Source: Opitutales bacterium (GTDB taxonomy: Bacteria; Verrucomicrobiota; Verrucomicrobiia; Opitutales; PNEW01). Taken from it: a DNA stretch of 64,000 bases. Below are positions 1-64,000 of the stretch, piece after piece (position 1 is the stretch's first letter; each line of letters begins with the position of its first letter). The notes beneath the pieces were generated by a model. That model worked only from the letters and a program-made list of their open reading frames with translations. It was not told the DNA's origin and did not search any database. The position numbers and the translations under genes are program-made. Location of the stretch: contig CBDANS010000006.1 in assembly GCA_965197745.1 (NCBI GenBank), positions 544,001 through 608,000 on the forward strand, in the 5' to 3' direction.

Positions 1-2385
1 TCCATTGGCATTGGACTGGTAGTAACCATATTTAGTATCGCTAATGGATTTATCATCAGAGGTCTGCCCTTTGATGAACCCGATCGGCTTTTTCATTTGA
101 AATGGGCAAATGTAAAAAGTTACGCGCAAAATTTAAGAGATGATTTATTGATAAATACCTATGACCTCAATGATTTCCAGGAACAACAGACCACTTTTGA
201 AGGGCTTAGTGGATCCGATAATTCTACGATAAATATAAAAGGCGATGATTACGCACGGCGCTATAATGGTTGTTCAATCTCTACTAATTTTCTTGATCTG
301 CTTCGAACCAAACCCCTATTAGGGCGAGGGTTTTTTAAGGATGAAAACCTTCCTGGTGCCAATCCAGTAGTGATCATCGGTTATGGAATCTGGCAGAAAG
401 ACTTTTACGGGGCTGCTGACATTATTGGCCGATCGGTGCTTTTAAACAGTGTCGCACACACCATCGTTGGTGTGATGGATAAGGATTTTAAATTTCCTCT
501 AAGCGCGGCCCTTTGGTTCCCACGTCGCAAAGATTTTACGTCAGATACAAGAAAAAATAGTGGTAAGTTGAGTGTGTTTGGAAGGCTGAAAAACGGCGTC
601 ACCGTTGACGAAGCATTAACCGAACTAAACGGCATAGCCCACCGCTTGGAACAGGAATATCCCGAGAGCAATAAGGGTTATAATTCTCTCGAGATAAAAC
701 CTTATATTAAGGAATTTTTTGGTAAAGAGATGAATATATTGTTTATAACTATGCTTGTGGCTGCATTCATGGTGCTGCTCATTGCCTGCTCTAATGTAGC
801 GAATCTACTTTTTGCCAGATCGATCTTGCGCAGCAAGGAACTCGCCATACGCAGCGCATTAGGAGCACGCAGGAAAAGAATTATTACCCAAATTCTGACC
901 GAGAGTTTGATAATATCGATAATCGGTGCAATCGGCGGTTTTTTTATCGCCAATAGATCTTTAGAATTTTTGTGGAATTATTTTGTGGTCATTGTCCAGG
1001 GACAAAGTTTTCCCTCCTGGATAAACTTTGAACTGGATGGACTTGTCTTTATTTTTGTCATCGGTCTCACTATTATGACCGGTGTTATATCGGGTCTTGT
1101 GCCCGCGCTGCAGGCATCGAAAACGGATGTAAACCAATTACTGAAGGAAAATACTCACACAACCTCTAATTTGCGTTCGGGTCGATTCAGTAAGTTTTTA
1201 GTCATTGTGCAAATTGCCATGTCCTGTACGCTTCTTATCGGATCGGGACTGATGTTAAAATTGATGTTTAAGCTGAACGCCGTTGATCTACCTTATAATC
1301 CTGAAGCTATTTTACAGGCGCGCACGGCTTTATTCGACACGGACTATCCCAATGATAGTGATAAAATTTCATTTCTAAGAACGTATCTCAATAATCTCAG
1401 GGCTGTTCCAGGAATTGAGGCTGTTGCATTGACCACTTCACATAGTGAACCGATGGCATTCCCCAGGCGTATTATAATTGATGGGGTGAGCTATGCGTCA
1501 GAGGATGACTATCCACATGCTCAATTTGCGGGAATTTCTGATGGCTATTTTAATGTCTTTGGAGGTTCTATTTTAGAGGGACGCGCATTTAATCATACGG
1601 ACATTGCCGATTCTCAGCAGGTAGCGATTGTTAATACTATTTTTGCGGAAAAATATTGGCCGGATCAGAGTCTGATCGGTAAACAGTTTAAGGCAAAAGG
1701 CCCTGGAGAGAAACCCTGGTTAACCGTGGTGGGTGTTGCCCCGGACTTACAAATGGAAGGTTTTAATTCAGTGACTAACGATGGTTCGGGTTTTTATGTC
1801 CCCATGGCTCAGGAGACCACTTTTAACAGAAATATTACATCGCGTCATATGACGGTAGTTTTACGCAGTACGGGAGGAGATCCCATGAGCTTGTTACCCA
1901 CAGTACGTGCCGAACTGCAAAAATTAAATCCAAATCAACCCCTCTACGATATTAGAACCGTTCAAGGTGCGATCGATCTTTTTTCCAGGGGATTTAAATT
2001 CTTCTCCGGGCTTTTTATTACTTTTGGCATCACAGCATTTTTACTCGCGGCCATTGGCGTATATGGAGTCATGTCGTTTTCGGTAAATCAGCGAACCCAG
2101 GAAATGGGAATCCGAAAAGCAATGGGCGCTGAACCTCGCAATATTATCGCTATGATTATTAAGCAGAGCAGTGTTCAAATTGGTATTGGGGTTGTTTTAG
2201 GATTACTCTTTGCACTAGCTTTTTCCCGAGTTTTATTCAGCCTTATTGAAGATATTTCACCCAATGATATTACCGTCTATACAGTTGTAATCGCATTGAT
2301 CACACTCGTAGGACTATTTTCGGCTTGGTTACCGGCACGGGTAGCTGCTCGTGTAAACCCCATTGAAACATTGAGGTATGAATAA
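1..2385 (+). CDS. ABC transporter permease, duplicated MacB/FtsX-type (ADOP-like); 5' end lies outside the window
   Basis: Frame open from base 1 (SIGIGLVVTIFSIANG...). Contains LLIACSNVANL, ELAIRSALGA and EMGIRKAMGA motifs and ends ARVNPIETLRYE. Confidence 0.9.
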   Translation, partial: SIGIGLVVTIFSIANGFIIRGLPFDEPDRLFHLKWANVKSYAQNLRDDLLINTYDLNDFQEQQTTFEGLSGSDNSTINIKGDDYARRYNGCSISTNFLDLLRTKPLLGRGFFKDENLPGANPVVIIGYGIWQKDFYGAADIIGRSVLLNSVAHTIVGVMDKDFKFPLSAALWFPRRKDFTSDTRKNSGKLSVFGRLKNGVTVDEALTELNGIAHRLEQEYPESNKGYNSLEIKPYIKEFFGKEMNILFITMLVAAFMVLLIACSNVANLLFARSILRSKELAIRSALGARRKRIITQILTESLIISIIGAIGGFFIANRSLEFLWNYFVVIVQGQSFPSWINFELDGLVFIFVIGLTIMTGVISGLVPALQASKTDVNQLLKENTHTTSNLRSGRFSKFLVIVQIAMSCTLLIGSGLMLKLMFKLNAVDLPYNPEAILQARTALFDTDYPNDSDKISFLRTYLNNLRAVPGIEAVALTTSHSEPMAFPRRIIIDGVSYASEDDYPHAQFAGISDGYFNVFGGSILEGRAFNHTDIADSQQVAIVNTIFAEKYWPDQSLIGKQFKAKGPGEKPWLTVVGVAPDLQMEGFNSVTNDGSGFYVPMAQETTFNRNITSRHMTVVLRSTGGDPMSLLPTVRAELQKLNPNQPLYDIRTVQGAIDLFSRGFKFFSGLFITFGITAFLLAAIGVYGVMSFSVNQRTQEMGIRKAMGAEPRNIIAMIIKQSSVQIGIGVVLGLLFALAFSRVLFSLIEDISPNDITVYTVVIALITLVGLFSAWLPARVAARVNPIETLRYE

Positions 2386-2659
2386 GCGTGGTTAAGGTAA
2401 ATACTACTACTATTTATTGTTGTTATGGGTCATGTCTATAACAGATGATGCCTTTAGCACATCTTAAGGATTTTACGATATAGCTTTTGGTGACGATGGT
2501 TAAAAGGATATTCAGGTTCTATGAGGTGCAGTTGGAAGGTCCTACGGGAAAGACCTTTGAATTTAGACAATCAGAGTTTTGGCAAAAGCTCAAAATGATT
2601 CAATCACGTTAATATGGGAGTGTTCTTAAACGAACTCGTTGCCGTTGTGAGTGACACGG

Positions 2660-3210
2660 TTATACTGATCGATCACGGTATGAATACGGAAGGAAGCAGT
2701 TGTTGTTAACTGATCGATCCTAAAGTCCACAGACCTAGCGCTCCTGGGCAGCTGAAGCCACGGGAAGTATACTCGCGCTTGCCCACTGCTTCTGGCCGAT
2801 ACGTCCATCGGTGGGCATAAAGTCGCTGCAGGAATTGGTCTTGCCTAAACCATTACCGTCGATAATGGTCCCGAGTTTGCCGGCAAAGTAATGGATGAAT
2901 TGGCTTATGGCCATGGCATCGAGCTGGATTTATCCGGCCAGGCAAACCCGTAGAAAATGGCTATATTGAGGGCTTCAATGGACGCTTACGCGATGAACTT
3001 CTTAACACCGAGATATCTTGTACGCTGGGTGAAGCGAAAGAAAAACTTGAAGCTAGGCGGCTTGATGATAATACTCAAAGACCACACAGTTCTCTGGGCT
3101 ATCGGCCTCCGGCGCGAATACGCCCAGAGAGACATGTCTAAGCAAATCAAAACCCTTACCACCCTGCCGGAACTAACACTGGCTCTGGTATAGTAAACGG
3201 GTGCACGTCA
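2660..3210 (+). mobile_element. Degenerate IS3-family remnant (3' orfB plus right IR), related to the 4034-5305 element, internally rearranged
   Basis: ~2768-3210 matches the reverse complement of ~4034-4500 (DNGPEF region, IR ...gggtgcacgtca). ~2660-2765 matches ~4495-4595 in the same orientation. Confidence 0.8.
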
Positions 3211-4097
3211 TTGTGTCACAGGAATATTGGAATAATTACGCTCCAACTGAAGCGCTTCGGAATTGTGAGAATCCAGAAGACTACATTTACTATCTTTTAG
3301 TTTCTCAAACTCTCACGTCATTTCTGTCTAGTGTCGACTCTGTCCTTGACGTCGGTGGAGGTCCAGGCAGGTTCAGCCTGGATATCGCACCACATGTTAA
3401 AACAGTAGAACACATTGACTTTTCTCAGAAGATGCTCGACTTAGCGGTCAAAAAAGCCCGTAAGCTAGTAATTAAAAATATCAACTTCAAAAAAGTAGAT
3501 GCAAAAGACTTATCTCAATATTCCGACCAACAGTTTGATAAAGTTATTTCTATAAATACTCCAATTTCCTTCTCAGGACATGATTGGAAATTAGCTCTAA
3601 CTGAAATGTGCAGGGTTGCATCAAAAGCTGTTTTATTTACAGTATCAAATTTCATTTCAGCCTTCCCACGGTTGCTTGAAGTTTCACTAGAAAAGGACAT
3701 TGGATGGGACACCCTAGCAACTGAGTTATTTAACAATCATTTATTTGACAGAGAAAGAGGAAAGACTGTAGGTATCGATTTTCCATCGGTTCAATCGTTT
3801 CTCCCTGGAGAGATAGAACGAGAATTTTGGGATCTTGGTTTTCAGGTAAGGGATGTCCGAGGGTTAGCCATTCTATGTCGAATGATGAATCCTGAGCATT
3901 TAAAGACCATTATTAGTGATAAAAAACGGCTATCTTCTTTTCTCGAATATGAATCTATTCTCGCGACAGCGTATGGAAAGTGGGCACCATCACGTGAAAT
4001 TATGTTTATTGCTGAAAGAAAAGTTATAGGAAGTGACCTGCACCCGATTACTGTACCAGAGCCAGTGTTAGTTCCGGCAGGGTGGTATGGGTTTTAA
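3201..4097 (+). CDS. Class I SAM-dependent methyltransferase; both termini overlap IS ends, probably truncated
   Basis: [12 protein letters not shown] motif I. The GTG start lies in one IS IR and the C-terminus reads into another. Confidence 0.75.
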
Positions 4098-4914
4098 TTT
4101 TCTTAGACATGGCTCTCTGGGCGTATTCGGCCGGAGGCCGATAGCCCAGAGAACTGTGTGGTCTTTGAGTATTATAATCAAGCCGCCAGGCTTCAAGTTT
4201 TTCTTTCGCTTCAGCGAGCGTACAAAATAGCTCGGTGTTAAGAAGTTCATCTCGTAAGCGTCCATTGAAGCTCTCAATATAACCATTCTCTACGGGTTTG
4301 CCTGGCCGGATAAAATCCAGCTTGATGCCATGGCCATAAGCCCATTCATCCAGTACTTTGCCGGCAAACTCGGGACCATTATCGACGGTAATGGTTTGGG
4401 GAAGACCGATTCCTTCAGCGGCTTTCGTCAGTGCTGCAGCGACTTTGCGCCCACCGATGGATGTATCGGCTAGAAGCAGTGGGCAAGCTCGGGTGTATTG
4501 ATCGACAACGGTGAGTATGCGGAAGGGGCGGCCGTTGGTCAGCCGATCGCTCATAAAGTCCATCGACCAGCGCTTCTGGGCAGCTGAAGCCGCAGGTAGT
4601 GAGACCCGCCTTTGCGCGGCACGCTTCTTTCGTTTCTTCGTGCGCACTTCCAGCCCTTCGGCCTTGTAGATACGATAAACGCGTTTCTTTCCTACCGTCC
4701 AGCCTTCCCGCTTTAATAACACCGTGATTCGCCGATACCCGTAGCGCACGCGCGCGGCGGCGAGGTCACGGATGCGCACGATCAGCGCACGTTCGTCCTT
4801 CTTCACAGGTTGGTAGTTATAACTCGACCAACACAACTGCATCAGCCTGCACGCCCGGCGTTTGCTCACCTCATAAGCTTCCACTAACCACTCAGCAATC
4901 ACCTTCTTGCGCAC
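4048..4914 (-). CDS. IS3-family transposase OrfB (rve/DDE)
   Basis: WSMDF, DNGPEF and [19 protein letters not shown] motifs. Confidence 0.93.
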
Positions 4915-4919
4915 AGGCT

Positions 4920-5220
4920 TTACAACTTTTTTGAGATAACTTCCTGCAGCATATGCTTGTCCAGGCTTAGATCAGCCACCAGCTTCTTCAAACTAGTGTT
5001 CTCTTCGTCGAGTTGCTTCAGTCGTCTTAATTCGCTGATTCCCATGCCCGCGTATTTACCCTTCCAACCGTGGTAGGTCTGTTCGCTCACGCCTAACTCT
5101 CGACACACTTCGGCGATCCTTCGACCGCCTTCTACCTGCCTTAGGGCATAGATGATTTGTTCTTTATTATATCGTTTGTCAGGCCTTCTCGGCTGCGCCT
5201 CGTGAACCTTTGCTTTTCAT
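4920..5220 (-). pseudogene. IS3 OrfA (HTH) interrupted near its N-terminus
   Basis: ATG AAA AGC AAA GG, then an insert containing TGA, then the KRYNKEQIIYALRQ...CRELGVSEQTY frame. Confidence 0.8.
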
Positions 5221-5305
5221 GGATGGTTCTTTCTCTTATTTTTATTAGGTTTTCCACCCACGCCAGACTAAATCTTTCCTGGTCCAGTTTTACGGGGACA
5301 GGTCA

Positions 5306-5477
5306 AAGGGTGTTAATGGTTTTAGCTGCACTTGGGACAATCGTCTTCAGTCTCTCCCATAAATACACTGACAGCTATTACGCTGCGGCGGTTTTATGTA
5401 TGAGCTTTTCCCTCATCCTGTTTTTATTCTCATTGAAGATAAATAATCCCCAGGAAAAATTTGCACCTTCTCCATAA
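5306..5477 (+). pseudogene. C-terminal fragment of a membrane protein (MFS-like)
   Basis: Hydrophobic frame VLMVLAALGTIVFSLSHKYTDSYYAAAVLC...* begins at the IS end. Confidence 0.45.
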
Positions 5478-5507
5478 CTATTTTACCATTAAGTCTCTTT
5501 ATCAGCC

Positions 5508-6470
5508 ATGAAAGTTCTTTTTCTTCGCAACGCAGACAGGTTACATTTTTCTTATCGTTATCTGGTTGAATTTATTGACGGTCGTTATCCCATTGTAATT
5601 TACGATCCAAACAAACCGGCTGCTGATCAGTTTAAGGAGATTGAGGTAGTCATCGATACGGGAGGGGCCATAGGAACCCATGAGATGATGGACGCGGCTA
5701 AAGCAGCTGAAGTTAAACTATGGCAGGTTACGACCAACGGTCTCGACCATGTCGACACGGAATATATCTTGGGTAAAGGTCTGCTCCTCACCCACTCTCC
5801 GGGGCCCCTAACCGCTGTCCCTCTTGCAGAGCATGCGCTTCTTATGATTCTCTATTTCGCAAAAAACCTCAATCACAATCGCACCAAAGACTGGCATCGG
5901 GTGATGAACGATGAGCTCGAAGGAAAGACTTTGGGATTGGTCGGCTTCGGAGCAAGCGCGAAAGAATTGGCAAGACGGGCCCGGGCCCTGGGATTACGGA
6001 TCATAGCCATTGATAATAGAGATATTCCGCAGCATGAACTCGACGAATTTCATCTCGCCTTTCTTGGATACCCCGAAGATCTTGAAAAAATTCTGGTCGA
6101 GTCTGATTTCCTTTCTGTGCACGTTCCTTTAACCAAGCAAACGCGACACCTGATTGACCAGCACGCTTTCAGCGTAATGAAGGAAAAGGCGGTCCTGATC
6201 AATGTTGCGCGAGGAGAAATCGTTGACAATGATGCACTGATTGAGGCCCTGACAAGCGGTCGCATTAAAGGTGCGGGTATCGACGCATACGCCGAGGAAC
6301 CTTTGGCCCCGGAACATCCCCTTTTAAAGTTAGATAACGTTTTAACTACGCCGCATGTCGCTGGATTCACACAGGGGACGTGGCATCGACGCGCTAAAGC
6401 CGTCGCGGAGAATATTGATCGCTTAGCGAAAGGTTTATCTCCACGCAATCTAGTAAATCCACTGAGGTGA
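5508..6470 (+). CDS. D-isomer specific 2-hydroxyacid dehydrogenase
   Basis: GLVGFGA, HVPLT, INVARG and TPHVAG motifs. Confidence 0.92.
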   Translation: MKVLFLRNADRLHFSYRYLVEFIDGRYPIVIYDPNKPAADQFKEIEVVIDTGGAIGTHEMMDAAKAAEVKLWQVTTNGLDHVDTEYILGKGLLLTHSPGPLTAVPLAEHALLMILYFAKNLNHNRTKDWHRVMNDELEGKTLGLVGFGASAKELARRARALGLRIIAIDNRDIPQHELDEFHLAFLGYPEDLEKILVESDFLSVHVPLTKQTRHLIDQHAFSVMKEKAVLINVARGEIVDNDALIEALTSGRIKGAGIDAYAEEPLAPEHPLLKLDNVLTTPHVAGFTQGTWHRRAKAVAENIDRLAKGLSPRNLVNPLR

Positions 6471-6712
6471 CCCCCCCATGATTATAATTCAGTGAACACC
6501 CTGGTCGGCAGTTTCTGACTCTTGGGACTTGCGATGGGCTTCCAGAATTTTCTGCGTATCAGTCTTGGCCGGTGTGGCTTTAAATTAAAATTCGTTGCAA
6601 TATTATTGGGAGTTATTAGCCTTATGGTTTTGATATGGGGAATATCAATTAATAGACTTTCCCTTTATAAATTGCGAAATATGGTATAATTAACAGTCAA
6701 TTAAAGTAAAAA

Positions 6713-7630
6713 ATGCTTACCGCGCATCAACTCACGCACTTCAATACTTTCGGTTTCCTTCCCCTGCGAGGATTATTCAGCCCGGGTGAAATTGAAACCT
6801 TCAAGGAGGAATTCAAGTCTAAGCTGGAAACCACCCGGCGCTACACAGAACCTGAAGACACGCCTCCCCAGGTTATAAGCTGGACCAACCTGGGTGCGCA
6901 GACGCCCCTTCTCGCCACCTTGATCGAAGACCCGCGCATTGTAAGCATCGCAGAACAGATAATGGGGGAAGACTGCGTTGGAATATCCTGCAACTCGATC
7001 AGCTACGTCAATGATACTGCCTGGCATGCCGATGATTATAATTTTCATATGCACGATCTAAAATTCCTCTTCTACCTCCAACCGGTTGATGGGGATAGCG
7101 GCGCTTTGAGGGTGATTCCCGGATCCCATAAGAAAGCTTTTCATAAAGAAATAGCAAAGTATGACGGTCTCACGGGTTATGATGATGCAGAGAACCGCCT
7201 TGGAACAGAACGTATTAAAGAAGGACCAGCCTATATTTGCGACGTAGAACCGGGTGATGGATTTATCTTTGATTCCCATGTATGGCATGCCAGTTGTGGC
7301 GGATCGACGGATCGGCGCACGTTTTCCATCGTTTATTCTGGAAATCCAAAGAACGCAGAAGAAGGAAGGGCTCTAACGGAATATTTGCATATCACTAATG
7401 AAATCAGGACATCGATAGCCGAAAAAACTTTTGATTCTCCGTCTCCGGAATACCCGCTTGAATGGCTGGATAATCCTGAGCAGAATCCCAGGCGGCAGCG
7501 GTGGATAGATTGGCTGCATAAGTGGAGATTTACAGAGATCGCCCAGGGCACGCTAATCCCGGACGATTCGACCTTACAAACCGTAAAAGCATTTTCTGAT
7601 CCCTTTCGAGATACCCCGGCTGACGAATAG
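6713..7630 (+). CDS. Phytanoyl-CoA dioxygenase (PhyH) family Fe/2OG dioxygenase
   Basis: WHAD, GALRVIPGSHK and WHAS motifs. Confidence 0.88.
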   Translation: MLTAHQLTHFNTFGFLPLRGLFSPGEIETFKEEFKSKLETTRRYTEPEDTPPQVISWTNLGAQTPLLATLIEDPRIVSIAEQIMGEDCVGISCNSISYVNDTAWHADDYNFHMHDLKFLFYLQPVDGDSGALRVIPGSHKKAFHKEIAKYDGLTGYDDAENRLGTERIKEGPAYICDVEPGDGFIFDSHVWHASCGGSTDRRTFSIVYSGNPKNAEEGRALTEYLHITNEIRTSIAEKTFDSPSPEYPLEWLDNPEQNPRRQRWIDWLHKWRFTEIAQGTLIPDDSTLQTVKAFSDPFRDTPADE

Positions 7631-7721
7631 AGTCTGGTCGTGACCATTTATACCAACGATCTATAAGCAGATTTTTAAAAATCTCTGGCATTTAATTATA
7701 AAATAGCAGTTACATTTGCTT

Positions 7722-7758
7722 CCAGATTAATGGGAGAAGTAGACTCCCATTAATCTGG
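7722..7758. repeat. Perfect 15-bp inverted repeat (terminator-like hairpin)
   Basis: ccagattaatgggag-aagtaga-ctcccattaatctgg downstream of the PhyH gene. Confidence 0.7.
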
Positions 7759-7934
7759 TGTGAAAGGCCAGCTAAGACGATTACATATATCGCTCCAACG
7801 ATCCGACATCACAAAGCCAACCAATTCTTCTTTGGAGTATATTCCCATTGGTACACATTTTGAATTCTTATCTGCGCATTTCAAAGACTTTGAATTTGAC
7901 GCGATCAGATTTGCTTGATCATAGGTAACTGAGA

Positions 7935-8055
7935 GTGCAATGCCGGAGTATTGCTATGATCTGTTCTGTTGTGTATCTTTTTCTTTTCATTGAGGTTATC
8001 CGTTTATCCCGATAACCTCTCTCTGTAAATGATACGATTTTTGGGGGTCACTCCA
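7935..8055 (-). mobile_element. Left-end fragment of the IS3 type found at 20960-22309
   Basis: Reverse complement closely matches ~20960-21075 (gtgacccccaaaaa..cgtatcatttacagagagag..atgaaaagaaaaaga). Confidence 0.85.
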
Positions 8056-8735
8056 AGGGCTTCAGAATATCGACGAAGAAAACAGAATCAGCAGCATTGC
8101 AAGAGACTCTCGTTGCCGTTTTAGGCAATGATGTTCCAGGCGTTCAAAAACTGCTCGCTGATTATCTTCTGAAAATTGAAGCCCTGCAGATAGTCTTGGG
8201 AAAAACCATCTAAGCGCGGAGCGATAGCGTGGCGTTGTTGAATTAGCTCAGCAGGCATTGTCGTGTTCGTAGTGGGCTCTATACCGCTGGCGGAGATTCA
8301 GCAGCTTGACCCTGCCCACCGCTTCAAACCTGTAACCGATAAGAAGCCGTTGCTGGTGACTGCAATCGTTTGCCTGTCACGGAAACACTTAACCATTGGC
8401 TACAAAAATTCAATCAAATGCTGGGTGAAATAGTCTCCTAGGTAAACAAGAAACAGGACTGCACATACGCCGCTAAGAGGGACTGCCAGTATCGCTGTAA
8501 AAACTTCGAAAGCAACTACAGCGACCTGTCCACGGGTATGCCTCAAGAGGCCAAACACAGGAATCACGTGTAGGCGTGGGATTTCGTTTAGGACTACACC
8601 CAAAGTGGCGGCAAACTGCGTGTTTTCAGCATCATCGATGTACCGAGGAGCCGCAGGCGATGACACTCGAGCGAAGCGAAGACATAACCACGTGAATGCC
8701 ATATGCTTCATGCACACAGCGCGATCAAGGCAGCC
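8056..8735 (+). mobile_element. Heavily degenerate IS3-family remnant
   Basis: Decayed orfA end and orfB motifs (WDF-like, GGKLRVFSIID). Cut by the IS at 8736. Confidence 0.65.
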
Positions 8736-10070
8736 TGGTCGGGTTAAGCAAACTGGTCCACCGGGAGAGTTAGTCTGGAGAGGTTAATGTCGAAGTTAAG
8801 TGGGTAGAGGAAGACAAGGTTTGAGCGCGTAGACCGAATGGAGACCGAGCCTTCTGTATTGAGGTCTTCAGCAAAGCGCCGTGGGGTGATATTGCCGAGG
8901 CTGCTGATGGGGGGCGGACATGATGGTAAAGTCAGCACCAGTGCTCGATCACAACGCGTGCTTCGGTTAAAGTCCATAACTGTTCACGGTTTAAACACTC
9001 CTCGCGAAAACGGGCATGGAAAGATTCGATGTATCCGTTCTGCCAAGGACTTTCTGGTTCGATATAGAGGGTTCTTATTTTCATCGCAGCCAGCCAGGCT
9101 CGCAATTCCTTTTCAATGAATCGCTTCGCATGTCATCGCTTCGCTCCTCGGAACGCAACCGTTGTCGCTGCGAATATATTGTGGCGGTCCATGCCTCTCG
9201 ATCATTTTTTGCATGATACCGCGAACGGTTTCCGCGTTGATATGGCGATCGACATGGATGACCGGACATTCGCGGGTCTACTCGTCGAGGATGGTCAGCA
9301 TTTTGAGACTCCCACCGCGGACCGTTTTATCGTGGATAAAATCCCAGGTCCAAACATGGCCGGGATGTTCGGCTTTTGTCTGCAGGCCGGTGCAGACACC
9401 CCTGCGTCGGCGTCTTGGCTTGCGTTGGGGGATCGCCAAGCCCAGTTCACGTCGCAGACCTTGCACGAGACGTTTACCCACATGCCAGCCTTCGTCCTTC
9501 AACAGCTTCGTGATCTTGGGATAGCCCCACCTGGCGTATTGCCGTGATAACCGCCTTACTGCCGCCTTCAGTTTCGTTAGCCAGGCATCCGGATGCTTGG
9601 CCTTATACGCATAGGTGGAACGGTGCAGGTGAAAGTATCGGCACGCTGCACGCATCGAACACTGGCCCCGAGCCACAAGTCTCTCTGCCACTTGCCGCTT
9701 GTGCCCAGGGCTTACTACCGAGCGTAAGCGACATCTACCATTTTTTTTCGAGGGTCTCCTGCAGGATCTCTATCCCCAGCATCTTATCTGCCAGCATTCT
9801 TTTTAGCCGCACGTTCTCCTTCAAAGAGCTCTTTCATCCGCTTGGCCTGGTTGACATCAATCATTCCAAACTCACGCTTCCAGCGGGGGAAGGTCTGTTC
9901 GCTGACGTTGTTCTCCCGGCACACTTCCTGGATCGATTTACCCCTGTCTGCTTGCCGCAATATCCGTATCTTCTCTTCGGTGGTGTATTTTTTTGCCTTT
10001 CATTGTCTGAGTCCTTTCTAGGTTACCCAGACTAACTTTTCAAGTGTACCAGTTTTCGTGGTCACGACCA
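8736..10070 (-). mobile_element. IS3-family element, diverged copy of the 25271-26587 type, pseudogenised
   Basis: IRs tggtcgggttaagcaaactggtccac and ...ttttcgtggtcacgacca. OrfB fragment MAERLVARGQCS..., several frameshifts and two micro-insertions. Confidence 0.92.
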
Positions 10071-10330
10071 CCAGTGATGAAAATATACTCCAATGATATC
10101 CAGCTACAGATAATGATTTCATGGTAAATCACATTGATTATAATTACTAAGCTTCGAACTAAGCCGATAGACTTAATCAGAAGTAAGTAGTAATTTGTTG
10201 GTATTTTAAAAAATAGTCAAAATGATTGGACTGCTATGAGTCACAAGTCCCACCAGAACTTACCATCGTTTCGAGTTATTAGCACATATCGGTGTTGGCC
10301 ATTGAATGGTATACCACCCCGTCGGATCTA

Positions 10331-10415
10331 AAACTGACTTTGGTACAGTAAACGGGAGCAGGTCACACTCGGAATCTCTCTCACTTAAACTGGTACGAAT
10401 AACGGGGTCCGATCA
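10331..10415 (+). mobile_element. Two stacked IS3 right-end fragments from different families
   Basis: ggtacagtaaacgggagcaggtca (4034-type IR) followed by tctctcacttaaactggtacgaataacggggtccgatca (22309-type IR). Confidence 0.75.
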
Positions 10416-10579
10416 ATTCAGTAAAAACTCGATTCATTTAAAGGAAAATTACTTGTTTCAAGTCTTTGAATGTTTTAAATTGAACTTGATTGCAATATTA
10501 TTGGGAGTTATTAGCCTCTTGGTTTTGATATGGGGAATATCAGTTAATAAATAGTTTACTATAATAAAGGTGAAGACTG

Positions 10580-13435
10580 ATGATCAAACCACGTCTCGGG
10601 AGCATGTGTAATATGAGAAATAACATAACACCCACTCGCTATTCACAACACCTGATACGCTTGATGATGGCAACATTTGCCCTGTTGTTCTTCTTTAGTA
10701 GCTCACTTTATTCCATGAGCAAAGCGCGGAAGGACGCCGAGGTGATGAAAGCACCGGAAGCCTGGGTAATGCGCGGGATTGATAGTTTTGCCCAAGGTCA
10801 TTTCGAGAACGCGGGTAACAATCTCTACGTGAACGCCAAGGGCGAGATTGAGATCATTAACCATTTCGATGTTAACCGTGACGGCTATGTCGACATCATT
10901 CTCGCCAATTCTCATGACCGCATTGAGCGCGGTCCCACCTGGGTATATACGCCCGAAAAAAGTTCGGGTGAGAGTTGGAAGCGACACCAAATGTCCGCGG
11001 ACAGCGGGTTAATGAGCCGGGTGATCGACGTGGATAGTGACGGTTTTAACGATCTGGTAACGGTGAACGCTCACAATGGAGTCACTTCCGAACTAAATTG
11101 TCATATTTACTGGGGAGGACCGGATGGCCCGGAAGCGAGCCGGACCGACATTCCGACGATTGGGGCACACGACGTAAATGCACTCGATATTAACCGAGAT
11201 GGACGGCTCGACCTGATCTTCCCCTCCGCGTGGAAAGACGGCCATAACCCGGCAAAACCACGATTAACTCACGTCTATATACAAGGAGAAAACCGCAGCT
11301 TTGAAGATAAGGGTAAGGAATACGGGATGATAGCAACCGGCGCTCTGGGAATTGATGCTGAAGATCTGAACAATGATGGGCATGCGGATATTGTATTGGC
11401 CAGTTACCGAGTAGGAAAAGTTGACCTCAATACCGAATCGTTAATATACTGGGGAACAGAGGATGGAGTAAATGCCGAGGATCCATTTCCATTACCCACT
11501 TATGGGGCGCGTCAGGTCATCCTTAAAGATCTGAACCGAGATGGGAGCAGCGACATTACTTTCAGCGGCAGTGGTCAAGTTCGCGTCTACTGGAATAAAG
11601 GCGGGACCATTGATACAGAAAACCCGGTAATCATTACAGCGGCAGGGCACACCGCGGAATTCAGCGAGAAAGTAATTCGCGCCGATATTTCTGATGTCGA
11701 TGCCGACGGCATTCCGGACCTCTTGATTGCTACCTCAAATGGCGTGCAGATCCGCTCTGGTGACAACCTGGAGAAAGTAAAATCAACGGTTAATGTGAAA
11801 AATTCCTCTTGGGTTACGGCTGCTGATCTCGACGGAGATGATCTTCCGGAGTTGATCATCAGTAAGCACTATGAGGGGAATGAATTCAGAACGAAGTCTC
11901 CTATCTATTGGAATGGACCGAATGGTTATTCCGATGACAACACCAGTTGGGTCCCGACGATAGGAGTAATAGGGAATGCCGCTGGCGATCTCAACGGGGA
12001 CGGAATACCGGAAGTAATATTTAACAATGTCGATGATGGCCATGTCCATTCCGTGCCCTCTTATATTTATTTTGGAAACAAAGAAGCTGAGTATAGTGTT
12101 GAAAACCGACTGGAACTGGAAACCATTCATAGCAATCTCGCATTAATTGCCGATTTGAACCTGGATGGTTATCCGGAAGTCGTGTTCAGCATTCCCAAAG
12201 GTTTGCGTATTTACGACGGAATGTCCGAAGGAATAAATCCAGACAAGTTTACTGATTTACACACAGGGTATACCCACTTTGATATTGAGACCACCGATTT
12301 TAATCGCGACGGATACCTCGATCTTCTTGCCGTAACCACGGTACTGGCTGTCAAGGATGATCCTGAAAAAACGTCGATCATTTATTATGGATCAGCGGAC
12401 GGATTTTCCAATTCACGCATCGATCGTTTAAAGAACTACGGATTCACCGCCGCGATCGGGGATGTCAATAATGACGGATACATCGATGTCGCATTCCATG
12501 ATATTCGGGATCAGTTACTAATTTACTTCGGTCAAGCCGATGGTTTTTCCGACCGCCACATGCAATTTCTTCCCTGCGACGCGACGGGAGATGCGGTAAA
12601 AATTAATTTTGCCGACCTGAATAATGATGGCTGGTTGGACATGATTGCGAGTATCCTTGGAACCCGCCTCCGCCATAAAGACACTCTCCGTATTTTTTAC
12701 GGCAGCTCTGACGGTTACAGTCCTGAGAATATTCAGGAATTTTTTGGCGGTTACAGTGCCAGGTTTACGGGAATAGCAGATTATAATAATGATGGCAATT
12801 TGGATCTCGTGGTTTCTGCTTATGCAACCCCTACGACAAGAGTGCCACCCGCACAGTTATTTTGGGGTGATGGTAAAGGACTGGATCTGGAGAACCCCGT
12901 TAATTTTACAGCTTATGGGTCGGGTGATGTGATTCAAATAGATTTAAATCGAGATGGCTGGATCGATATCGTCCTGGCCTGCCACCGGGATGATATCGGC
13001 CACCAGGTTGATTCGTTGATTTATTGGAATGGTCCCGACGGGTTCTTTGCAAAAGAGCCGACACGTATCCCCGGGTTGGGACCTCATGGGATGTATTCCT
13101 ACGACCATGGTAACGCTTTCACAAGGAAACCCGAAGAGAATTATTTTTCCCCACCCTTTGAGCTGGGTAATCGAGCGGTTCGCAGTATCCATTGGGAAAG
13201 TGAGGAGACAGAACTTTTAAAGATAAAATTCCAGCTTCGGTGGAGTGAAACGGAAGAGGGCCTGGAGACTGCCGCCTGGTCGGGCCCGGATGGTGACAAT
13301 TCCTATTATCAAACTTCGGGTGAAGCGATTCAGGGTATTCTAAGTGATGCCCAGTGGCTGCAATATAAAGCGACGCTGGTTTCACCCTATGGGTGTGGTT
13401 CTCCTAAATTGAAAGAAGTTCGGATTGTCCTCTAG
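10580..13435 (+). CDS. Secreted FG-GAP/VCBS repeat protein
   Basis: Signal-like N-terminus and many DxNxDGxxD repeats. True start may be a downstream Met. Confidence 0.9.
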   Translation: MIKPRLGSMCNMRNNITPTRYSQHLIRLMMATFALLFFFSSSLYSMSKARKDAEVMKAPEAWVMRGIDSFAQGHFENAGNNLYVNAKGEIEIINHFDVNRDGYVDIILANSHDRIERGPTWVYTPEKSSGESWKRHQMSADSGLMSRVIDVDSDGFNDLVTVNAHNGVTSELNCHIYWGGPDGPEASRTDIPTIGAHDVNALDINRDGRLDLIFPSAWKDGHNPAKPRLTHVYIQGENRSFEDKGKEYGMIATGALGIDAEDLNNDGHADIVLASYRVGKVDLNTESLIYWGTEDGVNAEDPFPLPTYGARQVILKDLNRDGSSDITFSGSGQVRVYWNKGGTIDTENPVIITAAGHTAEFSEKVIRADISDVDADGIPDLLIATSNGVQIRSGDNLEKVKSTVNVKNSSWVTAADLDGDDLPELIISKHYEGNEFRTKSPIYWNGPNGYSDDNTSWVPTIGVIGNAAGDLNGDGIPEVIFNNVDDGHVHSVPSYIYFGNKEAEYSVENRLELETIHSNLALIADLNLDGYPEVVFSIPKGLRIYDGMSEGINPDKFTDLHTGYTHFDIETTDFNRDGYLDLLAVTTVLAVKDDPEKTSIIYYGSADGFSNSRIDRLKNYGFTAAIGDVNNDGYIDVAFHDIRDQLLIYFGQADGFSDRHMQFLPCDATGDAVKINFADLNNDGWLDMIASILGTRLRHKDTLRIFYGSSDGYSPENIQEFFGGYSARFTGIADYNNDGNLDLVVSAYATPTTRVPPAQLFWGDGKGLDLENPVNFTAYGSGDVIQIDLNRDGWIDIVLACHRDDIGHQVDSLIYWNGPDGFFAKEPTRIPGLGPHGMYSYDHGNAFTRKPEENYFSPPFELGNRAVRSIHWESEETELLKIKFQLRWSETEEGLETAAWSGPDGDNSYYQTSGEAIQGILSDAQWLQYKATLVSPYGCGSPKLKEVRIVL

Positions 13436-13535
13436 CAAAAACACATTGTATAAGTAAATATTTAGATTGTGTGAGGTATACAGATTAATTGATATTTAAT
13501 CGTTCTCAAAAAACTTCTAATCAGGAAATAAAATC

Positions 13536-13712
13536 ATGCGTATTAAAAAATTTTTAACGCTTCTTGTATTTTCACTGGGATGCCCTGTTTTCCTCAATGC
13601 AGCCTCTCAAGATCTCGACGCTTTTTTCGATTTTGAAAATGTCACGGGAGAGGGCGCAGAATTCATTATCGGTGAATCGCCCAATAGTATCCGGGTTAGT
13701 ATCTTTATTTGA
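13536..13712 (+). pseudogene. 5' fragment of a paralog of the 14107 secreted protein
   Basis: MRIKKFLTLLVFSLGCPVFLNAASQDLDAFFDFENVTGEGAEFIIGESPNSI resembles PQDQEVFLDFEDAEGSGDFTLGDPPNEI. Confidence 0.7.
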
Positions 13713-13933
13713 GGAAATTTCTCTTTAATAAGATGGAGTATATCTAACCCGCTTAATTCAGGTAATCGAATGTCCAAGATGATAAGGTCAGGATTAAGTT
13801 TCATGCACTCTAACATTGCTATCTGACCATTACCGTTGGCTCCTACAACTTCTGCTCCAGGGCAAAATTCTGCCAAGTGCTCAATGAGCATTTCACACAA
13901 AAGTGCATCATCTTCAGCTATGTATATTTTCAT
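13607..13933 (-). pseudogene. Truncated response regulator (receiver domain only)
   Basis: IAEDD...PDLIILDIRLPELSGLD. Homology ends near 13697, where the frame runs into the opposing gene fragment. Confidence 0.75.
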
Positions 13934-14106
13934 AATACGTACTCAGCCTCTATTATTTATAAACGGCATAGATTTTTCCACCTATAGCTCTCGCATTTAA
14001 TTAAATAATAATTAGATTGGATTATCAACCAACCCGGCAAAAAAATGCTTCATAAGCGCAAATTCATTGCTGCTATCTCTGGCATCGATTTAATCGTTAT
14101 AACAGC

Positions 14107-16349
14107 ATGAAAAGAAAACCTATAAAAATAATTCCGATTCTGCTTCTCTTGCTCTCTTTACCGGCCCGTCTCTATGCCCTTCCGCAAGACCAGGAAGTAT
14201 TTTTAGATTTTGAAGATGCTGAAGGTTCGGGAGACTTTACCCTTGGTGATCCGCCGAATGAAATTCAATTTCTCGGCTTTACGATTGAGACATTAGAAGA
14301 TCCGACACTTTTACACTCGGGAACGAAAGCTTTAACTCTTGGGCCCGGTCAGGAGGGGCTAATCGTAAGTAACCGAGGGATTAATACCCTCGAATTTTAC
14401 GCGGCTGAATCAACAGGTGGTAGCAAAATCGAGCTTAGAGGTTTAGTCAATCCAGAAAGCTTCGGCTTCGCTTTAGATACTACGGTTATAACCGTGATTC
14501 CTGATAATGGTGTGGTTGAAGGACTGCCGGCCAACATCAGCCCTGGAGCCAACCCGCTATTGCAAAGCTTTGTCGCTGACAGCGGCGATTTTCTTGATGC
14601 CACTGACCTGGAATTACTTGAAGGGATAAAAGAAGTGAAGATCCTCAATGTTTCAGGTAAGTTTTCCCTCGATGATCTTGGCTACACCATCACGGATAAA
14701 CCTTCCAATAATACCGTCTACACCCGATTTGAGGAATTTAGTGTCGGTGCAGGCATAATGGATCCTATTGTCATTGGGACATCACCCAATACTGTTACCT
14801 TTGATGGAGGCTCGATTATAATAAGATTTACATGCGGATGTAGTACAATGCACTCGCATTCGCAAGCTTATGCGATTCCGAATGGTGAGGAATTCACGGT
14901 CAACTTTGAAACCCCTGCTTATGAAGTAGATTTTTACGCCCAGAATTCAATTATGGTAAGAGAGCCGTTCGATCCCGATGGCTCATTTGAAGTCTACGAT
15001 ACTAATGATAACCTGATCGGGACCTTCACTAATTTTGAGTCGGCTCTTGATCCGCAATTTAAACCCTTTTTTTTACCCTAAACGCGGTGGAATTAGGAGC
15101 GCCAGGAGGAATCAGCAGGCTTGTTTTTAAGGACGATCCAACGGTGAACACTGGTGGATTCAGCACTACGGGTATAGACGACTTTGGTTTTACGCCGATC
15201 GGCGCTCCAGGAACCAGCACTGAAGGACCACCCCCTGTTGATGCTCCAACCATTACCGTCCAGCCTGCGAGCCAGGAAGTGCAGTCCGGCGCATCGGCAA
15301 GTTTATCGGTTGTCGCCAGCGGCGATGATCTCACTTACCAGTGGCATACTGGCAACAGTGGTGACACTTCGAGTCCAATCGCTGGAGCCACCAGCAGCAC
15401 CTTGACCACCAGCGCTCTCACCGTGAACACAAATTTCTGGGTACAGGTAACCAATGTCGGAGGTACCGCTGACAGCGATACGGCCGTCATCACCATTGCC
15501 GCACCGCCTGTACCCCTGGTCCTCGAAGGAACGGGTGATATCGCCGGAGAGAACATCATGCATCCCAACGGCAATATCTTCGACCAGATCCTGCTCACCG
15601 GAGAAAGCATCAGGCTTCAGGCCAGACCGAATCAGATCACCCGGGTCTCGTTCATGGACGAAACCGAGGATATTGTACAAGTAGAGTTTTCAGGGGCAGG
15701 TACCTTTACCGTAACCCTGGACCCGGCCACCTTCCTGCCCCCGGCGATACCCCCGCGCTACAACCAGGCAGTAGAGTACGTAACGGGCAAACCGAGCGTG
15801 GTGATCGATGGCGCCGACTCCAGTACCTTCTTCAGTATTTTCACGGTGGGGAGGATCAATGCGGTGAACCAGGCCCTCTTCCCCGAGGGACAGGTTTATG
15901 ATGCCCAGGCCGACGTCACCCTGGTGGAAGTGATCAACTCCACGGGAATGGGAGGGATGCAGCTGTCGAACACGGTGTTCAGTGGAAGCACCGGCAACGT
16001 CGGGGTGATTGCTCGAGGCGTGCCGATTGGGGTACGCTTAACCGTAGGGGACATCGATGCTGACGGCGATGCAGTGCCCCACCTCTTGTTTGGTGAAGGA
16101 TCCTTTACCATACCTGCTGGCAACCCCGGGCTGCGGATCACCGGAGGAGACCTGGCGCAGACAAACGGAGCTTCAATTGTAGTCGCGGAAAGTGGATCGA
16201 CGACAACGGGGTTTGACGAGACCTTTATCTCTCAGAACAACTTCAAGTCTGACAACACGCCCCAACCGACTCAGAGTATTGATGCCACCTTCGCTAACGA
16301 GGATGGTGACGACATCATTGTCACTGTGGATGAGATGGTGATTGAGTGA
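14107..16349 (+). CDS. Secreted protein with an Ig-like domain and a conserved C-terminal domain, split by a frameshift at a T8 run
   Basis: ORFs 14107-15081 and 15087-16349 join if T8 at 15067-15074 is T9 or T6. Signal peptide and PTITVQP..LTYQW Ig motif present. Confidence 0.75.
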
Positions 16350-16394
16350 TCTTTCAAAAAGTTTTAGGTGTTAAGTTTTAAGTGTTAGGCAATT

Positions 16395-16471
16395 AGGTGG
16401 AGCGCGCTATCCCTAGCGCGTTTGTATATATTCTTAATTAAGAAGTGCGCTGGGGACAGCCCGCTCCACCT
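16395..16471. repeat. REP-like palindromic pair (aggtggagcgcgct...cccgctccacct) flanked by 7-mer tandem repeats
   Basis: Inverted arms; near-identical unit at 42062-42137; flanking ttttaag/tgttaag and cttaaaa/cttaaca repeats. Confidence 0.8.
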
Positions 16472-16542
16472 CTTAACCTAAAACTTAACACTTAAAACAT
16501 AACACGCGCATAAGCGCTCATCCCCTGTGTCATCGCGTGCTC

Positions 16543-18660
16543 TCAGTAGTTTGACCGGCTACGATCAAAAAAGAATTGTTCGGGTCGGGCAATGCCGGGG
16601 GTTTGCAAGGTTGCGCTGTTGGGTGCAACATCGGGAACATTTCGAAAATTATTTTTAACCACGACAACGCCGTTCAAAGCAGGTGTCTGTCCGACGGTGC
16701 CAATAACATACAGGTTGTTTGAATGGATTCTCCACAATTCTTTTCCCAGTTCCGTACGCATCGCTTTGGGTAGACTATTACCTTCCTCAAATATCTCCAG
16801 CAAATGTTTAAGATCGCCGGAAGGCGCCACGCCCTTTTGACCGTCAGTTAAATACCATAAGCCGATGAGCGGGGCGAAAGCACCGCGAAGGATAGGTATG
16901 GTCATATTGGGGTAAGTCCACGGGTTTTCAGAACCGCCACTATACCCCATGTTAAGTTGGTGTTCGTTGTTTCCTCGCCGTCTACCATAGTAACCTCCCC
17001 CTTCAACGCTTAAATGTAATTTTAGGCCGACATCATTCCAATGATTCACGAGAAGTTCAGCTATACTTTGAAAATCTACTAACGCCTGAGTCGGTATTGA
17101 GAGGGTAATCGTCAGACGTTCGTTATTGTCAGTGCGCAGGCGGTATCCTTCACTGTCCTTTTTATCTAAACCGATAGCGTCGAGGATCGCGTTGGATTGT
17201 TCCAGGTTGCGAACCGCATGCTTTTTCTCATATTCAGGACCGGGATAATACGGGTTGTTCGGGAAGGGGAGGAAGGCTCTTGGCTTGCCCATTCCAAGAA
17301 AAATCGATTCGTGTATCTCCTCTCGATCAATGGCAAGAGAGAGGGCTATCCGAAAATCGCGGCTTCTAAGCCACTTTTCTATTTCGGTATCTCCACGCCA
17401 GGTTTGGTTAACATAGATGATGCCGTCGGAACCTCCTAAATTTGGCCAGAAGAGTACGCGGTAGTCACCCTTGTCTGCTTCCCGCTTGAGCACCGGGACT
17501 TTGTCTAAACGGATATGACGATGTTGCATATCCACCTCCCCGGCCATGACGCGTGCATTGAACACCTCGGTGTCCTCAAAGAAGCGCATAACAATCTTGT
17601 CGATATAGGGAAGCTGATTCCCTTCGGGATCGACGGCAAAGTAATAGGGGTTGCGCTCCAAAGAATAATTTTCACTGGTTATCGGAGTGACCATCTTCCA
17701 TGGCCCGACCACCGGTATTTCACGGTTCCTGTGGGGTGAGGCCATGCGTTTGAAGAGTTGCACCCAACTTCTGTCCCCCGTTGCTTTTATTTTATTTTGC
17801 AGTTCACTTAAGGGGGTGTACTTCGGGAGAAACTGCATTAAGTAATGCCAGGGAGCGTAGAGAGGACTTTCCCATCGGCGAACGAACTGGCCACCAACGT
17901 TTAAACCAGCAACATTCTCGATGAACACATAGTTGGGTTTATGAAAGGTATAACGAACTGTGGTCTCATCTAACTTTTCCACTTTGAATAGTTGCCCATT
18001 CGCTTTTGTGTAGCTGAATTTTACCGGGTTGATATTATCATTCAATGTTACATCTTCGAAGGCGAAAACAAAGTCATCAGCCGTGAAAGGCGCTCCATCA
18101 GACCACTTCATTCCCTGGCGCAGATGGAAAGTGAATGTTGTCCCGTCTTCGCTGATATCCCATGATTTTGCGATGTGAGCCATCAGGGCATAGCCATCGA
18201 GGTCAAAGTAAATTAAGTGATCATGTATAATCCGATCCATGTTGTTAGTATCAAGCCCCGTAAAACCGCGGCGCCAGGTGCCGCCGTATTGACCGATGCG
18301 TTCGATAGGCGGAATAATCAATGGCTCTTCCGGCAGGCGGTCTTCTACCGGAGGCAATTCCCCCGCGGCAACGCGCTTCGCCAGTTCAGGAGCTTCACTG
18401 AATGTCGTGGGTGTCGGACCCTTATAAATAAAACTGAATCCCTCAGTACTGACATATTCAGGCTGAGTTACTTCAGGTTCGTGTGAAAGTGAAGGTGGAG
18501 CATCCCTGGAACAACCGAACGGATTACTTATTATAAGAATTAAGAAAAAAACAAGTGACCCCCAATCGATTGCCGATTGCGGATTTGGAAGATGTCGGGC
18601 TTCGCCCTCGGTACTGATTGCGGATTGATCAGAATGCACGATACAGGATCCATGATGCAC
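16543..18660 (-). CDS. ABC transporter peptide/nickel-type substrate-binding protein (family 5), orphan
   Basis: ELPPVEDRLPEEP, GQYGGT, KWSDGAPFTADD and GNQLPYID motifs. Start uncertain because the N-terminus is repeat-derived. Confidence 0.88.
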   Translation of the reverse strand: MHHGSCIVHSDQSAISTEGEARHLPNPQSAIDWGSLVFFLILIISNPFGCSRDAPPSLSHEPEVTQPEYVSTEGFSFIYKGPTPTTFSEAPELAKRVAAGELPPVEDRLPEEPLIIPPIERIGQYGGTWRRGFTGLDTNNMDRIIHDHLIYFDLDGYALMAHIAKSWDISEDGTTFTFHLRQGMKWSDGAPFTADDFVFAFEDVTLNDNINPVKFSYTKANGQLFKVEKLDETTVRYTFHKPNYVFIENVAGLNVGGQFVRRWESPLYAPWHYLMQFLPKYTPLSELQNKIKATGDRSWVQLFKRMASPHRNREIPVVGPWKMVTPITSENYSLERNPYYFAVDPEGNQLPYIDKIVMRFFEDTEVFNARVMAGEVDMQHRHIRLDKVPVLKREADKGDYRVLFWPNLGGSDGIIYVNQTWRGDTEIEKWLRSRDFRIALSLAIDREEIHESIFLGMGKPRAFLPFPNNPYYPGPEYEKKHAVRNLEQSNAILDAIGLDKKDSEGYRLRTDNNERLTITLSIPTQALVDFQSIAELLVNHWNDVGLKLHLSVEGGGYYGRRRGNNEHQLNMGYSGGSENPWTYPNMTIPILRGAFAPLIGLWYLTDGQKGVAPSGDLKHLLEIFEEGNSLPKAMRTELGKELWRIHSNNLYVIGTVGQTPALNGVVVVKNNFRNVPDVAPNSATLQTPGIARPEQFFFDRSRSNY

Positions 18661-18845
18661 GATGCAGGTTGCAAGAATTAATGAGTGTGAAAAGAATAAC
18701 GCGTTCGCGTCTTCTCCTAAAACCTAACACTTAAAACTTAACACGCGCGTCAGCGCTCCCGCCATTGCGGGACTATTGCCTGGCAAGTCGGCGTGGCAAG
18801 TTGCGGATTGATTATAACGAATAATGCTATAAGTTAAAAGGTGAC

Positions 18846-19982
18846 ATGGCGAATAAAGCAGAGTATACAAAGGCAATGGCCGCTTACGTTCGCGAGGGGG
18901 AGCGCATGGCCTATGAAATTGGCAACCGCGGCTCCATCAGATTCAATCCCGACGGCACATTGCACAATGACATCACTGATGCCTATTGGCGTTGCGGTTT
19001 CTACGTGTTTGAAGGTGTTCTGAGCGCGGAAGAGCTCAATGACCTGCGTACCGATTTAGCGCGTGTTTTCGACCGCGCGCCCTACACCAAGGATGCGCCG
19101 GTTGATGCCAAGGATCGGCCCGCTCTTGGAGCAGAGTTTTACCGGTCGCCATTCAATTTTGCCAGGCCGTTGAGCGACCCGGTGGGCGGCACCTCGAACA
19201 GCCCCCGCTCCCCGGTCAAGATGAGCGAATCTTCACCTCCCGACAATGCTCCGGACTATGTGATTCACAAGATCTCCAGCAACTTACAGATCATGGACTC
19301 TTGCTTAAGGCTCTACGGACATCCTCAACTCTTGTCGATTGCGGAGCAGATCAACGGCCCCGACTTCACCCCGTTCGCCGAGTCGATCATCGTCAAGCCG
19401 GCGGGATTGGGGGCTACCGTGGCCTGGCACCAGGACGGAACCCGACAGTGGGACAAACCGGACTGGGATGAGGGGACTCACGGGTTCAATTTCATGGCGC
19501 AAATATACGGCAGCACCGCCGCCAACGGAGTATGGGTGCTACCCGGATCACACAAAAGAGGCAAAATCGACATCGAGGCCATGATCAAGGCCAACCATGG
19601 CTCTGATCGCCTGCCCGGTGCGATACCGATGGTGTGCGAGCCAGGCGACGTGGTCATCGCCAACCGCCAGGCCTTACATTGCTCTTTCGCCAACACCTCA
19701 CCGGACAAGCGGATAACAATCAACTTCGGGTTCCACCGTCGTTCATCCGTGCTCAGTCTGCGAACGATAGTCAATGATCTGCCGGTGGTCTACGATGAAG
19801 AGCGCATTTACGAAAGGTCCCGATTGATTGCCCTGGCCATAGATGCCAGACAGCAGCGCTTTCCCCACGAACCGCGCTATATTTACCAGCCCATGTTGGG
19901 ACAGGAGGAAGCCAACCGGTGGAACGAAACGACGAGGGAAAGCATCCTTAAAGACTACGACATCAGGAACCTGGGCAATTGA
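18846..19982 (+). CDS. PhyH-family Fe/2OG dioxygenase
   Basis: VAWHQD, WVLPGSHK and LHCS motifs. Confidence 0.88.
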   Translation: MANKAEYTKAMAAYVREGERMAYEIGNRGSIRFNPDGTLHNDITDAYWRCGFYVFEGVLSAEELNDLRTDLARVFDRAPYTKDAPVDAKDRPALGAEFYRSPFNFARPLSDPVGGTSNSPRSPVKMSESSPPDNAPDYVIHKISSNLQIMDSCLRLYGHPQLLSIAEQINGPDFTPFAESIIVKPAGLGATVAWHQDGTRQWDKPDWDEGTHGFNFMAQIYGSTAANGVWVLPGSHKRGKIDIEAMIKANHGSDRLPGAIPMVCEPGDVVIANRQALHCSFANTSPDKRITINFGFHRRSSVLSLRTIVNDLPVVYDEERIYERSRLIALAIDARQQRFPHEPRYIYQPMLGQEEANRWNETTRESILKDYDIRNLGN

Positions 19983-20171
19983 GATTACGCCGCAAAACGT
20001 TGTCGGCTATTACAGTCAAAAGGAAATAAATCAATCTGCTGAACCGCTACAGGAAATATAATTGATTCCTCCCCTATATCGATTGTCTCCTCAACGTATC
20101 GGCTTTCTCTGGATGGAGAGACGGGGTCACTCCTGTCCTTCGCGTCACAAGAGCCCGGCAAAGTCAAAAGT

Positions 20172-20227
20172 GGTCAGGCTTTGCATCTTGGCATTTTTTA
20201 ATAATTGCATAGATTCAAAGCCTGACC
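20172..20227. repeat. Imperfect inverted repeat (REP-like)
   Basis: ggtcaggctttgcatct ... agattcaaagcctgacc. Confidence 0.6.
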
Positions 20228-20438
20228 CTTTTAATTTCCTGTGTTAAATCAAGTTTCCTCTCAGTTACTGTCGTGAGAAAGAACGAAAATGAGCACCGAT
20301 CAGTCACCGACTAAGTCTTACCGCGCCACGGCCTTTGCCGACGCCAAGACGCCAAACCCGAGCTAGCGGCGCCCGGGGCCACTCCGGAGCGGCTGGCCCA
20401 CCTGGAGGAGCATGGCTTCGTCATCATCACCGACTTTG

Positions 20439-20959
20439 TCAACAACCCGTGGATCCCCCATTCTCCGTGAGGCAGCACTCCCACTGGCGGCGGTTCCACC
20501 ACGGTCCCCGCAGCCGTCCCCCATAATACAGGACCTGACTTCTGCCCTGCGCGTCCAGGCGCTGGCGTTGGATCATTAAACTCTGCCGTTGTCGACTTAC
20601 ACTGCGTTGGCGCTCCTCGGCTTCGCTCGGGACATAGACTACACTGAATGCATCCTTGTTGCCGTTGAGATAACGGTCCAAAGACAGGGCCATTTTACGG
20701 GCATCGCGTTGGTCGGTTTTGACTTTCTTGCCATACTCGTCCCAGTCGCGGGGACGGATCACGTAGTTTTGCACTCCCAGCTCCTTTAAGCGCCTATGCA
20801 AGCCGTATCCAAACGGTCCGGCTTCATAGTAGCTGACTACGCGGTGGGCTTCCTTCACTTGTTCTTCTACCCATTTTAGAAACGAAGGGGGACTGAACCG
20901 GCGGGGCGCTTTTGGCGTAGCTGCGTCCACCATCATGACCACCACATAGCGGTCGATAT
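20439..20959 (-). pseudogene. IS110-family transposase N-terminal (DEDD) fragment
   Basis: YEAGPFGYGLHRRL and KVKTDQRDA motifs. 5' end cut by the IS3 at 20960 and C-terminal half missing. Confidence 0.85.
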
Positions 20960-22309
20960 TGATGTGACCCCCAAAAACCGTATCATTTACAGAGAGAGAT
21001 TATCGGAATAAACAGATAACCTCAATGAAAAGAAAAAGATAACCAACAGAACAGATCATATCAATACTGCAGCAAGCCGATACCGGCAAAACGGTAGAGG
21101 AACTCTGCCGTGGTAACAACCTAAGCGAACAAACCTTCTATCGCTGGGGTAAAAAGTATGGCAACTTGGAGCTGGCCGATGCGAAGCAATTTAAAGAGCT
21201 GGAAAAAGAAAACACCGAACTGAAGAAGCTGTTGCTGATCAAATGATCAAGAACCAAGTCTTGGAGGAAACGTTCTCATAAAAAGGGTAAGCCCAAAGCA
21301 GAAGAAGCGAGCAGTAAAAGATGCGGCTGAGAGAGGGCTGTGCTCGTTTTAGAGGGCATGTTCCTATCTCAGCCTCAGTTGGTCAACGTTCAGCTATCGG
21401 CCCAAGCAGACTAGCAAGAAAGCCCAATGATTGGCCGAGCGGATTGTAACTTTGTCCTGGGAACATCCGCGCTACGGTTATCGGCGCATCCGTGCCTTAC
21501 TGGTAAAGGAGGGCTGGACAACAAGCAGGAAGTTTGTCCAGGCAGTACGAGGTGCAGAGGGCTTACAGGTAAAGCGAACGAAAAAGCGCAGCCCCCGTCA
21601 AGGGGTCTCAACAGGGCTCCCCACTAAAGCAAAAGAACGCAATCACGTTTGGTCCTGGGACTTTGTCCATGATCGCACAGACAATGGCGGTCCATTAAAG
21701 ATGATGACCTTAATCTATGAATACACACGTATATGTTTAAGCCACCGGGTAGATAGACAGCTCACCTCAACCGATGTCCTCTCTGTGCTTAGCGAGGCCA
21801 TCGAAGAGGAGGGAGCTCCTAGCTATATGCGTAGTGACAACGGCAGTGTTCCTAGGAGCGAAGCGACGACATGCCAAGCCATTCATTGCTCATCAAGTGC
21901 AGCAGTGGTTGTCAGACAAAAACATCAAGGCGATCTATATCGATCCAGCCAGTCACTGGCTACCGAGCGAAGCGACACCTCAACGAGCCATAGCGAGAAT
22001 AACAAACGGTTTCATCGAGTCGTTTCACAACCGCTTACGCGATGAGTGTTTGAACCGTGAAGTGTTGCTCAGCGTAGCTGAAGCGCAAGTGGTAATCGAA
22101 CAATGGCGTCATAATTACAATAATGAACATCCCCACAGTCGTTTAGGCTTCAAAAGCCCACAAGAGTTTGTCAGATTCCTTTCCGATCTTGGCCGCGTTC
22201 GGGCTACGCCCTCACTTCGCCAAGATCTCTGCTATACACCAATCCTAAAACCATTAACACCCGGTAACTCTCTCACTTAAAAATTGGTACGAATAACGGG
22301 GTCCGATCA
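20960..22309 (+). mobile_element. IS3-family element, pseudogenised, with two micro-insertions in orfB
   Basis: IRs tgatgtgaccccc... and ...ggggtccgatca. OrfA has stops. OrfB has WSWDF, SDNGS and NGFIESFHNRLRDE. Confidence 0.92.
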
Positions 22310-22680
22310 CAGCCCCTGGATTGAGACAAAGCGATAATGCAGAAGATTGTCTAATTTTCACAAATCCAGACTGGAGGCAGCGTTACGAAATGCTTCCAGT
22401 TTTCCACTATAATAGCGGCGAAACCATGTTGGTAATACAAGGTTTTCCAAACGGAGACAAATTAACAAAATTTATTAAGTTGTATCTAGTTTCTTATGTG
22501 TTGGGCATGATTGCAAGGTACCTTCCATCCAAGTGGCTTTCCTTGCTACGAAATGAGAAGGGTGATTTTGCACAGCCACTTCTAGTTGGTGCGACGGAAG
22601 AACTTGAAATGAACTTTGCCAAAGAATTTTCAAACCAGTTACACAGTGTTCTACGGAAAATCCCTAATGATGTGAAATAA
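22310..22680 (+). pseudogene. C-terminal fragment of a YaaC-like protein truncated by the IS
   Basis: YLVSYVLGMIARYLPSKW motif recalled from YaaC-like proteins. Confidence 0.5.
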
Positions 22681-23469
22681 AAGGGATAATAGTTCATTTA
22701 GATCAGTGAGATATTAAAGACATAAAAGAGGTTTTGTATTGTGGATAGCTATGATCAACCAATGAACCCGTTGTTGAGTTCAGGCGAACCTGCATCAATA
22801 GACTAAATGCATGAAACTGTGGACGTATAGACAGAAGCATGTTCATGACAACGAGTAGTTTCACCTAAGCTGCTATTGAGAAGAAGCCAATCGAGATAGT
22901 TTAGCTACAATTGACCTTGTGGATGATGACCAACTGACGTATAAGCTCAAAGAATTAGTTTTTGGTGTGAAAACAGAACTTGTGGAAAAGGTGACTGTAG
23001 ACCCTGATTGGTTCCTAGCACTGTGACTTAGGATGACATAGTTTGGGAATTATATATTCGACGATCTCAAAAGTAAGGTAACATAAACAGAAATCAAATT
23101 AGAACATATCGTGGTTTAAACAAGAAAAGTGTATTTTGCAGGGGAATTATTCAGCCTCAAAGATTTTATAGACAACGCAGTATTAGCCGCTGTGATCAAT
23201 GAGGGATCAGAAGGGCGTTGTAGCTGCGTTTTACCCAGACCTTGGAGCAGCGTGATACGACGGCCATAAGTATTCGCGATCAGGATATCAAAACGCTTAT
23301 GCATGACACACTGTGAAACGTTCCTTACGAGAAAAGAACACAAGACCTGGCCTTTCGAATCATGTGTACTAGCTACGACTTGATCTGAAAAACACTGCTG
23401 GATCAAATCGCAACTCGGTTTGACAACAACATTGAAAATTTTCTTTTCAACTTTCGTTCAACCAAAAAT

Positions 23470-23997
23470 TTGCTGCCGGAAGTTGAGAAGAAAATTTTCA
23501 TACAAGCGGCTCTTGTAGCTGACACTGTCCGTAATATCATATACCGATTTGTACAAATCATGCCTATGAGATTTAACCCGTCCTGGCGTTATTGGAAGAC
23601 ACCCGTGCTCTTTGGTGCGGGCTTATGCATACTGCAAACCTTGGTGGCCATCGTGCGATTCGGCGGCAGGGAGAGTTGGAATCCGATCATCCTGTTGGAG
23701 ATACCGTTCATTCTGTTAGGGCTCATCATGTTCTTCCTGTGCGGCCTGTTGATTGGGTTGCTGGTGCAACGGCTATTGAAGGGCTCTAGTGGAGCTTGGC
23801 GCAGTACCTTGATGGTCGCTGTTGCACTAGCAACTCCACTTGCAGTTTGGTTCAGTTTAGTTGGAGGGTTGCTCGGCCCGCCTGGCATACTGTTCGGAGC
23901 GCTGATTCCCTATCTCCTCCTGGTCGGGATTCTGGTGTTGATCCATACCTGCTGCTTGCGTTTGGCAAGATCACGCGTTGCTAAAAAGCGGTCTTGA
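23470..23997 (+). CDS. Hypothetical membrane protein (start probably ATG 23560)
   Basis: Four hydrophobic segments. Confidence 0.6.
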   Translation: MLPEVEKKIFIQAALVADTVRNIIYRFVQIMPMRFNPSWRYWKTPVLFGAGLCILQTLVAIVRFGGRESWNPIILLEIPFILLGLIMFFLCGLLIGLLVQRLLKGSSGAWRSTLMVAVALATPLAVWFSLVGGLLGPPGILFGALIPYLLLVGILVLIHTCCLRLARSRVAKKRS

Positions 23998-24698
23998 GTT
24001 GCTAGGCTAGAGTCGCCCTTATTCAAATCCGATTATCACACTGCTGAAAAATACGTTTTGATGGTTTCCCATTTCTAAAAATCTTTTTTTGAGTTTGCGC
24101 TTAATCTGTTTGGAGAAATAAGCCAAATCGCCTATTCGCCCCTGATAGCTGCACTCATTGATGCCTGGGCATCCCTGGGCTGAGACTTTAGGGTAGACAC
24201 TGAACTGTTGATGGAGAAAAGAGGGAACACCTCGAATTTGATCCTGCTACCCTGCAAGCCGCTTGGATGGTTTCTGGACAAACTGTCGATTGGCAACTGC
24301 ATTTTACAGTTCCTCATGACAGAATTTTATTTCGAGGGGTAGCTGTTTCGGCGCTATTTTCAGAACCTTCCTGGATCTGAGAGATGGTCAAGGAGGGGTG
24401 GTTTTTTTTGCGCCAGATTGCTGCCGCCAATATTGTCATTTTTTATGTCTGTCGTATCTCTTTGTACAACGGTGAACTGTAGACACACTTAAAAAAGGAG
24501 AGGGAGGATCGACACGATCCTCTCTTATCGATCAGCCCATCAATTAAGGGGTTGTTTTAGGTTGTCTACAATGAAGGCCAACCTGTGGACACATAAAAAA
24601 AGAGCGCCTGGTAGTTTGAAGGTTGCCTGAGCAGACCGTTATTGGCGACAGTGTGCACGGACCAAAAGAGGACGGACCTAAGAGAGACCTTGGAGGGC

Positions 24699-24726
24699 GA
24701 CCCGCACAATCATTATTATGTCCAGT
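24699..24726 (+). other. dif-like XerC/XerD recombination site
   Basis: gacccgcacaa-tcatta-ttatgtccagt versus E. coli dif GGTGCGCATAA-TGTATA-TTATGTTAAAT (7/11 and 8/11 arm matches, 6-bp spacer). Gene orientation converges here. Confidence 0.6.
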
Positions 24727-25337
24727 TGATTTGTAAATTATTGATATTCAACATATTAATTTTATACATAAAATTCCTAACGGTCTTATAACGCCGCTAA
24801 TTAAGGAGTAAGCCCCAGTATAACACTCTGATTAAGCCGGGTTGATATACTCGTTGCATACTCACCACGACCCGTGATTTAGGGTTGTCACCTTCTTAGG
24901 ACGAGAGCATGTCTTGAGCAGTCTCCTTGCCCCGCCATCGCTTTAACCGTGCCCTTAGAAGTAGATCATGTTTCAAGGGGGCGGGGGGGTGCGCGATCAG
25001 AAGATATACCGCCAGTCATACTATCGATTTACTCACCGGAAAATATATTTACAAAGGACAAGGTTTGGCAGCAAAAATAATTTTAAAAGAACCACGCTTA
25101 AATTGGCTCTAAAATGTACGATCACTCTTCGTTAGGAACCCAATTTACTGTCTTAAGATGCAAACACCCTTTCTCGAGGCTCTCAGAGCCCTTCACGGGC
25201 AAATCAAATCATTGGTGGTGCTTCAAAAAATTCACCCCGCAAAGAGTAAACCAGCCAGCACTATGACAGGTGGTCGTGACCACGAAAACTGGTCCACTTG
25301 AAAAGTTAGTCTGGTCCAACTAGAAAGGACACAGACA

Positions 25338-25604
25338 ATGAAAGGCAAAAGATACACGACCGAAGAGAAAATACGGATGCTGCGCCAGGCGGACAAAGGG
25401 AAAACGATCCTGGAAGCATGCCGCGAGAACAACATAAGCGAACAGACCTTCCACCGCTGGAAACGTGAGTTTGGGATGATTGATGTCAACCAGGCCAAGC
25501 GGATGAAGGAGCTCGAGAAGGAGAACGCGCGGTTAAAACGGATGCTGGCGGACAAGATGCTGGGGATAGAGATCCTGCAGGAGACCCTCGAAAAAAAACT
25601 GTAA
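25338..25604 (+). CDS. IS3 transposase OrfA
   Basis: MKGKRYTTEEKI...ISEQTFHRWKREF...LEKKL. Confidence 0.92.
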   Translation: MKGKRYTTEEKIRMLRQADKGKTILEACRENNISEQTFHRWKREFGMIDVNQAKRMKELEKENARLKRMLADKMLGIEILQETLEKKL

Positions 25605-25624
25605 GCCCTGGGCACAAGCGGCAA

Positions 25625-26579
25625 GTGGCAGAGAGACTTGTGACTCGGGGCCAGTGTTCGATGCGAGCGGGGTGCCGGTACTTTCGGCTGCACCGTTCCA
25701 CCTATGCGTATAGGGCCAAGCATCCGGATGCCTGGCTAACGAAACTAAAAGCGGCAGTAAGGCGGTTATCACGGCAATACGCGAGGTGGGGCTATCCCAA
25801 GATCACGAAGCTGTTGAAGGACGAAGGCTGGCAGGTGGGTAAACGTCTCGTGCAAGGTCTGCGACGTGAACTGGGTCTGGCGATCCCCCCACGCAAGCCA
25901 AGACGCCGGCGCAGGGGTGTCTGCACCGGGCTACCGACAAAGGCCGAACATCCCGACCATGTTTGGACCTGGGATTTTATCCACGATAAGACGGTTCGCG
26001 GCGGCAGTCTAAAAATGCTGACCGTGCTCGATGAGTACACCCGCGAGTGCCGGGTGATCCATGTTGATCGCCATATCAATGCGGAAACGGTGCGCGGTAT
26101 CATGCAAAAACTGCTCGACCGGCATGGGCCGCCAAAATATATTCGTAGCGACAACGGTTCCGTTCCGAGGAGCGAAGCGACGACATGCAAAGCCATTCAT
26201 TGAAAGCCAATTGAGAGCCTGGCTAACTGCGATGAAAATCAAAACCCTCTATATCGAACCAGCAAGCCCTTGGCAGAACGGATACATTGAATCGTTCCAT
26301 GCCCGTTTTCGCGAGGAGTGTTTAAACCGTGAACAGTTATGGACTTTGACCGAAGCCCGCGTGGTCATCGAAGATTGGCGCTGGCTTTACAATCATGTCC
26401 GACCCCACCGCAGCCTCGGCAACATCACTCCACGGCACTTCACTGAAAACCTCAATACCGAAGGCTCGGGCTCCATTCGGGCTACGCCCTCATTGCGCCC
26501 AAGCCTTGACTTCCTCTACCAACTTAACTTCAACATTAACCTCTCCAGACTAACTCTCCCTGTGGACCAGTTTGTGTAA
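25625..26579 (+). pseudogene. IS3 OrfB frameshifted by a 33-nt insert at the DNGS/EF motif
   Basis: One frame ends SDNGSVPRSEATTCKAIH*; another continues FIESQLRAWL...PWQNGYIESFH. Confidence 0.9.
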
Positions 26580-26760
26580 CCCGACCACCCCATAGGGGAA
26601 AAACATGGTATCGCTGTGTTAGATTATGAAAATAATGTAGGACCCCATTTCGGGGGTTATGATTATGCGAGAGCCATTTATTTTGTGAAAAAAGATGAAA
26701 TTTGGTACCCTGTTAAATTTGAGTTTTCGCGCATTCGGAAGGGACAAGTGCAATAGAACT

Positions 26761-27219
26761 TTAAGCAATTTTTTTCGATATTTTAATCTCTTCGGGACAG
26801 CTTGGGTTGTCCGTTTTGTTTCTCTGGTAAACCTTGAACCCATGCTTCATGTAGAATGAACGCGTTATTTCATAAGGTGGGTATTCGACACTTTCCCCGA
26901 GCGTAGATGTAGCGAGTTCATTCAATCCCATGGAAGAGGCCGTCTCTTCGGCTTGCTCGATAAGTCGACTTCCAATGCCTTGTCGTTGGCAGTCCTTATT
27001 AACTCCAAGCCAACCGATATTGAGCCGACCCTCGGAAACGAAGAGGGTAATAAATCCGACGACCCGCCCGTTCAATTCCGCCAGGATTCCGCGCTGATGC
27101 TTGAGATCAACAGGGATGGAATGGTTGCGCGCGTGGTCAGTGAACCACTCGGGAAGACTATCAACCAGGGTTAGAATGGCGGCATGATCTTCAGGTTCTA
27201 TGGATCGAAAGGTGACCAT
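26761..27219 (-). CDS. GNAT N-acetyltransferase
   Basis: LGVNKDCQRQGIGSRL acetyl-CoA motif A and FYMKHGF. Confidence 0.88.
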   Translation of the reverse strand: MVTFRSIEPEDHAAILTLVDSLPEWFTDHARNHSIPVDLKHQRGILAELNGRVVGFITLFVSEGRLNIGWLGVNKDCQRQGIGSRLIEQAEETASSMGLNELATSTLGESVEYPPYEITRSFYMKHGFKVYQRNKTDNPSCPEEIKISKKIA

Positions 27220-27243
27220 CTCATTTTGCAGGCGTCAGTCTAA

Positions 27244-28092
27244 TTATTTTGAATCTTCACCATGCAGCCAGCGAAGTCCACCGGGCCAGCCTTGACTGCT
27301 CATCTCCAGGATGGGATAGCAATAGTCATTGATCCCGCTCAAGGTGTAGTCATATGCCTTACTCTGCCAGGCAAAGTAATTTGCTATGTCCGCGCCTGTA
27401 AATTGATCTACCCAAGTACAATGAGCTGACGGAGATTGGTGCCTCTCAATCAAGGAGGGCTGATTCATGAGATCCCACGTTGACGCCGGTGTTCCATCAG
27501 AATGCCTGTAGACAACCGCTGTTGAGGAGTCCACGGCACCCCACTTACGCTGCCGATAGGCCTCGATAATTACATGCCCACTGTATGCCTGTTTGGTATT
27601 ATACAGGTTTACGATTCGGCTCGGAACACCCGCAACCTGACAAAGAGAACAGGCGACCCTCGCAATATCGGTACACCATTCCGAACCTCGACTGATGATG
27701 GCTTCTTCAGTGCCACCAAATTGCATGGAATCAAGCGTCTCACCAGTGACTTTTTCCTCTAAATTTGCCGTGAACTTAACGATTGCTTCAATGCGCGCTT
27801 CAAGAGTTGGACAGCTCAACGTCACTTGTTCAGCGATATCTTCTATTTCCGCTCGAGACCCCTTTTTATAACTGACCTCGATAGGTGTGTATCCGGAATA
27901 AAGATACGTTGCCGTGTCAGAACACAAACGAATCATTTGCTCAGTCAATACCCTGTCAACCGAACTGGGCGCGTGGGTATCATTGTCCAACATCTTCTGA
28001 TAAGCTGGACCAAATTGTGCTCTCCCCATGAATCTGGAATAATTCATCCCTATACTCAATCTGGTTGATATAATTGAAAAGCCATAGCCCAT
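27244..28092 (-). CDS. Transglutaminase-like domain protein
   Basis: WCTDIARV...GHVIIEAY...WGAVD Cys-His-Asp triad. Confidence 0.8.
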   Translation of the reverse strand: MGYGFSIISTRLSIGMNYSRFMGRAQFGPAYQKMLDNDTHAPSSVDRVLTEQMIRLCSDTATYLYSGYTPIEVSYKKGSRAEIEDIAEQVTLSCPTLEARIEAIVKFTANLEEKVTGETLDSMQFGGTEEAIISRGSEWCTDIARVACSLCQVAGVPSRIVNLYNTKQAYSGHVIIEAYRQRKWGAVDSSTAVVYRHSDGTPASTWDLMNQPSLIERHQSPSAHCTWVDQFTGADIANYFAWQSKAYDYTLSGINDYCYPILEMSSQGWPGGLRWLHGEDSK

Positions 28093-28105
28093 ATCTTAAA
28101 ACCCG

Positions 28106-28906
28106 TTACTTTGTAATACATTTTAAATTCAGAAATTCATGAATTTTATTGTAACTGGCATCCCAATCTTCATGGGGGTTCACTAATTTAAGTTTCGGAA
28201 ATTCCAGGTAGGCATGCATCATCTCCGTTAATTTAATAAATTCATCCCAGAATATTATCATCCCTTCCCAATCGCGGTAACCGCGCGAGACAAACCATGA
28301 ACAATCACGATCTCTTTTAACCAGAAAATCAGCCCATTTTTCTCCTCGTATTTCGGGCAATCGACTTATATCTCCTTTTACGTCTGTAGTGTAAAGATTT
28401 ATAAGCACGGGTTGTATGGGATTGATAATCGAAGCGATGCGCTTGTTTACATCTATCACCTCCTCAACTGAAAATTCTGAGTATACCATGGGTAAACTGA
28501 TAGCATTCCAAAAACGACTGTCCATGATCGTAACGGTTTGATCATTAATGGAATTTTTAACAAAGCTCTCCCAATCATGAAGCATCTGGTTGATGGCAAT
28601 ATCCTGCCAGTACCGATTCAGGAAACCATTTTTGTTATAACCCGGATTTTTTTTGTAAAAAATTTCCCATTCAGCAGGATATTTTTGACGAAAGTCGTCA
28701 GAAGTATAAGTGAATGAAAAACGGATGGGATGGTCCCTGGCTTCCTCGGTAAAGATCTGACTGGGAATTCCGTGAAGCTTGTACTGTTGATATAAATAAT
28801 CCTGAAGGGTCGATTTTCCAGCACCAGGAATACCTTCGATCAATATAAGTTTTGTCTCAACCATGTTCTGAATTATTGAAACAGGGTTTGAGCTAATAGA
28901 GCGCAT
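28106..28906 (-). CDS. P-loop nucleotide kinase-like protein
   Basis: IEGIPGAGKST Walker A. Confidence 0.75.
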   Translation of the reverse strand: MRSISSNPVSIIQNMVETKLILIEGIPGAGKSTLQDYLYQQYKLHGIPSQIFTEEARDHPIRFSFTYTSDDFRQKYPAEWEIFYKKNPGYNKNGFLNRYWQDIAINQMLHDWESFVKNSINDQTVTIMDSRFWNAISLPMVYSEFSVEEVIDVNKRIASIINPIQPVLINLYTTDVKGDISRLPEIRGEKWADFLVKRDRDCSWFVSRGYRDWEGMIIFWDEFIKLTEMMHAYLEFPKLKLVNPHEDWDASYNKIHEFLNLKCITK

Positions 28907-28915
28907 GCTGTCTTA

Positions 28916-29683
28916 TTAAATCTTAACATATTTAATTAATTTAAATGCTCTTTCAGTCTTGTACCCTAATTTTCGCCCTAATGCGACCGAGGCTGTATTT
29001 TCTTTTTCAGCGTTCCAGCGAGTCTTAAATCCTTTTTCTGCACATTTGGTAATTAGATAGGCAACGGTAGTGTAGGCATAGCCTGACTTTTTGTAATTTT
29101 CATGAGTAATACCCCCAATCTCAACGTGACCTGCTCCCCAGAATGCCGCATAGGTTTCTACAATTATTTCGGTCTCTTTCATAAGACAATATCCAAGACC
29201 ATTTTTTAAAAAATTATCAATCGTCCCGCAGTTATGAATAATATGTCTACGCCAGAGACATGACTCAATAAGCTCATTATCAATCCTGCGCATACTACAA
29301 CCTGGGGGAAGATCTCTTGCTACCAGTTTCAAGTGTTCAAGCTCATCAGGGAGATCAAGAAATTCCAGGAATTCAGTATCCCCGGTTGCATTTGAGGGGG
29401 GTTCTAATTTACCAAAACCCTGAGAGGGCCAGTATAAATTTATATCAGAGCTCTCTCTAAGAAAAGAAACACTCTCATTGAGATCCTCTTGATCAAAATA
29501 ACCCCCTATACATACACCCCCCGGCAACAGGGCCAATGCCTGAGTTGGGTTCTCCGCATTATCCACAAAAACTTTACCGGGATTTTTTCCCTCAAGAACG
29601 GAAAAGAGCATCGGGTTATTCGGAATGGTATTTTCGAAGAGTGTTTTGGTTATAGAAAAATGTTCAGGTGATAGATCGATCAT
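28916..29683 (-). CDS. GNAT family acetyltransferase
   Basis: EIGGITHENYKKSGYA and NTASVALGRKLGY. Confidence 0.8.
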   Translation of the reverse strand: MIDLSPEHFSITKTLFENTIPNNPMLFSVLEGKNPGKVFVDNAENPTQALALLPGGVCIGGYFDQEDLNESVSFLRESSDINLYWPSQGFGKLEPPSNATGDTEFLEFLDLPDELEHLKLVARDLPPGCSMRRIDNELIESCLWRRHIIHNCGTIDNFLKNGLGYCLMKETEIIVETYAAFWGAGHVEIGGITHENYKKSGYAYTTVAYLITKCAEKGFKTRWNAEKENTASVALGRKLGYKTERAFKLIKYVKI

Positions 29684-29716
29684 GTTAATAGTGTTTATGA
29701 CAGATGCCGCCCACTC

Positions 29717-30127
29717 CTATACATACCATTGAACCTCTTTCCCCCATTCTTTTTTACCACTGCGAATACGAGATTCCAGATTCGAGGCATGAATTTCCAA
29801 TTTGTGACCGTTGGGATCCAGGAAATAAAAGGAGTCTCCCTCAGTGCTGTTTTCCTGCCATGTACCGATCCCGGCTTGTGTGAACCTCTCCTTTATCAAG
29901 GGAAATTCTGATTCAGAAACCGTGAAAGCAATATGAGTGTACTCCGGTAACGGCTTATTCCTTGCAGCTTTGTCCCTGGCAAGGGCGACCCATAAATCAC
30001 CTGCCAAAAGGTAGGCACTCTTTCTGCTTTTCTGTACCGGTTTAAACCCTAACACCTCTGAATAGAAAGCAAACGACTCGTCAATGTCGCTTACCGCCAG
30101 TGTAATATGATTCAATCCTGTTATCAT
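29717..30127 (-). CDS. fos: Fosfomycin-resistance-type VOC metalloenzyme (FosA/FosB-like)
   Basis: GLNHITLAVSD, YTHIAF and EGDSFYFLDPNGHKLEIH match Fos-family signatures. Confidence 0.8.
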   Translation of the reverse strand: MITGLNHITLAVSDIDESFAFYSEVLGFKPVQKSRKSAYLLAGDLWVALARDKAARNKPLPEYTHIAFTVSESEFPLIKERFTQAGIGTWQENSTEGDSFYFLDPNGHKLEIHASNLESRIRSGKKEWGKEVQWYV

Positions 30128-30170
30128 AGAAATTTATTAAATTAGATTAACGCTAAGGTTTCGCCGTTAT

Positions 30171-30603
30171 TTATTCAGCTTTGTTACGCAGCCATTCATC
30201 GATGGCCCACTCGTGGCATTTGTGATAAAATGAATCATTAATTGTTTCTAAACGTTTCCATAGAAAATGGTGGTCTTTCGTGTCTTGAGGCATTTCGTCA
30301 AATTGACACAGGTAGAAACTGGCTTCCATGTCATAATAGCGATCGTCTGATTCTGCGTAGAAATACTGCCGTGCTTTTGGCAGTGAACTGACAATTCTGA
30401 CTGCTGACGAACATTCTTCATCTACCTTCCCGGTGCAGAGCTTCGCGTTCATCTTCCCCTTCTTTTACACCGCCACCTATGAGGAAAAGCCCCCTCCGTC
30501 CTTCAATGCATGCCACCTGCTTATCCCTGATAATGACCGCATAAACGGCCCGTCGTTTTTCATAGGGACAATTGTCTTTTTTGATTCCAAAAGTTTTCAT
30601 CAT
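30171..30603 (-). pseudogene. NUDIX hydrolase split by a single-base frameshift
   Basis: Nudix box GGGVKEGEDEREALHRE continues as VDEEC in another frame (extra G near 30427). Confidence 0.8.
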
Positions 30604-30629
30604 GCAGAACGCCACCCTTCATGGTTAAG

Positions 30630-31368
30630 TTAGACGATCTCTTCTGCAGACACTTCATTAAAAGTGTCAGCTACAGATTCGACAACGGTTTTCCACAATC
30701 GCTCCCCCAGTTCCGCCGTGGCGTAGATCGGTGTTCCAATTACGCCGTTAGAAGACAGGTCAGCGAAGTTCAGATTCGGGTTACTCCAATCGACGGGCTT
30801 GCAGTCTGAATCCGTTATTTTGGCTTCTCGTACATGGTCAGGTCTGAGATGGAGGGCGATAGCCGTGGTAAAACTGTCAGCATGTCCGCCATGATCTCTC
30901 GTGTCTCCCAGTTTGACCCAGATAGCGTGATAGGGGTGAGCGGGTATAACGGCCCTGGCTTTTCCACGGTAAGATGCATTGAAAGCTTCTATGACCCCAT
31001 CGAGTTGGTGACCACCACAACCACGCCATAGCACGATACGGCTGAATCCCTGGTCAGCCAGGGATTTAAGAATGGCAGTGACCAGGCCCTGATGGATTTC
31101 ATAGGGCACATCAATATAACCACTTCTAAAATCACGATGTTCCGGCGTTGGTCCGAACGGCATGACGGGAAGTACCAGCACATCCAGCCCGTATTTCTTT
31201 TTCACACGCTCAGCAGCGGTCAGGCACAAGGTTTCGGCAAACCATGTGTCAAAGTCCACGGTCAAGTGAGGACCCTGTTGCTCGGTACAGCCGGTGGGAA
31301 CCACGGCGATGGCTCCATTCTCCGCGTACTGCCTGGTTTCCTCATACGTTAGATCACCCATTTTCATG
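30630..31368 (-). CDS. Creatininase family protein
   Basis: PTGCTEQQGPHLTVDFD, GGH and GGHADSFTT motifs. Likely start MKMGDLTYEE. Confidence 0.88.
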
Positions 31369-31508
31369 ATTTTATACCTCGACGGTTCGCTCAATAGCTT
31401 ATCCGCACAACACAATTTGCAGGATCTCACCGTAGCGGAATACTCGCAAGTATTATATCCATTGGATTTAGCGTGTGACTGTTACGAATCGCTACAACCT
31501 GAATGCGA

Positions 31509-32093
31509 TCAACCGATTTCGTTTCTAAGCTTCGCTATCAGGACCTTGTTAACTTCAGGAATTATCGACAATTCCGAAAGCAACGTCGCTGCATTTTCAT
31601 CTGAATAGACTAACTTTGGCCGCTTGAGTTTCTCGCATGCACAGGCCATATAATGATCGGCATCCGTCCTCCCCCTCTTGGCTTGTTTTACAGCCCCAGA
31701 AATATTCCAGAACGCTGATGTTGCGACAGACCAGTCAGGAAATGGCATTGGCCATTTCTGTGTGCAGTCGCGATCAGACGCGATGAGGATTTCTACTCTC
31801 CAGAACACAGGTAAGTGATGAAAGTTAATCCTCAGATCCTGGGCCATCCGATTGTCATTATAGTCTGGATCGTAACGCAGTGACAGTGGCCCGAAACGGT
31901 CCTGCAAACACACCACGATGTCATCGAAGAATTCCTGATTAAGTTCTTCATGGACTTCAGCCTTCAGATCCACGTCGCTGTAGTCGTCCACCTCCCCAGA
32001 AGCAAAGGATCCCCGGAACGCAACTTGGCCCGAACTGAAGTGGTCCCTGAGTACGGCAAGCACCGCATTTCCGAATTGCCGGATGGTCATCAT
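31509..32093 (-). CDS. Nucleotidyltransferase-domain protein
   Basis: RGSFASGEVDDYSDVD motif. Confidence 0.75.
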   Translation of the reverse strand: MMTIRQFGNAVLAVLRDHFSSGQVAFRGSFASGEVDDYSDVDLKAEVHEELNQEFFDDIVVCLQDRFGPLSLRYDPDYNDNRMAQDLRINFHHLPVFWRVEILIASDRDCTQKWPMPFPDWSVATSAFWNISGAVKQAKRGRTDADHYMACACEKLKRPKLVYSDENAATLLSELSIIPEVNKVLIAKLRNEIG

Positions 32094-32098
32094 TACGG

Positions 32099-32158
32099 TG
32101 CCAACGTCATGCCTCAGTGGAGGGACTTGTCAGGGTCCACTTCAGCGCTTTGTTTTCT
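32099..32158 (-). other. Degenerate attC-like site
   Basis: Minus strand reads AAC-aaagc-gctgaagtgga...tccactgag-gcatga-cGTTggca, overlapping a stop codon and followed by the next start. Confidence 0.4.
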
Positions 32159-32644
32159 GTGTTTCATTTTTTCGTTCTCTAAGATTGACAACTTCAACAG
32201 CACTTTGGCAATTGGCGAATGCCCATATTCGAGGGTCTGCAAAAACTGATTGGGACTGACAAGCTTGCGATGAGCTATCTCGTATTTCTGAGTAAACGGC
32301 TGGACACGTACCCTGCATGAATACCGCATCTGATAATGGACTGAATCATCTTGAAGGTCTCGAACATGCTGCCAACCCATTAGAGAGTGTTTGATTACTT
32401 CGCAGCAGGATTCCTCCAAAATCTCGCGCTTGAGCGCATCGTCGAGCGATTCGTCATTTTCCGGGTGTCCCCCGGGTATGTTCCATGTTTTGCCATCCGA
32501 ACTGATCATTACGATTTGATCATCAGGAGTAAAACAGACGGCACTTACCTGGGTTGTTTGAGCACGCGGCGGTAAATTCTTTCCGCACTCCCATGTCACT
32601 TCAAAGCGCCGCCCTTCAAATTCCGTCTGATCCCTAAGTATCAT
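32114..32644 (-). CDS. NUDIX hydrolase
   Basis: PGGHPENDESLDDALKREILEE. Confidence 0.88.
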   Translation of the reverse strand: MILRDQTEFEGRRFEVTWECGKNLPPRAQTTQVSAVCFTPDDQIVMISSDGKTWNIPGGHPENDESLDDALKREILEESCCEVIKHSLMGWQHVRDLQDDSVHYQMRYSCRVRVQPFTQKYEIAHRKLVSPNQFLQTLEYGHSPIAKVLLKLSILENEKMKHRKQSAEVDPDKSLH

Positions 32645-32682
32645 TTTTTTCCCCAGCGAAAATCAGATTATCCATCTGGTTT

Positions 32683-33216
32683 TTAGCGATTAGCTGTATG
32701 AGCTTTATCGATGATATCGGTATAAACATCTGTTTTGCCATAGGTATATGACTTTCTGTCATCTGAAAATTTACTCGCTAATTCACACTTCACATCTGCG
32801 TATTTCATTCTCATCACTGGGTTATTGCACAAGAAATCTCTGAATAAGAGGTAATCGCGCCATTGTGGATCCGCCTCGGTTACCATGTGAATATGGGAAT
32901 GGACGATATTGTATTGGACCCAAATGAAAAGGTGCCCTCCAGCGATCCCCTTGTCACCTCGATATTCATAACCCGCATTTGTCATACTGTCGATGTTTGC
33001 ACTGATATCGTTTTTCTTTGAAACAACAACAAGAATATCGACGATGGGCTTCGGCGGAAGTTCAGGAATAGAGGTACTGCCGATATGCTCAAATCGAATG
33101 AACCTGCCGTTGAGCGCCTCTGAGATTTTTATTTTCTCTTTCTCATAAAACTTGGCCCATACTTCGTGGTCAGTCCTCAATTCAACGGTACCATGTTGTA
33201 ATCCTGTCATAGACAT
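32683..33216 (-). CDS. GrpB family protein
   Basis: EHIGSTSIP..KPIVDI, LLFRDFL and YTYGKT. Confidence 0.88.
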   Translation of the reverse strand: MSMTGLQHGTVELRTDHEVWAKFYEKEKIKISEALNGRFIRFEHIGSTSIPELPPKPIVDILVVVSKKNDISANIDSMTNAGYEYRGDKGIAGGHLFIWVQYNIVHSHIHMVTEADPQWRDYLLFRDFLCNNPVMRMKYADVKCELASKFSDDRKSYTYGKTDVYTDIIDKAHTANR

Positions 33217-33249
33217 AAAAAAAGGAACTTTTTTATATATATATTTATA

Positions 33250-33963
33250 TTAAATACTGTTTAGTATCGGGATTAAGCACTCCAGGGAATCTATTTCATA
33301 ATCAGGTTCGATAGTGCCCCTACTTCTGACAGAATCACGATTGAGCAACACCGATAGTATACCGCTGTCCTTAGCTCCTTTAATATCTGATTCAAGTGAA
33401 TCCCCTATATGCATTAGCTCATCGGGATTACACGCTGCTTTTTCTAGAGCAATATCGAACAGCCTTCGATCAGGTTTTTCTACCCCGTGATCCTGTGAAA
33501 AAATGACAAAACTGAAATAGCCCTCAAGACCACATCGGTCGGGGTAGTTGTTCCCGTTTGATAATAATCCAATTTTGTAACTACCGGCTAATGCATCTAA
33601 TGCCGTAATAACATCTTCATATAATTCTATGTCTTCAAATCTGTGTTTTAAATAAATCTCATTAAGTTCATGTGCTAATTCATCATTCTTTACACCGAAA
33701 AATTTCAATATCCGTTGAAATGCTTTGTAACGAACATCCTCAAGATTGATGATACGCCCTTTATATTCTTGTGCCACTTCATTTCGTATTTGGATCATTT
33801 TCTCTATGCTCAACAGAGCCGACTGTTCCCTCGTTACATGATCTTTAAGTTCGATAAGGACATGTTGCAAAGAATGTCTCATGACTTTTTCAAAATCCCA
33901 GAGCGTGCCATCACCATCGAAGGATAGTGCTTTGATTTGTGTGACTATTGGTCGATTAAGCAT
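33250..33963 (-). CDS. HAD-superfamily hydrolase
   Basis: FDGDGTL, KPD and HIGDSLESD. Confidence 0.88.
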   Translation of the reverse strand: MLNRPIVTQIKALSFDGDGTLWDFEKVMRHSLQHVLIELKDHVTREQSALLSIEKMIQIRNEVAQEYKGRIINLEDVRYKAFQRILKFFGVKNDELAHELNEIYLKHRFEDIELYEDVITALDALAGSYKIGLLSNGNNYPDRCGLEGYFSFVIFSQDHGVEKPDRRLFDIALEKAACNPDELMHIGDSLESDIKGAKDSGILSVLLNRDSVRSRGTIEPDYEIDSLECLIPILNSI

Positions 33964-34040
33964 CTGATTCGTTTTACAACAGCGTGGTTAACACCGCATT
34001 TTGAGCATGAAGAAGAGTCTGCCTCCCTTTTGACTGACAC

Positions 34041-35258
34041 CTAAACGTCGAGTATCTCCCGAGTTGTCTCGTAGCCGCCTGCGACATGAGCTGCAAGCCA
34101 GTCCGGACTGTCTCGCCGCGGTAGCGACAGCGCCGGTTCGCCCTTACAGCTCAAGCGGTAGAGTAGCCGGGCATCGTCAATCGAGCTGATTTTGAACTTG
34201 ATTGGCGGCGAGTTGTGCAGAGTCATGAAATTGTCCCAGATCGTCACGTCGCCCGGTGTGTGCACATGGTCGTAGCGGAATTGTGGCTGGAGCACGTGCG
34301 CTTCCAGGCGATCGAGAAAAGCGCGTGATTGCTCTATCGTCATCCCGTCTACCTCGATCGCCGGCCGTACCCCTGGCCGCGAAGCCCAGATCGGACTGTG
34401 TAAAGACTTTATCCCCGAACGCGGGTTGGTGCGCACCAAGGGCGCGAGCCACCCTTCATCTCCCTCGTTTAACCGTCGCCGCAGTTGAACGCGTTCCAGT
34501 GCAGTCTGCTCATCAGCCGGTAAAGCCTCAAAAGCAGCCGCCGTATCGGCATAGGGTGTCTCACCGTTTAAGGGCATATTCTTGCGCAGCTGCATCAACC
34601 TGACGTCAGAGTCCTCGTAATACGGTTTAGGGTCGCTGCTCGGTTCCTGTATCCAGTATCCTCCAGGGGCGTCGCGCGTGAGGGGCACATGGTGGACGAG
34701 AAACATGGACACGTATATCGGCAACAACTCGTACTCGATATCCGTATGCCAGGCGCCACCGGTTGACACGCGGGTATCCCCCTTCTCCCCCTTTTCCCGC
34801 TTCTCGTTGAAATTAGACACGACAAGCACCGTCGGCGACTCATGCGGCAGGCACTGCAACTGGTCAGGGAAAATCCTGTCGACGGCGGCCACCCTCCGCT
34901 TCTCGTAGGGGACAAACTCGATCGGTCCGTCGCTGGCCCCGTCATCTTGCGCCAGCTTGCCCCCACGCATGAAATTGTTCGGGTGCGGAATCGGCGCGCC
35001 CCAGTGATTGGCAAAGCGCTCAAAGTGGGCAAGGGAAAACCGGGCCAAATCCTGACCGGCGATGCAGACGATCCGAAACTGGCTTAATGCGTCGAGCAAA
35101 AAACCCACCTGGTCCTCGCTCAACTGGCAGCACAAGTCGATACCGGTGAAACGCACTCCAGCTCCGCTTTGGGTCAATGGGTTTTCGCTGTGCGCGTCGA
35201 CGCCGAACAGCACCTGCAGCCGCCGCTCCAGTTGCTGGTTTTTTGTTCCATTGTTCAT
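34041..35258 (-). CDS. TauD/TfdA family dioxygenase
   Basis: WHTD and GDVTIWDNFMTLH. GC-richer than neighbours. Confidence 0.85.
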   Translation of the reverse strand: MNNGTKNQQLERRLQVLFGVDAHSENPLTQSGAGVRFTGIDLCCQLSEDQVGFLLDALSQFRIVCIAGQDLARFSLAHFERFANHWGAPIPHPNNFMRGGKLAQDDGASDGPIEFVPYEKRRVAAVDRIFPDQLQCLPHESPTVLVVSNFNEKREKGEKGDTRVSTGGAWHTDIEYELLPIYVSMFLVHHVPLTRDAPGGYWIQEPSSDPKPYYEDSDVRLMQLRKNMPLNGETPYADTAAAFEALPADEQTALERVQLRRRLNEGDEGWLAPLVRTNPRSGIKSLHSPIWASRPGVRPAIEVDGMTIEQSRAFLDRLEAHVLQPQFRYDHVHTPGDVTIWDNFMTLHNSPPIKFKISSIDDARLLYRLSCKGEPALSLPRRDSPDWLAAHVAGGYETTREILDV

Positions 35259-35347
35259 AACTATCCCCTCATGTATAGCTATGGGCTAATATAAATGAAA
35301 GCATAAGGGGCAGTTGTTGTAATTTTTTTTAATTTATAACTGTCGCC

Positions 35348-36214
35348 CTATATCTCCATGCCGAAGTGGTCATGGAAGAACTTAGCGTATTCATCTAAAG
35401 TCATCTCTCGACCAAAATTAACCCAGTCCTCATCCGACATCGCCCGACGCCCGGCAGCCCATCCTTTAGCATCTTCACCACACAGATAGCGGAGCTTTGG
35501 CTGATTCGTTTCCAGTGATCGCTGAATAGTCTCTGCCACCAGTTTCGGTGGAGAAGCATTTGGCAACATTGTCGCGGACAGCCTTTTACTTCGCAAGTTA
35601 AACGCGTTATAAGGAGAATTGGGATCCGGATCTGGTCCGCGTTTATCAAAGATCGGGGTTCGGATAAATCCTGGCTCGATGATTACCACCCGGATGTTAA
35701 AGCGCCGAACTTCCTGCGCCAGGGATTCACTCGCCGCCTCAAGGGCGAACTTCGATCCGGAGTAGGCACCGCCCCGCGCGTTTGCCAGTAGTCCCGCGAT
35801 CGAAGAGACATTGACAATCGCGCCGCTACGGGCTTGACGCATGGTTGGCAGCACCAGTCGCATCATGCGCATCGCACCGAAGTAGTTGGTCTCAAAGACC
35901 GCCCTTAGAACTTCCTCCGGCATTTCTTCTATGGGACCACCCCCGCCGATGCCGGCATTGTTGATCAACACATCGAGCTGTCCCGTCCGCTCAAGAACCG
36001 TTTCCACCGCGCGCTCGGAAGATTTCGGATCATTCACATCGAGTTGAATTATATCAAGCTTCAGTCCCTCCTTTCGGGCCGCCTGCTTCAGCTCGTCTGA
36101 ACCGGTATCCGGGTTGCGCATGCTGGCAAAGACATGATATCCCTGGCGGGCCAGGTGGAGCGCTGTAGACTGACCGATGCCGGTGCTCGTTCCTGTAATG
36201 AGTGTAACTGACAT
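35348..36214 (-). CDS. Short-chain dehydrogenase/reductase
   Basis: TGTSTGIG, NNAG and YSGSK. Confidence 0.92.
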   Translation of the reverse strand: MSVTLITGTSTGIGQSTALHLARQGYHVFASMRNPDTGSDELKQAARKEGLKLDIIQLDVNDPKSSERAVETVLERTGQLDVLINNAGIGGGGPIEEMPEEVLRAVFETNYFGAMRMMRLVLPTMRQARSGAIVNVSSIAGLLANARGGAYSGSKFALEAASESLAQEVRRFNIRVVIIEPGFIRTPIFDKRGPDPDPNSPYNAFNLRSKRLSATMLPNASPPKLVAETIQRSLETNQPKLRYLCGEDAKGWAAGRRAMSDEDWVNFGREMTLDEYAKFFHDHFGMEI

Positions 36215-36561
36215 GTTCTTCTCCTTTAATTCTTATTCTTTAGCTCAACCAGATAAAAAAACACAGTTTCTATTAAAATTGCATAAACTACCGCTCTCAA
36301 TTGACATTCAGCAAATGTTTTGCAGGCAGCGTCTGCGCATCTGCCGAGTAGGCATCATAATATTAGAAGCGAGAGGATCAAGAGAATTTGTAAGCTCATG
36401 TGTTAAAGCATGTTCGATTTGATCCGAACGGTTGTCAAACGATATAAAAAATAAACGAATCTCAGGGTGGGCAGGTCCCAAGTATAGTTTAAATTTGTCG
36501 GTCAGCAGGATTTGTCTGCATCATTAATTTTGATAAAACCGACATAACAACTTGCGATAAT

Positions 36562-36594
36562 CTACATATGTAGTCTACTTGTCTACTTAAGTAG
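36562..36594. promoter_or_regulatory. Paired BlaI/CopY-type operator boxes
   Basis: ctacatatgtag (TACAnnTGTA) and ctacttaagtag palindromes just upstream of the BlaI-family gene. Confidence 0.75.
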
Positions 36595-36616
36595 TCTTTA
36601 AAAGAGTAAAACAACT

Positions 36617-37009
36617 ATGAATGAGAATAAGAAAATAAAATTATCCCGTCTGGAAATGGAGGTAATAGAGCCACTATGGAATATGGGCACCGCGTCGATT
36701 CGCCAGATTCATGAAAGTTTACCCGAAGAGAAACGTCCCGAGTTCACTACGGTGCAAACGATAATCTATCGTCTGGAAGAAAAAGGTGCGGTAAAGCGAC
36801 TCCATAAAATTGGCAATGCCTATATCTTCAATCCCCTTATCAGCCGCAAATCAGCGATTGGAAACTTGGTCGATGATTTACTCAGTCTCTTAGGAGGATC
36901 CCCTAACCCTATGATGGCCCATCTCCTGGAGACGGGAAAAATTACGCTAAAGGATTTAAAGCAGATGGAAACCATCTTGGATAATAACCGAGAAGAGGAC
37001 AAAAAATGA
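36617..37009 (+). CDS. BlaI/MecI/CopY family repressor
   Basis: LSRLEMEVIEPLW...TTVQTIIYRLEEKG. Confidence 0.92.
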   Translation: MNENKKIKLSRLEMEVIEPLWNMGTASIRQIHESLPEEKRPEFTTVQTIIYRLEEKGAVKRLHKIGNAYIFNPLISRKSAIGNLVDDLLSLLGGSPNPMMAHLLETGKITLKDLKQMETILDNNREEDKK

Positions 37010-39177
37010 AGCTATTTAATATTGTCAATGGACCGACACTCACTTTCTGGGTTGATATGGGCAATCACCTTTGGCAGTCCACGCTGTTTGGTTTATTCAT
37101 TGTCCTGGTAATCTTATTTCTAAATAATGCATCTGCGAATACGAGATACATTGTCGGTTGGATCGGGTTAATAAAATTTATCCTTCCCTCTGCCCTTTTG
37201 TATCAGGCAGGACAAAGTCTCCAGCTATCATTCTTTAATAAAGAGTTTTGGAATATAGAAGGATTAATCCCGTTTAACCCTCAATTTACAGAACCATTGT
37301 TCCTCTTTAATAAGACGGACTCATTATTAGTAGAACCGGTATCGATAACGACTGTATCACCCTACTCTGGAATAACCTTATTAAATATTCTTGGGTTTAT
37401 ATGGCTGGTTGGCGCTCTGCTTATTTTTGTAAGATGGCAATATCAACTTCACAATCTAAAACGAGAATTACTGACCCAGTCCCGACCGGCAAATGAATCG
37501 CTGAATACACTGTTAAAGCAATTAAGGGTAAAAATTAACCTCAAAAATAATGTATCAGCCTTACTCATCGATAAAAAAATCGAACCCGGTGTTCTTGGTG
37601 TATTCACTTCTAAGCTAATTCTGCCTGATTATCTGGTTAAGAATTTATCGGCAAAGGAGCTTGAGCCTATCCTCATACATGAACTGGCTCACGCTAAACG
37701 CCGTGACAACTTATGGGGTTTTTTGCAAATGGTCTTATTTTGTCTCCTCTGGTTTAACCCCTTAATCTGGTGGTTGAATCGTCGTTTAACCTGGGAGAGT
37801 GAAAGATCCTGCGATGAAACAGTTCTTATTCAATCCAAAGATAAAAACAATTATGCGAAAGGTATTATTATGGTTTCGCATTATTGTATCGGTTTAAAAA
37901 CACCGGGCTTTTCAGGTATTAACGATATACGCCTGGAAAACAGATTGGAATCTATTATCAGATTCAACGGTAATAAATTATTCAGTCGCTTCACGCACCG
38001 GTTTATTATTGTCACTGCCTTGTTCTTCTTATTTCTCACCACTTCAACCAGTGGATTCCTTGCTCATTTAGGAGCATTAAACATTCATGAAGACAGTAAC
38101 ACTGCAAAAGATGTTATTGCCGCCGCAGAGGGTGACTCGATAAATGAAGTCATCAATAATAGAGAGGCTGTTTTGCCCGATGAAAAGGCCTTCAATGCTG
38201 TAAATAATAGCCATGAAGTAATACCAATGGCTAAGGAGGAAAGAAGCAATGAATCCCACTCGGGTTATGTTGAAATCGCACCTGAATCAACACTCAAAAT
38301 AACAGATTCAGATCCTCCTCAATCTATTGAGGTGGAAGATTATACTAGCTTACCCGATTCCGTAAAGATTCCCTTTTTCAATGCCTCCACAACCTCTACT
38401 CTCAATAAGCTGTTTAGACCGCTGCAGGTTGCCCAAACCACAGGTGGAGATAAAACGGATCGAATTTATGAACGGGAATATCCGACAAGCTATGAGGAAG
38501 AAGTTGACATAAATATCGCTGACTATCCCGATCTGGAAATTAAAAATAAAGTGATGCCGAGATTTCCAAGATCGGTTCTCCATTTAGGTTACGATAAAGG
38601 CTTTGCCAAAATAGTTTTTATTGTCGATGAGGCAGGTCAACAGAGAGATTTTGTCGTAACCTCTACTTCTCATCCCGACTTCGGCATGGAGTTACTTAAA
38701 GCATTAAGAAAATGGAAATTTTCTCCCATCTACGTTAAGAGAAAACCACAGACGACGCGGATCAAATTGGAAGCTAACTTTAAATTTAGAGGGATCAGTA
38801 ATGATGATATAAATATAATAGAAGAAGCCCAATTGCGTTTTGAAAGAGTTAAGCCCATCTACAGAATAAATAATCTAAGTGAATTAGATAGGGAACCAAG
38901 ACTGCTTAAAGAAGTGCCTCCCTTTTTTCCTGAAAAAATGAAAAGAAGAAACAAAAACGGGAGAGTATTGGTTGAGTTTTTCATTGATCCTAACGGTAAC
39001 GTATTGGCTCCGGGAATAAAGTCGGCAACGAATGATGATTTTGCCATTGCCGTCCTATCCGCTGTTCAGAAATGGAAGTTTGAACCACCAATGAAGAATG
39101 GAATCCCGGTATCAGCGCATGTGTTTCAGCATTTCAATTTTAGTTATGTCCCGGTGAAAAAAAATAAAAACAGGTAA
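37006..39177 (+). CDS. BlaR1-like M56 peptidase fused to two TonB C-terminal domains
   Basis: HELAH, WFNPLIW and ERSCDE, plus two TonB_C repeats ending WKFSP and WKFEP. Confidence 0.9.
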   Translation: MKLFNIVNGPTLTFWVDMGNHLWQSTLFGLFIVLVILFLNNASANTRYIVGWIGLIKFILPSALLYQAGQSLQLSFFNKEFWNIEGLIPFNPQFTEPLFLFNKTDSLLVEPVSITTVSPYSGITLLNILGFIWLVGALLIFVRWQYQLHNLKRELLTQSRPANESLNTLLKQLRVKINLKNNVSALLIDKKIEPGVLGVFTSKLILPDYLVKNLSAKELEPILIHELAHAKRRDNLWGFLQMVLFCLLWFNPLIWWLNRRLTWESERSCDETVLIQSKDKNNYAKGIIMVSHYCIGLKTPGFSGINDIRLENRLESIIRFNGNKLFSRFTHRFIIVTALFFLFLTTSTSGFLAHLGALNIHEDSNTAKDVIAAAEGDSINEVINNREAVLPDEKAFNAVNNSHEVIPMAKEERSNESHSGYVEIAPESTLKITDSDPPQSIEVEDYTSLPDSVKIPFFNASTTSTLNKLFRPLQVAQTTGGDKTDRIYEREYPTSYEEEVDINIADYPDLEIKNKVMPRFPRSVLHLGYDKGFAKIVFIVDEAGQQRDFVVTSTSHPDFGMELLKALRKWKFSPIYVKRKPQTTRIKLEANFKFRGISNDDINIIEEAQLRFERVKPIYRINNLSELDREPRLLKEVPPFFPEKMKRRNKNGRVLVEFFIDPNGNVLAPGIKSATNDDFAIAVLSAVQKWKFEPPMKNGIPVSAHVFQHFNFSYVPVKKNKNR

Positions 39178-39313
39178 GTAAACCTTCAAGTAAGCTACTC
39201 AAGGCAGAAAGGGGTAAAATGGCTAAGCTTTTCCATAATAGGTTACTGGTCGTGACCACGAAAACTGGTCCACTTGAAAAGTTAGTCTGGTCCAACTAGA
39301 AAGGACACAGACA

Positions 39314-39580
39314 ATGAAAGGCAAAAGATACACGACCGAAGAGAAAATACGGATGCTGCGCCAGGCGGACAAAGGGAAAACGATCCTGGAAGCATGCCGC
39401 GAGAACAACATAAGCGAACAGACCTTCCACCGCTGGAAACGTGAGTTTGGGATGATTGATGTCAACCAGGCCAAGCGGATGAAGGAGCTCGAGAAGGAGA
39501 ACGCGCGGTTAAAACGGATGCTGGCGGACAAGATGCTGGGGATAGAGATCCTGCAGGAGACCCTCGAAAAAAAACTGTAA
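39314..39580 (+). CDS. IS3 transposase OrfA
   Basis: Identical protein to 25338-25604. Confidence 0.92.
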   Translation: MKGKRYTTEEKIRMLRQADKGKTILEACRENNISEQTFHRWKREFGMIDVNQAKRMKELEKENARLKRMLADKMLGIEILQETLEKKL

Positions 39581-39600
39581 GCCCTGGGCACAAGCGGCAA

Positions 39601-40555
39601 GTGGCAGAGAGACTTGTGACTCGGGGCCAGTGTTCGATGCGAGCGGGGTGCCGGTACTTTCGGCTGCACCGTTCCACCTATGCGTATAGGGCCAAGCATC
39701 CGGATGCCTGGCTAACGAAACTAAAAGCGGCAGTAAGGCGGTTATCACGGCAATACGCGAGGTGGGGCTATCCCAAGATCACGAAGCTGTTGAAGGACGA
39801 AGGCTGGCAGGTGGGTAAACGTCTCGTGCAACGTCTGCGACGTGAACTGGGTCTGGCGATCCCCCCACGCAAGCCAAGACGCCGGCGCAGGGATGTCTGC
39901 ACCGGGCTACCGACAAAGGCCGAACATCCCGACCATGTTTGGACCTGGGATTTTATCCACGATAAGACGGTTCGCGGCGGCAGTCTAAAAATGCTGACCG
40001 TGCTCGATGAGTACACCCGCGAGTGCCGGGTGATCCATGTTGATCGCCATATCAATGCGGAAACGGTGCGCGGTATCATGCAAAAACTGCTCGACCGGCA
40101 TGGGCCGCCAAAATATATTCGTAGCGACAACGGTTCCGTTCCGAGGAGCGAAGCGACGACATGCAAAGCCATTCATTGAAAGCCAATTGAGAGCCTGGCT
40201 AACTGCGATGAAAATCAAAACCCTCTATATCGAACCAGCAAGCCCTTGGCAGAACGGATACATTGAATCGTTCCATGCCCGTTTTCGCGAGGAGTGTTTA
40301 AACCGTGAACAGTTATGGACTTTGACCGAAGCCCGCGTGGTCATCGAAGATTGGCGCTGGCTTTACAATCATGTCCGACCCCACCGCAGCCTCGGCAACA
40401 TCACTCCACGGCACTTCACTGAAAACCTCAATACCGAAGGCTCGGGCTCCATTCGGGCTACGCCCTCATTGCGCCCAAGCCTTGACTTCCTCTACCAACT
40501 TAACTTCAACATTAACCTCTCCAGACTAACTCTCCCTGTGGACCAGTTTGTGTAA
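39601..40555 (+). pseudogene. IS3 OrfB frameshifted by the same 33-nt insert
   Basis: Insert at 40139-40171. Confidence 0.9.
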
Positions 40556-40563
40556 CCCGACCA

Positions 40564-42012
40564 GAGGGATCTTTCTGTTTCAGCCCTTCCAGCAACTGCA
40601 ATGATGGCAGTTTGACGCTGCCTATCCTGGAGTATAGCCACGATTTCGGGTGTTCGATTACCGGTGGCTATCGTTACCGGGGAACGATGATTCCAAATCT
40701 ATTTGCAACCTATCTTTACGCTGATTTCTGTTCCGGGAGAATCTGGGGAGCGACAGAGATTAGTAACAACGTATGGATGGCGACAGTAATTATAGACACT
40801 GTTTTTTCGATTAGTACTTTTGGTGAAGACGATTCCGGTGAGATTTATTTTGCTCACTACGCCGACAGTGGGACGATCTATCGCCTGAGTCCCGGATTTG
40901 ATAACACCCCACCGTCGATCACTGCGCACCCCATCAGCCAGGAAGTGCAGTCGGGCACCTCCGTCGTATTATCTGTCGCCGCGAGCGGTGATGATCTCAC
41001 CTACCAGTGGTATGAAGGCAATATAGGTGACACAGCGAGTTTGATCGCTGGCGCCACCAGCAGTACTTTCACGTCGGAAGCTCTCACCGCGAGCACAAAT
41101 TTCTGGGTACAGATAAGCAATGCCGGAGGGACTGTTAACAGTGAGACCGCAGTGATCACGGTATCGGCGCCACTCCTCACTCTCGTTCTCGACGGTTCGG
41201 GCGATATCGCCGGTGAAAACATCCAGCACCCTAACGGAAACATCTTTGACCAGATCCTGTTAACCGGAGAAAGCATCCGGCTTCAGGCAAGACCCAATCG
41301 GATTACCCGGGTATCGTTCATGGACGAAAACGAGGACATTGTGCAGGTAGAGTTCTCAGGCGCAGGGACCTTTACTGTAATCCTCGACCCGGCCACCTTC
41401 CTGCCCCCGGCCCCTCCCCCACGCTACAATCAGGCAATCGAGTACGTAACAGGCAAACCAAGCGTGGTCATCGATGGAACCGACTCCAGTACATTTTTCA
41501 GTATCTTCACCGTTGGTTCAATCAACGCCGTGAACCAGGCTCTGTTCCCTGAGGGACAAGTCTATGATGCCCAGGCCGATGTCACCCTTGTGGAAGTGAT
41601 TAACTCCACGGGAATGGGAGGGATGCAATTGTCAAACACCGTCTTCAGTGGAAGCACGGGCAAAGTCGGTGTCGATGCGAGAGGAGTACCGATCGCGGTT
41701 CGGTTAACGGTTGGAGACATCGATGCCAGTGAGGAAGCGGTGCCCCACCTCTTGTTGGGAGAAGGGTCCTTCACGGTACCCTCGGGCAACCCCGGTTTGA
41801 GGATCACCGGAGGAGACTTGCTGCAGACGAATGGCGCAGCGGTCGTCGTCGCGGAGAGTGGATCGACGACAACGGGATTTGAGACCCTGATAACCCAGAA
41901 TAACTTTAAGTCCGACAACACACCTCAACCGACGCAGAGCATTAATGCGACTTTTGTAAACGAAGCCGGGAATGACCTCACGGTGACCATTGAAGAACTG
42001 ACGATTGAATGA
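40564..42012 (+). pseudogene. 5'-truncated gene: PQQ-type sugar dehydrogenase tail, Ig domain and conserved C-terminal domain
   Basis: EYSHDFGCSITGGYRYRG...YLYADFCSGRIW...ISTFGED is a GSDH-type tail. The C-terminal part is highly similar to 15087-16349. Frame is open from the IS boundary. Confidence 0.8.
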
Positions 42013-42019
42013 TGCAATT

Positions 42020-42520
42020 GCCGAATACTGATTTTCGATTTATTCCCTTTGTCAGGCAAGTAGGTGGAACGCGCTGTCCCTAGCGCGTTGAGGATATCAC
42101 GATTGAAGAAGCGTGCTAGGGACAGCCCGCTCCACCTTCAGCCATCACTCGTATCGTGATGCTGATGATATCCGATTTTTGATATCTGATATTCGATTTT
42201 CGAGGTGTTGGAGTTACTTCAGATATCGAATATCGGATATCGTACTTCGTATATCTGTCAACTTAATGTTCGGGTTGCTTTTGATCCTACACAAGAAAGA
42301 GTTGGCCACTACCGAGCGTAGCGAGATCTTACAATCCATGCAGATGTCGGAAGCCTATTGACATTCCCCTGGATTGCCGCGTCGAGCTACTCCTCGCAAT
42401 GACAATTTTATAAAAACTCATTCTTGTGCCTTGTGGAAGATCTCGCTGCGCTCTGGTAGTGGCTATTTTTTCTTACTTCGCACATCGTATATCGCATATC
42501 GTACTTCGTATATCTGTTTT
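42020..42520. repeat. Mosaic repeat cluster (REP-like pair 42062-42137, 7-mer gatatcc-type arrays, half GTCATTGCGAG element, two micro-insertions)
   Basis: Direct inspection of palindromes and tandem heptamers. Confidence 0.75.
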
Positions 42521-42566
42521 TTGGTATCCGTTAAGCGCCTTTCCGACGATTAACTGAGCATCTTTT

Positions 42567-43022
42567 TTAATAAAACTCCATTTCTTGAATGGGGAGATAG
42601 AGTACTTCTTTAAAACCATTCTTGAAGTCGTTCCAGAAATCATTTCTTAAGACTTCGGGAAAGAGTATCCTGTCAATCAATTCTTTTCTGTCGAACCAAC
42701 CCGCTTCAACGATGTGCTCACGCGCCGTTTCCGATTCCGCCACGTGCGGTGTCCCGGAGCGATAGTCACATAAAACCCAAACCTTTAATAATCTTAGCTC
42801 AGGATTATATAATTCTTCCACATAGGCCATTTTACCTGGCTCGACATCTATGCTTGTCTCTTCCAGTACTTCCCTTTTCGCGGCATCGAAAACACTTTCA
42901 GATCCCTGGACGCCACCACCCGGAGCCACCAAAAAATCATAGGCTCCCTCTTTCTTGTGACGGACAAGCAAAATCTTCTCTTCATTGACAACGAGAGCTC
43001 CGGCGGAAATCCGATGAATCAT
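42567..43022 (-). CDS. NUDIX hydrolase
   Basis: PGGGVQGSESVFDAAKREVLEET. Confidence 0.88.
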   Translation of the reverse strand: MIHRISAGALVVNEEKILLVRHKKEGAYDFLVAPGGGVQGSESVFDAAKREVLEETSIDVEPGKMAYVEELYNPELRLLKVWVLCDYRSGTPHVAESETAREHIVEAGWFDRKELIDRILFPEVLRNDFWNDFKNGFKEVLYLPIQEMEFY

Positions 43023-43405
43023 CGATTGCCCGGTTTTCTCTTATGAATGCCAATCTTGTTGCCATCGGGATCCGAGATGACCGCAATATAACAAGACCAG
43101 CACTCAGCGGGCCCAAGTTCTATGCTGACACCGCAGTCTTTAATGTGCTGGATAGCTTCGTCAAAGTCTTCGACTTCAAGAGAGAGTCCAGAACTTGGCT
43201 GTTCAGGGGGTTTACCATCTTCCCATGCCGTGGTTATAGCGAGCGTATTGGGACCAATTTCATATTCGAAAAATCCCCTGTCTGAATTTAATTCTCCATC
43301 CATGACTTTGGGTGGCGGAAGTCGAAGGACTTCTTCATAAAATTTTCGTGCACGCTTCATACTCTCTACGGGATGACCGACAAACGCGAATTCAGTAATT
43401 TTCAT
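43019..43405 (-). CDS. VOC/glyoxalase family protein
   Basis: ARKFYEEVL...DPDGNKIGIH. Confidence 0.85.
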   Translation of the reverse strand: MKITEFAFVGHPVESMKRARKFYEEVLRLPPPKVMDGELNSDRGFFEYEIGPNTLAITTAWEDGKPPEQPSSGLSLEVEDFDEAIQHIKDCGVSIELGPAECWSCYIAVISDPDGNKIGIHKRKPGNR

Positions 43406-43439
43406 GATTTACTCCTGTTCTCATAGTATAGTTAATAAT

Positions 43440-44020
43440 ATATGAGATAGACGAGGACGAAGAATTGATGTCTATCCCTTTACAATATAGCTGTGTATTC
43501 ATCATTCCCATAAATTTAATACGGCCACGACGACGCGTGGCCCTCCAGGTAATAGGGTGATTATGGGATCATATGTGAATGTGGGGATGCGTAGATGCGT
43601 GAATGTGGGAACATGTGGATATGTGAATGAACTTTATGGAGGGACGCGCGTCGTCGCGTCCGCGTTTTATGTTAATTAGATGGAGATTAAGAAGTGTTGC
43701 ATCACATGCAATAATCTTCGTCTACGTCTGCCTCCACCTCTTCGTCTTGAATTGAAATCTCAAATATTGTAAATAATTTATGGAGATAGACGAAGAATTG
43801 ATGCATCTCTCATTACAATTTATCTGCTTATTCATCATTCCCATAAATTTAATATGGCCACGACGACGCGTGTCCCTCCAGGGAATTATGGATATGTGGG
43901 TAAGCGTATAAGAGGAAACGTGGGGTGAAATAACTGGAGGGACGCACGTCGTTGCGTCCGCGTATAATCCATTATATTCCGAACACCTGGCGGCCATGAC
44001 GGAGCATGGCCCTCCATTAA
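43440..44020. repeat. Cluster of five REP-like palindromes (tggaggg[a/c]c[g/a]cgc..gtcg[c/t]g[t/g]ccg) with duplicated spacers and 8-mer arrays
   Basis: Units near 43522, 43637, 43855, 43935 and 43990 in alternating orientation. 43440-43550 is repeated at ~43775-43885. Confidence 0.8.
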
Positions 44021-44027
44021 TTTTCAT

Positions 44028-44921
44028 TTATAATACCACTTTGGGGGTTGAATTTTCAGCTGGTTGATTATCATACCCGGGCCAATCATCGGCAATATAT
44101 TTAACAACACTGTCCTCTTCATTGGTTCCGATGATATGGCTCGCATGAGACTTTAATTCGTCAGAGCCGTTTGCCACGGCAATCGCACGATCGGATAACT
44201 TAAACATTTTAAGATCATTAGCGCTATCTCCGAAAGTAACGAGTTCCTGAATATCTTCCCTCCCGTTTCTCAAGACCTTCTGTATCCCTTTATCCTTGGA
44301 AGCCTCCCGATCCTGAAGCGTCAACCAGTACCATCCCGGGGAATACACATTTTCCAAACAATGCATCTCAACCATTTGATCGAAATCTTCTTCGATCGCG
44401 TGCGCCAATTCGAGCATCACCTCTCTTTTACCGATTGTCGTGATACAAACCACATCATCGTCAAAAGAGTCGGAAATATTTTCAATTTTTCGCAACCGTG
44501 AATCATTATGAGCGACGAGGCTTTTATAATACCAGTCCATTCCTTCATTGGCAATCTCTGTAAAATAGAGACAATCCTGCTGCCCATTATAGGTTGAAAT
44601 ATAGGGCACGCAACCACGGTCATCTATAAGTTGGTAGATAGCTTCAACCGTCTCCCGATTGATTTCATTGATAACCTCATGATGACCTGTTTTGAGATCG
44701 GAAATGAATGCTCCATTTAATTCAATGATCGGCAACTGAATTTCCAAACCTTCGAGTATCGGGCGCATTGAGACGACGCTTCGAGCGCTTGCAACCGTGA
44801 ATTGCAGCCCATCGGCAATCATTCCGTTAAGACAATGCTTGCTATACGAAGAAAGACTGGCGTCATCTCTAAGCAGAGTGCCGTCCAGATCGGAAATATA
44901 AATTACTTTATCGCTCATCAA
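44028..44921 (-). CDS. Cof-type HAD-IIB hydrolase
   Basis: SDLDGTLL, ASAR, NGA and FGDSANDLKM. Confidence 0.9.
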   Translation of the reverse strand: MMSDKVIYISDLDGTLLRDDASLSSYSKHCLNGMIADGLQFTVASARSVVSMRPILEGLEIQLPIIELNGAFISDLKTGHHEVINEINRETVEAIYQLIDDRGCVPYISTYNGQQDCLYFTEIANEGMDWYYKSLVAHNDSRLRKIENISDSFDDDVVCITTIGKREVMLELAHAIEEDFDQMVEMHCLENVYSPGWYWLTLQDREASKDKGIQKVLRNGREDIQELVTFGDSANDLKMFKLSDRAIAVANGSDELKSHASHIIGTNEEDSVVKYIADDWPGYDNQPAENSTPKVVL

Positions 44922-44956
44922 TAGGTTGGAATGGAGCTCTCCCCCTTAAATCCCCT

Positions 44957-45862
44957 CTACTTTTTTATCTCTAATAAATCATGATCACGCATCCAGTCGG
45001 CCCATCGGTGGTGCCAGGTTGAGACCGGAAGATCCCAGGTTTCCCCGTGATGTATGACATTGGGACGCAGACCGAAACCGTGTTCACCTTTTTCGTAGAT
45101 GTGCATCTCTGCCGGCACCTTTGCTTTTTTAAGAGCCAGGTAGAAATTTATACTAGTTTCTGCCCAATCAATTGATTCTTCGTCGGTCAGGATAATAAAA
45201 GTGGGCGGGGTGTTAGAAGAAACTTTATCCACATTATTGGCTCCGTATTGAAGAACCAAATAGTCTGGCCTGGAACTGACTCTATCAATGGGATCCTCGG
45301 CGTCACTTATTCCATTATCAAATTCTGTTGCTGCATCCGCAGCTATCATCGCACCCGCTGAACCACCCATAATTATTATCTTATGAGAATCTATATTCCA
45401 TTCTTCAGCTCGACTACGCACCAACCTAATGGCGCGTTGCGCATCGTGAAGCGGGATGGGATGATCGAAAGGGGGAACAGTACGGTACTTAAGAACAAAT
45501 CCAGCAACGCCGAGAGTATTCAACCATTCAGCAATTTCATATCCTCCCTTATCGATGGCGAGATACCTGAACCCTCCACCGGGACAAATTATTACTGAAG
45601 TCCCAGTCGCTTTGTTTTTTGAGGGCAGGTAAATCCTCAAGGTAGGTTCAGTAACATTATAGATGGCGCGATCAACGATACCGGTGGTACGATAGACAAC
45701 TTCCTCATTGACTGTAAATTCCTCAGATCCCGGAGCCCCGTCTGGCCAAAGAGGAATTTCCGTGAATTGAGCACCAAAGGCCCGACAGGATAATAACAAT
45801 AACGCTGTTAGTATTGCGATTTTGAACAACCTGAACGTGTTATTAAATTTTATCATGATCAA
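44957..45862 (-). CDS. Secreted alpha/beta hydrolase (acetyl esterase-like)
   Basis: ICPGGG, GGSAGA and HGFG. Confidence 0.88.
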   Translation of the reverse strand: MIMIKFNNTFRLFKIAILTALLLLSCRAFGAQFTEIPLWPDGAPGSEEFTVNEEVVYRTTGIVDRAIYNVTEPTLRIYLPSKNKATGTSVIICPGGGFRYLAIDKGGYEIAEWLNTLGVAGFVLKYRTVPPFDHPIPLHDAQRAIRLVRSRAEEWNIDSHKIIIMGGSAGAMIAADAATEFDNGISDAEDPIDRVSSRPDYLVLQYGANNVDKVSSNTPPTFIILTDEESIDWAETSINFYLALKKAKVPAEMHIYEKGEHGFGLRPNVIHHGETWDLPVSTWHHRWADWMRDHDLLEIKK

Positions 45863-45927
45863 TTATAATTACTGGTAAATATTGGATGCTTTATCTCTAT
45901 CATCGTAGTCTGAAACCACATTACGAG

Positions 45928-46395
45928 TCAAATGGGGTCGGACTGACTGATAGCAAACCAATATATCCAAAGAAGGATAACGACCTGCAGCGGGGCGCGT
46001 ATCAGGAGATAAACGGGCCCCCAGGCATGACCTCCCATCGGGATATGATTTATCGCGGCGTAGACATTCGCGGGAAAGAATAAAATAAGCATGACTGCAG
46101 CAAACCATCCGGTGAATCGCCTCGTTTTTTTCGCAAGGAAACCCGCGGCAATTGCGAACTCCATGAATCCCGTTAGGTAAACTAGAAGCTCCCGCTCCGG
46201 GACCCACGGTGGTAACATGGCAGCCATCGGCTCGGTCATAATAAAGTGTCCCATACCCGTGAAAACGAACAAAATGGTCAGGCCGAGAGCGGCGGCGCGT
46301 TGAAGGTCAAATTCATGATGCAGCGCAGCTGACAGTAACCGTGCGACGGCATAAGGACCGATCATTAGTATCAGCATCAAAATTGGCGCTGTCAT
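45928..46395 (-). CDS. DoxX-like membrane protein
   Basis: FTGMGHF, MLPPWVP, FPANVYAA and RAPLQ. Confidence 0.75.
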   Translation of the reverse strand: MTAPILMLILMIGPYAVARLLSAALHHEFDLQRAAALGLTILFVFTGMGHFIMTEPMAAMLPPWVPERELLVYLTGFMEFAIAAGFLAKKTRRFTGWFAAVMLILFFPANVYAAINHIPMGGHAWGPVYLLIRAPLQVVILLWIYWFAISQSDPI

Positions 46396-46424
46396 TACAA
46401 TTATCGGAGTTTTTCAGTCCCCTG

Positions 46425-47273
46425 CTAAGGTTTTTCACCACGTCTTAACCTCGCCTCGATATCATCTAAGCACGGCATCAGATCAGCAATGCTGTCGACA
46501 ACATAGTGGGCCCCACGCTGGTACATGGTGGGGTAAATGCGATCCCGGTGTTTTTGTTTTACCTCGTCGGGGAAGGCGTTCCAATCTTCGAGCGGGACAC
46601 CCACCTCATTGCCGGAAACAGCCAACCCAACGGCCCAGCAACCTGCATTGAGACCTTCCTCGATTCCGGTCAAGGTATCGTCGATTTTTACTACCGATTG
46701 CACCGGCGAAACGTCGAGTTCAATGATGTTACGCAATACCATGTGCGGGTAGGGACGTCCACGCTTCACATCGCCGGCTCCGTAGGTGGCGTCGGGGGCA
46801 TAACCCTGTTTTTCCGCATCCGCCTGGTTGATGGCGAGCATGCCGGGTAGATATCCGGAAGTAGAACCAATCTTATAGCCACGCTTACGGCATTCTGCGA
46901 CGACCTCGAGTGTGCCTGGTATGAGTTTTGAGTATTGCGACAGGCAAGCTTCCTGCATGGGCACGAAATCTTTAAACATACGGTTCACGTCATCCGCAGT
47001 CGGTTCGGCGCCGTGGGTTTCAACCCAATGCCGGCTAACACTGGGAATTTCGCAGATCAATCCGATATGAACTTTCTTGTGCGCCCCCATGGGAATGCGT
47101 GCTTCCTCAAGGGTGATGGGGACGCCGGCTTTCTCAAACACCTGGCGGAAAACTACAGCCGGCGCCATGCAACCGAAGTCCAGGGTTGTGCCAGCCCAAT
47201 CGAGGATGATGCCGCGGATCGGGCCACGGTATGCACGGTCGTATGTAAATTCACGTTCGTTTGTAAATTGCAT
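46425..47273 (-). CDS. phnX: Phosphonoacetaldehyde hydrolase (phosphonatase)
   Basis: LDWAGTTLDFG, PMGAHKKVHI (Schiff-base Lys), GRPYP and VKIDDT..GIEEGLNAG. Confidence 0.93.
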   Translation of the reverse strand: MQFTNEREFTYDRAYRGPIRGIILDWAGTTLDFGCMAPAVVFRQVFEKAGVPITLEEARIPMGAHKKVHIGLICEIPSVSRHWVETHGAEPTADDVNRMFKDFVPMQEACLSQYSKLIPGTLEVVAECRKRGYKIGSTSGYLPGMLAINQADAEKQGYAPDATYGAGDVKRGRPYPHMVLRNIIELDVSPVQSVVKIDDTLTGIEEGLNAGCWAVGLAVSGNEVGVPLEDWNAFPDEVKQKHRDRIYPTMYQRGAHYVVDSIADLMPCLDDIEARLRRGEKP

Positions 47274-47379
47274 AAGAAATGAACTTTATCCTGGGGGCTT
47301 TAGGGTTTCAGGTAAAGGGTATTACTATCAGTTGCTGTGGTACCGGATATTATTGCACGTGGTTCAGCGCGATGTCGGT

Positions 47380-47800
47380 TATCTCCTTATTGTCATTGCG
47401 AGGCCACTAATATTAAATTAGCGGACGTGATTAGCCTCGTCCCGTTCCCCGGACGCGACGGAGCGCGTCCCTCCATTTTCTTCACCCTTAATATAGACAT
47501 TGTATCTCAAAAAAAGATCACCCTTCTGGAGGGCCACGCGTCGTCGTGGCCGTGGCGATCTAGAGCTATGTCGGCTTCTCCTCGGTACGATTGCTGATTG
47601 AATAAGAGAATGGCGGATGTCGGTTATCTCCATATTGTCATTGCGAGTCCTGCAACCGCAGAACGAAGCAATCCAGGGGATCGCCGGTTACGTGTTGATA
47701 TTCGCCTGGATTGCTTCGTCGCAACGCTCCTCGCAATGACATGTGAGAAAGCAGACTTTACCGCATACGCGCATTTCCGTGTATTCGCTTATCCCCTTTT
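47380..47800. repeat. REP-like cluster including an intact GTCATTGCGAG...CTCGCAATGAC element (47637-47740)
   Basis: Long inverted repeat plus ggagggac-type palindromes near 47450 and 47528. Confidence 0.82.
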
Positions 47801-47911
47801 GTCTTCTTCATATTGCAAGCTGTCTATTGTTGATTAACTCGAGTATAGAAATTGATAAGGTTACTTTCCGGTTCAATTTTGAGAACTTCCCTGTAAAATG
47901 CCCTCAAACGT

Positions 47912-48640
47912 TCAGGAAAATTGGTTCTCAATCAACGCGGGAAGATCCTTGACGCTGGGAATGACGTGTGTGTGCCAATAGCTTCCCCATGCTTCGACCG
48001 GTCGAGGACCGCTCAGGACACCGACAATTCCGCGACATCCGGCGTTGTATCCTTCCAGCATATCGGCGGGGGTATCGCCGATCTTGAGCACCTCGTGCAC
48101 GCTCTGTATGTCAAGCTGTGTCATGGCGTAGTAAATCATGAAGGGGGCAGGTCGGCCGCGGTCGCCGGGAATATGCTCAACATCGACAGAAATATCGACC
48201 AATCCGTCTCGGACCCATCCCAAACCGTCCATGATCGCTTCTGTAATATCCCGGTGAAAACCTGTGTCAGTGGCCACCTTAATGCCGTGCTCGTGACACC
48301 ACCGGAAGGTGTCTGAAGCTCCCTCGACCTCGCGGACTTCCTTGCTATAGTGATCGATCATGATCTGCGAATATCGATCGAAGATCTTCGTTGCTTCCTC
48401 TTTCGTTTCCGGATCGATGTTCTTCTCGAAATCTTCGATTGTAATGTCCTGCCCCCTCGCGCGGGCGATGAGAAACTGATAGAGATGAATCTTGTTCGTC
48501 CCCATGTGCAGAAGTATTTCGTCAGGTGTGGTTTTCAAATCGAATTCCACGGCTGCCTTGTAGAGACAGTCCCGGACCCCGGTGTCGTCGTGAACCGTTG
48601 TTCCTGAGAGATCAAACATGACCATACTTAATTTGCTCAT
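47912..48640 (-). CDS. Phosphonatase-like HAD hydrolase
   Basis: FDLSGTTVHD, GRPAPFMI and KIGDTPADMLEG. Confidence 0.85.
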   Translation of the reverse strand: MSKLSMVMFDLSGTTVHDDTGVRDCLYKAAVEFDLKTTPDEILLHMGTNKIHLYQFLIARARGQDITIEDFEKNIDPETKEEATKIFDRYSQIMIDHYSKEVREVEGASDTFRWCHEHGIKVATDTGFHRDITEAIMDGLGWVRDGLVDISVDVEHIPGDRGRPAPFMIYYAMTQLDIQSVHEVLKIGDTPADMLEGYNAGCRGIVGVLSGPRPVEAWGSYWHTHVIPSVKDLPALIENQFS

Positions 48641-48709
48641 TCCTATTGTATTCCTTTCTAATTGGTTAATGGTTCAGACTTTCGCCTTCTATTCCGTGCC
48701 ACCCGCGTT

Positions 48710-49438
48710 TCAACCCTGGCAGCTCGCGTGTAATTGAACAATTTCGGAAAGGGTAAGCATGGCGTCCGGTGAATCACCTAATTCCGCCACCACATGGTCA
48801 GCCTCTGAAAAATCTTCCTCTGCGCTATAGGCGCTGGTGGTTACGAGACAAATCATGCCGGCCGCTTTCGCAGCCAACAGGCCGTTTCGAGTATCCTCGA
48901 CAACGACACAGTCTTGCGCCGAAACACTGAGTCGCTCCCGGGCGAGATTGTAGATTTCCGGGTCAGGCTTTTTATTTTGGACGATATCGCCGGCCAAAAT
49001 TTCATCAAATTTCGCTTTTCTATGCGGGCCGAGTAACTTTTCCAAAATAAGGTTTACCGACCTCTCGTTTGAGGTGGAACAAACAGCCAGCTTAACACCG
49101 ACCTCAATGGCTTCATCGATTATTCGCTCCACCCCGGAGCGTAGCGGCAGTTCTCCTGAATCAATGATGCGCATGAATATATCGGTTTTCAGCGCATGTA
49201 ATTCCTTTATAAATTTATCGCGGTCCTCTTCCCTTACTCCGGGCGGCCACCCATCGCCATGGAAGTGATGCCGCATGCGCTCCTTGCCCCCGGATATGGC
49301 CAAAAGTCGACCATATAGTTCAACGCTCCATTGCACATTCAATTCATATTGGGAAAATGCGCGGTTGAAGGACACCCGGTGTCCGTCGCGTTCAGTGTCG
49401 ACCAACACGCCATCGCAATCAAAAATTAATGCTTTCAC
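48710..49438 (-). CDS. CbbY-like HAD-IA sugar-phosphate phosphatase
   Basis: FDCDGVLVDTERDGHRVSFN, GGKERM and KKPDPEIY. Confidence 0.85.
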   Translation of the reverse strand: MKALIFDCDGVLVDTERDGHRVSFNRAFSQYELNVQWSVELYGRLLAISGGKERMRHHFHGDGWPPGVREEDRDKFIKELHALKTDIFMRIIDSGELPLRSGVERIIDEAIEVGVKLAVCSTSNERSVNLILEKLLGPHRKAKFDEILAGDIVQNKKPDPEIYNLARERLSVSAQDCVVVEDTRNGLLAAKAAGMICLVTTSAYSAEEDFSEADHVVAELGDSPDAMLTLSEIVQLHASCQG

Positions 49439-50310
49439 TTTACTGATGCCAAATCCTGCCCTTTACCAGATCCACCAAACTGCCGGATCTTTTCTCTAAC
49501 AAGCTGCTTCATACTTGTATACTGGGCTTCCAACACCCGCAGCGGTTCGTAGTCGTCGGGATTGTCACGGTGGTAATCGGCAAACCCATCGATGAAGGCG
49601 TGCTTCAGGTTAGTCGAGATATTCACTTTAGCGCAGCCCGACTTTATGCAGCGCTGAATAATCTCGTTGGACAGTCCAGTTCCACCGTGAAGAGCCAGGG
49701 GTGTAGCCGTTCGGTGATAAATTTCATCGATTAAATCAAAAGCAACATTGGGTGTTCCCTTGTAAAACCCGTGAGCGGTGCCAATAGCCGGAGCGAAAAC
49801 ACCCAGATCGAGTTCCCGGCAAAAAATTTCCGCTTTGTCTGGATCCGCCAGATGAGCATCCCCATTCCCAACGACAATCTCTTCTTCAACCCCGACGATT
49901 TCTCCCAATTCCGCTTCAACACCAACCCCCGCCGGAGTGGCCATCTCCAGAACCTGACGGGAGACAGCAAGATTCTCATCAAAAGGCAGGTGCGAGCCAT
50001 CGATCATGACGGAAGTCCACCCCGTTTCAATGCAACGGCGGATCATATCCAATTCTTTGCCGTGATCCAGATGGAGGACGACAGGGAAAGGTGAATGCTC
50101 CGCCAGATCCCGCATCCAACCCGCTAATGTTTCATGCCCGTAATATCGCACTGTTTTGGCCGATGCCTGAACGATCACCGGGGCATTCTCTTCTTCCGCC
50201 GCGCGCACGATGGCTTTCATGGAAGCGTAATCAACCGGGTTGAATGCTCCCACGGCATAACCTGCTTTAGATGCGGCTTTCAATATCGGATTCAAACTTA
50301 CTAATGACAT
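49435..50310 (-). CDS. Class II fructose/tagatose-bisphosphate aldolase
   Basis: YAVGAFN, HLDHG, GTAHG, LHGGTG and KVNIST. Confidence 0.92.
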   Translation of the reverse strand: MSLVSLNPILKAASKAGYAVGAFNPVDYASMKAIVRAAEEENAPVIVQASAKTVRYYGHETLAGWMRDLAEHSPFPVVLHLDHGKELDMIRRCIETGWTSVMIDGSHLPFDENLAVSRQVLEMATPAGVGVEAELGEIVGVEEEIVVGNGDAHLADPDKAEIFCRELDLGVFAPAIGTAHGFYKGTPNVAFDLIDEIYHRTATPLALHGGTGLSNEIIQRCIKSGCAKVNISTNLKHAFIDGFADYHRDNPDDYEPLRVLEAQYTSMKQLVREKIRQFGGSGKGQDLASVK

Positions 50311-50351
50311 TTCATGCTCTTCTTTTGATTTTTTTAAATTCGGATTTGTAA

Positions 50352-51461
50352 CTAAGAACAAGGTTCCACGATCGGTCGGATTCCTTCCCTACTTTCCAAA
50401 GCACTCATTGCCTCGGTAACACCCTCCGCCGATAAGGGATAACGTGGTCCTGCCATTTCGAAAAAAGGATATCTCTCCTGATTGCGATGGACGAGGTTAA
50501 TAGCCATCCCGAGATGCCTCGGTTCGTAATTGTGTCGTCCCACCAGGGTCAAACATTTGGTGATGACATCGTAGGAATGGAGGGTGAAAGTATCATTCGG
50601 ATAAACCGCGCCCTGGAGAAGGTAGCGCCCGCCTGTCCGCAGCATATTTATACCTGTTTCCACAACCCTGGCAAAGCCCGTGACCTCGATTAACAGATCG
50701 GCGCCTCTCCCATCGGTCAATTCCCTAACCGCTTCTACCTGATCATCGCAATCCAGCTTTTCGGCATTCAGGGTGCGATCCACTCCAAAGCGTTTTGCCA
50801 TCTCCAGGCGTGTATCAAGAATATCAACCATGATCACCTGGCTCGCACCTGAAGCTTTGGCAAATGCCGCCGCATATAAACCAAGCATGCCGGCACCCTG
50901 AATTACCACGGTATCTCCGTGATCCACCCCAATCCTGTCCAATCCGCCGGCAACTGTAGCCGCTGCGCACATCAATGGGGAAGCAGTCTCATCCGGCATG
51001 CCTTCGGGAAGCTTGAATATCCCCGTCCCCGGTTTCAGGTAAACATACTCACCAAATGTCCCGAGGAAATAAGGAGGTACATCACTGACGGAGTGACCGT
51101 ATTTAAACAGATTCAAGCATTTTTGCGGCAGCGCATAATCCTGGCAAAAGATACAATCGCCGCACGACGCCATGATCGTCCAGGAAATCCGATCACCCAC
51201 GGATAGTTGCTCACCCGCGGCATCCCTGGCATCCCTGTCACCCATTTTCTCCACGATGCCTACACCTTCATGACCCATCACTGAAGGCACAGGAAAAGGT
51301 CGACGCCCTTTCCAACTGTGCATGTCGGAACCACACACCGTAGCGATTTTCGTTTTTACAAGGATCGCTCCTGGTTCCAAATCATCCGGCAGCGGATATT
51401 CCCGATCCTCCAGGGGCTCACCCACACCTAGAAAGAATACTGCTTTCCCCCTCTTACTCAT
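50352..51461 (-). CDS. Zn-dependent alcohol dehydrogenase (phosphonate-catabolism-associated type)
   Basis: CGSDMH, GHEG, structural Zn Cys cluster, QKCLNLFKYGH and GAGMLG. Confidence 0.88.
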   Translation of the reverse strand: MSKRGKAVFFLGVGEPLEDREYPLPDDLEPGAILVKTKIATVCGSDMHSWKGRRPFPVPSVMGHEGVGIVEKMGDRDARDAAGEQLSVGDRISWTIMASCGDCIFCQDYALPQKCLNLFKYGHSVSDVPPYFLGTFGEYVYLKPGTGIFKLPEGMPDETASPLMCAAATVAGGLDRIGVDHGDTVVIQGAGMLGLYAAAFAKASGASQVIMVDILDTRLEMAKRFGVDRTLNAEKLDCDDQVEAVRELTDGRGADLLIEVTGFARVVETGINMLRTGGRYLLQGAVYPNDTFTLHSYDVITKCLTLVGRHNYEPRHLGMAINLVHRNQERYPFFEMAGPRYPLSAEGVTEAMSALESREGIRPIVEPCS

Positions 51462-51619
51462 ATCCCATCAATACAATATATTTCTTACCAACTCACTGCA
51501 CCACTCATTATGCAAGGTAACTCCGCCGCCATATTGCCACAAGATTTATTATTATGAATTGGGTCGTAGAACTATAACGATTGAGATATCATAAGGTTGC
51601 GATTTGATACACGATGCAT

Positions 51620-52435
51620 GTTGAAGGGCCACGCTATGCCTGTCATGCCGTAGTCCCGTGGTGGCGGGACGAACGAAGGCAGATCGTGGCCGTTTGTTAT
51701 TCGGTAATTATCGGAAAATACGCGGACGCGATCAGCCGTCGCCCGGTGGACTATGGCCGACAGGCATCGCGCGTCCCTCCATATTTTACATCCCCTCGTG
51801 CACGCTTCTACGCATTCACCCATAATCGCATTCACCCTTTCAACTTTCTTTCTATTGTCATTGCGAGGATCCTGCAACTGCAGGAGACGCGGCAATCCAG
51901 GCGAATGCCGGATACGTGTTGATATTCGCCTGGAATGTAAGATGTCAGGCTACTGCCCTCGGTAGCCACGTCGCAACGCTCCTCGCAATGACAGTTGAGA
52001 AAAAAGTCTATTTCTGCTTTACCGCTTACACACATTACCGCATATCCACATTCACCCTTACTCCCTTTTACCCATATCTACATTACCTGGAGGGCCATGC
52101 TCCGTCATGGCCGTTAGGTGTTCGGTAAATAACGAAAAATACACGGACGCGATCAGCCGTCGCCTCGAAGATGCGCGAGGACTATGGCCGACAGGCACTG
52201 CGCGTCCCTCCATATTTTACATCCCCCCGTGCACGCTTCTACGCGTTCACCCATTCACGCATAATCGCATTCACCCTTTCAACTTTCTTTCTATTGTCAT
52301 TGCGAGGATCCTGCAACTGCAGGAGACGCGGCTACCGAGCGCAGCGACATCTTCCATTCCAGGCGAATGCCGGTTACGTGTTGATATTCGCCTGGATTGC
52401 TTCGTCTCCCGCAGTTGCGGGATCCTCGCAATGAC
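51620..52435. repeat. BIME-like mosaic of REP-like elements with a tandem duplication and nested micro-insertions
   Basis: GTCATTGCGAG elements at 51857-51992 and 52296-52435. ~51695-51935 repeats at ~52120-52400. Confidence 0.85.
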
Positions 52436-52564
52436 AAAGGTAATCAAAACCCAATCCGTAAAAAGGGTTACCCGACGGTTACTTATCACTATCTGGCTGT
52501 CTTGGATCGCGCATCCTAATATTATGAAGGGAGCAGACCTTTTTTTAATATTCCCCCTTTGAGC

Positions 52565-52608
52565 TTGACAGACTGCCTGATTAATATAAATTAATGAGTT
52601 TATACTCA
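52565..52608 (+). promoter_or_regulatory. Sigma70-like promoter and palindromic operator upstream of the TetR gene
   Basis: TTGACA at 52565, AT-rich -10 region, tgagt-ttat-actca palindrome at 52595-52608. Confidence 0.55.
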
Positions 52609-52627
52609 CTGAGTTATTACTTATCAA

Positions 52628-53221
52628 ATGATTGCGGTTGGAAAAAGAGTCAAACAGAAAGCAGAGACGCGAGAACGAATTCTTAAAGCTGCTTACCATG
52701 AATTTTCGAAAAAAGGAATCCAGGCGACGAAGACTGCCGAGATTGCCCGATCAGCTAAACTTTCGCATGGGGCAATCTTTGTTCATTTCGCCACTCGAGA
52801 GGACATTCTAGCCAGTGTAATTGATCAATTTGGTATCAGGTTAGGCAGCCAATTGGAGAAACGCCTGAAAAATAAAAGCAGCGTTCGCGAGATACTTAAA
52901 GCTCACCTTAATACCATTAAGGAATTCGAATCGTTTTATACGGAATTAGTCATCCTGGGACCACAATTGCCTAAATACGTACGAGGAACTTTATTTACGG
53001 TGCAGAACGGGTTGTTGCATTATTTTATGGCAGCCCTGGAAAATGAGATTCCGAGCAAACGTTATCGCCATCTATCCAAAAGTCTAATATTTAATACCTG
53101 GATGGGGTTGGTTCATTATTATGTAGCGAACAGAGATCTTTTTGCGCCAGGAAGATCGATTATCTCAAAACAGGGTAATCGGATTATAAGACATTTTCTA
53201 AACCTGATTGATGTAAAATAA
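52628..53221 (+). CDS. TetR/AcrR family regulator
   Basis: TRERILKAAYHEFSKKG..EIARSAKLSHGAIFVHF HTH. Confidence 0.92.
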   Translation: MIAVGKRVKQKAETRERILKAAYHEFSKKGIQATKTAEIARSAKLSHGAIFVHFATREDILASVIDQFGIRLGSQLEKRLKNKSSVREILKAHLNTIKEFESFYTELVILGPQLPKYVRGTLFTVQNGLLHYFMAALENEIPSKRYRHLSKSLIFNTWMGLVHYYVANRDLFAPGRSIISKQGNRIIRHFLNLIDVK

Positions 53222-53239
53222 CAATGGAAGGAGAAAACA

Positions 53240-53491
53240 ATGACGGAAAAGTGTAAAGCATGTGGTTCCTGTGGTATGCCTCTATTAAATAAAGAAGATT
53301 TTGGAGGGGCCGATATGAGTAACGATTACTGTGTACATTGCACCGATGGGGACGGTAAGTTAACGGCTACATTCGAGGGAATAGTATCTTATTATGCTGA
53401 CGAGTTTCAAAAAGAACAAGGTCTGGACAAAACTGAGGCACGAAAGATGGCCGCAGAAACCGTTTCTAAATTACCCGCCTGGAGTAATTGA
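53240..53491 (+). CDS. Putative zinc-ribbon domain protein
   Basis: CGSCGMPL...DYCVHC...LPAW. Confidence 0.8.
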   Translation: MTEKCKACGSCGMPLLNKEDFGGADMSNDYCVHCTDGDGKLTATFEGIVSYYADEFQKEQGLDKTEARKMAAETVSKLPAWSN

Positions 53492-53559
53492 TTATTTAAT
53501 GGGTAGATTTGTAGAGGTTAAACTAACAAACTGAATTTATTATTTTAATTGGAAAGGGT

Positions 53560-53970
53560 CAGCCTCTGCATGGAAGATCTTAGTGAGAAAGAAGTCTTTT
53601 ATGTTAGCTCGAGACCTGCAACAGCGGCGCTAAGCTACCGAGTGCAGTAGCCCACCTGTCGTCCATAGCCACGTCGCAACGCTCCTCGCAATGACAAGTG
53701 AGAAAAAAGTCTATTTCTGCTTTACCGCTTACACACATTACCGCATATCCACATTCACCCTTACTCCCTTTTACCCATATCCACTTTACCTGGAGGACCA
53801 TGCTCCGTCATGGCCGTTAGGTGTTCGGTAAAGAACGGAAAATACACGGACGCGACGACGCGCGTCCCTCCATTATTTACATTCCCGCATTTCCACTTGT
53901 TCGCTTACACCCGTAACCGTGTTCCAGCTTTACCGCTTACACGCATTTTCGCGTATTCGCTTATCCCCTA
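53560..53970. repeat. REP-like cluster duplicating ~51965-52150 and ~47755-47800
   Basis: Near-identical ~190 bp block beginning agccacgtcgcaacgctcctcgcaatgac. Confidence 0.82.
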
Positions 53971-54348
53971 TTATTGATCAACTCGAGTATAGAAATTAAT
54001 AAGGTTACCGTCTGGATCACGAAACCAGATTGAACGATTTCCCCATTCCTGGGTCGTTGGTGGTTTAACCCACTCGATATTTAATTTCATTAAGCGTTCA
54101 TATTCTTTATCAACGTCCTCTACTAGAAATTGCAGGGAAACACACCTGTTGGTGGCTGGTATTGAAGAGCCTTTAACCCTTTCGTCCTGGGCTTTAAAAC
54201 TATATAAAGCCAGTATCCCTCCCTCGGTATGAAACTCTACATAGATTGAACCTTCCCCACTATCCGGTTCAATTTTGAGGACTTCCCTGTAAAATGCCCT
54301 TAATCGATCAACATCATGGGTAGTTATACAACTGTGCGTGAATTTCAT
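53971..54348 (-). CDS. VOC/glyoxalase family protein
   Basis: LRAFYREVL...WGNRSIWFRDPDGNLI. Confidence 0.87.
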   Translation of the reverse strand: MKFTHSCITTHDVDRLRAFYREVLKIEPDSGEGSIYVEFHTEGGILALYSFKAQDERVKGSSIPATNRCVSLQFLVEDVDKEYERLMKLNIEWVKPPTTQEWGNRSIWFRDPDGNLINFYTRVDQ

Positions 54349-54352
54349 AAAA

Positions 54353-57079
54353 TCAGTTCGTGTCACCCATTGATCTTATTAACTGTCTTTCTAAAAGATC
54401 ACTGAAGTTGCTCTCTAAAACTCTGAAACTTTCTGGATTAGTTTTGGTCGATTGAGTGTAGTCCCACATCGTCCAAAAGGGTATTCCAATGGTATAGATT
54501 CGATCAGGGTCGATCTGGTCTGATTCGGGACCAAAAAAGAATTTCAGTTTCTGTCTTCTCTTTTGTTCTTTAAAATACTCCTGTTGTTTTGTAATTTCAA
54601 CGCCGCTCAAGTTGATAACACCTAAACGCGAAGTATAAGCATCGGAATAGGCCATTACATCCATGAGACGCGTCTCCCCCGCGGCCCAAGAGGGCAGGAA
54701 TTCATTATCATTCACCGAATCAAGAACATAGTCTGCTCCTGTCCCCATTTGAATAGCTTTTTTCATTGCGATGTCAAAACCTTCCAAAGAACATAAATTG
54801 TCCGATAACTTTGGCGATTGACGATATCCCGCTTCCCAGCTCCATCGGCTATTGAAATTGCGCCCGGCCACGCGTTGATTTTTATGCGCGTTGAACAGTT
54901 GAAAGTCTTCAGCCCCTACGGCCCACCCTTGATGTCTCAACAGGGGTAGACCCGATCGATAAAAATCTTTCTCATTTGAAGCCAGCCAATAAATAAGCCG
55001 TTTCGGATTGAGTGGATTATAATAAAGCAGGCCCAGCCCTCGATCCGTAAAGTTCCAGGACACTTCATCGCTTGACGCAATCTTCCCATTGGTCAGGGAA
55101 ACAGGGAGGTCGTTGGCAAGACGGGCGACAATACTATTCTGGACTGCCGTTCCAATGAGTATCAGGTTATAGCGACTGATATCGCCTTCGGTTACATCCG
55201 TGTCCGGTTTCCCCGGCAACAGGCTATACTGCATTTGCCGGTCATATTGATCGGTCCAATTTGGATTGGGTGTGGCACGCGCCAGTTGAGCAAGATCCCT
55301 TATTTTTTCATTAACTTCATCCCCTCCATTCGTGCCCCAGACGACCATAAGCGGCTCTCCATGATAAAGCGCTGTAGCGCCTCCCGGGAAATGCAATCGT
55401 TCTTTTGGCAGTTTCGGTGAATGGGGATCGACGATCCACTTATTGTTCTTCCGATAGATAAACAGCTTATTGGGTAGTGGTGATTGAACCGTGCCTATTT
55501 GCTGCCCTTCAATGACAATCATCAGCGGTTTGTTTTGATCAATAGGGGAGGAAGCTATGTTGAGGGTAAGAGCTCCAACGTTATCAAAGTTGAGATAAAG
55601 GGTGTTATCATTACCGAGACTTAATTTGAAAGAAGGATAACTTCTCTTCGGTCCCCACTCGAGGATACTGGCCCACCACGCTCCATGGGATAGACCATCC
55701 ATTGCCGTAAAATGAATATTTCTAACTTGTGATGAACGGGTCTGACGTTTAACCCAATGAAGCGAGCGGATACTGGCTTCTGTATTACCCATAACTGCGT
55801 GCCCATCACCGTGTGTCTCGTCCCAGGTAACTTTTGCTCCCAATTGACTTAGCCGTTGCATGGCATTGCGCGAATTGGACATGGGAACCAGGAAATCATC
55901 ATCGCTATGCAACAGGTATAAAGGCACGTTTTTCATATTACCAAGGGGAAGATCTTCATTATAACCGGCCCAAATACGCCCCGATGAGAATTTATCGGGG
56001 AAACGGGCAATAAGGCTAAACGTACCTCCACCTCCCATGCTATTACCACCAAGATGTATCCTGTTTTCATCTATATTCCAGTTTTTGGTTACATAATCTA
56101 TGGCCTCCAGCACATCCACTTCAGATAAACCATTAAAACCAGACCGTGGTCCGCGACCCCAAACTGCTATCTGCAGGGCATCTTCATCGAAGATATTCGG
56201 ATCGCCAATTTTACTGATGAGGTAAGACTCTCCGGATCCATGTAAATCTATATAAAGGGGCCACGTTTTATTGGCGTCATAATCGGGAGGGATGTAAATC
56301 ATCATCGGTTGCAGGGTGCCATCAATCTCTGATCGATAAGCTATTTCTCCTTTGCCTCGCATCTTCGACAAATCTGCAGTGTTGTAATGCAATCCTTCCG
56401 GGACTTGAACAACGCGCTTCGAGGCGGGTTTTGTCGTGAATAGCTCGACGGCGAAACCCCAGGCGTGCACGGCCTGATCGGATTTTAAGAGTATCGAGTT
56501 CAGTCCTTTGTCTAAAGTTATTTCAAAACGATCCTCCCATGGCATCAGACCCCGCCGTTCCTGCCAGAGTGAGTGAACAAGTTCGCCGTTTACCCAGACC
56601 CTGACGCCATCGTTCGATCCAATATGGCAGTAAACAGTCTGCTTTTCATCTGATCTAACGCGGCAAAAAGCGTAGCCCACTTTGTAAGTCGATTTTGGAT
56701 AATAATTGATCATGTTTACCTGTCCCGTCCAATTCGTATCAATTAATTGAGGGGATACCGTCGTAGTATTTCCTTTATCGACTTTATAGGATACTTGTTT
56801 AACCCGTTTCCAGACTGGTTTAGTTTCTCCTCCCAGATCAGTCAGGTAGTCATGGTGAAATCCTCCCCGGGTTGCTCCATCGGGAGTTTCCGGTTTCTCC
56901 ATCATCTCATTGGGGAATGGTCCAAGAATAACCCAGTCTTTTACTGCCGCACCTTCATCGAGCGTATTGATTGGCACACCCATTGCGACCGCAGATCGAG
57001 CGTAGAGGCCGGGCAGCAATAAAAATATCAGGGTATACCCGATGCCGAGTGTCTTAAGGTGTTTTATAATGTAATTCAT
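54353..57079 (-). CDS. Large secreted esterase/peptidase-type alpha/beta hydrolase
   Basis: Signal peptide, DWVILGPF and GSNDGVRVWVNG beta domain, LHG, GNSMGG nucleophile. Confidence 0.8.
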   Translation of the reverse strand: MNYIIKHLKTLGIGYTLIFLLLPGLYARSAVAMGVPINTLDEGAAVKDWVILGPFPNEMMEKPETPDGATRGGFHHDYLTDLGGETKPVWKRVKQVSYKVDKGNTTTVSPQLIDTNWTGQVNMINYYPKSTYKVGYAFCRVRSDEKQTVYCHIGSNDGVRVWVNGELVHSLWQERRGLMPWEDRFEITLDKGLNSILLKSDQAVHAWGFAVELFTTKPASKRVVQVPEGLHYNTADLSKMRGKGEIAYRSEIDGTLQPMMIYIPPDYDANKTWPLYIDLHGSGESYLISKIGDPNIFDEDALQIAVWGRGPRSGFNGLSEVDVLEAIDYVTKNWNIDENRIHLGGNSMGGGGTFSLIARFPDKFSSGRIWAGYNEDLPLGNMKNVPLYLLHSDDDFLVPMSNSRNAMQRLSQLGAKVTWDETHGDGHAVMGNTEASIRSLHWVKRQTRSSQVRNIHFTAMDGLSHGAWWASILEWGPKRSYPSFKLSLGNDNTLYLNFDNVGALTLNIASSPIDQNKPLMIVIEGQQIGTVQSPLPNKLFIYRKNNKWIVDPHSPKLPKERLHFPGGATALYHGEPLMVVWGTNGGDEVNEKIRDLAQLARATPNPNWTDQYDRQMQYSLLPGKPDTDVTEGDISRYNLILIGTAVQNSIVARLANDLPVSLTNGKIASSDEVSWNFTDRGLGLLYYNPLNPKRLIYWLASNEKDFYRSGLPLLRHQGWAVGAEDFQLFNAHKNQRVAGRNFNSRWSWEAGYRQSPKLSDNLCSLEGFDIAMKKAIQMGTGADYVLDSVNDNEFLPSWAAGETRLMDVMAYSDAYTSRLGVINLSGVEITKQQEYFKEQKRRQKLKFFFGPESDQIDPDRIYTIGIPFWTMWDYTQSTKTNPESFRVLESNFSDLLERQLIRSMGDTN

Positions 57080-57089
57080 GGGGGGGATT

Positions 57090-57590
57090 TTATTTTTTAA
57101 TTAACGCAATTTTTTCACTGTGTTCTGTGATAAACCAGTCATCAAGGAGATCAAGGTATTTGATCTGTAATTCCGACGGAAGGGCGAAATATCCGGAGAC
57201 AATAGTTTTTCTGCATATATTACACCCACAGTTGCATGACCACACTTCACCATCATGGCAATTGATACAATAATCATAGGTGATTTCTTCATCTATGGTT
57301 ATATCGCATAAAGCAATTAACTGACGATATCCTGCTATAGTTTTCACATAAGTATTAGGATCACAGCTGTGATTAATGTGTCTTTCAGGTGATTGCATGA
57401 GGATTACTTTACCACCGGCTAAATAGTCGCAATGGTATACATGCTCTCCACGTTCAGGCTTTAATGGGTTATCGTCATTAACAATCCTGGAGTCATCAAT
57501 CTGAAGCACGTAATCACCCGATTTAAATTCACATAAGGAGAATACGCCCGAACCGTGAATCTTTGAATTCTTTACGCACACATTCGTCAT
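57090..57590 (-). CDS. SET domain protein
   Basis: SKIHGSG, INHSCDPN, EEITYDY and post-SET CNCG...CR. Confidence 0.88.
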   Translation of the reverse strand: MTNVCVKNSKIHGSGVFSLCEFKSGDYVLQIDDSRIVNDDNPLKPERGEHVYHCDYLAGGKVILMQSPERHINHSCDPNTYVKTIAGYRQLIALCDITIDEEITYDYCINCHDGEVWSCNCGCNICRKTIVSGYFALPSELQIKYLDLLDDWFITEHSEKIALIKK

Positions 57591-57597
57591 CGATGTC

Positions 57598-58665
57598 CTA
57601 ATTATGGGAGTCCAAATCAAATACTTTTTTGTGCATTAACTCGTTTATTTCTTTTAAACCGGCACTTGTTTTCAATTGATCGACCTGTCTATTAAGCACA
57701 CGTGAAAATTTACACATATCTCTCAGCTGATCCAAATTTGACCAAACAAACAAATCAGCCAATATAGACAGCTCTTCATCGGTGAAAGGATAACGCTTGT
57801 GATAAGCCACCAGGAAATGCTTCTGCTGATCAAGGCTTAGTGTCTTAGCACTGTCTGGCTCGGGTGAACTGATAATTCCAAAACAAACATCTATCAGTCG
57901 TTCAGCATACCCCGTTTGATCAAAATCAATGATTCCGGTTATTTTATCATTTTCCTCCAATACATGGCATAATCGAAAATCACCATGGATAATAGTTTTC
58001 TTGAACCCCACCCCGGCTATTGCCTCAAGCTGATTCTCAAGATGTTGAAAGGCATTTGCTAACAGGTTGACCTCGTGAGAACTGAACAAATCATCAAAGG
58101 CTGATAGATCACTCTGAATTTTCGGAAGTGCATTGCGTATCTGTTCTGGAATGGTAAATCGTGAGGTATCGCTGCTTATACTCCTGGAATGACTGTCAAG
58201 ATATTCTTCTCCAAGGCTATGATATTCAGCCATCACCCTCGCAAAATTCTCAACTTGACGTTCAGTATTGCCGGTCACTGGCTTACCCGGCATAGCCGTC
58301 ATGATATAGGTAACATTGTAAGGGGTATTATCTAAGAGAGAAAAGTATGCCTCGCCATTCTTAGTATTAAGTATCTCAGGTAGTGGCAGACCTTTATCAC
58401 GAAGAAATGATGCTACACTGACAAAAGCCACGGGATCGGAAATTCCATCGGATGTAAACTTAAGATAAAAATTACCCCGTTGAGTATTAATTTTTAAGCA
58501 CATTCCATAAGCAGTGTGTAAGGAATCAAAATGATTCACGATTAAGCCATAGGTTTGATCGAGCTGCTCTGTTACACGCTCTTGCAATTCATCGATTGAA
58601 CTTATTCCATATACTTTGGATAGTTCATTATCGACGTTTTTACCATAGGGAGAAATGATATCCAT
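57598..58665 (-). CDS. Aminoglycoside/homoserine kinase type II-like phosphotransferase
   Basis: IHGDF...GIIDFD. Confidence 0.82.
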   Translation of the reverse strand: MDIISPYGKNVDNELSKVYGISSIDELQERVTEQLDQTYGLIVNHFDSLHTAYGMCLKINTQRGNFYLKFTSDGISDPVAFVSVASFLRDKGLPLPEILNTKNGEAYFSLLDNTPYNVTYIMTAMPGKPVTGNTERQVENFARVMAEYHSLGEEYLDSHSRSISSDTSRFTIPEQIRNALPKIQSDLSAFDDLFSSHEVNLLANAFQHLENQLEAIAGVGFKKTIIHGDFRLCHVLEENDKITGIIDFDQTGYAERLIDVCFGIISSPEPDSAKTLSLDQQKHFLVAYHKRYPFTDEELSILADLFVWSNLDQLRDMCKFSRVLNRQVDQLKTSAGLKEINELMHKKVFDLDSHN

Positions 58666-58721
58666 CGGTGTTCAAGCGTAAACTGATCTGTGAATGCATG
58701 AAAAAGTTATTATCACTTTTA

Positions 58722-59204
58722 TTATTTTTCCGGATTCAGTTTTTTAGACATGAGGACACACTCCAGTTCCCTGCCCTCCTGCAACCTGTATCTTTCAGAC
58801 TTTTCTTGCTGGTACCCCGCTGCTGCATAGAATGAAACCGCATTGAGTGTGGAGTATAGCTTCAAACAATTTAGCGCTGACTTCCTGGCAATCGCTTCTA
58901 ATTCAGACAATATCAATGATCCCGTTCCTCTGCCAGTGTAAGCGGGATGAACATAGACGGCAGTGATCACTCGTTCCTTTAATATAATGCCGCCAAACCC
59001 AATTATTTTACCATCCACTTCCGCGACAAATAAACGCTCCCCCTGCTCCATGGCGCGAATGTAGTTTTCAGCGCGCTTTTCTCCTGACCATGCCTCTATT
59101 TCCTCGTCGGCATACCTGGCATTACATAATTCACGTATTGATTTAACGTGGACACCGCAGATTGCCCCCACATCTCCCACTTGGGCTTCCCGTATCGTTA
59201 TCAC
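58722..59204 (-). CDS. GNAT N-acetyltransferase
   Basis: VYVHPAYTGRGTG and NAVSFYAAAGY. Confidence 0.88.
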   Translation of the reverse strand: MITIREAQVGDVGAICGVHVKSIRELCNARYADEEIEAWSGEKRAENYIRAMEQGERLFVAEVDGKIIGFGGIILKERVITAVYVHPAYTGRGTGSLILSELEAIARKSALNCLKLYSTLNAVSFYAAAGYQQEKSERYRLQEGRELECVLMSKKLNPEK

Positions 59205-59941
59205 TTTTTATTCTTCATTACCGCTATAAATAGACCTCTTCCTTTCATTAACCCGTTTTTCAAAAACCTGGCCTGAAACCCGGCATCCTCGAGTATTTTC
59301 AAAAATCGATCTTTATCAAAGAGGGCTAAGTCATGTTGATCACGTAAATACTGAACACCTCGTTTCGTAGCGATCAGAAAATGAAAATCTATAATGGCTA
59401 GATTTCCTCTCTTTCTACTGACATTCATCCTGCTAATCTTACAACCATTGCCACTCTGGGTACCCCCATTGATTTGACCGTTATTGTATGTTTCTGGTGA
59501 AAAGAAAGGTTCAATGATGACGACACCTCCGGGGACCAGATGTTTGGCCATACAGGAAATGCTTTTCTTAAGATTTGTATACGTCTTTGCGTAGGCAATT
59601 GCACTGAAGAGGCAGGTAATAACATCAAATTGTTGTTTAAGATCGAAATTGATCATGTCGCCGCGATGAAATTTAACCTTCGGACATTTCTTTCGCGCCT
59701 CTTTAAGCATATAATGGTTAAAGTCTAATCCGACGATCTCATACTGGTTGCTTAAATACTTGATGTGTCCACCAGTACCACAAGCAACATCGAGGAGTTT
59801 ATTACCCGGTGATTTCTTATATTTTTTAATGAGCTCATGAATATGCTGTGACTCTAAACAATAGTCTTTCCACTGATACCAAACATCATAATACGGAGCC
59901 AGCTCAGCCCACATTTTTTCTGTTTTATGCTTATTGCTCAT
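59201..59941 (-). CDS. Class I SAM-dependent methyltransferase
   Basis: LLDVACGTG, GDM and FDVITCLFSAIAY. Confidence 0.9.
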   Translation of the reverse strand: MSNKHKTEKMWAELAPYYDVWYQWKDYCLESQHIHELIKKYKKSPGNKLLDVACGTGGHIKYLSNQYEIVGLDFNHYMLKEARKKCPKVKFHRGDMINFDLKQQFDVITCLFSAIAYAKTYTNLKKSISCMAKHLVPGGVVIIEPFFSPETYNNGQINGGTQSGNGCKISRMNVSRKRGNLAIIDFHFLIATKRGVQYLRDQHDLALFDKDRFLKILEDAGFQARFLKNGLMKGRGLFIAVMKNKK

Positions 59942-60039
59942 TAATCCTATTCATCACAAATTCACTACGGTGTCTGTTCTCTTTTATTCAGGTATCATCT
60001 CCGAATTGTTCTTCACGGATGGTTGGCGGGTTTTCCATA

Positions 60040-60705
60040 CTACCACTTTATTGGCAGGTCTAATATTTCAGTCACATGACTGACTTTCCAGTCATAAACT
60101 GGCTTCTCTTCATCGGGCCATGGTTGATTTCCCGATACCCATACCGTTGACATTCCGACATTATGAGCGCCCATGATATCAGCCCGCGGGTTGTCGCCAA
60201 TAAACAGGCATTCACCTGCGGTTGCGTCAAGTGACTCTATTATCGAGGTAAATATATCCGGATCGGGCTTATGCTTACCAAAAGCCCCGGATATAAGGTA
60301 GCAGTCAACAATATCCGCGATTCCAGAATTCAAGAGCTTTGCTTTTTGACTTAACTCAGAACCATTTGTGACCACGCCTAAACGCATCCCCTTAGCGCTG
60401 AGTGTGTTCAGCAGCGTTGTCACCCCTTCAAATAAGACGGGGGATTTCCAGGCATTACGATTAAAATCATGGAGCAGGTCATCGGATAATAGCTCAAGAT
60501 TCAGTCGGTTTACCAGCTCCTCATAGAGATCAGGCCTTGGCGTGAGACCGTGAGCGTCTAACTCCACAAATACATCGATGTAACGCGATGGATCAATACT
60601 ACTGTTATTTAATATTCGGTGATGTTGATCTTTAGCGATGTATCTTATTGAAGTTTCGCGGTCCAGGAGCGTTTCATCCAAATCAAATAGGGCTGCCTTT
60701 ATCAT
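60040..60705 (-). CDS. HAD-superfamily hydrolase
   Basis: FDLDETL, TNG, KPDP and GDNPRAD. Confidence 0.9.
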   Translation of the reverse strand: MIKAALFDLDETLLDRETSIRYIAKDQHHRILNNSSIDPSRYIDVFVELDAHGLTPRPDLYEELVNRLNLELLSDDLLHDFNRNAWKSPVLFEGVTTLLNTLSAKGMRLGVVTNGSELSQKAKLLNSGIADIVDCYLISGAFGKHKPDPDIFTSIIESLDATAGECLFIGDNPRADIMGAHNVGMSTVWVSGNQPWPDEEKPVYDWKVSHVTEILDLPIKW

Positions 60706-60721
60706 AGATCGAGATTCCGTT

Positions 60722-61445
60722 TTATATCATTTCTTTATTTCTTCTATAGGCCCCATCGATAAAAAACGGGACACAATTGCTGACATTTACCTGCCCTGCC
60801 AGTTCTATATCTCGACCCTCATTTTTAGCCAATTTTTCTTTTCCCGATCCGCAATTGTGCAGCTTTACCGCGAGTGAGGTCCTGCAATTTTCAAATAACG
60901 CTTTTGCGCCCTCGGCCTCAGGTGAAAGCGTGCCTCCAAAATGTGTAATGATCGCACCTGCTCCTGCCAAGTCCTCAAAGCAGGGTCGCAGCGAATCGTC
61001 GTCCCATCGCTCTCCGGCGGGGACCACTCCAATTTTCCAGCCAAGCTTCATCGCTGATTCCGCAACGACCCGACTATTGCGAAAGCATCCCGCAATAACC
61101 GGGGTAGAACCTGCCGCGAGGGTAATCGTAGAACCGTTTGGCGAAGGAAAGAACGAGACGTGTGATATCCGGCAAATTGACGAGCGACTCCGGAGATAAT
61201 GTGAACCCATTACGATTTTTCCTGTCGGCGACTTCCGCCTGCATTTGCTCAGCAAAGGCATAAACCCTTTCATCCCTCCAGCGATAGGGGTAGACGACCG
61301 CGCCCTTGCTTACCGCGATATCAAGACTGGTGGAGAACGAAAAAATATCGACGATCACTAGAACATCGCAATCGGGAGCGAGAACCGTAACCCCCTGTTC
61401 CCCCCATTCACAACGTATGTCGTATTCGGATTGATCAAATAACAT
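60722..61445 (-). pseudogene. 2-phosphosulfolactate phosphatase (ComB-like), single-base frameshift
   Basis: IVDIFSFST...TLSPESL..TRLVL continues as PSPNGST...GCFRN...PAGERW..EDLAGAG in another frame (~61150). Confidence 0.82.
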
Positions 61446-61464
61446 TAGTATAATTCTGAAGAGA

Positions 61465-62121
61465 TTATTGGATGATTTTATTAAATATCACAGGTAGAAA
61501 CGTATCCCAGTTATGACCATCGGGACAATAATCAATTGTATCTAAATTCTTATAGGAAGACAAAGTATCGAGCGCGAGTGCTTTAGCTCCATCCCAAAAA
61601 TTAAGATAAGACTCGTATCCACACAGGCCACTTTTTTGAGCGTAGGGTTCATCTAATATTATTTTCATATTCTTCTCTAACCATATTTCTCCACGTACCT
61701 TACCGAGCCAATCAAAATGATTTTTAATATTATCAGGCCATAAGTAGACTAATAATACTGAAATGTTCTCAAAAATTCGGTCTATTCGTAAAAGGTGTGA
61801 TTTTATATTTTCAACAGCCTCATTAAAGGTGAAATAGGTTGTTGCCATATTATTGTAAAAGTATCCGTCGATTAAATACACTTTTTGATCCGATCTGGTT
61901 AAATTCACCAATGCTTCCCATCTTTCGATAAAATCAAAAACTGGAGGGATTTCTCTATAATCCGGTGGTTCTAATAAATGATTAACATCATTAGCTAAGA
62001 ATACTTCACTATCGATTCCCCGATCAGAGAGCATTTGTTGAAGTGACTTAACCGAAGTGGTCTTCCCGGATCCGTTTATTCCATCAATAATAACAATTCG
62101 ATAATTCGGGGTCTGCTTCAT
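61465..62121 (-). CDS. P-loop kinase-like protein (related to 28106-28906)
   Basis: IDGINGSGKTT and RGEIW. Confidence 0.72.
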   Translation of the reverse strand: MKQTPNYRIVIIDGINGSGKTTSVKSLQQMLSDRGIDSEVFLANDVNHLLEPPDYREIPPVFDFIERWEALVNLTRSDQKVYLIDGYFYNNMATTYFTFNEAVENIKSHLLRIDRIFENISVLLVYLWPDNIKNHFDWLGKVRGEIWLEKNMKIILDEPYAQKSGLCGYESYLNFWDGAKALALDTLSSYKNLDTIDYCPDGHNWDTFLPVIFNKIIQ

Positions 62122-62241
62122 TATAGATTTTTTGGAGAGCAAGAGGTTTTGATAAAATAAAATATGTTACCCGATCCTGTTTGCTTCAAGCTTCAGATAT
62201 CTGCTTTCCGAAGAGTTAGTCTGAAAGTGAGCTGGGAGAGC

Positions 62242-63273
62242 TTAGTATGTCAAAAGTGCTTTCACCACTTTGCGCTGACTGATGGCTACTAAGGCGTCGT
62301 TGATTTCATCGATGGGAAAGCGATGGGTAATGAAATCATCTCCAGAGATACTGCCTTTGCGCACCCACTCGGTGAGTGTCTCTTGTGCTTCTTTCTCAAA
62401 TAACCGCGTGGGCCATTGGTGTACGAAGATGTTGTAGTTAAAGTCACCTAATGCATTCGGAACCGTAAATTCCTCAGTTCCCGCGTAAAACCCATAAACA
62501 CACATGGAGCCACCGCGCTTCAATAGTGGCAACCCCGCAGGGACGAGTTCCGGCACACCTACCGCATCTACAACGGCATCGAGTTGACGTCCTTTGCTTG
62601 CAATCTCCGGGGCGTCGCGATCATAGACATCATCAGCGCCGAAACTTTTCGCACGTTCGCGCTTCTCGGGATGTCGATCAACCAGTCCGATCCAACCGAG
62701 TCCAAATAACCGGCCTAATCTCACAAAACTTTGTCCCACGGGCCCACCACCGTAGATCAAAACGTCAACACCCGGTTTTAGATGGAAATCACGAAACGCC
62801 CCTAACACTTCGCGCCAAGTGCAAAACAAAACAGCATCTTCGGGGGAAATGTCACTAGCGACAGGAGTCTGAATCTCAAAAACTTCAACCCAGCCGTGAT
62901 CTTCATCTGCAACACCGTCTTGCACCATTGCCTCGTGATCATTTGCTAACACATACTCACAAAACCCACCCCATCCGGATTCTATACCATCCACGCCAAG
63001 ATCAAACACCAGTCCGCTGACCGCGCGTTCATCCACTTTGAAATGGCGCACTTTCGCACCGACTTCCTGAACCAGGCCGACGCTCTCATGCCCCAAGGCG
63101 AATGGAAACGCTTTCTCCATACCCGGAAAATGACCGCTAACGAGTTCGCCATCAGTTTTGTTGCAAAGGCAAGCAACTTCTGTTTTCACCAATGCCTGGT
63201 AGGGACCCGGTTTTGGAATCGGCGTGTCGACGATCTCAACCTGTTCTGGTGCGGTGACAATAACGGATTTCAC
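62242..63273 (-). CDS. Zn-binding dehydrogenase (MDR family)
   Basis: LGHESVG and GGGPVG. Confidence 0.85.
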   Translation of the reverse strand: MKSVIVTAPEQVEIVDTPIPKPGPYQALVKTEVACLCNKTDGELVSGHFPGMEKAFPFALGHESVGLVQEVGAKVRHFKVDERAVSGLVFDLGVDGIESGWGGFCEYVLANDHEAMVQDGVADEDHGWVEVFEIQTPVASDISPEDAVLFCTWREVLGAFRDFHLKPGVDVLIYGGGPVGQSFVRLGRLFGLGWIGLVDRHPEKRERAKSFGADDVYDRDAPEIASKGRQLDAVVDAVGVPELVPAGLPLLKRGGSMCVYGFYAGTEEFTVPNALGDFNYNIFVHQWPTRLFEKEAQETLTEWVRKGSISGDDFITHRFPIDEINDALVAISQRKVVKALLTY

Positions 63274-63347
63274 ACCGCTAATTCAGTTATCAATCGATGT
63301 ATTGACAAGCTTAGATCACCGAGCGAGCGGCGTGACCCTTTAGCTTC

Positions 63348-63998
63348 TTAGCTTTTTATGGCTGCCGGCGGCTTTTCCCAGTACTGTCGTTTAAAGTGAA
63401 AAATCGATCGCAACCTGTCTACATCCATATCTGGAAAGTGTGCTTCTATTAAATCATAGGTCTCATCCACTAAATTATAAATTAATGAGTCCGCTTCTTC
63501 AGGTTTAATGATGAATACGTTTCTCATTCTCTCTATGAATCGTTCCGGTTTTATATCAAAGGTCTGGGCCTCATGATAAACCCATTTAAATCCGCAAAAA
63601 TACCTTCCATTTAAAGCCAGAAGAATCCTTAATAGCTTTTCTTCAATAGCGGTAAAACTGGAGTATAAACTCAACAGGTTCTCGTTTCTCTTTAGAAACA
63701 TTTTCCAACACCAGAAGTGATCAATCTGTGCATGGCGATTAATCACTGCTCTTGCCAGTTCAGTCGGGTACTCACGAGCTTGTGATATCCACACCTCAAT
63801 CATCTCGATACCACAGAAGGGAATGGCATCGACTACTCCTGCAACCAGGTTTTGCTTGAGATCATCAGGATTATATTCTTCCGTTACTTCATTTATGACT
63901 CTTTCGATGAATTCTGTTTTATGATGGGCCACTTCGACAAGACTGCCAGAGGCCCTGTTCCCCCCGTTGTCGGTGCCCAGATAAAAATCATCGTTCCA
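63348..63998 (-). CDS. Hypothetical protein (possible nucleotidyltransferase-associated); 5' end outside the window
   Basis: Frame open to the window edge; LLALNGRYFCGFKW. Confidence 0.6.
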   Translation of the reverse strand, partial: WNDDFYLGTDNGGNRASGSLVEVAHHKTEFIERVINEVTEEYNPDDLKQNLVAGVVDAIPFCGIEMIEVWISQAREYPTELARAVINRHAQIDHFWCWKMFLKRNENLLSLYSSFTAIEEKLLRILLALNGRYFCGFKWVYHEAQTFDIKPERFIERMRNVFIIKPEEADSLIYNLVDETYDLIEAHFPDMDVDRLRSIFHFKRQYWEKPPAAIKS

Positions 63999-64000
63999 CA

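What the first reader, a model, noticed from the sequence alone, without database searches (positions are those of the whole stretch)
4034..40563. Every near-complete IS3 in the window is hit by a micro-insertion: possible transposon-silencing system
Seen: all five full-length IS3 elements (4034, 8736, 20960, 25271, 39247) and one remnant (8056) carry at least one insert. The sites are the orfA N-terminus, the orfA/B slippery site, the D-E-Y motif after the first catalytic strand, DNGSEF and PWQNG. Ordinary CDSs, which make up most of the window, show only one insert, in a repeat-derived N-terminus. Inference: either a host or parasite system preferentially inactivates IS DNA, or insertion is neutral and copies in useful genes are purged.
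Basis: inference. Interest (0 to 1): 0.75.

Follow-up and report, generated by a model that had tools for sequence, protein, structure and literature searches.

The report
Tiny inserts that break IS3 transposases
Nearly every IS3-type jumping gene in this sponge-associated Opitutales genome is broken by the same few 23-45-base inserts at the same codons, which look like parasites of the jumping genes, not a host silencing system.

Summary
All five full-length IS3 copies and the remnant in the window carry 23-45 nt inserts at the sites named. Genome-wide, 37 of 41 family A copies and 36 of 36 family B copies carry at least one.

The inserts form one family. They start T(A/T)CCGAG…GCGAC, do not form hairpins, make no target duplication, and land after G or C, replacing an A-purine pair. 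IS3 DNA is 3.1% of the genome but holds 127 of 182 motif matches (12 expected).

"Every IS is hit" is largely shared descent, because disrupted copies amplified in bursts. Descent is not the whole story. The 32-nt DNGS^EF insert sits in 14 diverged lineages at 97% insert identity, while the adjoining 10 nt are 60-73% identical. Insert-free versions of several lineages exist. Transposase codons evolved at dN/dS 0.1-0.35. So the insert was gained repeatedly and precisely.

IS4, IS1595 and IS110 copies (27 of 27) are untouched, which argues against a general silencing system.

My best reading is a hyperparasitic micro-element that spreads by copying between IS3 copies and by riding on their amplification. 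The enzyme is unknown.

This scan noted the same kind of insert earlier in other Opitutales genomes. The closest published analogue is the small dispersed repeats of cyanobacteria.

The parts
4034..5305 (-). IS3-family element, family C (about 14 repeat regions in the genome)
   Evidence: BLAST against the genome; alignment of 10 copies; repeat cluster 1
5179..5206 (-). Micro-insert (f), 28 nt, between AAAGG and CAAACG in the orfA N-terminus; shifts the frame
   Evidence: Polymorphic among family C copies: 6 filled and 4 empty sites. An (f)-type unit sits at a different, non-homologous orfA site of family B in relative G060
8056..8735 (+). Older IS3 remnant, cut off by the family A copy inserted next to it
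   Evidence: BLAST; position next to 8736
8641..8683 (+). Micro-insert (a), 43 nt, in ATCGATG^A (D-E-Y); decayed copy with 5 differences from the common form
8736..10070 (-). IS3 family A copy, about 88% identical to the young A copies; also carries other small lesions
9122..9153 (-). Micro-insert (b), 32 nt, at DNGS^EF; 2 differences from the common form
9716..9739 (+). Micro-insert (e), 24-25 nt, at the A8 slippery site, antisense to the gene; net +23 nt
20964..22312 (+). IS3 family B copy (divergent singleton)
21849..21880 (+). Micro-insert (b) at DNGS^EF of family B
   Evidence: (repeat D5)
21961..22003 (+). Micro-insert (c), 43 nt, at PW^QNG; net +42, in frame and without a stop
25271..26587 (+). 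IS3 family A copy of the young A1 clade; (b) is its only lesion
26163..26194 (+). Micro-insert (b), variant with A at its position 27
39247..40563 (+). IS3 family A copy of the A1 clade; (b) is its only lesion
40139..40170 (+). Micro-insert (b)
52333..52355 (+). The 23-25 nt unit of the same family nested in a MITE-like repeat at GACGCGGC^AATCCAGG; the neighbouring repeat copy at 51802-51900 has the empty site
   Evidence: (repeat D7)
42435..42458 (-). Unit of the same family in a second MITE-like repeat (…AGCCAC^AAAAGCACAAG type); a further copy starts at 42310 (+)

Best explanation
The inserts belong to one family of ultra-small (23-45 nt), non-coding, non-hairpin DNA modules. They share a 5' head T(A/T)CCGAG(GAG)CG.AAGCGAC and behave as parasites of IS3-family insertion sequences and of MITE-like repeats.

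Shown here:
- They enter after G or C, replace an A-purine dinucleotide, and make no target duplication.
- They break the transposase frame. The exception is (c), which stays in frame.
- They occupy six fixed sites in three IS3 families.

Inferred:
- A small number of primary insertions were made by an unidentified enzyme.
- Each module was then copied precisely into the same codon of other IS3 lineages, by homology- or microhomology-guided copying between IS copies (homing-like gene conversion).
- Copy number then rose because disrupted but end-intact IS copies were amplified in trans.

The net effect is that most IS3 transposase genes in this genome are inactivated. This is hyperparasitism plus hitch-hiking, not a dedicated host silencing system.
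For: One family and a target rule:
- Shared head, and the S^AR junction at 8 of 9 site classes.
- With GC 0.455, a random site fits S^AR with p of about 0.06.

Real mobility to non-homologous sites:
- The 24-25 nt unit is found at the family A slippery site, in two MITE-like repeats, and in a tRNA-3'-end-like repeat of other genomes.
- The (f) type is at two unrelated orfA sites.

Repeated precise gain:
- (b) is present in 73 copies in 14 flank clusters. Insert identity is 96.6% against 61% for the flanks.
- The adjacent 10 nt are 60-73% identical against 97% for the insert.
- Families A and B are only 54% identical overall.
- Insert-free forms with lineage-specific flanks exist for A1, A3 and B and for A2 in RNA-library contigs.
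- An insert-free form cannot arise from a filled form by a single deletion. This follows from the junction sequences.
- dN/dS is 0.11-0.35 in family A and 0.09-0.33 in family B, with dS up to 0.48. No stop occurs in 225 codons once the inserts are removed.

Copying between copies:
- A flanking TTT to TTC change travels with (b) in 9 of 9 filled against 0 of 4 empty A1 copies.
- All four allele combinations occur within a clade that differs by 0.5% or less.
- There is a B/A chimera joined at (b).

Hitch-hiking:
- Bursts of near-identical filled copies: 15 A2, 9 B1, 15 B2.
- G060 has about 43 family B sites free of (b). Five of five sampled copies carry (a).

Not a general system:
- 27 of 27 IS4, IS1595 and IS110 copies are clean.
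- The family C DNGPEF site is never filled, although it has G^AG.
Against: - No enzyme is identified. No RVT_1 was found in a genome that is 92% complete. The single Y1/RAYT-like gene has no units beside it.
- The modules lack the hairpins that HUH enzymes use.
- Cross-family copying would have to work with 50-85% identity in the 20-nt flanks, which is too little for ordinary RecA-dependent conversion.
- No fully intact family B copy was found among 36 full-length copies here. A sweep through intact copies after their amplification therefore fits the bursts about as well as amplification of dead copies in trans does.
- Junction assignment is ambiguous by about 1 nt.
- This is a metagenome-assembled genome in 7 contigs, so repeat copies could be partly mis-assembled.
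Confidence: 0.5

Rival explanations
1. A dedicated sequence-specific system, host-encoded or encoded by another mobile element, recognises DNA that codes for conserved IS3 transposase motifs. It installs a short disruptive module there, sweeping through resident copies after they amplify. This would be true transposon silencing or homing.
For: - The same codon is hit in up to 14 diverged lineages, with sharp insert boundaries.
- Family A has about 160 S^AR positions in its coding span, yet only five sites are used.
- Three sites are shared by families that are 54% identical.
- Inserts are the first or only lesion in 28 of 41 family A and 8 of 36 family B copies.
- Whole bursts are filled, and no intact family B copy is left.
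- Occupancy differs between genomes like a sweep at different stages: 73 of 81, 12 of 16 and 14 of 71.
Against: - No candidate machinery was found.
- Other IS families are untouched, 27 of 27.
- The family C DNGPEF site is never filled.
- The same module family also sits in non-coding MITE-like and tRNA-like repeats.
- Uniformly filled bursts are explained more simply by descent.
Confidence: 0.2
2. There is no preference. Rare random insertions are neutral in IS DNA, are purged from useful genes, and were multiplied only because the IS copies that carried them multiplied.
For: Bursts of identical filled copies. The window's six 'hits' reduce to five insert types.
Against: - Unique non-coding DNA holds almost none. 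Nineteen matches lie outside IS3 DNA and MITE-like repeats, against 12 expected.
- Filled and empty forms both exist within several lineages.
- Insert identity far exceeds flank identity.
- dN/dS is well below 1 between filled lineages.
- The same sites recur across families.
Confidence: 0.12
3. The modules are functional parts of the IS3 elements. They would be recoding or attenuator cassettes that are bypassed, read through or removed, so that transposase is still made at a low level.
For: - Codons stay under purifying selection, and many filled copies have no other lesion.
- (c) is in frame and has no stop.
- (a) is in frame with a single TGA.
Against: - (b), (d), (e) and (f) shift the frame by 31, 35, 23 and 28 nt.
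- The junctions show no matching take-off and landing codons. The preceding codon is TCC, AGT or TCG depending on lineage.
- The modules have no structure.
- The insert-free sequence seen in RNA-library contigs cannot be produced from the filled form by one excision.
- Old filled singletons accumulate further lesions.
Confidence: 0.06

Closest known systems
Small dispersed repeats (SDR1-8) of Nostoc and Anabaena (Elhai et al. 2008, Genome Res 18:1484). Recalled only: the paper is not held. It is cited as reference 43 in PMC3116915.
   Same: Very short (tens of nt) repeated units found nested inside other repeated or mobile sequences, without target duplication, and with no known enzyme. This rests on recall.
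   Different: - Different phylum and an unrelated sequence.
- These units reach 45 nt and are not hairpins.
- They sit at fixed codons of IS3 transposase genes across diverged lineages.
- They replace a dinucleotide at S^AR.
RUP element of Streptococcus pneumoniae. [quoted passage not shown]
   Same: The idea that a small non-autonomous repeat disrupts IS elements and curbs them.
   Different: - RUP is a 107-bp MITE with terminal inverted repeats, thought to be mobilised by IS630-Spn1.
- Its association with IS elements was not supported on complete genomes (same paper).
- Here the enrichment is 73-fold by density, and the units lack inverted repeats and target duplications.
REP/REPIN elements mobilised by RAYT (Y1 HUH) transposases (PMC3116915, abstract and passages)
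   Same: Short, non-coding, dispersed and trans-mobilised. A single RAYT-like Y1 gene is present in this genome.
   Different: REPs are palindromic and extragenic, and they flank their RAYT. These units do not fold, lie inside genes of mobile elements, and are not beside the Y1 gene.
Homing of introns and inteins into conserved sites of genes. This comparison rests on general knowledge, not on a call.
   Same: The same conserved coding site is occupied in diverged homologues. Filled and empty alleles coexist. A flanking marker is co-converted in one clade.
   Different: There is no encoded endonuclease and no splicing, and the host gene is destroyed. No co-conversion is seen in the A3 and B3 lineages, where the flanking TTT is kept.

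Membership tests
IS3 family insertion sequences (the hosts of the inserts) | Two overlapping frames (orfA, orfB) joined by a -1 slip on an A-rich heptamer | tested here: met
   The insert-free family A copy reads orfA, then A AAA AAA, then orfB in the -1 frame, open to the end
IS3 family insertion sequences (the hosts of the inserts) | DDE integrase-type catalytic core (rve) with an HTH N-terminal part | tested here: met
   Pfam rve 2.5e-22, rve_3 5.4e-26, HTH_21 4.4e-09
Small dispersed repeats (SDR, cyanobacteria) | Units of a few tens of nt nested in other repeats, with no target duplication | tested here: met
   Units of 23-45 nt inside IS3 copies and MITE-like repeats; filled/empty pairs show no duplication
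Small dispersed repeats (SDR, cyanobacteria) | Sequence relatedness to the described SDR families | not testable with these tools
   The paper and its sequences are not held. The exact (b) form was found only in this genome and one other Opitutales MAG
REP/REPIN with RAYT | Imperfect palindrome that forms a hairpin | tested here: not met
   Six units folded as DNA give minimum free energy from 0 to -2.3 kcal/mol and z from +0.24 to +1.73. All six fold worse on average than their shuffles
REP/REPIN with RAYT | Single-copy RAYT gene flanked by its REPs | tested here: not met
   One Y1_Tnp ORF at C6:163380-163706; no unit within the 3.3 kb around it
MITE | Terminal inverted repeats and a target-site duplication | tested here: not met
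   No self-complementarity. The junctions show loss or replacement of 1-2 nt, not duplication
IS200/IS605-type single-strand elements | Subterminal hairpins, and insertion 3' of a fixed tetra- or pentanucleotide | tested here: not met
   No hairpins. The left flanks vary (GATG, AGTG, TCCG, TGGC, TTAC, CGGC) and share only the final G or C
Programmed translational bypass elements (T4 gene 60 type) | Matching take-off and landing codons around the gap | tested here: not met
   Read directly from the junction sequences. The codon before (b) is TCC, AGT or TCG depending on lineage, and no matching codon lies at the 3' junction. (a) carries an in-frame TGA

The most novel reading that the evidence does not exclude
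A sequence-specific homing process, run by an enzyme encoded elsewhere in the host or on another element, repeatedly writes short protein-less modules into the DNA that codes for conserved catalytic-core motifs of IS3 transposases. It sweeps through resident copies. This would be a DNA-level, heritable way of switching off a whole transposon family, and the smallest known homing elements.
Probability: 0.2. Interest if true: 0.9.

Novelty: new variant of a known kind. Interest (0 to 1): 0.62.

Why it matters
If short protein-less modules can be installed repeatedly and precisely at the same codons of a transposase family, they are a new layer in the ecology of mobile DNA: parasites of parasites. 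They would decide which insertion sequences stay active in a genome.

Here they are the main way IS3 copies die, ahead of ordinary mutation.

The three related genomes have 90%, 75% and 20% occupancy of one site. That gives a natural series in which the spread could be followed and the responsible enzyme sought.

In practice, automatic annotation will call these copies pseudogenes with frameshifts and will miss that the lesions are one recurring element.

Tried and rejected
- **RNA-level removal or splicing.** Contigs of RNA libraries X15 and X16 hold an insert-free form (…CCG-AG-TTC…, depth 22), an A1-type empty form (depth 3.1) and a filled form (depth 4.9). The empty sequence cannot be derived from the filled one by a single excision, so it is DNA-encoded somewhere in that community. 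These were contigs only, with no DNA run of the same sample laid, so this says nothing on expression level.
- **Ancient insert kept alike by concerted evolution.** Rejected because lineage-specific empty forms exist and the codons are under purifying selection.
- **Two further 'inserts' in family B** (20 and 21 nt blocks). They are ordinary coding sequence deleted in single copies, so I dropped them.
- **Hairpin nature.** Rejected.
- **Rfam families in the window.** 0 matches.
- **Reverse transcriptase.** 0 RVT_1 matches in the 92%-complete genome.
- **Y1/RAYT-like gene as the enzyme.** Relatives occur in 57 of 201 Opitutales genomes, and in 9 of the 13 genomes that hold the head motif.
- **Metagenome contigs.** Neither the empty A2-type junction nor the filled junction was found. 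The collection evidently lacks this lineage, so this is uninformative.
- **Nucleotide conservation as the reason for the sites.** The five sites lie at the 51st to 96th percentile of family A-B identity. This is only modest support.
- **Literature.** No description of such inserts in IS3 genes turned up in four searches. I read passages of PMC11410982, which do not mention them. Elhai 2008 could not be read.
Full report
**What is in the window**

The window lies in a 4.45-Mb, 7-contig genome. Earlier notes of this scan place it in the Opitutales, probably a sponge symbiont. It holds five full-length IS3-family elements and one remnant:
- family C at 4034-5305 (-);
- a remnant at 8056-8735;
- family A at 8736-10070 (-), 25271-26587 and 39247-40563;
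- family B at about 20964-22312.

An insert-free family A copy elsewhere in the genome reads as a textbook IS3. It has orfA, an A AAA AAA slip site, and orfB in the -1 frame, with rve, rve_3 and HTH_21 domains.

Compared with such empty copies, every window element carries at least one short insert:
- (f) at 5179-5206, orfA N-terminus;
- (a) at 8641-8683, D-E-Y;
- (b) at 9122-9153, 21849-21880, 26163-26194 and 40139-40170, DNGS^EF;
- (e) at 9716-9739, slippery site, antisense;
- (c) at 21961-22003, PW^QNG.

**One family of modules with a target rule**

The inserts share a head T(A/T)CCGAG(GAG)CG.AAGCGAC, followed by a variable purine-rich tail that mostly ends in CA. A sixth type, (d), sits at D^ECLN in family B copies outside the window.

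Filled/empty pairs show that the module follows a G or C and takes the place of an A-purine pair. The net gains are 23, 28, 31, 35, 42 and 42 nt, and there is no target duplication. This holds at 8 of 9 site classes: a, b, c, d, e, two MITE-like repeats, and a tRNA-3'-end-like repeat of other Opitutales genomes where the unit splits GGTTCG^AATCC. Type (f) is the exception. A random site fits this rule with a probability of about 0.06.

None of the six units folded forms a hairpin. All fold worse than the average of their shuffles (z +0.24 to +1.73).

Inserts (b), (d), (e) and (f) shift the frame. Insert (a) is in frame but carries a TGA. Insert (c) is in frame and open.

**Enrichment in IS3 DNA is real**

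A head-motif scan finds 182 matches in the genome, against 12 in the reversed genome.
- IS3 A/B/C DNA is 137,137 bp, or 3.08% of the genome. It holds 127 of the matches, which is 0.93 per kb.
- The other 4.3 Mb holds 55 matches, or 0.013 per kb. Of these, 36 are the 24-25-nt unit nested in MITE-like repeats.
- That leaves 19 matches, near the control level.

Unique non-coding DNA is therefore essentially free of the inserts. The alternative 'neutral everywhere, purged from useful genes' does not fit.

By copy, 37 of 41 full-length family A elements and 36 of 36 family B elements carry at least one module. Six of ten family C sites are filled.

The modules are also the leading lesion.
- In 28 of 41 family A copies they are the only lesion.
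- Extra frameshifts or stops are seen mostly in the most diverged singletons, plus two copies about 3% and 6% from the reference.
- Eight family B copies have only modules. Fourteen more have modules plus one stop.

**Much of 'every IS is hit' is shared descent**

The filled copies form bursts of near-identical elements:
- 15 A2 copies, all with (b);
- 9 filled copies in the young A1 clade;
- 9 B1 and 15 B2 copies, all with (a) and (b).

Relative G060 has about 43 family B sites that lack (b). Five of five sampled copies carry (a).

Disrupted elements with intact ends have therefore multiplied, presumably in trans. The window's six 'hits' reduce to five insert types.

**Descent alone fails**

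Insert (b) occurs 73 times, always at the same nucleotide.
- The 73 copies fall into 14 clusters of flanking sequence. Between clusters the insert is 96.6% identical, while the ±60-nt flanks are 61% identical without gaps.
- For cross-family pairs, the 10 nt on either side are 60% and 73% identical, against 97% for the insert.
- Families A and B are only 54% identical overall.

Types (a), (c) and (d) behave the same way, with 7, 6 and 9 flank clusters. Types (a), (b) and (c) occur in both A-type and B-type elements.

Empty sites with lineage-specific flanks exist for:
- A1 (4 copies here);
- A3 and A1-like copies in G060;
- B in all three genomes;
- A2, in contigs of two RNA libraries.

Because the filled junction lacks the purine of the original codon, an empty site cannot be regenerated by deleting the insert. 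Empty is therefore the ancestral state in each lineage.

With the inserts removed, orfB of eight family B representatives has no stop in 225 codons. dN/dS is 0.09-0.33 at dS up to 0.48. Family A gives 0.11-0.35, with one pair of decayed copies at 0.52.

The lineages therefore diverged as working genes and acquired the same module later, repeatedly, at the same position. Family A has about 160 S^AR positions in its coding span, so the short target rule alone cannot explain this recurrence.

**How it spreads**

Within the A1 clade (13 copies, 0.5% divergence or less), all four combinations of two polymorphic sites occur. A flanking TTT to TTC change accompanies (b) in 9 of 9 filled copies and 0 of 4 empty copies. 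This is the signature of copying from another filled copy with a very short co-converted tract.

In the A3 and B3 lineages the flank is unchanged, so the copying can also be exact.

One element is a B/A chimera joined at (b).

True movement to unrelated sites is shown for two types.
- The 24-25-nt unit is found at the slip site, in two MITE-like repeats and in a tRNA-like repeat.
- The (f) type is at the family C orfA N-terminus here and in the family B orfA coiled coil in G060.

Occupancy of the DNGS^EF site is 73 of 81 here, 12 of 16 in G032 and 14 of 71 in G060. The exact (b) form was found in no other species genome of the collection. A related head occurs in 13 of 201 Opitutales genomes searched, inside other repeats.

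**Not a general silencing system, and no machinery found**
- IS4 (12 copies), IS1595 (6 and 5) and IS110 (4) are 98.9% or more identical within each family, intact and free of inserts.
- The family C DNGPEF site is never filled, although it offers G^AG.
- No reverse transcriptase was found.
- The single Y1/RAYT-like gene has no units beside it. Its distribution gives only a confounded hint.

**Verdict**

My best reading, at about 0.5, is a hyperparasitic micro-element family akin to cyanobacterial small dispersed repeats (recalled; the paper is not held). It makes rare primary insertions, is copied between IS3 copies at homologous sites, and rides on IS amplification.

A dedicated homing or silencing machinery is not excluded (about 0.2). 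It would explain the sharp boundaries, the saturated bursts and the absence of an intact family B copy.

The idea that small repeats curb IS elements was proposed for RUP in pneumococci and later not supported there (PMC3049150, passages).

The same kind of insert was noted earlier by this scan in other Opitutales genomes. What this genome adds:
- the whole-genome census;
- the S^AR rule;
- the lack of hairpins;
- the selection and boundary tests for repeated gain;
- the three-genome occupancy series.

Noticed in passing
Genome C7:1901266-1902545 and C4:136859-138138; relative G060 loci L046, L050, L052. In window copy 8736-10070, the site is in orfA: A clustered change in family A orfA (CTCGAGAAGG to CTCTTTGAAGG, +1 nt) puts the orfA N-terminus in frame with orfB. 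This gives one open frame of 426-492 codons that needs no ribosomal frameshift. About 13 insert-free copies of this form occur in G060. The change is spread mosaic-wise over family A subfamilies.
   Followed up: partly
Family B copies of the genome, for example C6:23409-24756 (B2 burst): A clustered four-base change, TTGCGA to TTTTAG, creates a stop in orfB. It is shared by 14 or more copies, while the B1 burst keeps TTGCGA. Like the change above, it is a multi-nucleotide replacement and not a point mutation. Its origin is unexplained.
   Followed up: no
Genome C7:944747-946136 (locus L016) and four further copies: A 1.39-kb repeat in five copies (82-89% identical) encodes a 429-residue tyrosine recombinase (Phage_integrase, 3.5e-10). 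It may be a mobile element in its own right and a candidate enzyme for the small repeats of this genome.
   Followed up: no
Genome C7:1673285-1674703: A chimeric IS3 element has a family B left part and a family A right part, joined exactly at insert (b). The shared insert can evidently serve as a recombination patch between otherwise diverged families.
   Followed up: partly
Loci L009 and L010 (other Opitutales genomes G033 and G176): Tandem repeats that look like tRNA 3' ends (T-arm plus CCA) are each split in the T-loop, GGTTCG^AATCC, by a 36-nt unit of the same module family.
   Followed up: no
window 8056-10070: This is a nested arrangement. The family A copy at 8736-10070 is inserted into or against an older IS3 remnant (8056-8735) that already carried insert (a).
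   Followed up: partly
window 51684-53940 and 42300-42460: Clusters of MITE-like repeats with the core GTCATTGCGAG…CGAAGCAATCCAGG lie here. The loop of this core resembles the head of the micro-inserts. Filled and empty versions lie 439 nt apart (51802-51900 against 52241-52339).
   Followed up: partly

Follow-up and report, generated by a model that had tools for sequence, protein, structure and literature searches.

Ultra-short hairpin inserts of 24-44 nt at recurrent sites in insertion sequences and other repeats of a marine Opitutales bacterium

Inserts and empty sites in the window

The window, the whole 64,000-nt stretch analysed here from the genome of a marine Opitutales bacterium, carries IS3 copies, palindromic MITE copies and heptamer arrays, and with them inserts of 24-44 nt, each built around a small GC hairpin (Table 1). 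All 15 stretches listed in the initial annotation match the sequence exactly, and the empty sites that it had named, in the IS3a frameshift window and in MITE arms, are present. Its insert at 8641-8701 is real, but the end had been drawn too far, as comparison with empty alleles places it at 8684 and the remainder is IS3 sequence. The four copies for which Table 1 records that no empty allele was found do read as written, but they are degenerate or compound.

Table 1. Inserts and corresponding empty sites in the window
Feature	Position	Strand	Empty allele
Possible degenerate copy (TTCACGAG...GACA), missed by strict pattern	5177..5206	-	none found
Compound 44-nt insert, IS3 site A, after G of D-E-Y codon run	8641..8684	+	present
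33-nt insert, IS3 site B (SDNGS-E-F, integrase core), in IS3a-like copy 8736-10072(-)	9121..9153	-	
25-nt insert, antisense to IS3, 2 nt after A8 slippery run of orfA/orfB frameshift window	9716..9740	+	
Canonical 28-nt copy, core GGGCGAAGCCC, in heptamer array (AATCNNN)	18586..18613	-	
Empty site A, IS3b-like copy 20964-22310(+)	21708..21729	+	
Site B insert, IS3b-like copy 20964-22310(+); reading frame shifts +1	21849..21881	+	
Site C insert, same IS3b-like copy; AA of Q codon in PWQNG replaced; net +42, in frame, stop-free	21961..22004	+	
Empty site D (RD-E-C), same IS3b-like copy	22035..22056	+	
Empty frameshift-window site (GGGCTTAC-AG-T8), IS3a	25591..25608	-	
Site B insert, IS3a copy 25271-26587(+); OrfB split into rve and rve_3 halves in different frames	26163..26195	+	
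Empty frameshift-window site (GGGCTTAC-AG-T8), second IS3a copy	39567..39584	-	
Site B insert, IS3a copy 39247-40563(+)	40139..40171	+	
24-nt copy, GAGAT tail variant, after ...GGCCAC	42310..42333	+	
Further empty MITE arm, GC-AA-TCCAGG	42363..42383	-	
25-nt copy, altered 5' motif (TACCAGAG), after ...AGCCAC	42434..42458	-	none found
Copy ending heptamer array; 5' half canonical, 3' half aberrant or compound	47553..47587	-	none found
Further empty MITE arm, GC-AA-TCCAGG	47700..47720	-	
Palindromic MITE copy 1; right arm filled by 51936-51964(-)	51855..51992	.	left arm, GGC-AA-TCCAGG, 51886-51906(+)
Palindromic MITE copy 2; left arm filled by 52333-52356(+)	52294..52437	.	right-arm site, 52386-52406(-)
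Complex or degenerate copy adjoining MITE arm	53636..53665	+	none found

The unit, its copy number and its hosts

The unit consists of T(A/T)CCGAG, a variable GC-rich hairpin that falls into three length classes, and a GACAT-YTYCA 3' end. Simple forms span 24-35 nt, mostly 24, 28 and 35 nt, and are non-coding, and two-module compounds span 43-44 nt. The pattern T[AT]CCGAG-N3-30-GA[CG]A[TC] has 12 matches in the window, on both strands, against 1.23 on average, and never more than 5, in 100 second-order Markov simulations of it, so that the strict motif lies about ten-fold above simulation. A motif scan of the whole genome, proposed earlier as a check, gave at least 215 recognisable copies in 4.45 Mb, made up of 94 simple copies, curated with a pattern that demands GA[CG]A after the core, and groups of 73, 26, 9 and 13 borne by IS3; these latter 121 are clearly carried along with IS3 copies. 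With the filled and empty paralogues, the counts bear out the claim of a real family of ultra-short inserts devoid of coding capacity. The motif occurs in 5 of 41 relatives (0 with a reversed-pattern control) and once in 400 other genomes of the phylum, a match put down to chance. Element-bearing records are Opitutales or Puniceicoccaceae, and beyond a few Opitutales genomes the family was not encountered.

Target choice and the insertion rule

Nearly all copies lie inside other repeats, namely at five positions in IS3 transposase genes, in both arms of a palindromic MITE, in heptamer arrays and in the inverted ends of a Y1-transposase element; they are found in both orientations, mostly outside genes, and the same target sites are used repeatedly. 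Comparison of filled with empty paralogues shows that the 5' end of the insert is joined exactly after C or G, that entry is in fixed orientation relative to the target, that the target dinucleotide A-A/G is lost and, in agreement with the initial annotation, that target duplication is absent. Its rule that insertion always follows C or G applies to 87 of the 94 curated copies genome-wide, and so without the 'always'. The loss or change of one or two target bases that it described was found again: at IS3 sites and the CCCTGAA heptamer the insert, which ends CA, stands in place of an AG or AA, and at the MITE site one extra base follows the insert (T in 35, C in 5 and A in 3, from 43 of 44 listed rows read by eye). 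Copies in heptamer arrays number at least 17, at separate loci save for two duplicated pairs, and the other targets, the MITE, a repeat ending ...AGCCAC, the Y1-element ends and the CCCTGAA repeats, are mutually dissimilar. Between genomes no clean orthologous empty site was obtained; in one such comparison the insert is absent from the relative, but one flank is unalignable.

The arms of the two MITE copies in the window have been filled independently, and the two arms of the MITE share one build of TGTCATTGCGAG, hairpin and GACGCGGC. MITE arms are pieced together from constant segments and hairpins that can replace one another, and some of the variety at this site could stem from recombination among mosaic copies rather than from separate insertions.

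Entry at IS3 sites is recurrent. Among 83 paired copies, site B is filled with standard spacing in 66, filled with variant spacing in 2 and empty in 15, while the frameshift-window site is empty in 35 (33 AG, 2 CG) as against 4 filled and one variant. Thirteen IS3a copies that are at least 99.5% alike divide into 4 empty and 9 filled, their other differences being one linked base, a 1-nt slippery-site indel and four further single columns. Five IS3b-type copies have sites A-D filled (+) or empty (-) as ++++, ++--, -++-, --++ and --++, with A and D in all four combinations. An identical 33-mer follows ...GGTTCCG, ...GGCAGTG and ...GGATCGG in IS3 families whose proteins share only about 42-44% identity, which shows that the unit has defined ends. 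Two IS3b lineages differ at 93 of 761 positions before A and at 26 of 127 between A and B (12-20%), and inserts A (0/44) and B (0/33) are the same in both; identity of the inserts amid such divergence implies that they spread after the hosts had diverged, and on this comparison they are younger than the insertion sequences carrying them. Only 8 of the 200 nt after insert B differ between these lineages, which fits a co-converted tract.

At four of the five IS3 sites the insert disrupts the transposase gene, through a frameshift or a stop in frame. Insert A contains a TGA in frame, insert D brings the frame to a TAG and would need a different shift, and insert B adds 31 nt, where a +1 slip at CCG-A-GGA would reopen the frame. 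Inserts A and B are present in every one of the 23 full-length IS3b1 copies, no intact IS3b transposase gene was found, and 14 of these copies match one reference copy at 98.4% identity or more.

The hairpin

The 94 simple copies contain 59 distinct hairpin cores, with a mean of 3.98 pairs per core as against 2.40 +/- 0.12 (maximum 2.69) in 200 shuffles. Stems are GC-rich and of 2-7 bp, loops in the commonest cores read as 3-4 nt, and paired changes among cores include GGGC/GCCC, GGAC/GTCC, TCCCGC/GCGGGA and TCCTGT/GCAGGA. Excess pairing and paired changes among copies suggest that the hairpin is kept by structure, though the paired changes are no proof of selection for it, as intrastrand template switching can make both changes in a palindrome at once. 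The shortest cores correspond exactly to the GCGNAGC/GCGNNAGC mini-hairpins. The hairpin is supported by the comparison of copies and by published melting temperatures of 76.5 C for d(GCGAAGC), called exceptionally stable in the initial annotation, and 71.5 C for GCGTAAGC (PMC13037366). Computed energies lend it no support: nearest-neighbour folding, as DNA and as RNA, did not predict the shortest hairpins to be stable, and the 24-nt and IS3-borne forms did not fold significantly in thermodynamic models.

Mobility and its alternatives

As had been proposed, the window holds no gene found able to move the inserts. The further suggestion of a HUH or RAYT partner fared worse. The only Y1_Tnp gene of this genome (G000) is frameshifted and has no copies beside it, and in the 1.5-kb flanks of ten Y1 loci in relatives a canonical copy occurs only at L015, about 600 nt from the gene; across the genome and those ten loci neither a reverse transcriptase nor a Y1 transposase flanked by copies was found as a linked enzyme. 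A 341-aa Y1 family is present in 5/5 element-bearing genomes and also in 8/36 element-free ones. The longer parent copy that had been expected is absent from this genome. By inspection, copies along the one-contig relative G001 switch orientation over short distances, and so a lagging-strand bias of the IS200/IS605 type is not evident.

On balance the inserts are probably ultra-short, non-coding mobile DNA modules, moved by site-directed insertion together with homing-like copying, and as such the family is among the smallest mobile DNA elements known. Two routes may operate. By the first, a rare one, the unit would enter fresh targets that lack homology through site-directed insertion; by the second, an efficient one, it would be copied in a homing-like manner from one related repeat copy to another, through re-insertion or short-patch gene conversion. 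What moves would most likely be single-stranded DNA, given that the shortest cores are mini-hairpins unusually stable as DNA, and the best candidate for the agent would be a trans-acting nuclease-ligase of HUH/Y1 type that reads 'tag plus hairpin', which would make the mechanism a single-strand one.

Dedicated mobility would be superfluous if homologous recombination, template switching and short-patch gene conversion had shuffled a few old accidental insertions among repeats, and IS and MITE transposition had multiplied them passively. This is unlikely. In its favour, in IS3a a T-to-C change 3 nt from the insert is linked to it and the slippery-site indel is common to filled and empty classes, the 200 nt after insert B are near-homogenised between two diverged IS3b lineages, hairpins are interchangeable between mosaic MITE arms, and 121 of the 215 copies ride in IS3. 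Such shuffling is hard to reconcile with the same 33-mer, beginning at the same base, in IS3 families too diverged for homologous exchange and differing in the preceding 5 nt, or with the separate heptamer-array loci and the dissimilarity of the remaining targets. That the inserts are excision scars of a larger transposon with ends TACCGAG... and ...GACATCTTCCA, the hairpin being made during break repair, is very improbable indeed. Constant ends around a variable palindromic middle superficially resemble footprints with palindromic additions, and target bases are damaged at the 3' joint, but no long element with these termini exists in this genome, the 5' motif lies within 40 nt in 65 of 82 GACATCTT[CA]CA sites (most of the other 17 read as degenerate short copies), and the cores fall into three discrete length classes and recur identically at unrelated sites, which is not expected from random repair.

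Action at the level of RNA or translation, with inserts cut out of the transcript or bypassed by recoding ribosomes, so that the IS3 transposases stay functional and the inserts serve as attenuators, is very improbable. The near-identity of many IS3b1 copies that all bear inserts A and B, the +1 slip available at insert B, the open frame through insert C and the perfect conservation of inserts between diverged hosts would suit it; the TGA in insert A, the different shift needed at insert D, the occurrence of copies in both orientations and mostly outside genes, the coexistence of intact empty IS3a copies with filled ones and the lack of any Rfam family match in the window would not. A chance motif or an assembly artefact can for practical purposes be set aside. 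Public contigs break at these repeats, and the junctions therefore lack independent bridging, yet the excess over simulation is ten-fold and the same family recurs in the same contexts in the separately assembled G001, G002, G015 and G040 and in other Opitutales records.

Relation to known repeats

A literature search found no published description of the family, and to that extent the epithet 'undescribed' stands; the concept nevertheless has published precedent in the small dispersed repeats (SDRs) of Nostoc, and these and the tagged REPs are the closest of the known families compared. SDR4-6 of Nostoc/Anabaena, on which Elhai and colleagues worked in 2008, are reportedly non-coding repeats of about 21-27 nt in many dispersed copies, and are said to appear as insertions into otherwise continuous sequence and to prefer other repeats. 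We know of no enzyme for them. The present inserts are likewise short, non-coding and dispersed in many copies, and interrupt sequence that is continuous in paralogues. They differ in host, which is an order of Verrucomicrobiota and not heterocystous cyanobacteria, and, with SDRs compared by description, in their exact sites in IS3 transposase genes and their defined dinucleotide loss. The available part of one source names HIP1 as an SDR5 insertion site and, among the HIP1-rich cyanobacteria it examined, reports no SDR-like repeats outside Nostocaceae (PMC5861425). HIP1 is not enriched in the present genome (100 copies in 4.45 Mb).

REPs tagged CGTC or TGTC have a short stem-loop abutting the tag, stems and loops heterogeneous within a family, a CCA end and, in the accessible portion of that paper, no known dedicated transposase (Di Nocera et al. 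2013, PMC3733652); the same portion describes the CGTC-tagged ones as mostly extragenic dimers whose stems measure 8-9 bp and open with A-T pairs, whose loops have 4-5 nt and whose CCA tail is on the side away from the tag. Here too stems and loops are heterogeneous and the end is CCA, and GACA or GACG, which is TGTC or CGTC on the other strand, follows the stem in the 94 copies, selected by that pattern, and in the MITE arms. The present stems are shorter and rich in GC, tag and CCA occupy one side with CCA the farther out, the stem is bordered by a further constant block, TACCGAG, and insertion is proved by filled and empty sites, not a hallmark of those REPs.

GTAG REPs and REPINs with RAYT transposases, on which Bertels and Rainey are said to have worked in 2011, also combine tag and hairpin, occur as singlets and inverted doublets (compare the palindromic MITE arms) and lack target duplication. 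Their tag and imperfect hairpin are read as single-stranded DNA and RAYT cuts between C and T, according to part of the source (Messing et al. 2012, PMC3479197). The present constant blocks are TACCGAG and GACAT and not GTAG, the joint lies between S and A with loss of A-A/G, and no RAYT is flanked by copies at the Y1 loci examined. IS200/IS605 elements carry hairpins at both ends, enter on the 3' side of a fixed target word of 4-5 nt and typically show lagging-strand bias. Their miniatures share with the present inserts the lack of inverted terminal repeats and of target duplication and an orientation-specific insertion, which in IS200/IS605 is hairpin-dependent; here strand bias is not obvious by inspection, the hairpin is single, and targets have in common only the last base, C or G (87/94), and A-A/G.

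Copy number, distribution and anatomy

The mini-hairpin inserts of the Opitutales are real; as mobile DNA they are of a rare and little understood kind. All 15 stretches listed in the initial annotation of the window (C6:544001-608000) read as it gave them, and at least 215 recognisable copies are present in the source genome (4.45 Mb in seven contigs, 45.5% G+C), made up of 94 simple copies and four IS3-borne variants with 73, 26, 9 and 13 copies. The window has 12 matches to the strict pattern T[AT]CCGAG-(3-30 nt)-GA[CG]A[TC], whereas 100 simulations averaged 1.23 and never exceeded 5, and a fuller pattern matches 123 times genome-wide compared with 12 in a third-order Markov control. Exact-pattern copies number 44 in the source genome and 66, 83, 6 and 5 in its relatives G001, G002, G015 and G040, with none in the remaining 36 relatives, G003 without copies being an assembly 82% complete in 290 contigs; the reversed pattern, as control, gave 0 in every genome. 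Among 400 further genomes of the phylum there was a single match, which lacks a hairpin, and the control pattern likewise gave one. In an all-species scan, hairpin-bearing copies in repeat contexts were found, among the 92 stretches listed, only in records from Opitutales and Puniceicoccaceae. Eight matching loci from Candidatus Poribacteria (L023, L025, L026, L041, L044, L056, L062 and L095) are one conserved coding sequence and no element; this sequence fits the search pattern by chance, with a 20-nt gap, and could mislead pattern scans. A cyanobacterial origin of the source genome is ruled out by the occurrence of HIP1 only 100 times in its 4.45 Mb. A scan of the window with Rfam gave no family at gathering score. 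One of four public DNA runs contains the same strain, with contigs ending at the repeats, and the other three contain only the repeats; of the pieces listed when their contigs were compared with 41000-54500, none crosses an insert with 31 nt of flank at each end. No RNA run was listed among the public runs that contain the genome.

The simple unit starts with TACCGAG, sometimes TTCCGAG, and continues through a variable core to GACAT (or GAGAT or GACAC) and a pyrimidine-rich tail ending in CA, the most frequent full 3′ block being GACATCTTCCA. There are 59 distinct cores in the 94 simple copies, for example GCGCAGC, GGGCGAAGCCC and GTCCCGCAATTGCGGGAC, and they fall into length classes of 7-8, 9-12 and 18 nt. 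Cores have a mean of 3.98 base pairs against 2.40 ± 0.12 (maximum 2.69) in 200 shuffles, and many of the differences between copies are paired changes, which are no proof of selection for structure because intrastrand template switching can make them in one step. Nearest-neighbour folding of the short forms gave no significant energy, either as DNA or as RNA. Short cores match the GCGNAGC/GCGNNAGC ‘mini-hairpin DNA’ motif exactly. A 2026 review (PMC13037366) puts the melting temperature of GCGAAGC at 76.5 °C and that of GCGTAAGC at 71.5 °C, and reports such mini-hairpins at single-strand replication initiation sites. Since the short cores are this motif, with its reported high melting, the relevant form of the element is probably single-stranded DNA. 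A longer parent copy, which had been suggested as something to look for, is absent from the source genome, where most of the 17 3′ motifs that have no close 5′ motif read as degenerate short copies.

Insertion sites and the junction rule

That the copies are true insertions, as first proposed, is borne out by filled and empty paralogues both at sites in IS3 transposase genes and in the arms of the MITE, a palindromic repeat of ~140 nt with one target per arm. Four of the IS3 sites, A to D, were defined by alignment of five IS3b-type copies. The net gain is 42 nt at sites A and C, in frame at both, though with a TGA inside at A and no stop at C; gains of 31 nt at B and 35 nt at D shift the frame, and at D translation runs into a TAG. 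Site B lies between the S and F codons of the SDNGSEF motif in the integrase core (the Pfam match breaks at rve positions 77-79 of 102), and in 83 paired IS3 copies it is filled with standard spacing in 66, filled with variant spacing in 2 and empty in 15. Of thirteen IS3a copies with a likeness of 99.5% or more, four are empty and nine filled, and beyond the 33-nt insert the thirteen differ by one linked base 3 nt downstream of it, by a 1-nt indel at the slippery site that is common to both classes, and by four more single-column differences. A further site, in the frameshift window 2 nt past the A8 slippery run of orfA/orfB, takes the insert antisense to the IS with a gain of 23 nt; 35 copies are empty there (33 with AG, 2 with CG) as against four filled and one variant. 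In some IS3a copies the 1-nt indel in the slippery run fuses orfA and orfB into a 415-aa frame, so that programmed −1 frameshifting is no longer needed. For annotation, what has broken many ‘frameshifted’ Opitutales IS3 transposases is an insert rather than random decay.

The 5′ joint is exact. Insertion was initially said to follow C or G always, and such a base does precede the first T in 87 of the 94 simple copies, the other seven departing from the rule. On the 3′ side a target AG or AA is replaced and the insert ends in CA (sites A-D, the frameshift window and the CCCTGAA repeat), in agreement with the noted loss or change of 1-2 target bases, and comparison of filled with empty sites confirms that there is no target duplication. 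In the MITE one extra base follows the insert, T in 35, C in 5 and A in 3 of the 43 rows, out of 44, that were read by eye. A 5′ joint so precise, combined with a 3′ joint that is sloppy, suggests that the reaction is directional and strand-specific.

Host repeats

Forty-four of the 94 simple copies are in MITE arms, 17 in heptamer arrays (separate loci save two duplicated pairs), 10 in a second repeat (...AGCCAC|AAAGGCAC...), four in the IS3 frameshift window and three in CCCTGAA repeats; the remaining 16 have other locations, among them two in the inverted ends of an element with a 341-aa Y1 transposase known from G001 and G002. No simple copy clearly interrupts an ordinary gene, and the long open frames that run across matches either involve chance matches that lack the canonical tail or are situated at predicted 5′ ends. 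A MITE arm is REP-like and built like the insert, with TGTCATTGCGAG, a hairpin and GACGCGGC; the arms draw on the same three hairpin kinds, as interchangeable modules. The source genome has 129 occurrences of the arm motif TCATTGCGAG. Degenerate heptamer arrays (AATCNNN, also CCCTGAA) are intergenic and are insert hot spots at many loci genome-wide. When the window's heptamer locus was used as query for an orthologous site, only gene-body matches were returned. At a locus compared between G001 and G002 the insert is absent in G002 and the left flank is unalignable.

Positions of host repeats, IS3a copies and candidate genes (no prefix, window; C4, C6 and C7, contigs of the source genome; L016, a further locus)
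Feature	Position	Strand	Remark
MITE copy 1	51855-51992		right arm only filled
MITE copy 2	52294-52437		left arm only filled
MITE arm motifs	42394, 47393, 47638, 47731, 53686, 54763		
Heptamer array	18560-18650		
Heptamer array	47520-47600		
IS3a copy	C4:136890-138134		compared for slippery-run indel
IS3a copy	25271-26587		compared for slippery-run indel
Y1_Tnp gene	C6:162763-163781	-	broken
341-aa Y1 transposase	L016:1423-2448		30-nt inverted repeats as bounds
Tyrosine integrase gene	C4:135290-136585		adjoins or within IS3
Tyrosine integrase gene	C7:1065044-1066330		adjoins or within IS3
Tyrosine integrase gene	C7:164668-165954		adjoins or within IS3

Spread among IS3 copies

An identical 33-mer follows ...GGTTCCG, ...GGCAGTG and ...GGATCGG in IS3 families that are ~42-44% identical as proteins, and so the unit has defined ends and reaches non-homologous hosts. 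Occupancy of sites A-D in the five IS3b-type copies (++++, ++--, -++-, --++ and --++), with all four combinations of A and D present, points to recurrent gain or recombination. The 23 full-length copies of the IS3b1 set form two lineages, of 14 and 9. Segment by segment, the lineage consensus sequences differ at 93 of 761 positions (12.2%) before insert A, at 26 of 127 (20.5%) from A to B and at 8 of the 200 nt past B, with 0 of 44 differing in insert A and 0 of 33 in insert B; at the background rate, zero differences in both inserts has a chance of ~4e-5. Invariant inserts in diverged hosts imply that divergence of the hosts preceded entry, or homogenisation, of the inserts. The tract of low divergence next to insert B resembles the product of co-conversion, as known from intron homing. 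Spread probably proceeds by two routes, a rare site-directed insertion into new targets and an efficient, homing-like copying among related copies.

Inserts A and B are present in all 23 IS3b1 copies and no intact IS3b transposase gene was seen; 14 of the copies nevertheless share 98.4% identity or more with a single reference copy. The ends of IS3a and IS3b differ. It is possible that the family had already expanded when the inserts swept it, that concerted evolution keeps the copies alike, or that some transposase is still produced. Production by recoding, with translation continuing past the inserts, could draw on a +1 slip at CCG-A-GGA that would pass insert B, and IS3b peptides across inserts A and B would then read VPGAKRRHAKPF, but it is given little weight because A holds a TGA and D meets a TAG. 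We think it rather improbable that a dedicated activity writes stable GC mini-hairpin oligonucleotides into sites where S is followed by AA or AG in repeat DNA that is structured or single-stranded, and afterwards homes through all related copies, in effect as a parasite on parasites or as a device of the host against transposons, disabling IS3 transposases at conserved catalytic-core codons and the frameshift window; the signature of such a writing activity would be identical inserts in IS3 lineages 12-20% apart together with the all-filled IS3b family.

Relation to known systems

The nearest concept is that of the Nostoc small dispersed repeats; a paper that cites them (PMC5861425) records no small dispersed repeat outside Nostocaceae among the HIP1-rich cyanobacteria examined. 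In architecture the CGTC/TGTC-tagged REPs are nearest, and according to their description (PMC3733652) they are likewise without a known transposase and are unlike the inserts in stem length, loop and tail geometry. RAYT-type REPs require a GTAG tag and are cut between C and T (PMC3479197), whereas the inserts have neither. No published description of the Opitutales family was found in the literature searched.

Mobile DNA is usually thought to need hundreds of bases of ends and an enzyme gene somewhere. Here a unit of 24 bases occurs with clean before and after alleles, has definite ends, follows a junction rule that is reproducible and has hit the same transposase codons repeatedly. Its enzyme, if found, would establish how little substrate a DNA insertion system requires, might give a very small site-directed ‘writer’, and would be a tractable second example beside the unexplained Nostoc repeats.

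Search for the enzyme

No match to reverse transcriptase (PF00078, RVT_1) was found in the source genome, which is 92% complete. Tyrosine integrases gave 14 matches there, and a gene for one of 429-432 aa directly adjoins or sits within several IS3 copies. The point where it joins one truncated IS3 copy lies ~20 nt beyond site C, and so the integrase is a separate matter.

The HUH/RAYT-like mobility put forward in the initial annotation is not supported by the Y1 loci: the only Y1_Tnp gene of the source genome is broken with no flanking copies, and of ten Y1 loci of relatives a single one has an insert copy within its 1.5-kb flanks. The 341-aa Y1 (HUH) transposase (L016 and L017), whose C-terminal part is DnaA-C-like and which lies between 30-nt inverted repeats, is intact in G001 and broken in the source genome, and has 61 matches in G040. 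Among 41 relatives its family is present in all five element-bearing genomes and in 8 of the 36 others, a co-occurrence that is suggestive at best of a candidate since the genomes are kin. Copies listed along the G001 genome are of mixed orientation at short range. In G015 (L014, contig C86) a 159-aa Y1 gene has, ~175 nt upstream of it, a unit that resembles a MITE arm (TTGTCATCGCGAG, hairpin, GTGG), and this pairing is the sole REP/RAYT-like hint seen.

Follow-up and report, generated by a model that had tools for sequence, protein, structure and literature searches.

IS3 transposase genes in the 64,000-nt stretch of Opitutales bacterium DNA analyzed here (the window), and elsewhere in the same genome, are interrupted at conserved catalytic-domain codons by related units of about 28 to 44 nt, which we regard, with a probability of roughly 55%, as a recently spreading, precise, and strand-specific mini-element that hitchhikes on IS3 transposases while disrupting them. 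An earlier note on the window had described a 33-nt insert at one and the same catalytic-motif codon. This observation is real and far more extensive than first described: the window holds four matches to the 33-mer (Table 1), with none in 100 dinucleotide-preserving shuffles, and the genome holds 73 when up to 6 substitutions are allowed. All 73 lie at the Glu codon of the DNGxEF motif of IS3 orfB (site S1), with 0 elsewhere. The window copies are immediately adjoined by ...GAYAAYGG NNNN G on the 5' side and by TTCATTG on the 3' side. The S1 unit replaces AG of the Glu codon, the empty site being GAG in unit-free sister copies. Four copies of lineage A1 elsewhere in the genome (nine others are occupied) carry the empty allele GACAACGGTTCCGAGTTTATT and are the same as the window copy apart from a 31-nt gap and 2 to 4 mismatches, and five B-type relics carry the empty allele GGCAGTGA[GA]TTC. 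These copies, of the insert-free kind that the note had proposed to look for, bear out its claims that the insert takes the place of the final two bases in the Glu codon and that the net gain is 31 nt.

Table 1. Unit, empty-site, and host-element coordinates in the window
Feature	Position	Strand	Remarks
S1 unit (type 1, A1 variant ...ATGCAAAGCCA)	26163..26195	+	Exact 33-mer; replaces AG of DNGSEF Glu codon; net +31
S1 unit (type 1)	40139..40171	+	Exact 33-mer; identical letter for letter to the unit at 26163-26195
S1 unit (type 1) in lineage-B copy	21849..21881	+	2 mismatches
S1 unit, decayed	9121..9153	-	3 mismatches; 3' of DNGC
S3 unit, 44 nt, TACCGAGCGAAGCGACACCTCAACGAGCC..AATAACA	21961..22004	+	Replaces AA of P-W-Q-N-G Gln codon; in frame, no stop; 42-column gap versus B1
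Empty S2 site G^AA^TAC (L-I-Y-E-Y-T), lineage-B copy	21719..21721	+	44-nt unit here in B1/B2
Empty S4 site GATG^AG^TGT (R-D-E-C-L-N), lineage-B copy	22044..22046	+	37-nt unit here in 17 other copies
IS3-family element, lineage A1, copy 1, 1317 bp	25271..26587	+	TG...CA ends; orfB split by unit; 100% self match
orfA of A1 copy 1	25338-25604	+	
A8 slippery run, A1 copy 1	25591-25598	+	
IS3-family element, lineage A1, copy 2	39247..40563	+	2 positions differ from copy 1
Decayed IS3-family element, lineage B	20960..22309	+	About 90% to B1; TAG nonsense codon in common with B1-type copies
Decayed IS3-family element, lineage A type	8736..10070	-	87.9% to A1; match C6:554070-552736

IS3 transposase genes in this genome carry units of at least four related types at four codon sites, with 73 units at S1, 33 at S2, 13 at S3 (in 13 IS3 copies), and 17 at S4, or 136 in total. 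The motifs hit (DNGxEF, LIDEYT, PWQNG, and RDECLN) are conserved ones of the catalytic domain, and all IS3 units are sense to orfB. The four sites are occupied in all combinations, with 15 different (S2,S1,S4) occupancy patterns; the window's lineage-B copy, for example, is occupied at S1 and S3 and empty at S2 and S4. Units share the architecture T[A/T]CCGAGGAGC, 1 to 8 nt, GCGACGACA, 0 to 6 nt, GCGAAGC, 0 to 7 nt, CA. The bases that they replace form an A-purine dinucleotide, preceded by G (once C, at S3; bases further 5' vary) and followed by T (once A), which in IS3 orfB forms positions 2 and 3 of a conserved Glu or Gln codon. A target as short as this, (G/C)^AR^(T/A), by no means accounts for the restriction of units to IS3 genes and to tRNA-linked and other repeats, a point against the explanation favored here. 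Each IS3 site has its own unit type, even across diverged lineages, which argues for copying from an occupied homologous site and not for a free pool inserting de novo; that flanks are nevertheless not co-converted also speaks against the favored explanation.

The host elements have the features of the IS3 family, namely, an orfA with a helix-turn-helix domain (HTH_Tnp_1, 3.6e-20), an orfB with a DDE domain (in both window lineages, HTH_21 plus rve and rve_3 on the two orfB halves), a -1 slippery run between orfA and orfB, TG...CA ends on all listed copies, and 3- to 4-bp target duplications (TSDs), with a 4-bp TSD in 6 of 23 B copies and 9 of 31 A copies. As the earlier note had held, they are distinct elements. 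The inverted repeats of the A and B lineages are unlike (TGGTCGTGAC... versus TGGAGTGACC...), and when A2 is compared with B1, the unit is identical at 33/33 positions, whereas the 60 nt on either side are only 50% and 55% identical. Many unit-bearing copies have further defects beyond the units: an extra TAG is common to 20 B1-type copies, and a +1 frameshift in orfA is common to A2 and half of A1. These defect-bearing lineages nonetheless number 14 to 16 near-identical copies each, some with 4-bp TSDs. Both orfA and orfB are intact in two unit-free A1 copies, the only such masters in the assembly (92% complete), in which no unit-free intact lineage-B master was found. In B2, two units are the only visible defects; unless a master has been lost or units are somehow tolerated, the recent expansion of lineage B has no explanation, which also counts against the explanation favored here.

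Units also occur in other IS3 lineages, in other repeats, at unrelated targets, and in other phyla. Another IS3 lineage, unit-free in our genome G000 (11 copies), has a different unit variant at its DNGxE^F codon in a Cerasicoccus record, and a Ruficoccus IS3 has a unit at a further site. In tRNA-derived repeats, AA is replaced in the T-loop or D-loop sequence TCG^AA^T; such T- or D-loop copies with units adjoin tRNA genes in records from Puniceicoccaceae, Pelagicoccus, Opitutaceae, Lentisphaerae, and Woeseiaceae. The tRNA-linked repeats that hold them can stand in tandem 3' of a tRNA gene, every repeat terminating in the 3' end of that same tRNA, copied. Across the order, the unit motif was found in 20 of 151 genomes (with 103, 70, 60, and 16 copies in four of them), compared with 0 in all for a reversed-pattern control. 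The recurrence at the same codon, at further codons, and at tRNA loops indicates that insertion is precise and recurrent. It also lends partial support to the sequence-directed targeting that the earlier note had considered, given the Cerasicoccus variant at the same codon and AR replacement both at another three IS3 codons and within copies of tRNA T- and D-loops.

Could the units have spread with no mobility of their own? Under this alternative, one ancestral insertion per site was distributed by ordinary homologous recombination or gene conversion, with concerted evolution keeping 33- to 44-nt patches uniform. Recombination among IS copies is evident: haplotypes at positions 256-258 and unit status occur in all four combinations (a four-gamete pattern), A-left/B-right chimeras joined at the unit are found in both G000 and G001, and B1 and B2 are 96% identical 3' of S1 but 80 to 88% identical 5' of it. 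The alternative would also accommodate the faithfulness of unit type to site and the absence of matching TSDs from many copies. However, the identity block stops 10 to 17 nt away from each unit, and the flanks of A and B, at only 50 to 55% identity, make a poor RecA-type substrate. B1 and B2 units are identical at 77/77 positions although their flanks have a dS of about 0.5 to 0.9 (0.54-0.90; dN/dS, 0.08-0.13). Likewise, mean unit mismatches were 0.65 to 0.97 of 33 in six flank-identity bins below 0.97, where 2.2 to 18.2 were expected, and 0.15 in the 0.97+ bin; all S1 units are thus of recent common origin across lineages. Homing, with an endonuclease driving the copying of an occupied allele into an empty one, would fit the faithfulness of unit type to site, but no co-converted flank was seen around units in the lineage comparisons, and no nuclease was identified. 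Gene conversion between IS families, as the note had suggested, therefore stands as far as recombination among copies is concerned but not as long-tract conversion; flanks as alike as the inserts were looked for and not seen. Since recombination among resident copies would also leave aside the Cerasicoccus variant in a lineage that is unit-free in G000, as well as the units in T-loops, D-loops, other repeats, and other phyla, we consider it unlikely as the whole explanation.

About equally improbable, in our judgment, is that excision from the mRNA or skipping by the ribosome allows transposase to be made despite the units, with the conservation of the units reflecting removal signals. Such an intron- or bypass-like role would explain why every unit is sense to the open reading frame, why no lineages are younger or more numerous than the unit-bearing ones (B1, 14 copies at 98.7% identity or more; A2, about 14), why flanks are under strong purifying selection while units are unchanged, and why B2 has no other defect and lineage B no unit-free master in the assembly; S1 alone could, by its sequence, give an open product through a CCG-to-CCA hop or a +1 shift. 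Yet the frame effects differ among types, which makes recoding unlikely: the shift is +1 for S1 and -1 for S4, the latter with an in-frame TAG; S2 and S3 keep the frame, S2 with a TGA and S3 open. S1, S2, and S4 have no take-off/landing pair in common, and no single deletion of any kind can turn the occupied allele into the empty GAG. At the unit loci, Rfam at E≤1 yielded no family for the units themselves (the matches were tRNAs, along with two weak plastid cis-regulatory matches at E 0.04 to 0.07 that overlap a tRNA on the opposite strand), and nearest-neighbor folding predicted no structure beyond that of shuffled sequences (z from -0.05 to +1.73). Moreover, B1 and A2 were amplified despite other shared nonsense and frameshift defects, the S4 unit is kept in RNA-library contigs, and units lie in noncoding tRNA-linked repeats as well. 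The idea, raised in the earlier note, that the insert is tolerated through excision, splicing, or bypass is accordingly disfavored. Less probable still is that a chromosomal enzyme, e.g., a sequence- or structure-specific nuclease acting with a short filler, breaks IS3 transposase genes as a defense against IS load. The four conserved catalytic-domain motifs hit, the confinement of units among the protein genes of G000 to IS3-type transposases, and the recent common origin of S1 would suit such a defense, and the 2-nt replacement might fit a staggered cut. But a candidate gene was sought and none was found, a small GIY-YIG/inverted-repeat family sharing a GAGGAGC-N3-GCGACGA core accompanies units in only 3 of the 20 genomes that have them, the 11 copies of IS3 lineage F in G000 are free of units, and defense makes no sense in tRNA-linked and other repeats.

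We thus favor the mini-element reading, in which the unit would enter its target precisely and in a single orientation, sense to the host RNA. Units would recently have colonized the IS3 population of this genome and then ridden on it, being copied upon IS transposition and shuffled when IS copies recombine. We infer that a dedicated trans-acting activity moves them, that the transposase is inactivated, and that amplification comes about by mobilization in trans; inactivation by the unit is plausible from the reading frames. Since units break the transposase frame, unit-bearing copies would be nonautonomous passengers dependent on a few unit-free masters, and the unit would be a parasite of a parasite. 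No enzyme or intermediate for unit movement was identified in our analysis. It is tempting to go further, and we do so tentatively, as a possibility that we back less than the reading just given: the units may represent an undescribed class of enzyme-less mobile units of ~30 to 44 nt that are copied precisely and strand specifically from an occupied to a homologous empty site, with two bases replaced and no conversion tract. Their natural targets might be tRNA T- and D-loop-like sequences, with IS3 codons as look-alikes, making them an IS-sterilizing hyperparasite that possibly moves by way of an intermediate, RNA or single-strand, with the help of an unrecognized trans-acting enzyme.

If truly mobile, the units would be among the smallest mobile DNA known and the first observed to hit catalytic codons in a transposase family, i.e., a natural sterilizing agent for insertion sequences. 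This would bear on how IS loads are restrained in IS-rich genomes and on how nonautonomous IS copies come to outnumber their masters, as well as on the kind of enzyme that could insert about 35 nt at a defined dinucleotide while replacing 2 nt and exchanging no flanking sequence. For gene callers, the 136 units of this one genome appear as frameshifted or pseudogenized transposases and the tRNA-linked copies as odd repeats; recognizing the unit allows such loci to be annotated correctly.

Among known systems, the closest are the small dispersed repeats (SDR) found in Nostoc and its cyanobacterial relatives, reportedly described by Elhai et al. in 2008 (Genome Res) as 21 to 27 nt long, with three families said to have a common hairpin backed by compensatory changes. 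To our knowledge, SDR are confined to cyanobacteria and have no known encoded enzyme. Like SDR, the units are far shorter than 100 nt, dispersed, present or absent with precision in otherwise identical sequence, located inside other repeats and mobile elements, and without a known encoded enzyme. Compared with SDR, they are longer (28 to 44 nt), replace 2 nt, lie strictly sense at conserved codons inside a transposase gene, and come from Verrucomicrobiota, Lentisphaerae, and Woeseiaceae records; no structure with compensatory changes was found in them, and since their boxes are invariant and their spacers vary in length, there is nothing to covary. Rickettsia palindromic elements, of about 100 to 150 bp, are palindromic, in frame, and translated, and lie in protein-coding and RNA genes. 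They resemble the units as selfish short repeats inside open reading frames and an RNA gene, but the units are 3 to 4 times shorter, not palindromic, and mostly frame breaking. The mitochondrial "byps" of Magnusiomyces are programmed translational bypassing elements. Like the units, bypassing elements are short (27 to 55 nt) mobile sense inserts at conserved positions of open reading frames. The gene 60 hop of T4 is likewise programmed translational bypassing (bioRxiv 10.1101/2022.08.31.505936). Bypassing requires take-off and landing codons that match and restore the frame, a stop or rare codon following take-off, and a 5' hairpin, whereas the units are predicted to be unstructured and offer a possible pair only in S1 (CCG..CCA), with S2 (ending in ACA) and S4 (ending in TCA) unmatched; with their differing frame effects, we rejected this assignment. 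A group I or group II intron or known ribozyme was rejected at a length of 28 to 44 nt with no such Rfam match, as was a miniature inverted-repeat element (MITE), there being neither terminal inverted repeats nor TSDs and two target bases being replaced.

Two further comparisons are REP/REPIN with RAYT and the palindrome-associated elements derived from IS200/IS605. These are extragenic hairpins, marked by a conserved GTAG or by a subterminal hairpin, and insert 3' of a fixed tetranucleotide with no loss of target bases. They are, like the units, very short, nonautonomous, strand specific, and thought to be moved in trans. The units differ in having no Watson-Crick hairpins and in replacing 2 nt, and this assignment, too, was rejected, no hairpin being predicted and the 5' bases varying apart from the last G (C at S3). 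Finally, the tyrT/RtT repeats of E. coli are repeat units of a tRNA gene 3' end. The tRNA-linked repeats seen here share with them the tandem arrangement 3' of a tRNA gene and the use of that tRNA's 3' end as the terminus of each repeat, but hold the unit inside the T-loop copy and stand behind many different tRNAs in several phyla. A weak Rfam match to RtT (E 0.48) falls on five of the loci that hold units.

The earlier note had described a 33-nt insert at the same DNGxEF codon in differing IS3 elements; this observation was right, and the phenomenon is bigger than reported. The insert, here called the S1 unit, has four matches in the window compared with none in 100 shuffles, and all four have GAYAAYGG-NNNN-G directly 5' and TTCATTG directly 3'. 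Their hosts were assigned to the IS3 family by an HTH_Tnp_1 match in orfA and by the two halves of orfB, one matching HTH_21 and rve and the other rve_3; they have TG...CA ends, an A8 slippery run and, in some copies, 4-bp duplications. In the genome of the window (G000; 7 contigs, 4.45 Mb, about 45% GC) we counted 73 S1 units with up to 6 substitutions, every one at a single codon of orfB, in copies that span at least five IS3 lineages with differing flanks. Insert-free copies, for which the earlier note had proposed a search, are present as well: GAYAAYGGNNNNGARTTY is uninterrupted at 22 sites in G000, among them four copies of lineage A1, five old B-type relics, 11 copies of lineage F (unit-free throughout this genome) and two other IS3-like copies plus one unrelated site. 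The four empty A1 copies, at C4:137739, C7:407146, C7:1353533 and C7:1902146, differ from the nine occupied ones solely by a 31-nt gap plus 2 to 4 mismatches, from which it follows that the empty site is GAG and that the unit replaces AG; as we read the alignment, the two alleles cannot be interconverted by one contiguous insertion or deletion. Two lineage F copies lie in the window itself, at about 2861 (C6:546861, plus strand) and about 4383 (C6:548383, minus strand), both with the Glu codon intact.

Coordinates of units, host IS3 elements and associated repeats (C1 to C7, contigs of G000; L, extracted loci)
Feature	Location	Strand	Remark
S1 unit	window 26163	+	exact 33-mer match
S1 unit	window 40139	+	exact 33-mer match
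S1 unit	window 21849	+	2 mismatches to 33-mer
S1 unit	window 9121	-	3 mismatches to 33-mer
S3 unit	window 21961-22004		in lineage B copy
IS3 element, lineage A1	window 25271-26587		from self-comparison
IS3 element, lineage A1	window 39247-40563		2 differing positions from the 25271-26587 copy
IS3 element, lineage B	window 20960-22309		decayed
IS3 element, A-type	window 8736-10070	-	decayed
tRNA-Asn-linked repeats	L009 718-900 = C6:355517-355699		two in tandem
tRNA-Gln-linked repeat	L010 620-710 = C5:236519-236609
Full inverted-repeat element	C7:483646-483953	-	encloses or abuts small GIY-YIG nuclease ORF
Full inverted-repeat element	C7:1542004-1542333		as above
Full inverted-repeat element	C7:1545548-1545877		as above
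Full inverted-repeat element	C6:787810-788140		as above
MITE-like short versions (examples)	C6:507635, C6:654409, C7:1024180
Larger element in A-type IS3, right junctions	C7:1693031, C6:1180519, C1:24256
Larger element in A-type IS3, left junction	C7:1066385
Recurrent TTCCGAGGAGC module	L059 930-1250 (G040:C1:1615930-1616250), L005 ~1480-1580, L049, L053, L061, L064-L066

Three further unit types occupy other codons of orfB. The S2 unit (44 nt, starting TACCGAGGAGCTGAAAGCGACGACA and ending ACA) is the second unit in lineage B copies, at L-I-D-E-Y-T, where it replaces the AA of ATG-AA-TAC, the empty allele being that of the lineage B copy in the window. The S3 unit, also 44 nt, replaces the AA of the Gln codon in P-W-Q-N-G, and its pattern has 16 matches in G000, 13 in IS3 copies and three unrelated. 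The S4 unit (37 nt), first met in contigs of three sequencing runs and then in 17 G000 copies, replaces the AG in R-D-E-C-L-N. Together, the IS3 copies of G000 hold 136 units (73 S1, 33 S2, 13 S3 and 17 S4), all of them sense to orfB, and the occupancy of S2, S1 and S4 takes 15 patterns, including all three sites occupied (5 copies), S2 and S1 without S4 (23) and S4 alone (1). The boxes CCGAGGAGC and GCGACGACA are common to all types, reduced in S3 and usually with GCGAAGC, and the spacers between them are variable. The units are a family of miniature, precise, sense-only insertions, recent colonists of conserved codons in IS3 transposase genes and resident also in tRNA-derived repeats. We prefer, at a probability of roughly 0.55, to read them as a tiny mobile element, moved by a putative trans-acting enzyme, that would disrupt IS3 elements and then hitch-hike on them. 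This reading does not account for the constancy with which a given IS3 site holds one unit type in different lineages. Host-directed disruption of IS3 transposases, which would also put units into these genes, seems to us very improbable.

Sublineages B1 and B2 have diverged in their coding flanks to a dS of 0.54 to 0.90 (dN/dS, 0.08 to 0.13), yet across their two units every base agrees (77/77); A2 and B1 agree at 50% and 55% of positions in the 60 nt on either side of the unit, and at 33 of 33 within it. When all S1 copies are compared in pairs (2,628 pairs), the units differ on average at 0.65 to 0.97 of their 33 positions in each of the bins of flank identity below 0.97, where divergence like that of the flanks would give 2.2 to 18.2; in the bin of 0.97 and above it is 0.15, against 0.1 expected. 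Judged by these flat counts, all S1 units share an origin much more recent than the IS lineages that carry them. Ordinary recombination alone might have spread them, and the sequences indicate that it is frequent among IS3 copies: in A1, all four pairings of a polymorphism at 256-258 with unit presence or absence are seen, chimeras of lineages A and B with the junction at the unit are found in G000 and G001, B1 and B2 are 96% identical 3' of S1 as opposed to 80 to 88% upstream, and matching duplications are absent from many copies. However, the block of identity stops 10 to 17 nt outside the unit, and ordinary conversion does not explain unit-sized islands of identity between half-identical flanks, nor the distinct variant that occupies this codon in a second genus, which makes recombination as the sole agent unlikely. 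In lineage C, flank differences that had suggested a patch of conversion at the unit proved to be ordinary synonymous changes.

A different possibility is that the units are tolerated, as intron-like or bypass-like inserts. The main point in favor is sublineage B2, whose only defects are its units, there being no intact empty lineage B copy in the G000 assembly. Yet S1 shifts the frame by +1, S2 is in frame with a TGA, S3 is in frame and open, and S4 shifts it by -1 with a TAG, so that no single recoding rule covers the four types; we accordingly consider tolerance improbable. Schemes of a ribosomal hop or frameshift drawn by eye for S1 (CCG to CCA; GCG to GCG; +1 at AGC-G-AAG) do not carry over to S2, S3 and S4, which require other shifts or none, and were therefore abandoned. 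Removal at the RNA level was checked in assembled contigs of the sequencing runs X20, X21, X1 and X3 against locus L044, which holds one A2 and one B1 element; the RNA contigs cover A2, not the S1 and S2 units of B1. One metatranscriptome contig skips the A2 unit, but its two sides are joined by AG, which is the empty DNA allele GAG rather than a splice product, and other RNA-library contigs keep the S4 unit.

The hitch-hiking proposed for the mobile element would take place on IS3 copies with defects of several kinds. A TAG nonsense codon in orfB (..LCSF*RAC..; CGA in B2) is common to 20 B1-type copies, including the one at 20960-22309 in the window, despite which B1 comprises 14 copies of at least 98.7% identity. 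In lineage A, orfA is frameshifted at a Glu codon (IS position ~244-246) by a 3-for-2 replacement of GA by TTT (CTC-GA-GAAG to CTC-TTT-GAAG) in the A2 copies aligned, in 4/9 occupied and in 2/4 empty A1 copies; the window has the intact GAG form in the region 25514-25516. It is tempting to speculate that this replacement might be a footprint left by an event at a different G^AG site. Near-identical copies are nonetheless numerous in the lineages that share such defects, and some of these copies retain intact 4-bp duplications; defective copies were evidently amplified in trans in G000. Both orfA and orfB are intact in two of the empty A1 copies, C7:408025 and C7:1352654, which on their sequence could serve lineage A.

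Candidate movers and structures were considered in turn. Folding of the units as DNA was no better than that of shuffles, and a proposed hairpin built on tandem sheared G·A pairs (GAGGAGC / GCGACGA) and looped by the variable spacer had no support from standard DNA folding. G000 has eight GIY-YIG matches, one of which, from a 498-aa open frame, looks like UvrC; four of the eight adjoin a TTGTCATTGCGAGGAGC..GCGACGAAGCAATCCAGG motif, directly upstream or, in three, just past the 3' end and inverted, and the same motif forms the inverted-repeat arms of MITE-like copies. A small GIY-YIG nuclease as mover was nevertheless rejected: among 151 genomes of the order, the motif (8 genomes) and the unit (20) overlap only in G000-G002, leaving the link unsupported. 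The inverted-repeat element has about 50 copies in G000, with arms TTGTCATTGCGAGGAGC-N3-GCGACG(A/C)(A/G)GCAATCCAGG and a GAGGAGC-N3-GCGACGA core in common with the IS3 units; in some copies another short module is nested at GC^AATCC. A larger element with a conserved AT-rich end interrupts three A-type IS3 copies at W-Q-N-G^Y-I-E-S (..cagaac^ggatacatcgaatc..). This element, probably of integrase type, was dismissed as a relative of the units because its insertion site and ends differ, and a large insert leaving the unit as its footprint was rejected, with zero half-units or split units in G000. The closest described system is the small dispersed repeats of cyanobacteria, with a looser likeness to Rickettsia palindromic elements and to bypass elements, but the units fail the defining structural features of all three; no account of inserts like these in IS3 transposases turned up in the literature searched.

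Outside IS3, three more G000 units lie downstream of tRNA-Asn and tRNA-Gln genes, inside hairpin-like repeats. These consist, in order, of a strand complementary to the 3' part of the tRNA, GATGAGAAC, a small hairpin, GTTCG, the unit and a copy of the tRNA 3' end through CCA, which derives from the adjacent tRNA itself. Rfam gave a weak RtT match for the repeats (E, 0.48) and no family for the units, whether in IS3 or tRNA-linked. A pattern scan of 185,579 species genomes yielded at least 32 loci. Among the matches listed are IS3 copies with units in a sister genus, a Cerasicoccus relative of lineage F whose same Glu codon is occupied by a different unit variant, and a Ruficoccus IS3 whose unit lies at a further site. 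The matches listed also include many tRNA-linked repeats with the unit between G and AATCC of the T-loop copy, and others where the unit interrupts a D-loop copy (TCG^AATGG) on the upstream side of the gene; they come from Puniceicoccaceae, Pelagicoccus, Opitutaceae, Lentisphaerae and Woeseiaceae records. Matches in Thermoanaerobaculia and Enterovirga were weaker and look like chance coding sequence. Of two patterns run against metagenomes, one had 0 matches and the other three loci, all equal to the Lentisphaerae-type tRNA-Ser locus of L041.

Within the order, the two-box motif occurs in 20/151 sampled genomes (reversed-pattern control, 0 in all), with 103 copies in G000, 70 in G040, 60 in G002 and 16 in G001. 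In G040, a genome from a different family of the order, the motif is nested in a small repeat of its own (..aaggggtc TACCGAGGAGCGGATGCGACGACACCTCAACGAGCATAGCGAGAATAACAACCTTG..), which is related to the S3 unit of the window and is found at 70 places on G040:C1 (e.g., L055 1002, L058 1006 and L060 978). The Woeseiaceae record L045 has two 75-nt direct repeats 10.6 kb apart (3035 and 13649; G042:C8:17034 and 27648), each resembling the 3' half of a tRNA and holding a unit in its T-loop, at a spacing like that of island ends. A further non-coding module, TTCCGAGGAGC-N3-GCGACGACA(A/T)GACCGG-hairpin-CCGGA, in places followed by CCACCCGCGCGGGTGAAAGTCC, recurs in several loci and is arranged in tandem with a 140-nt period in L059; it had no Rfam match and may be a structured RNA.
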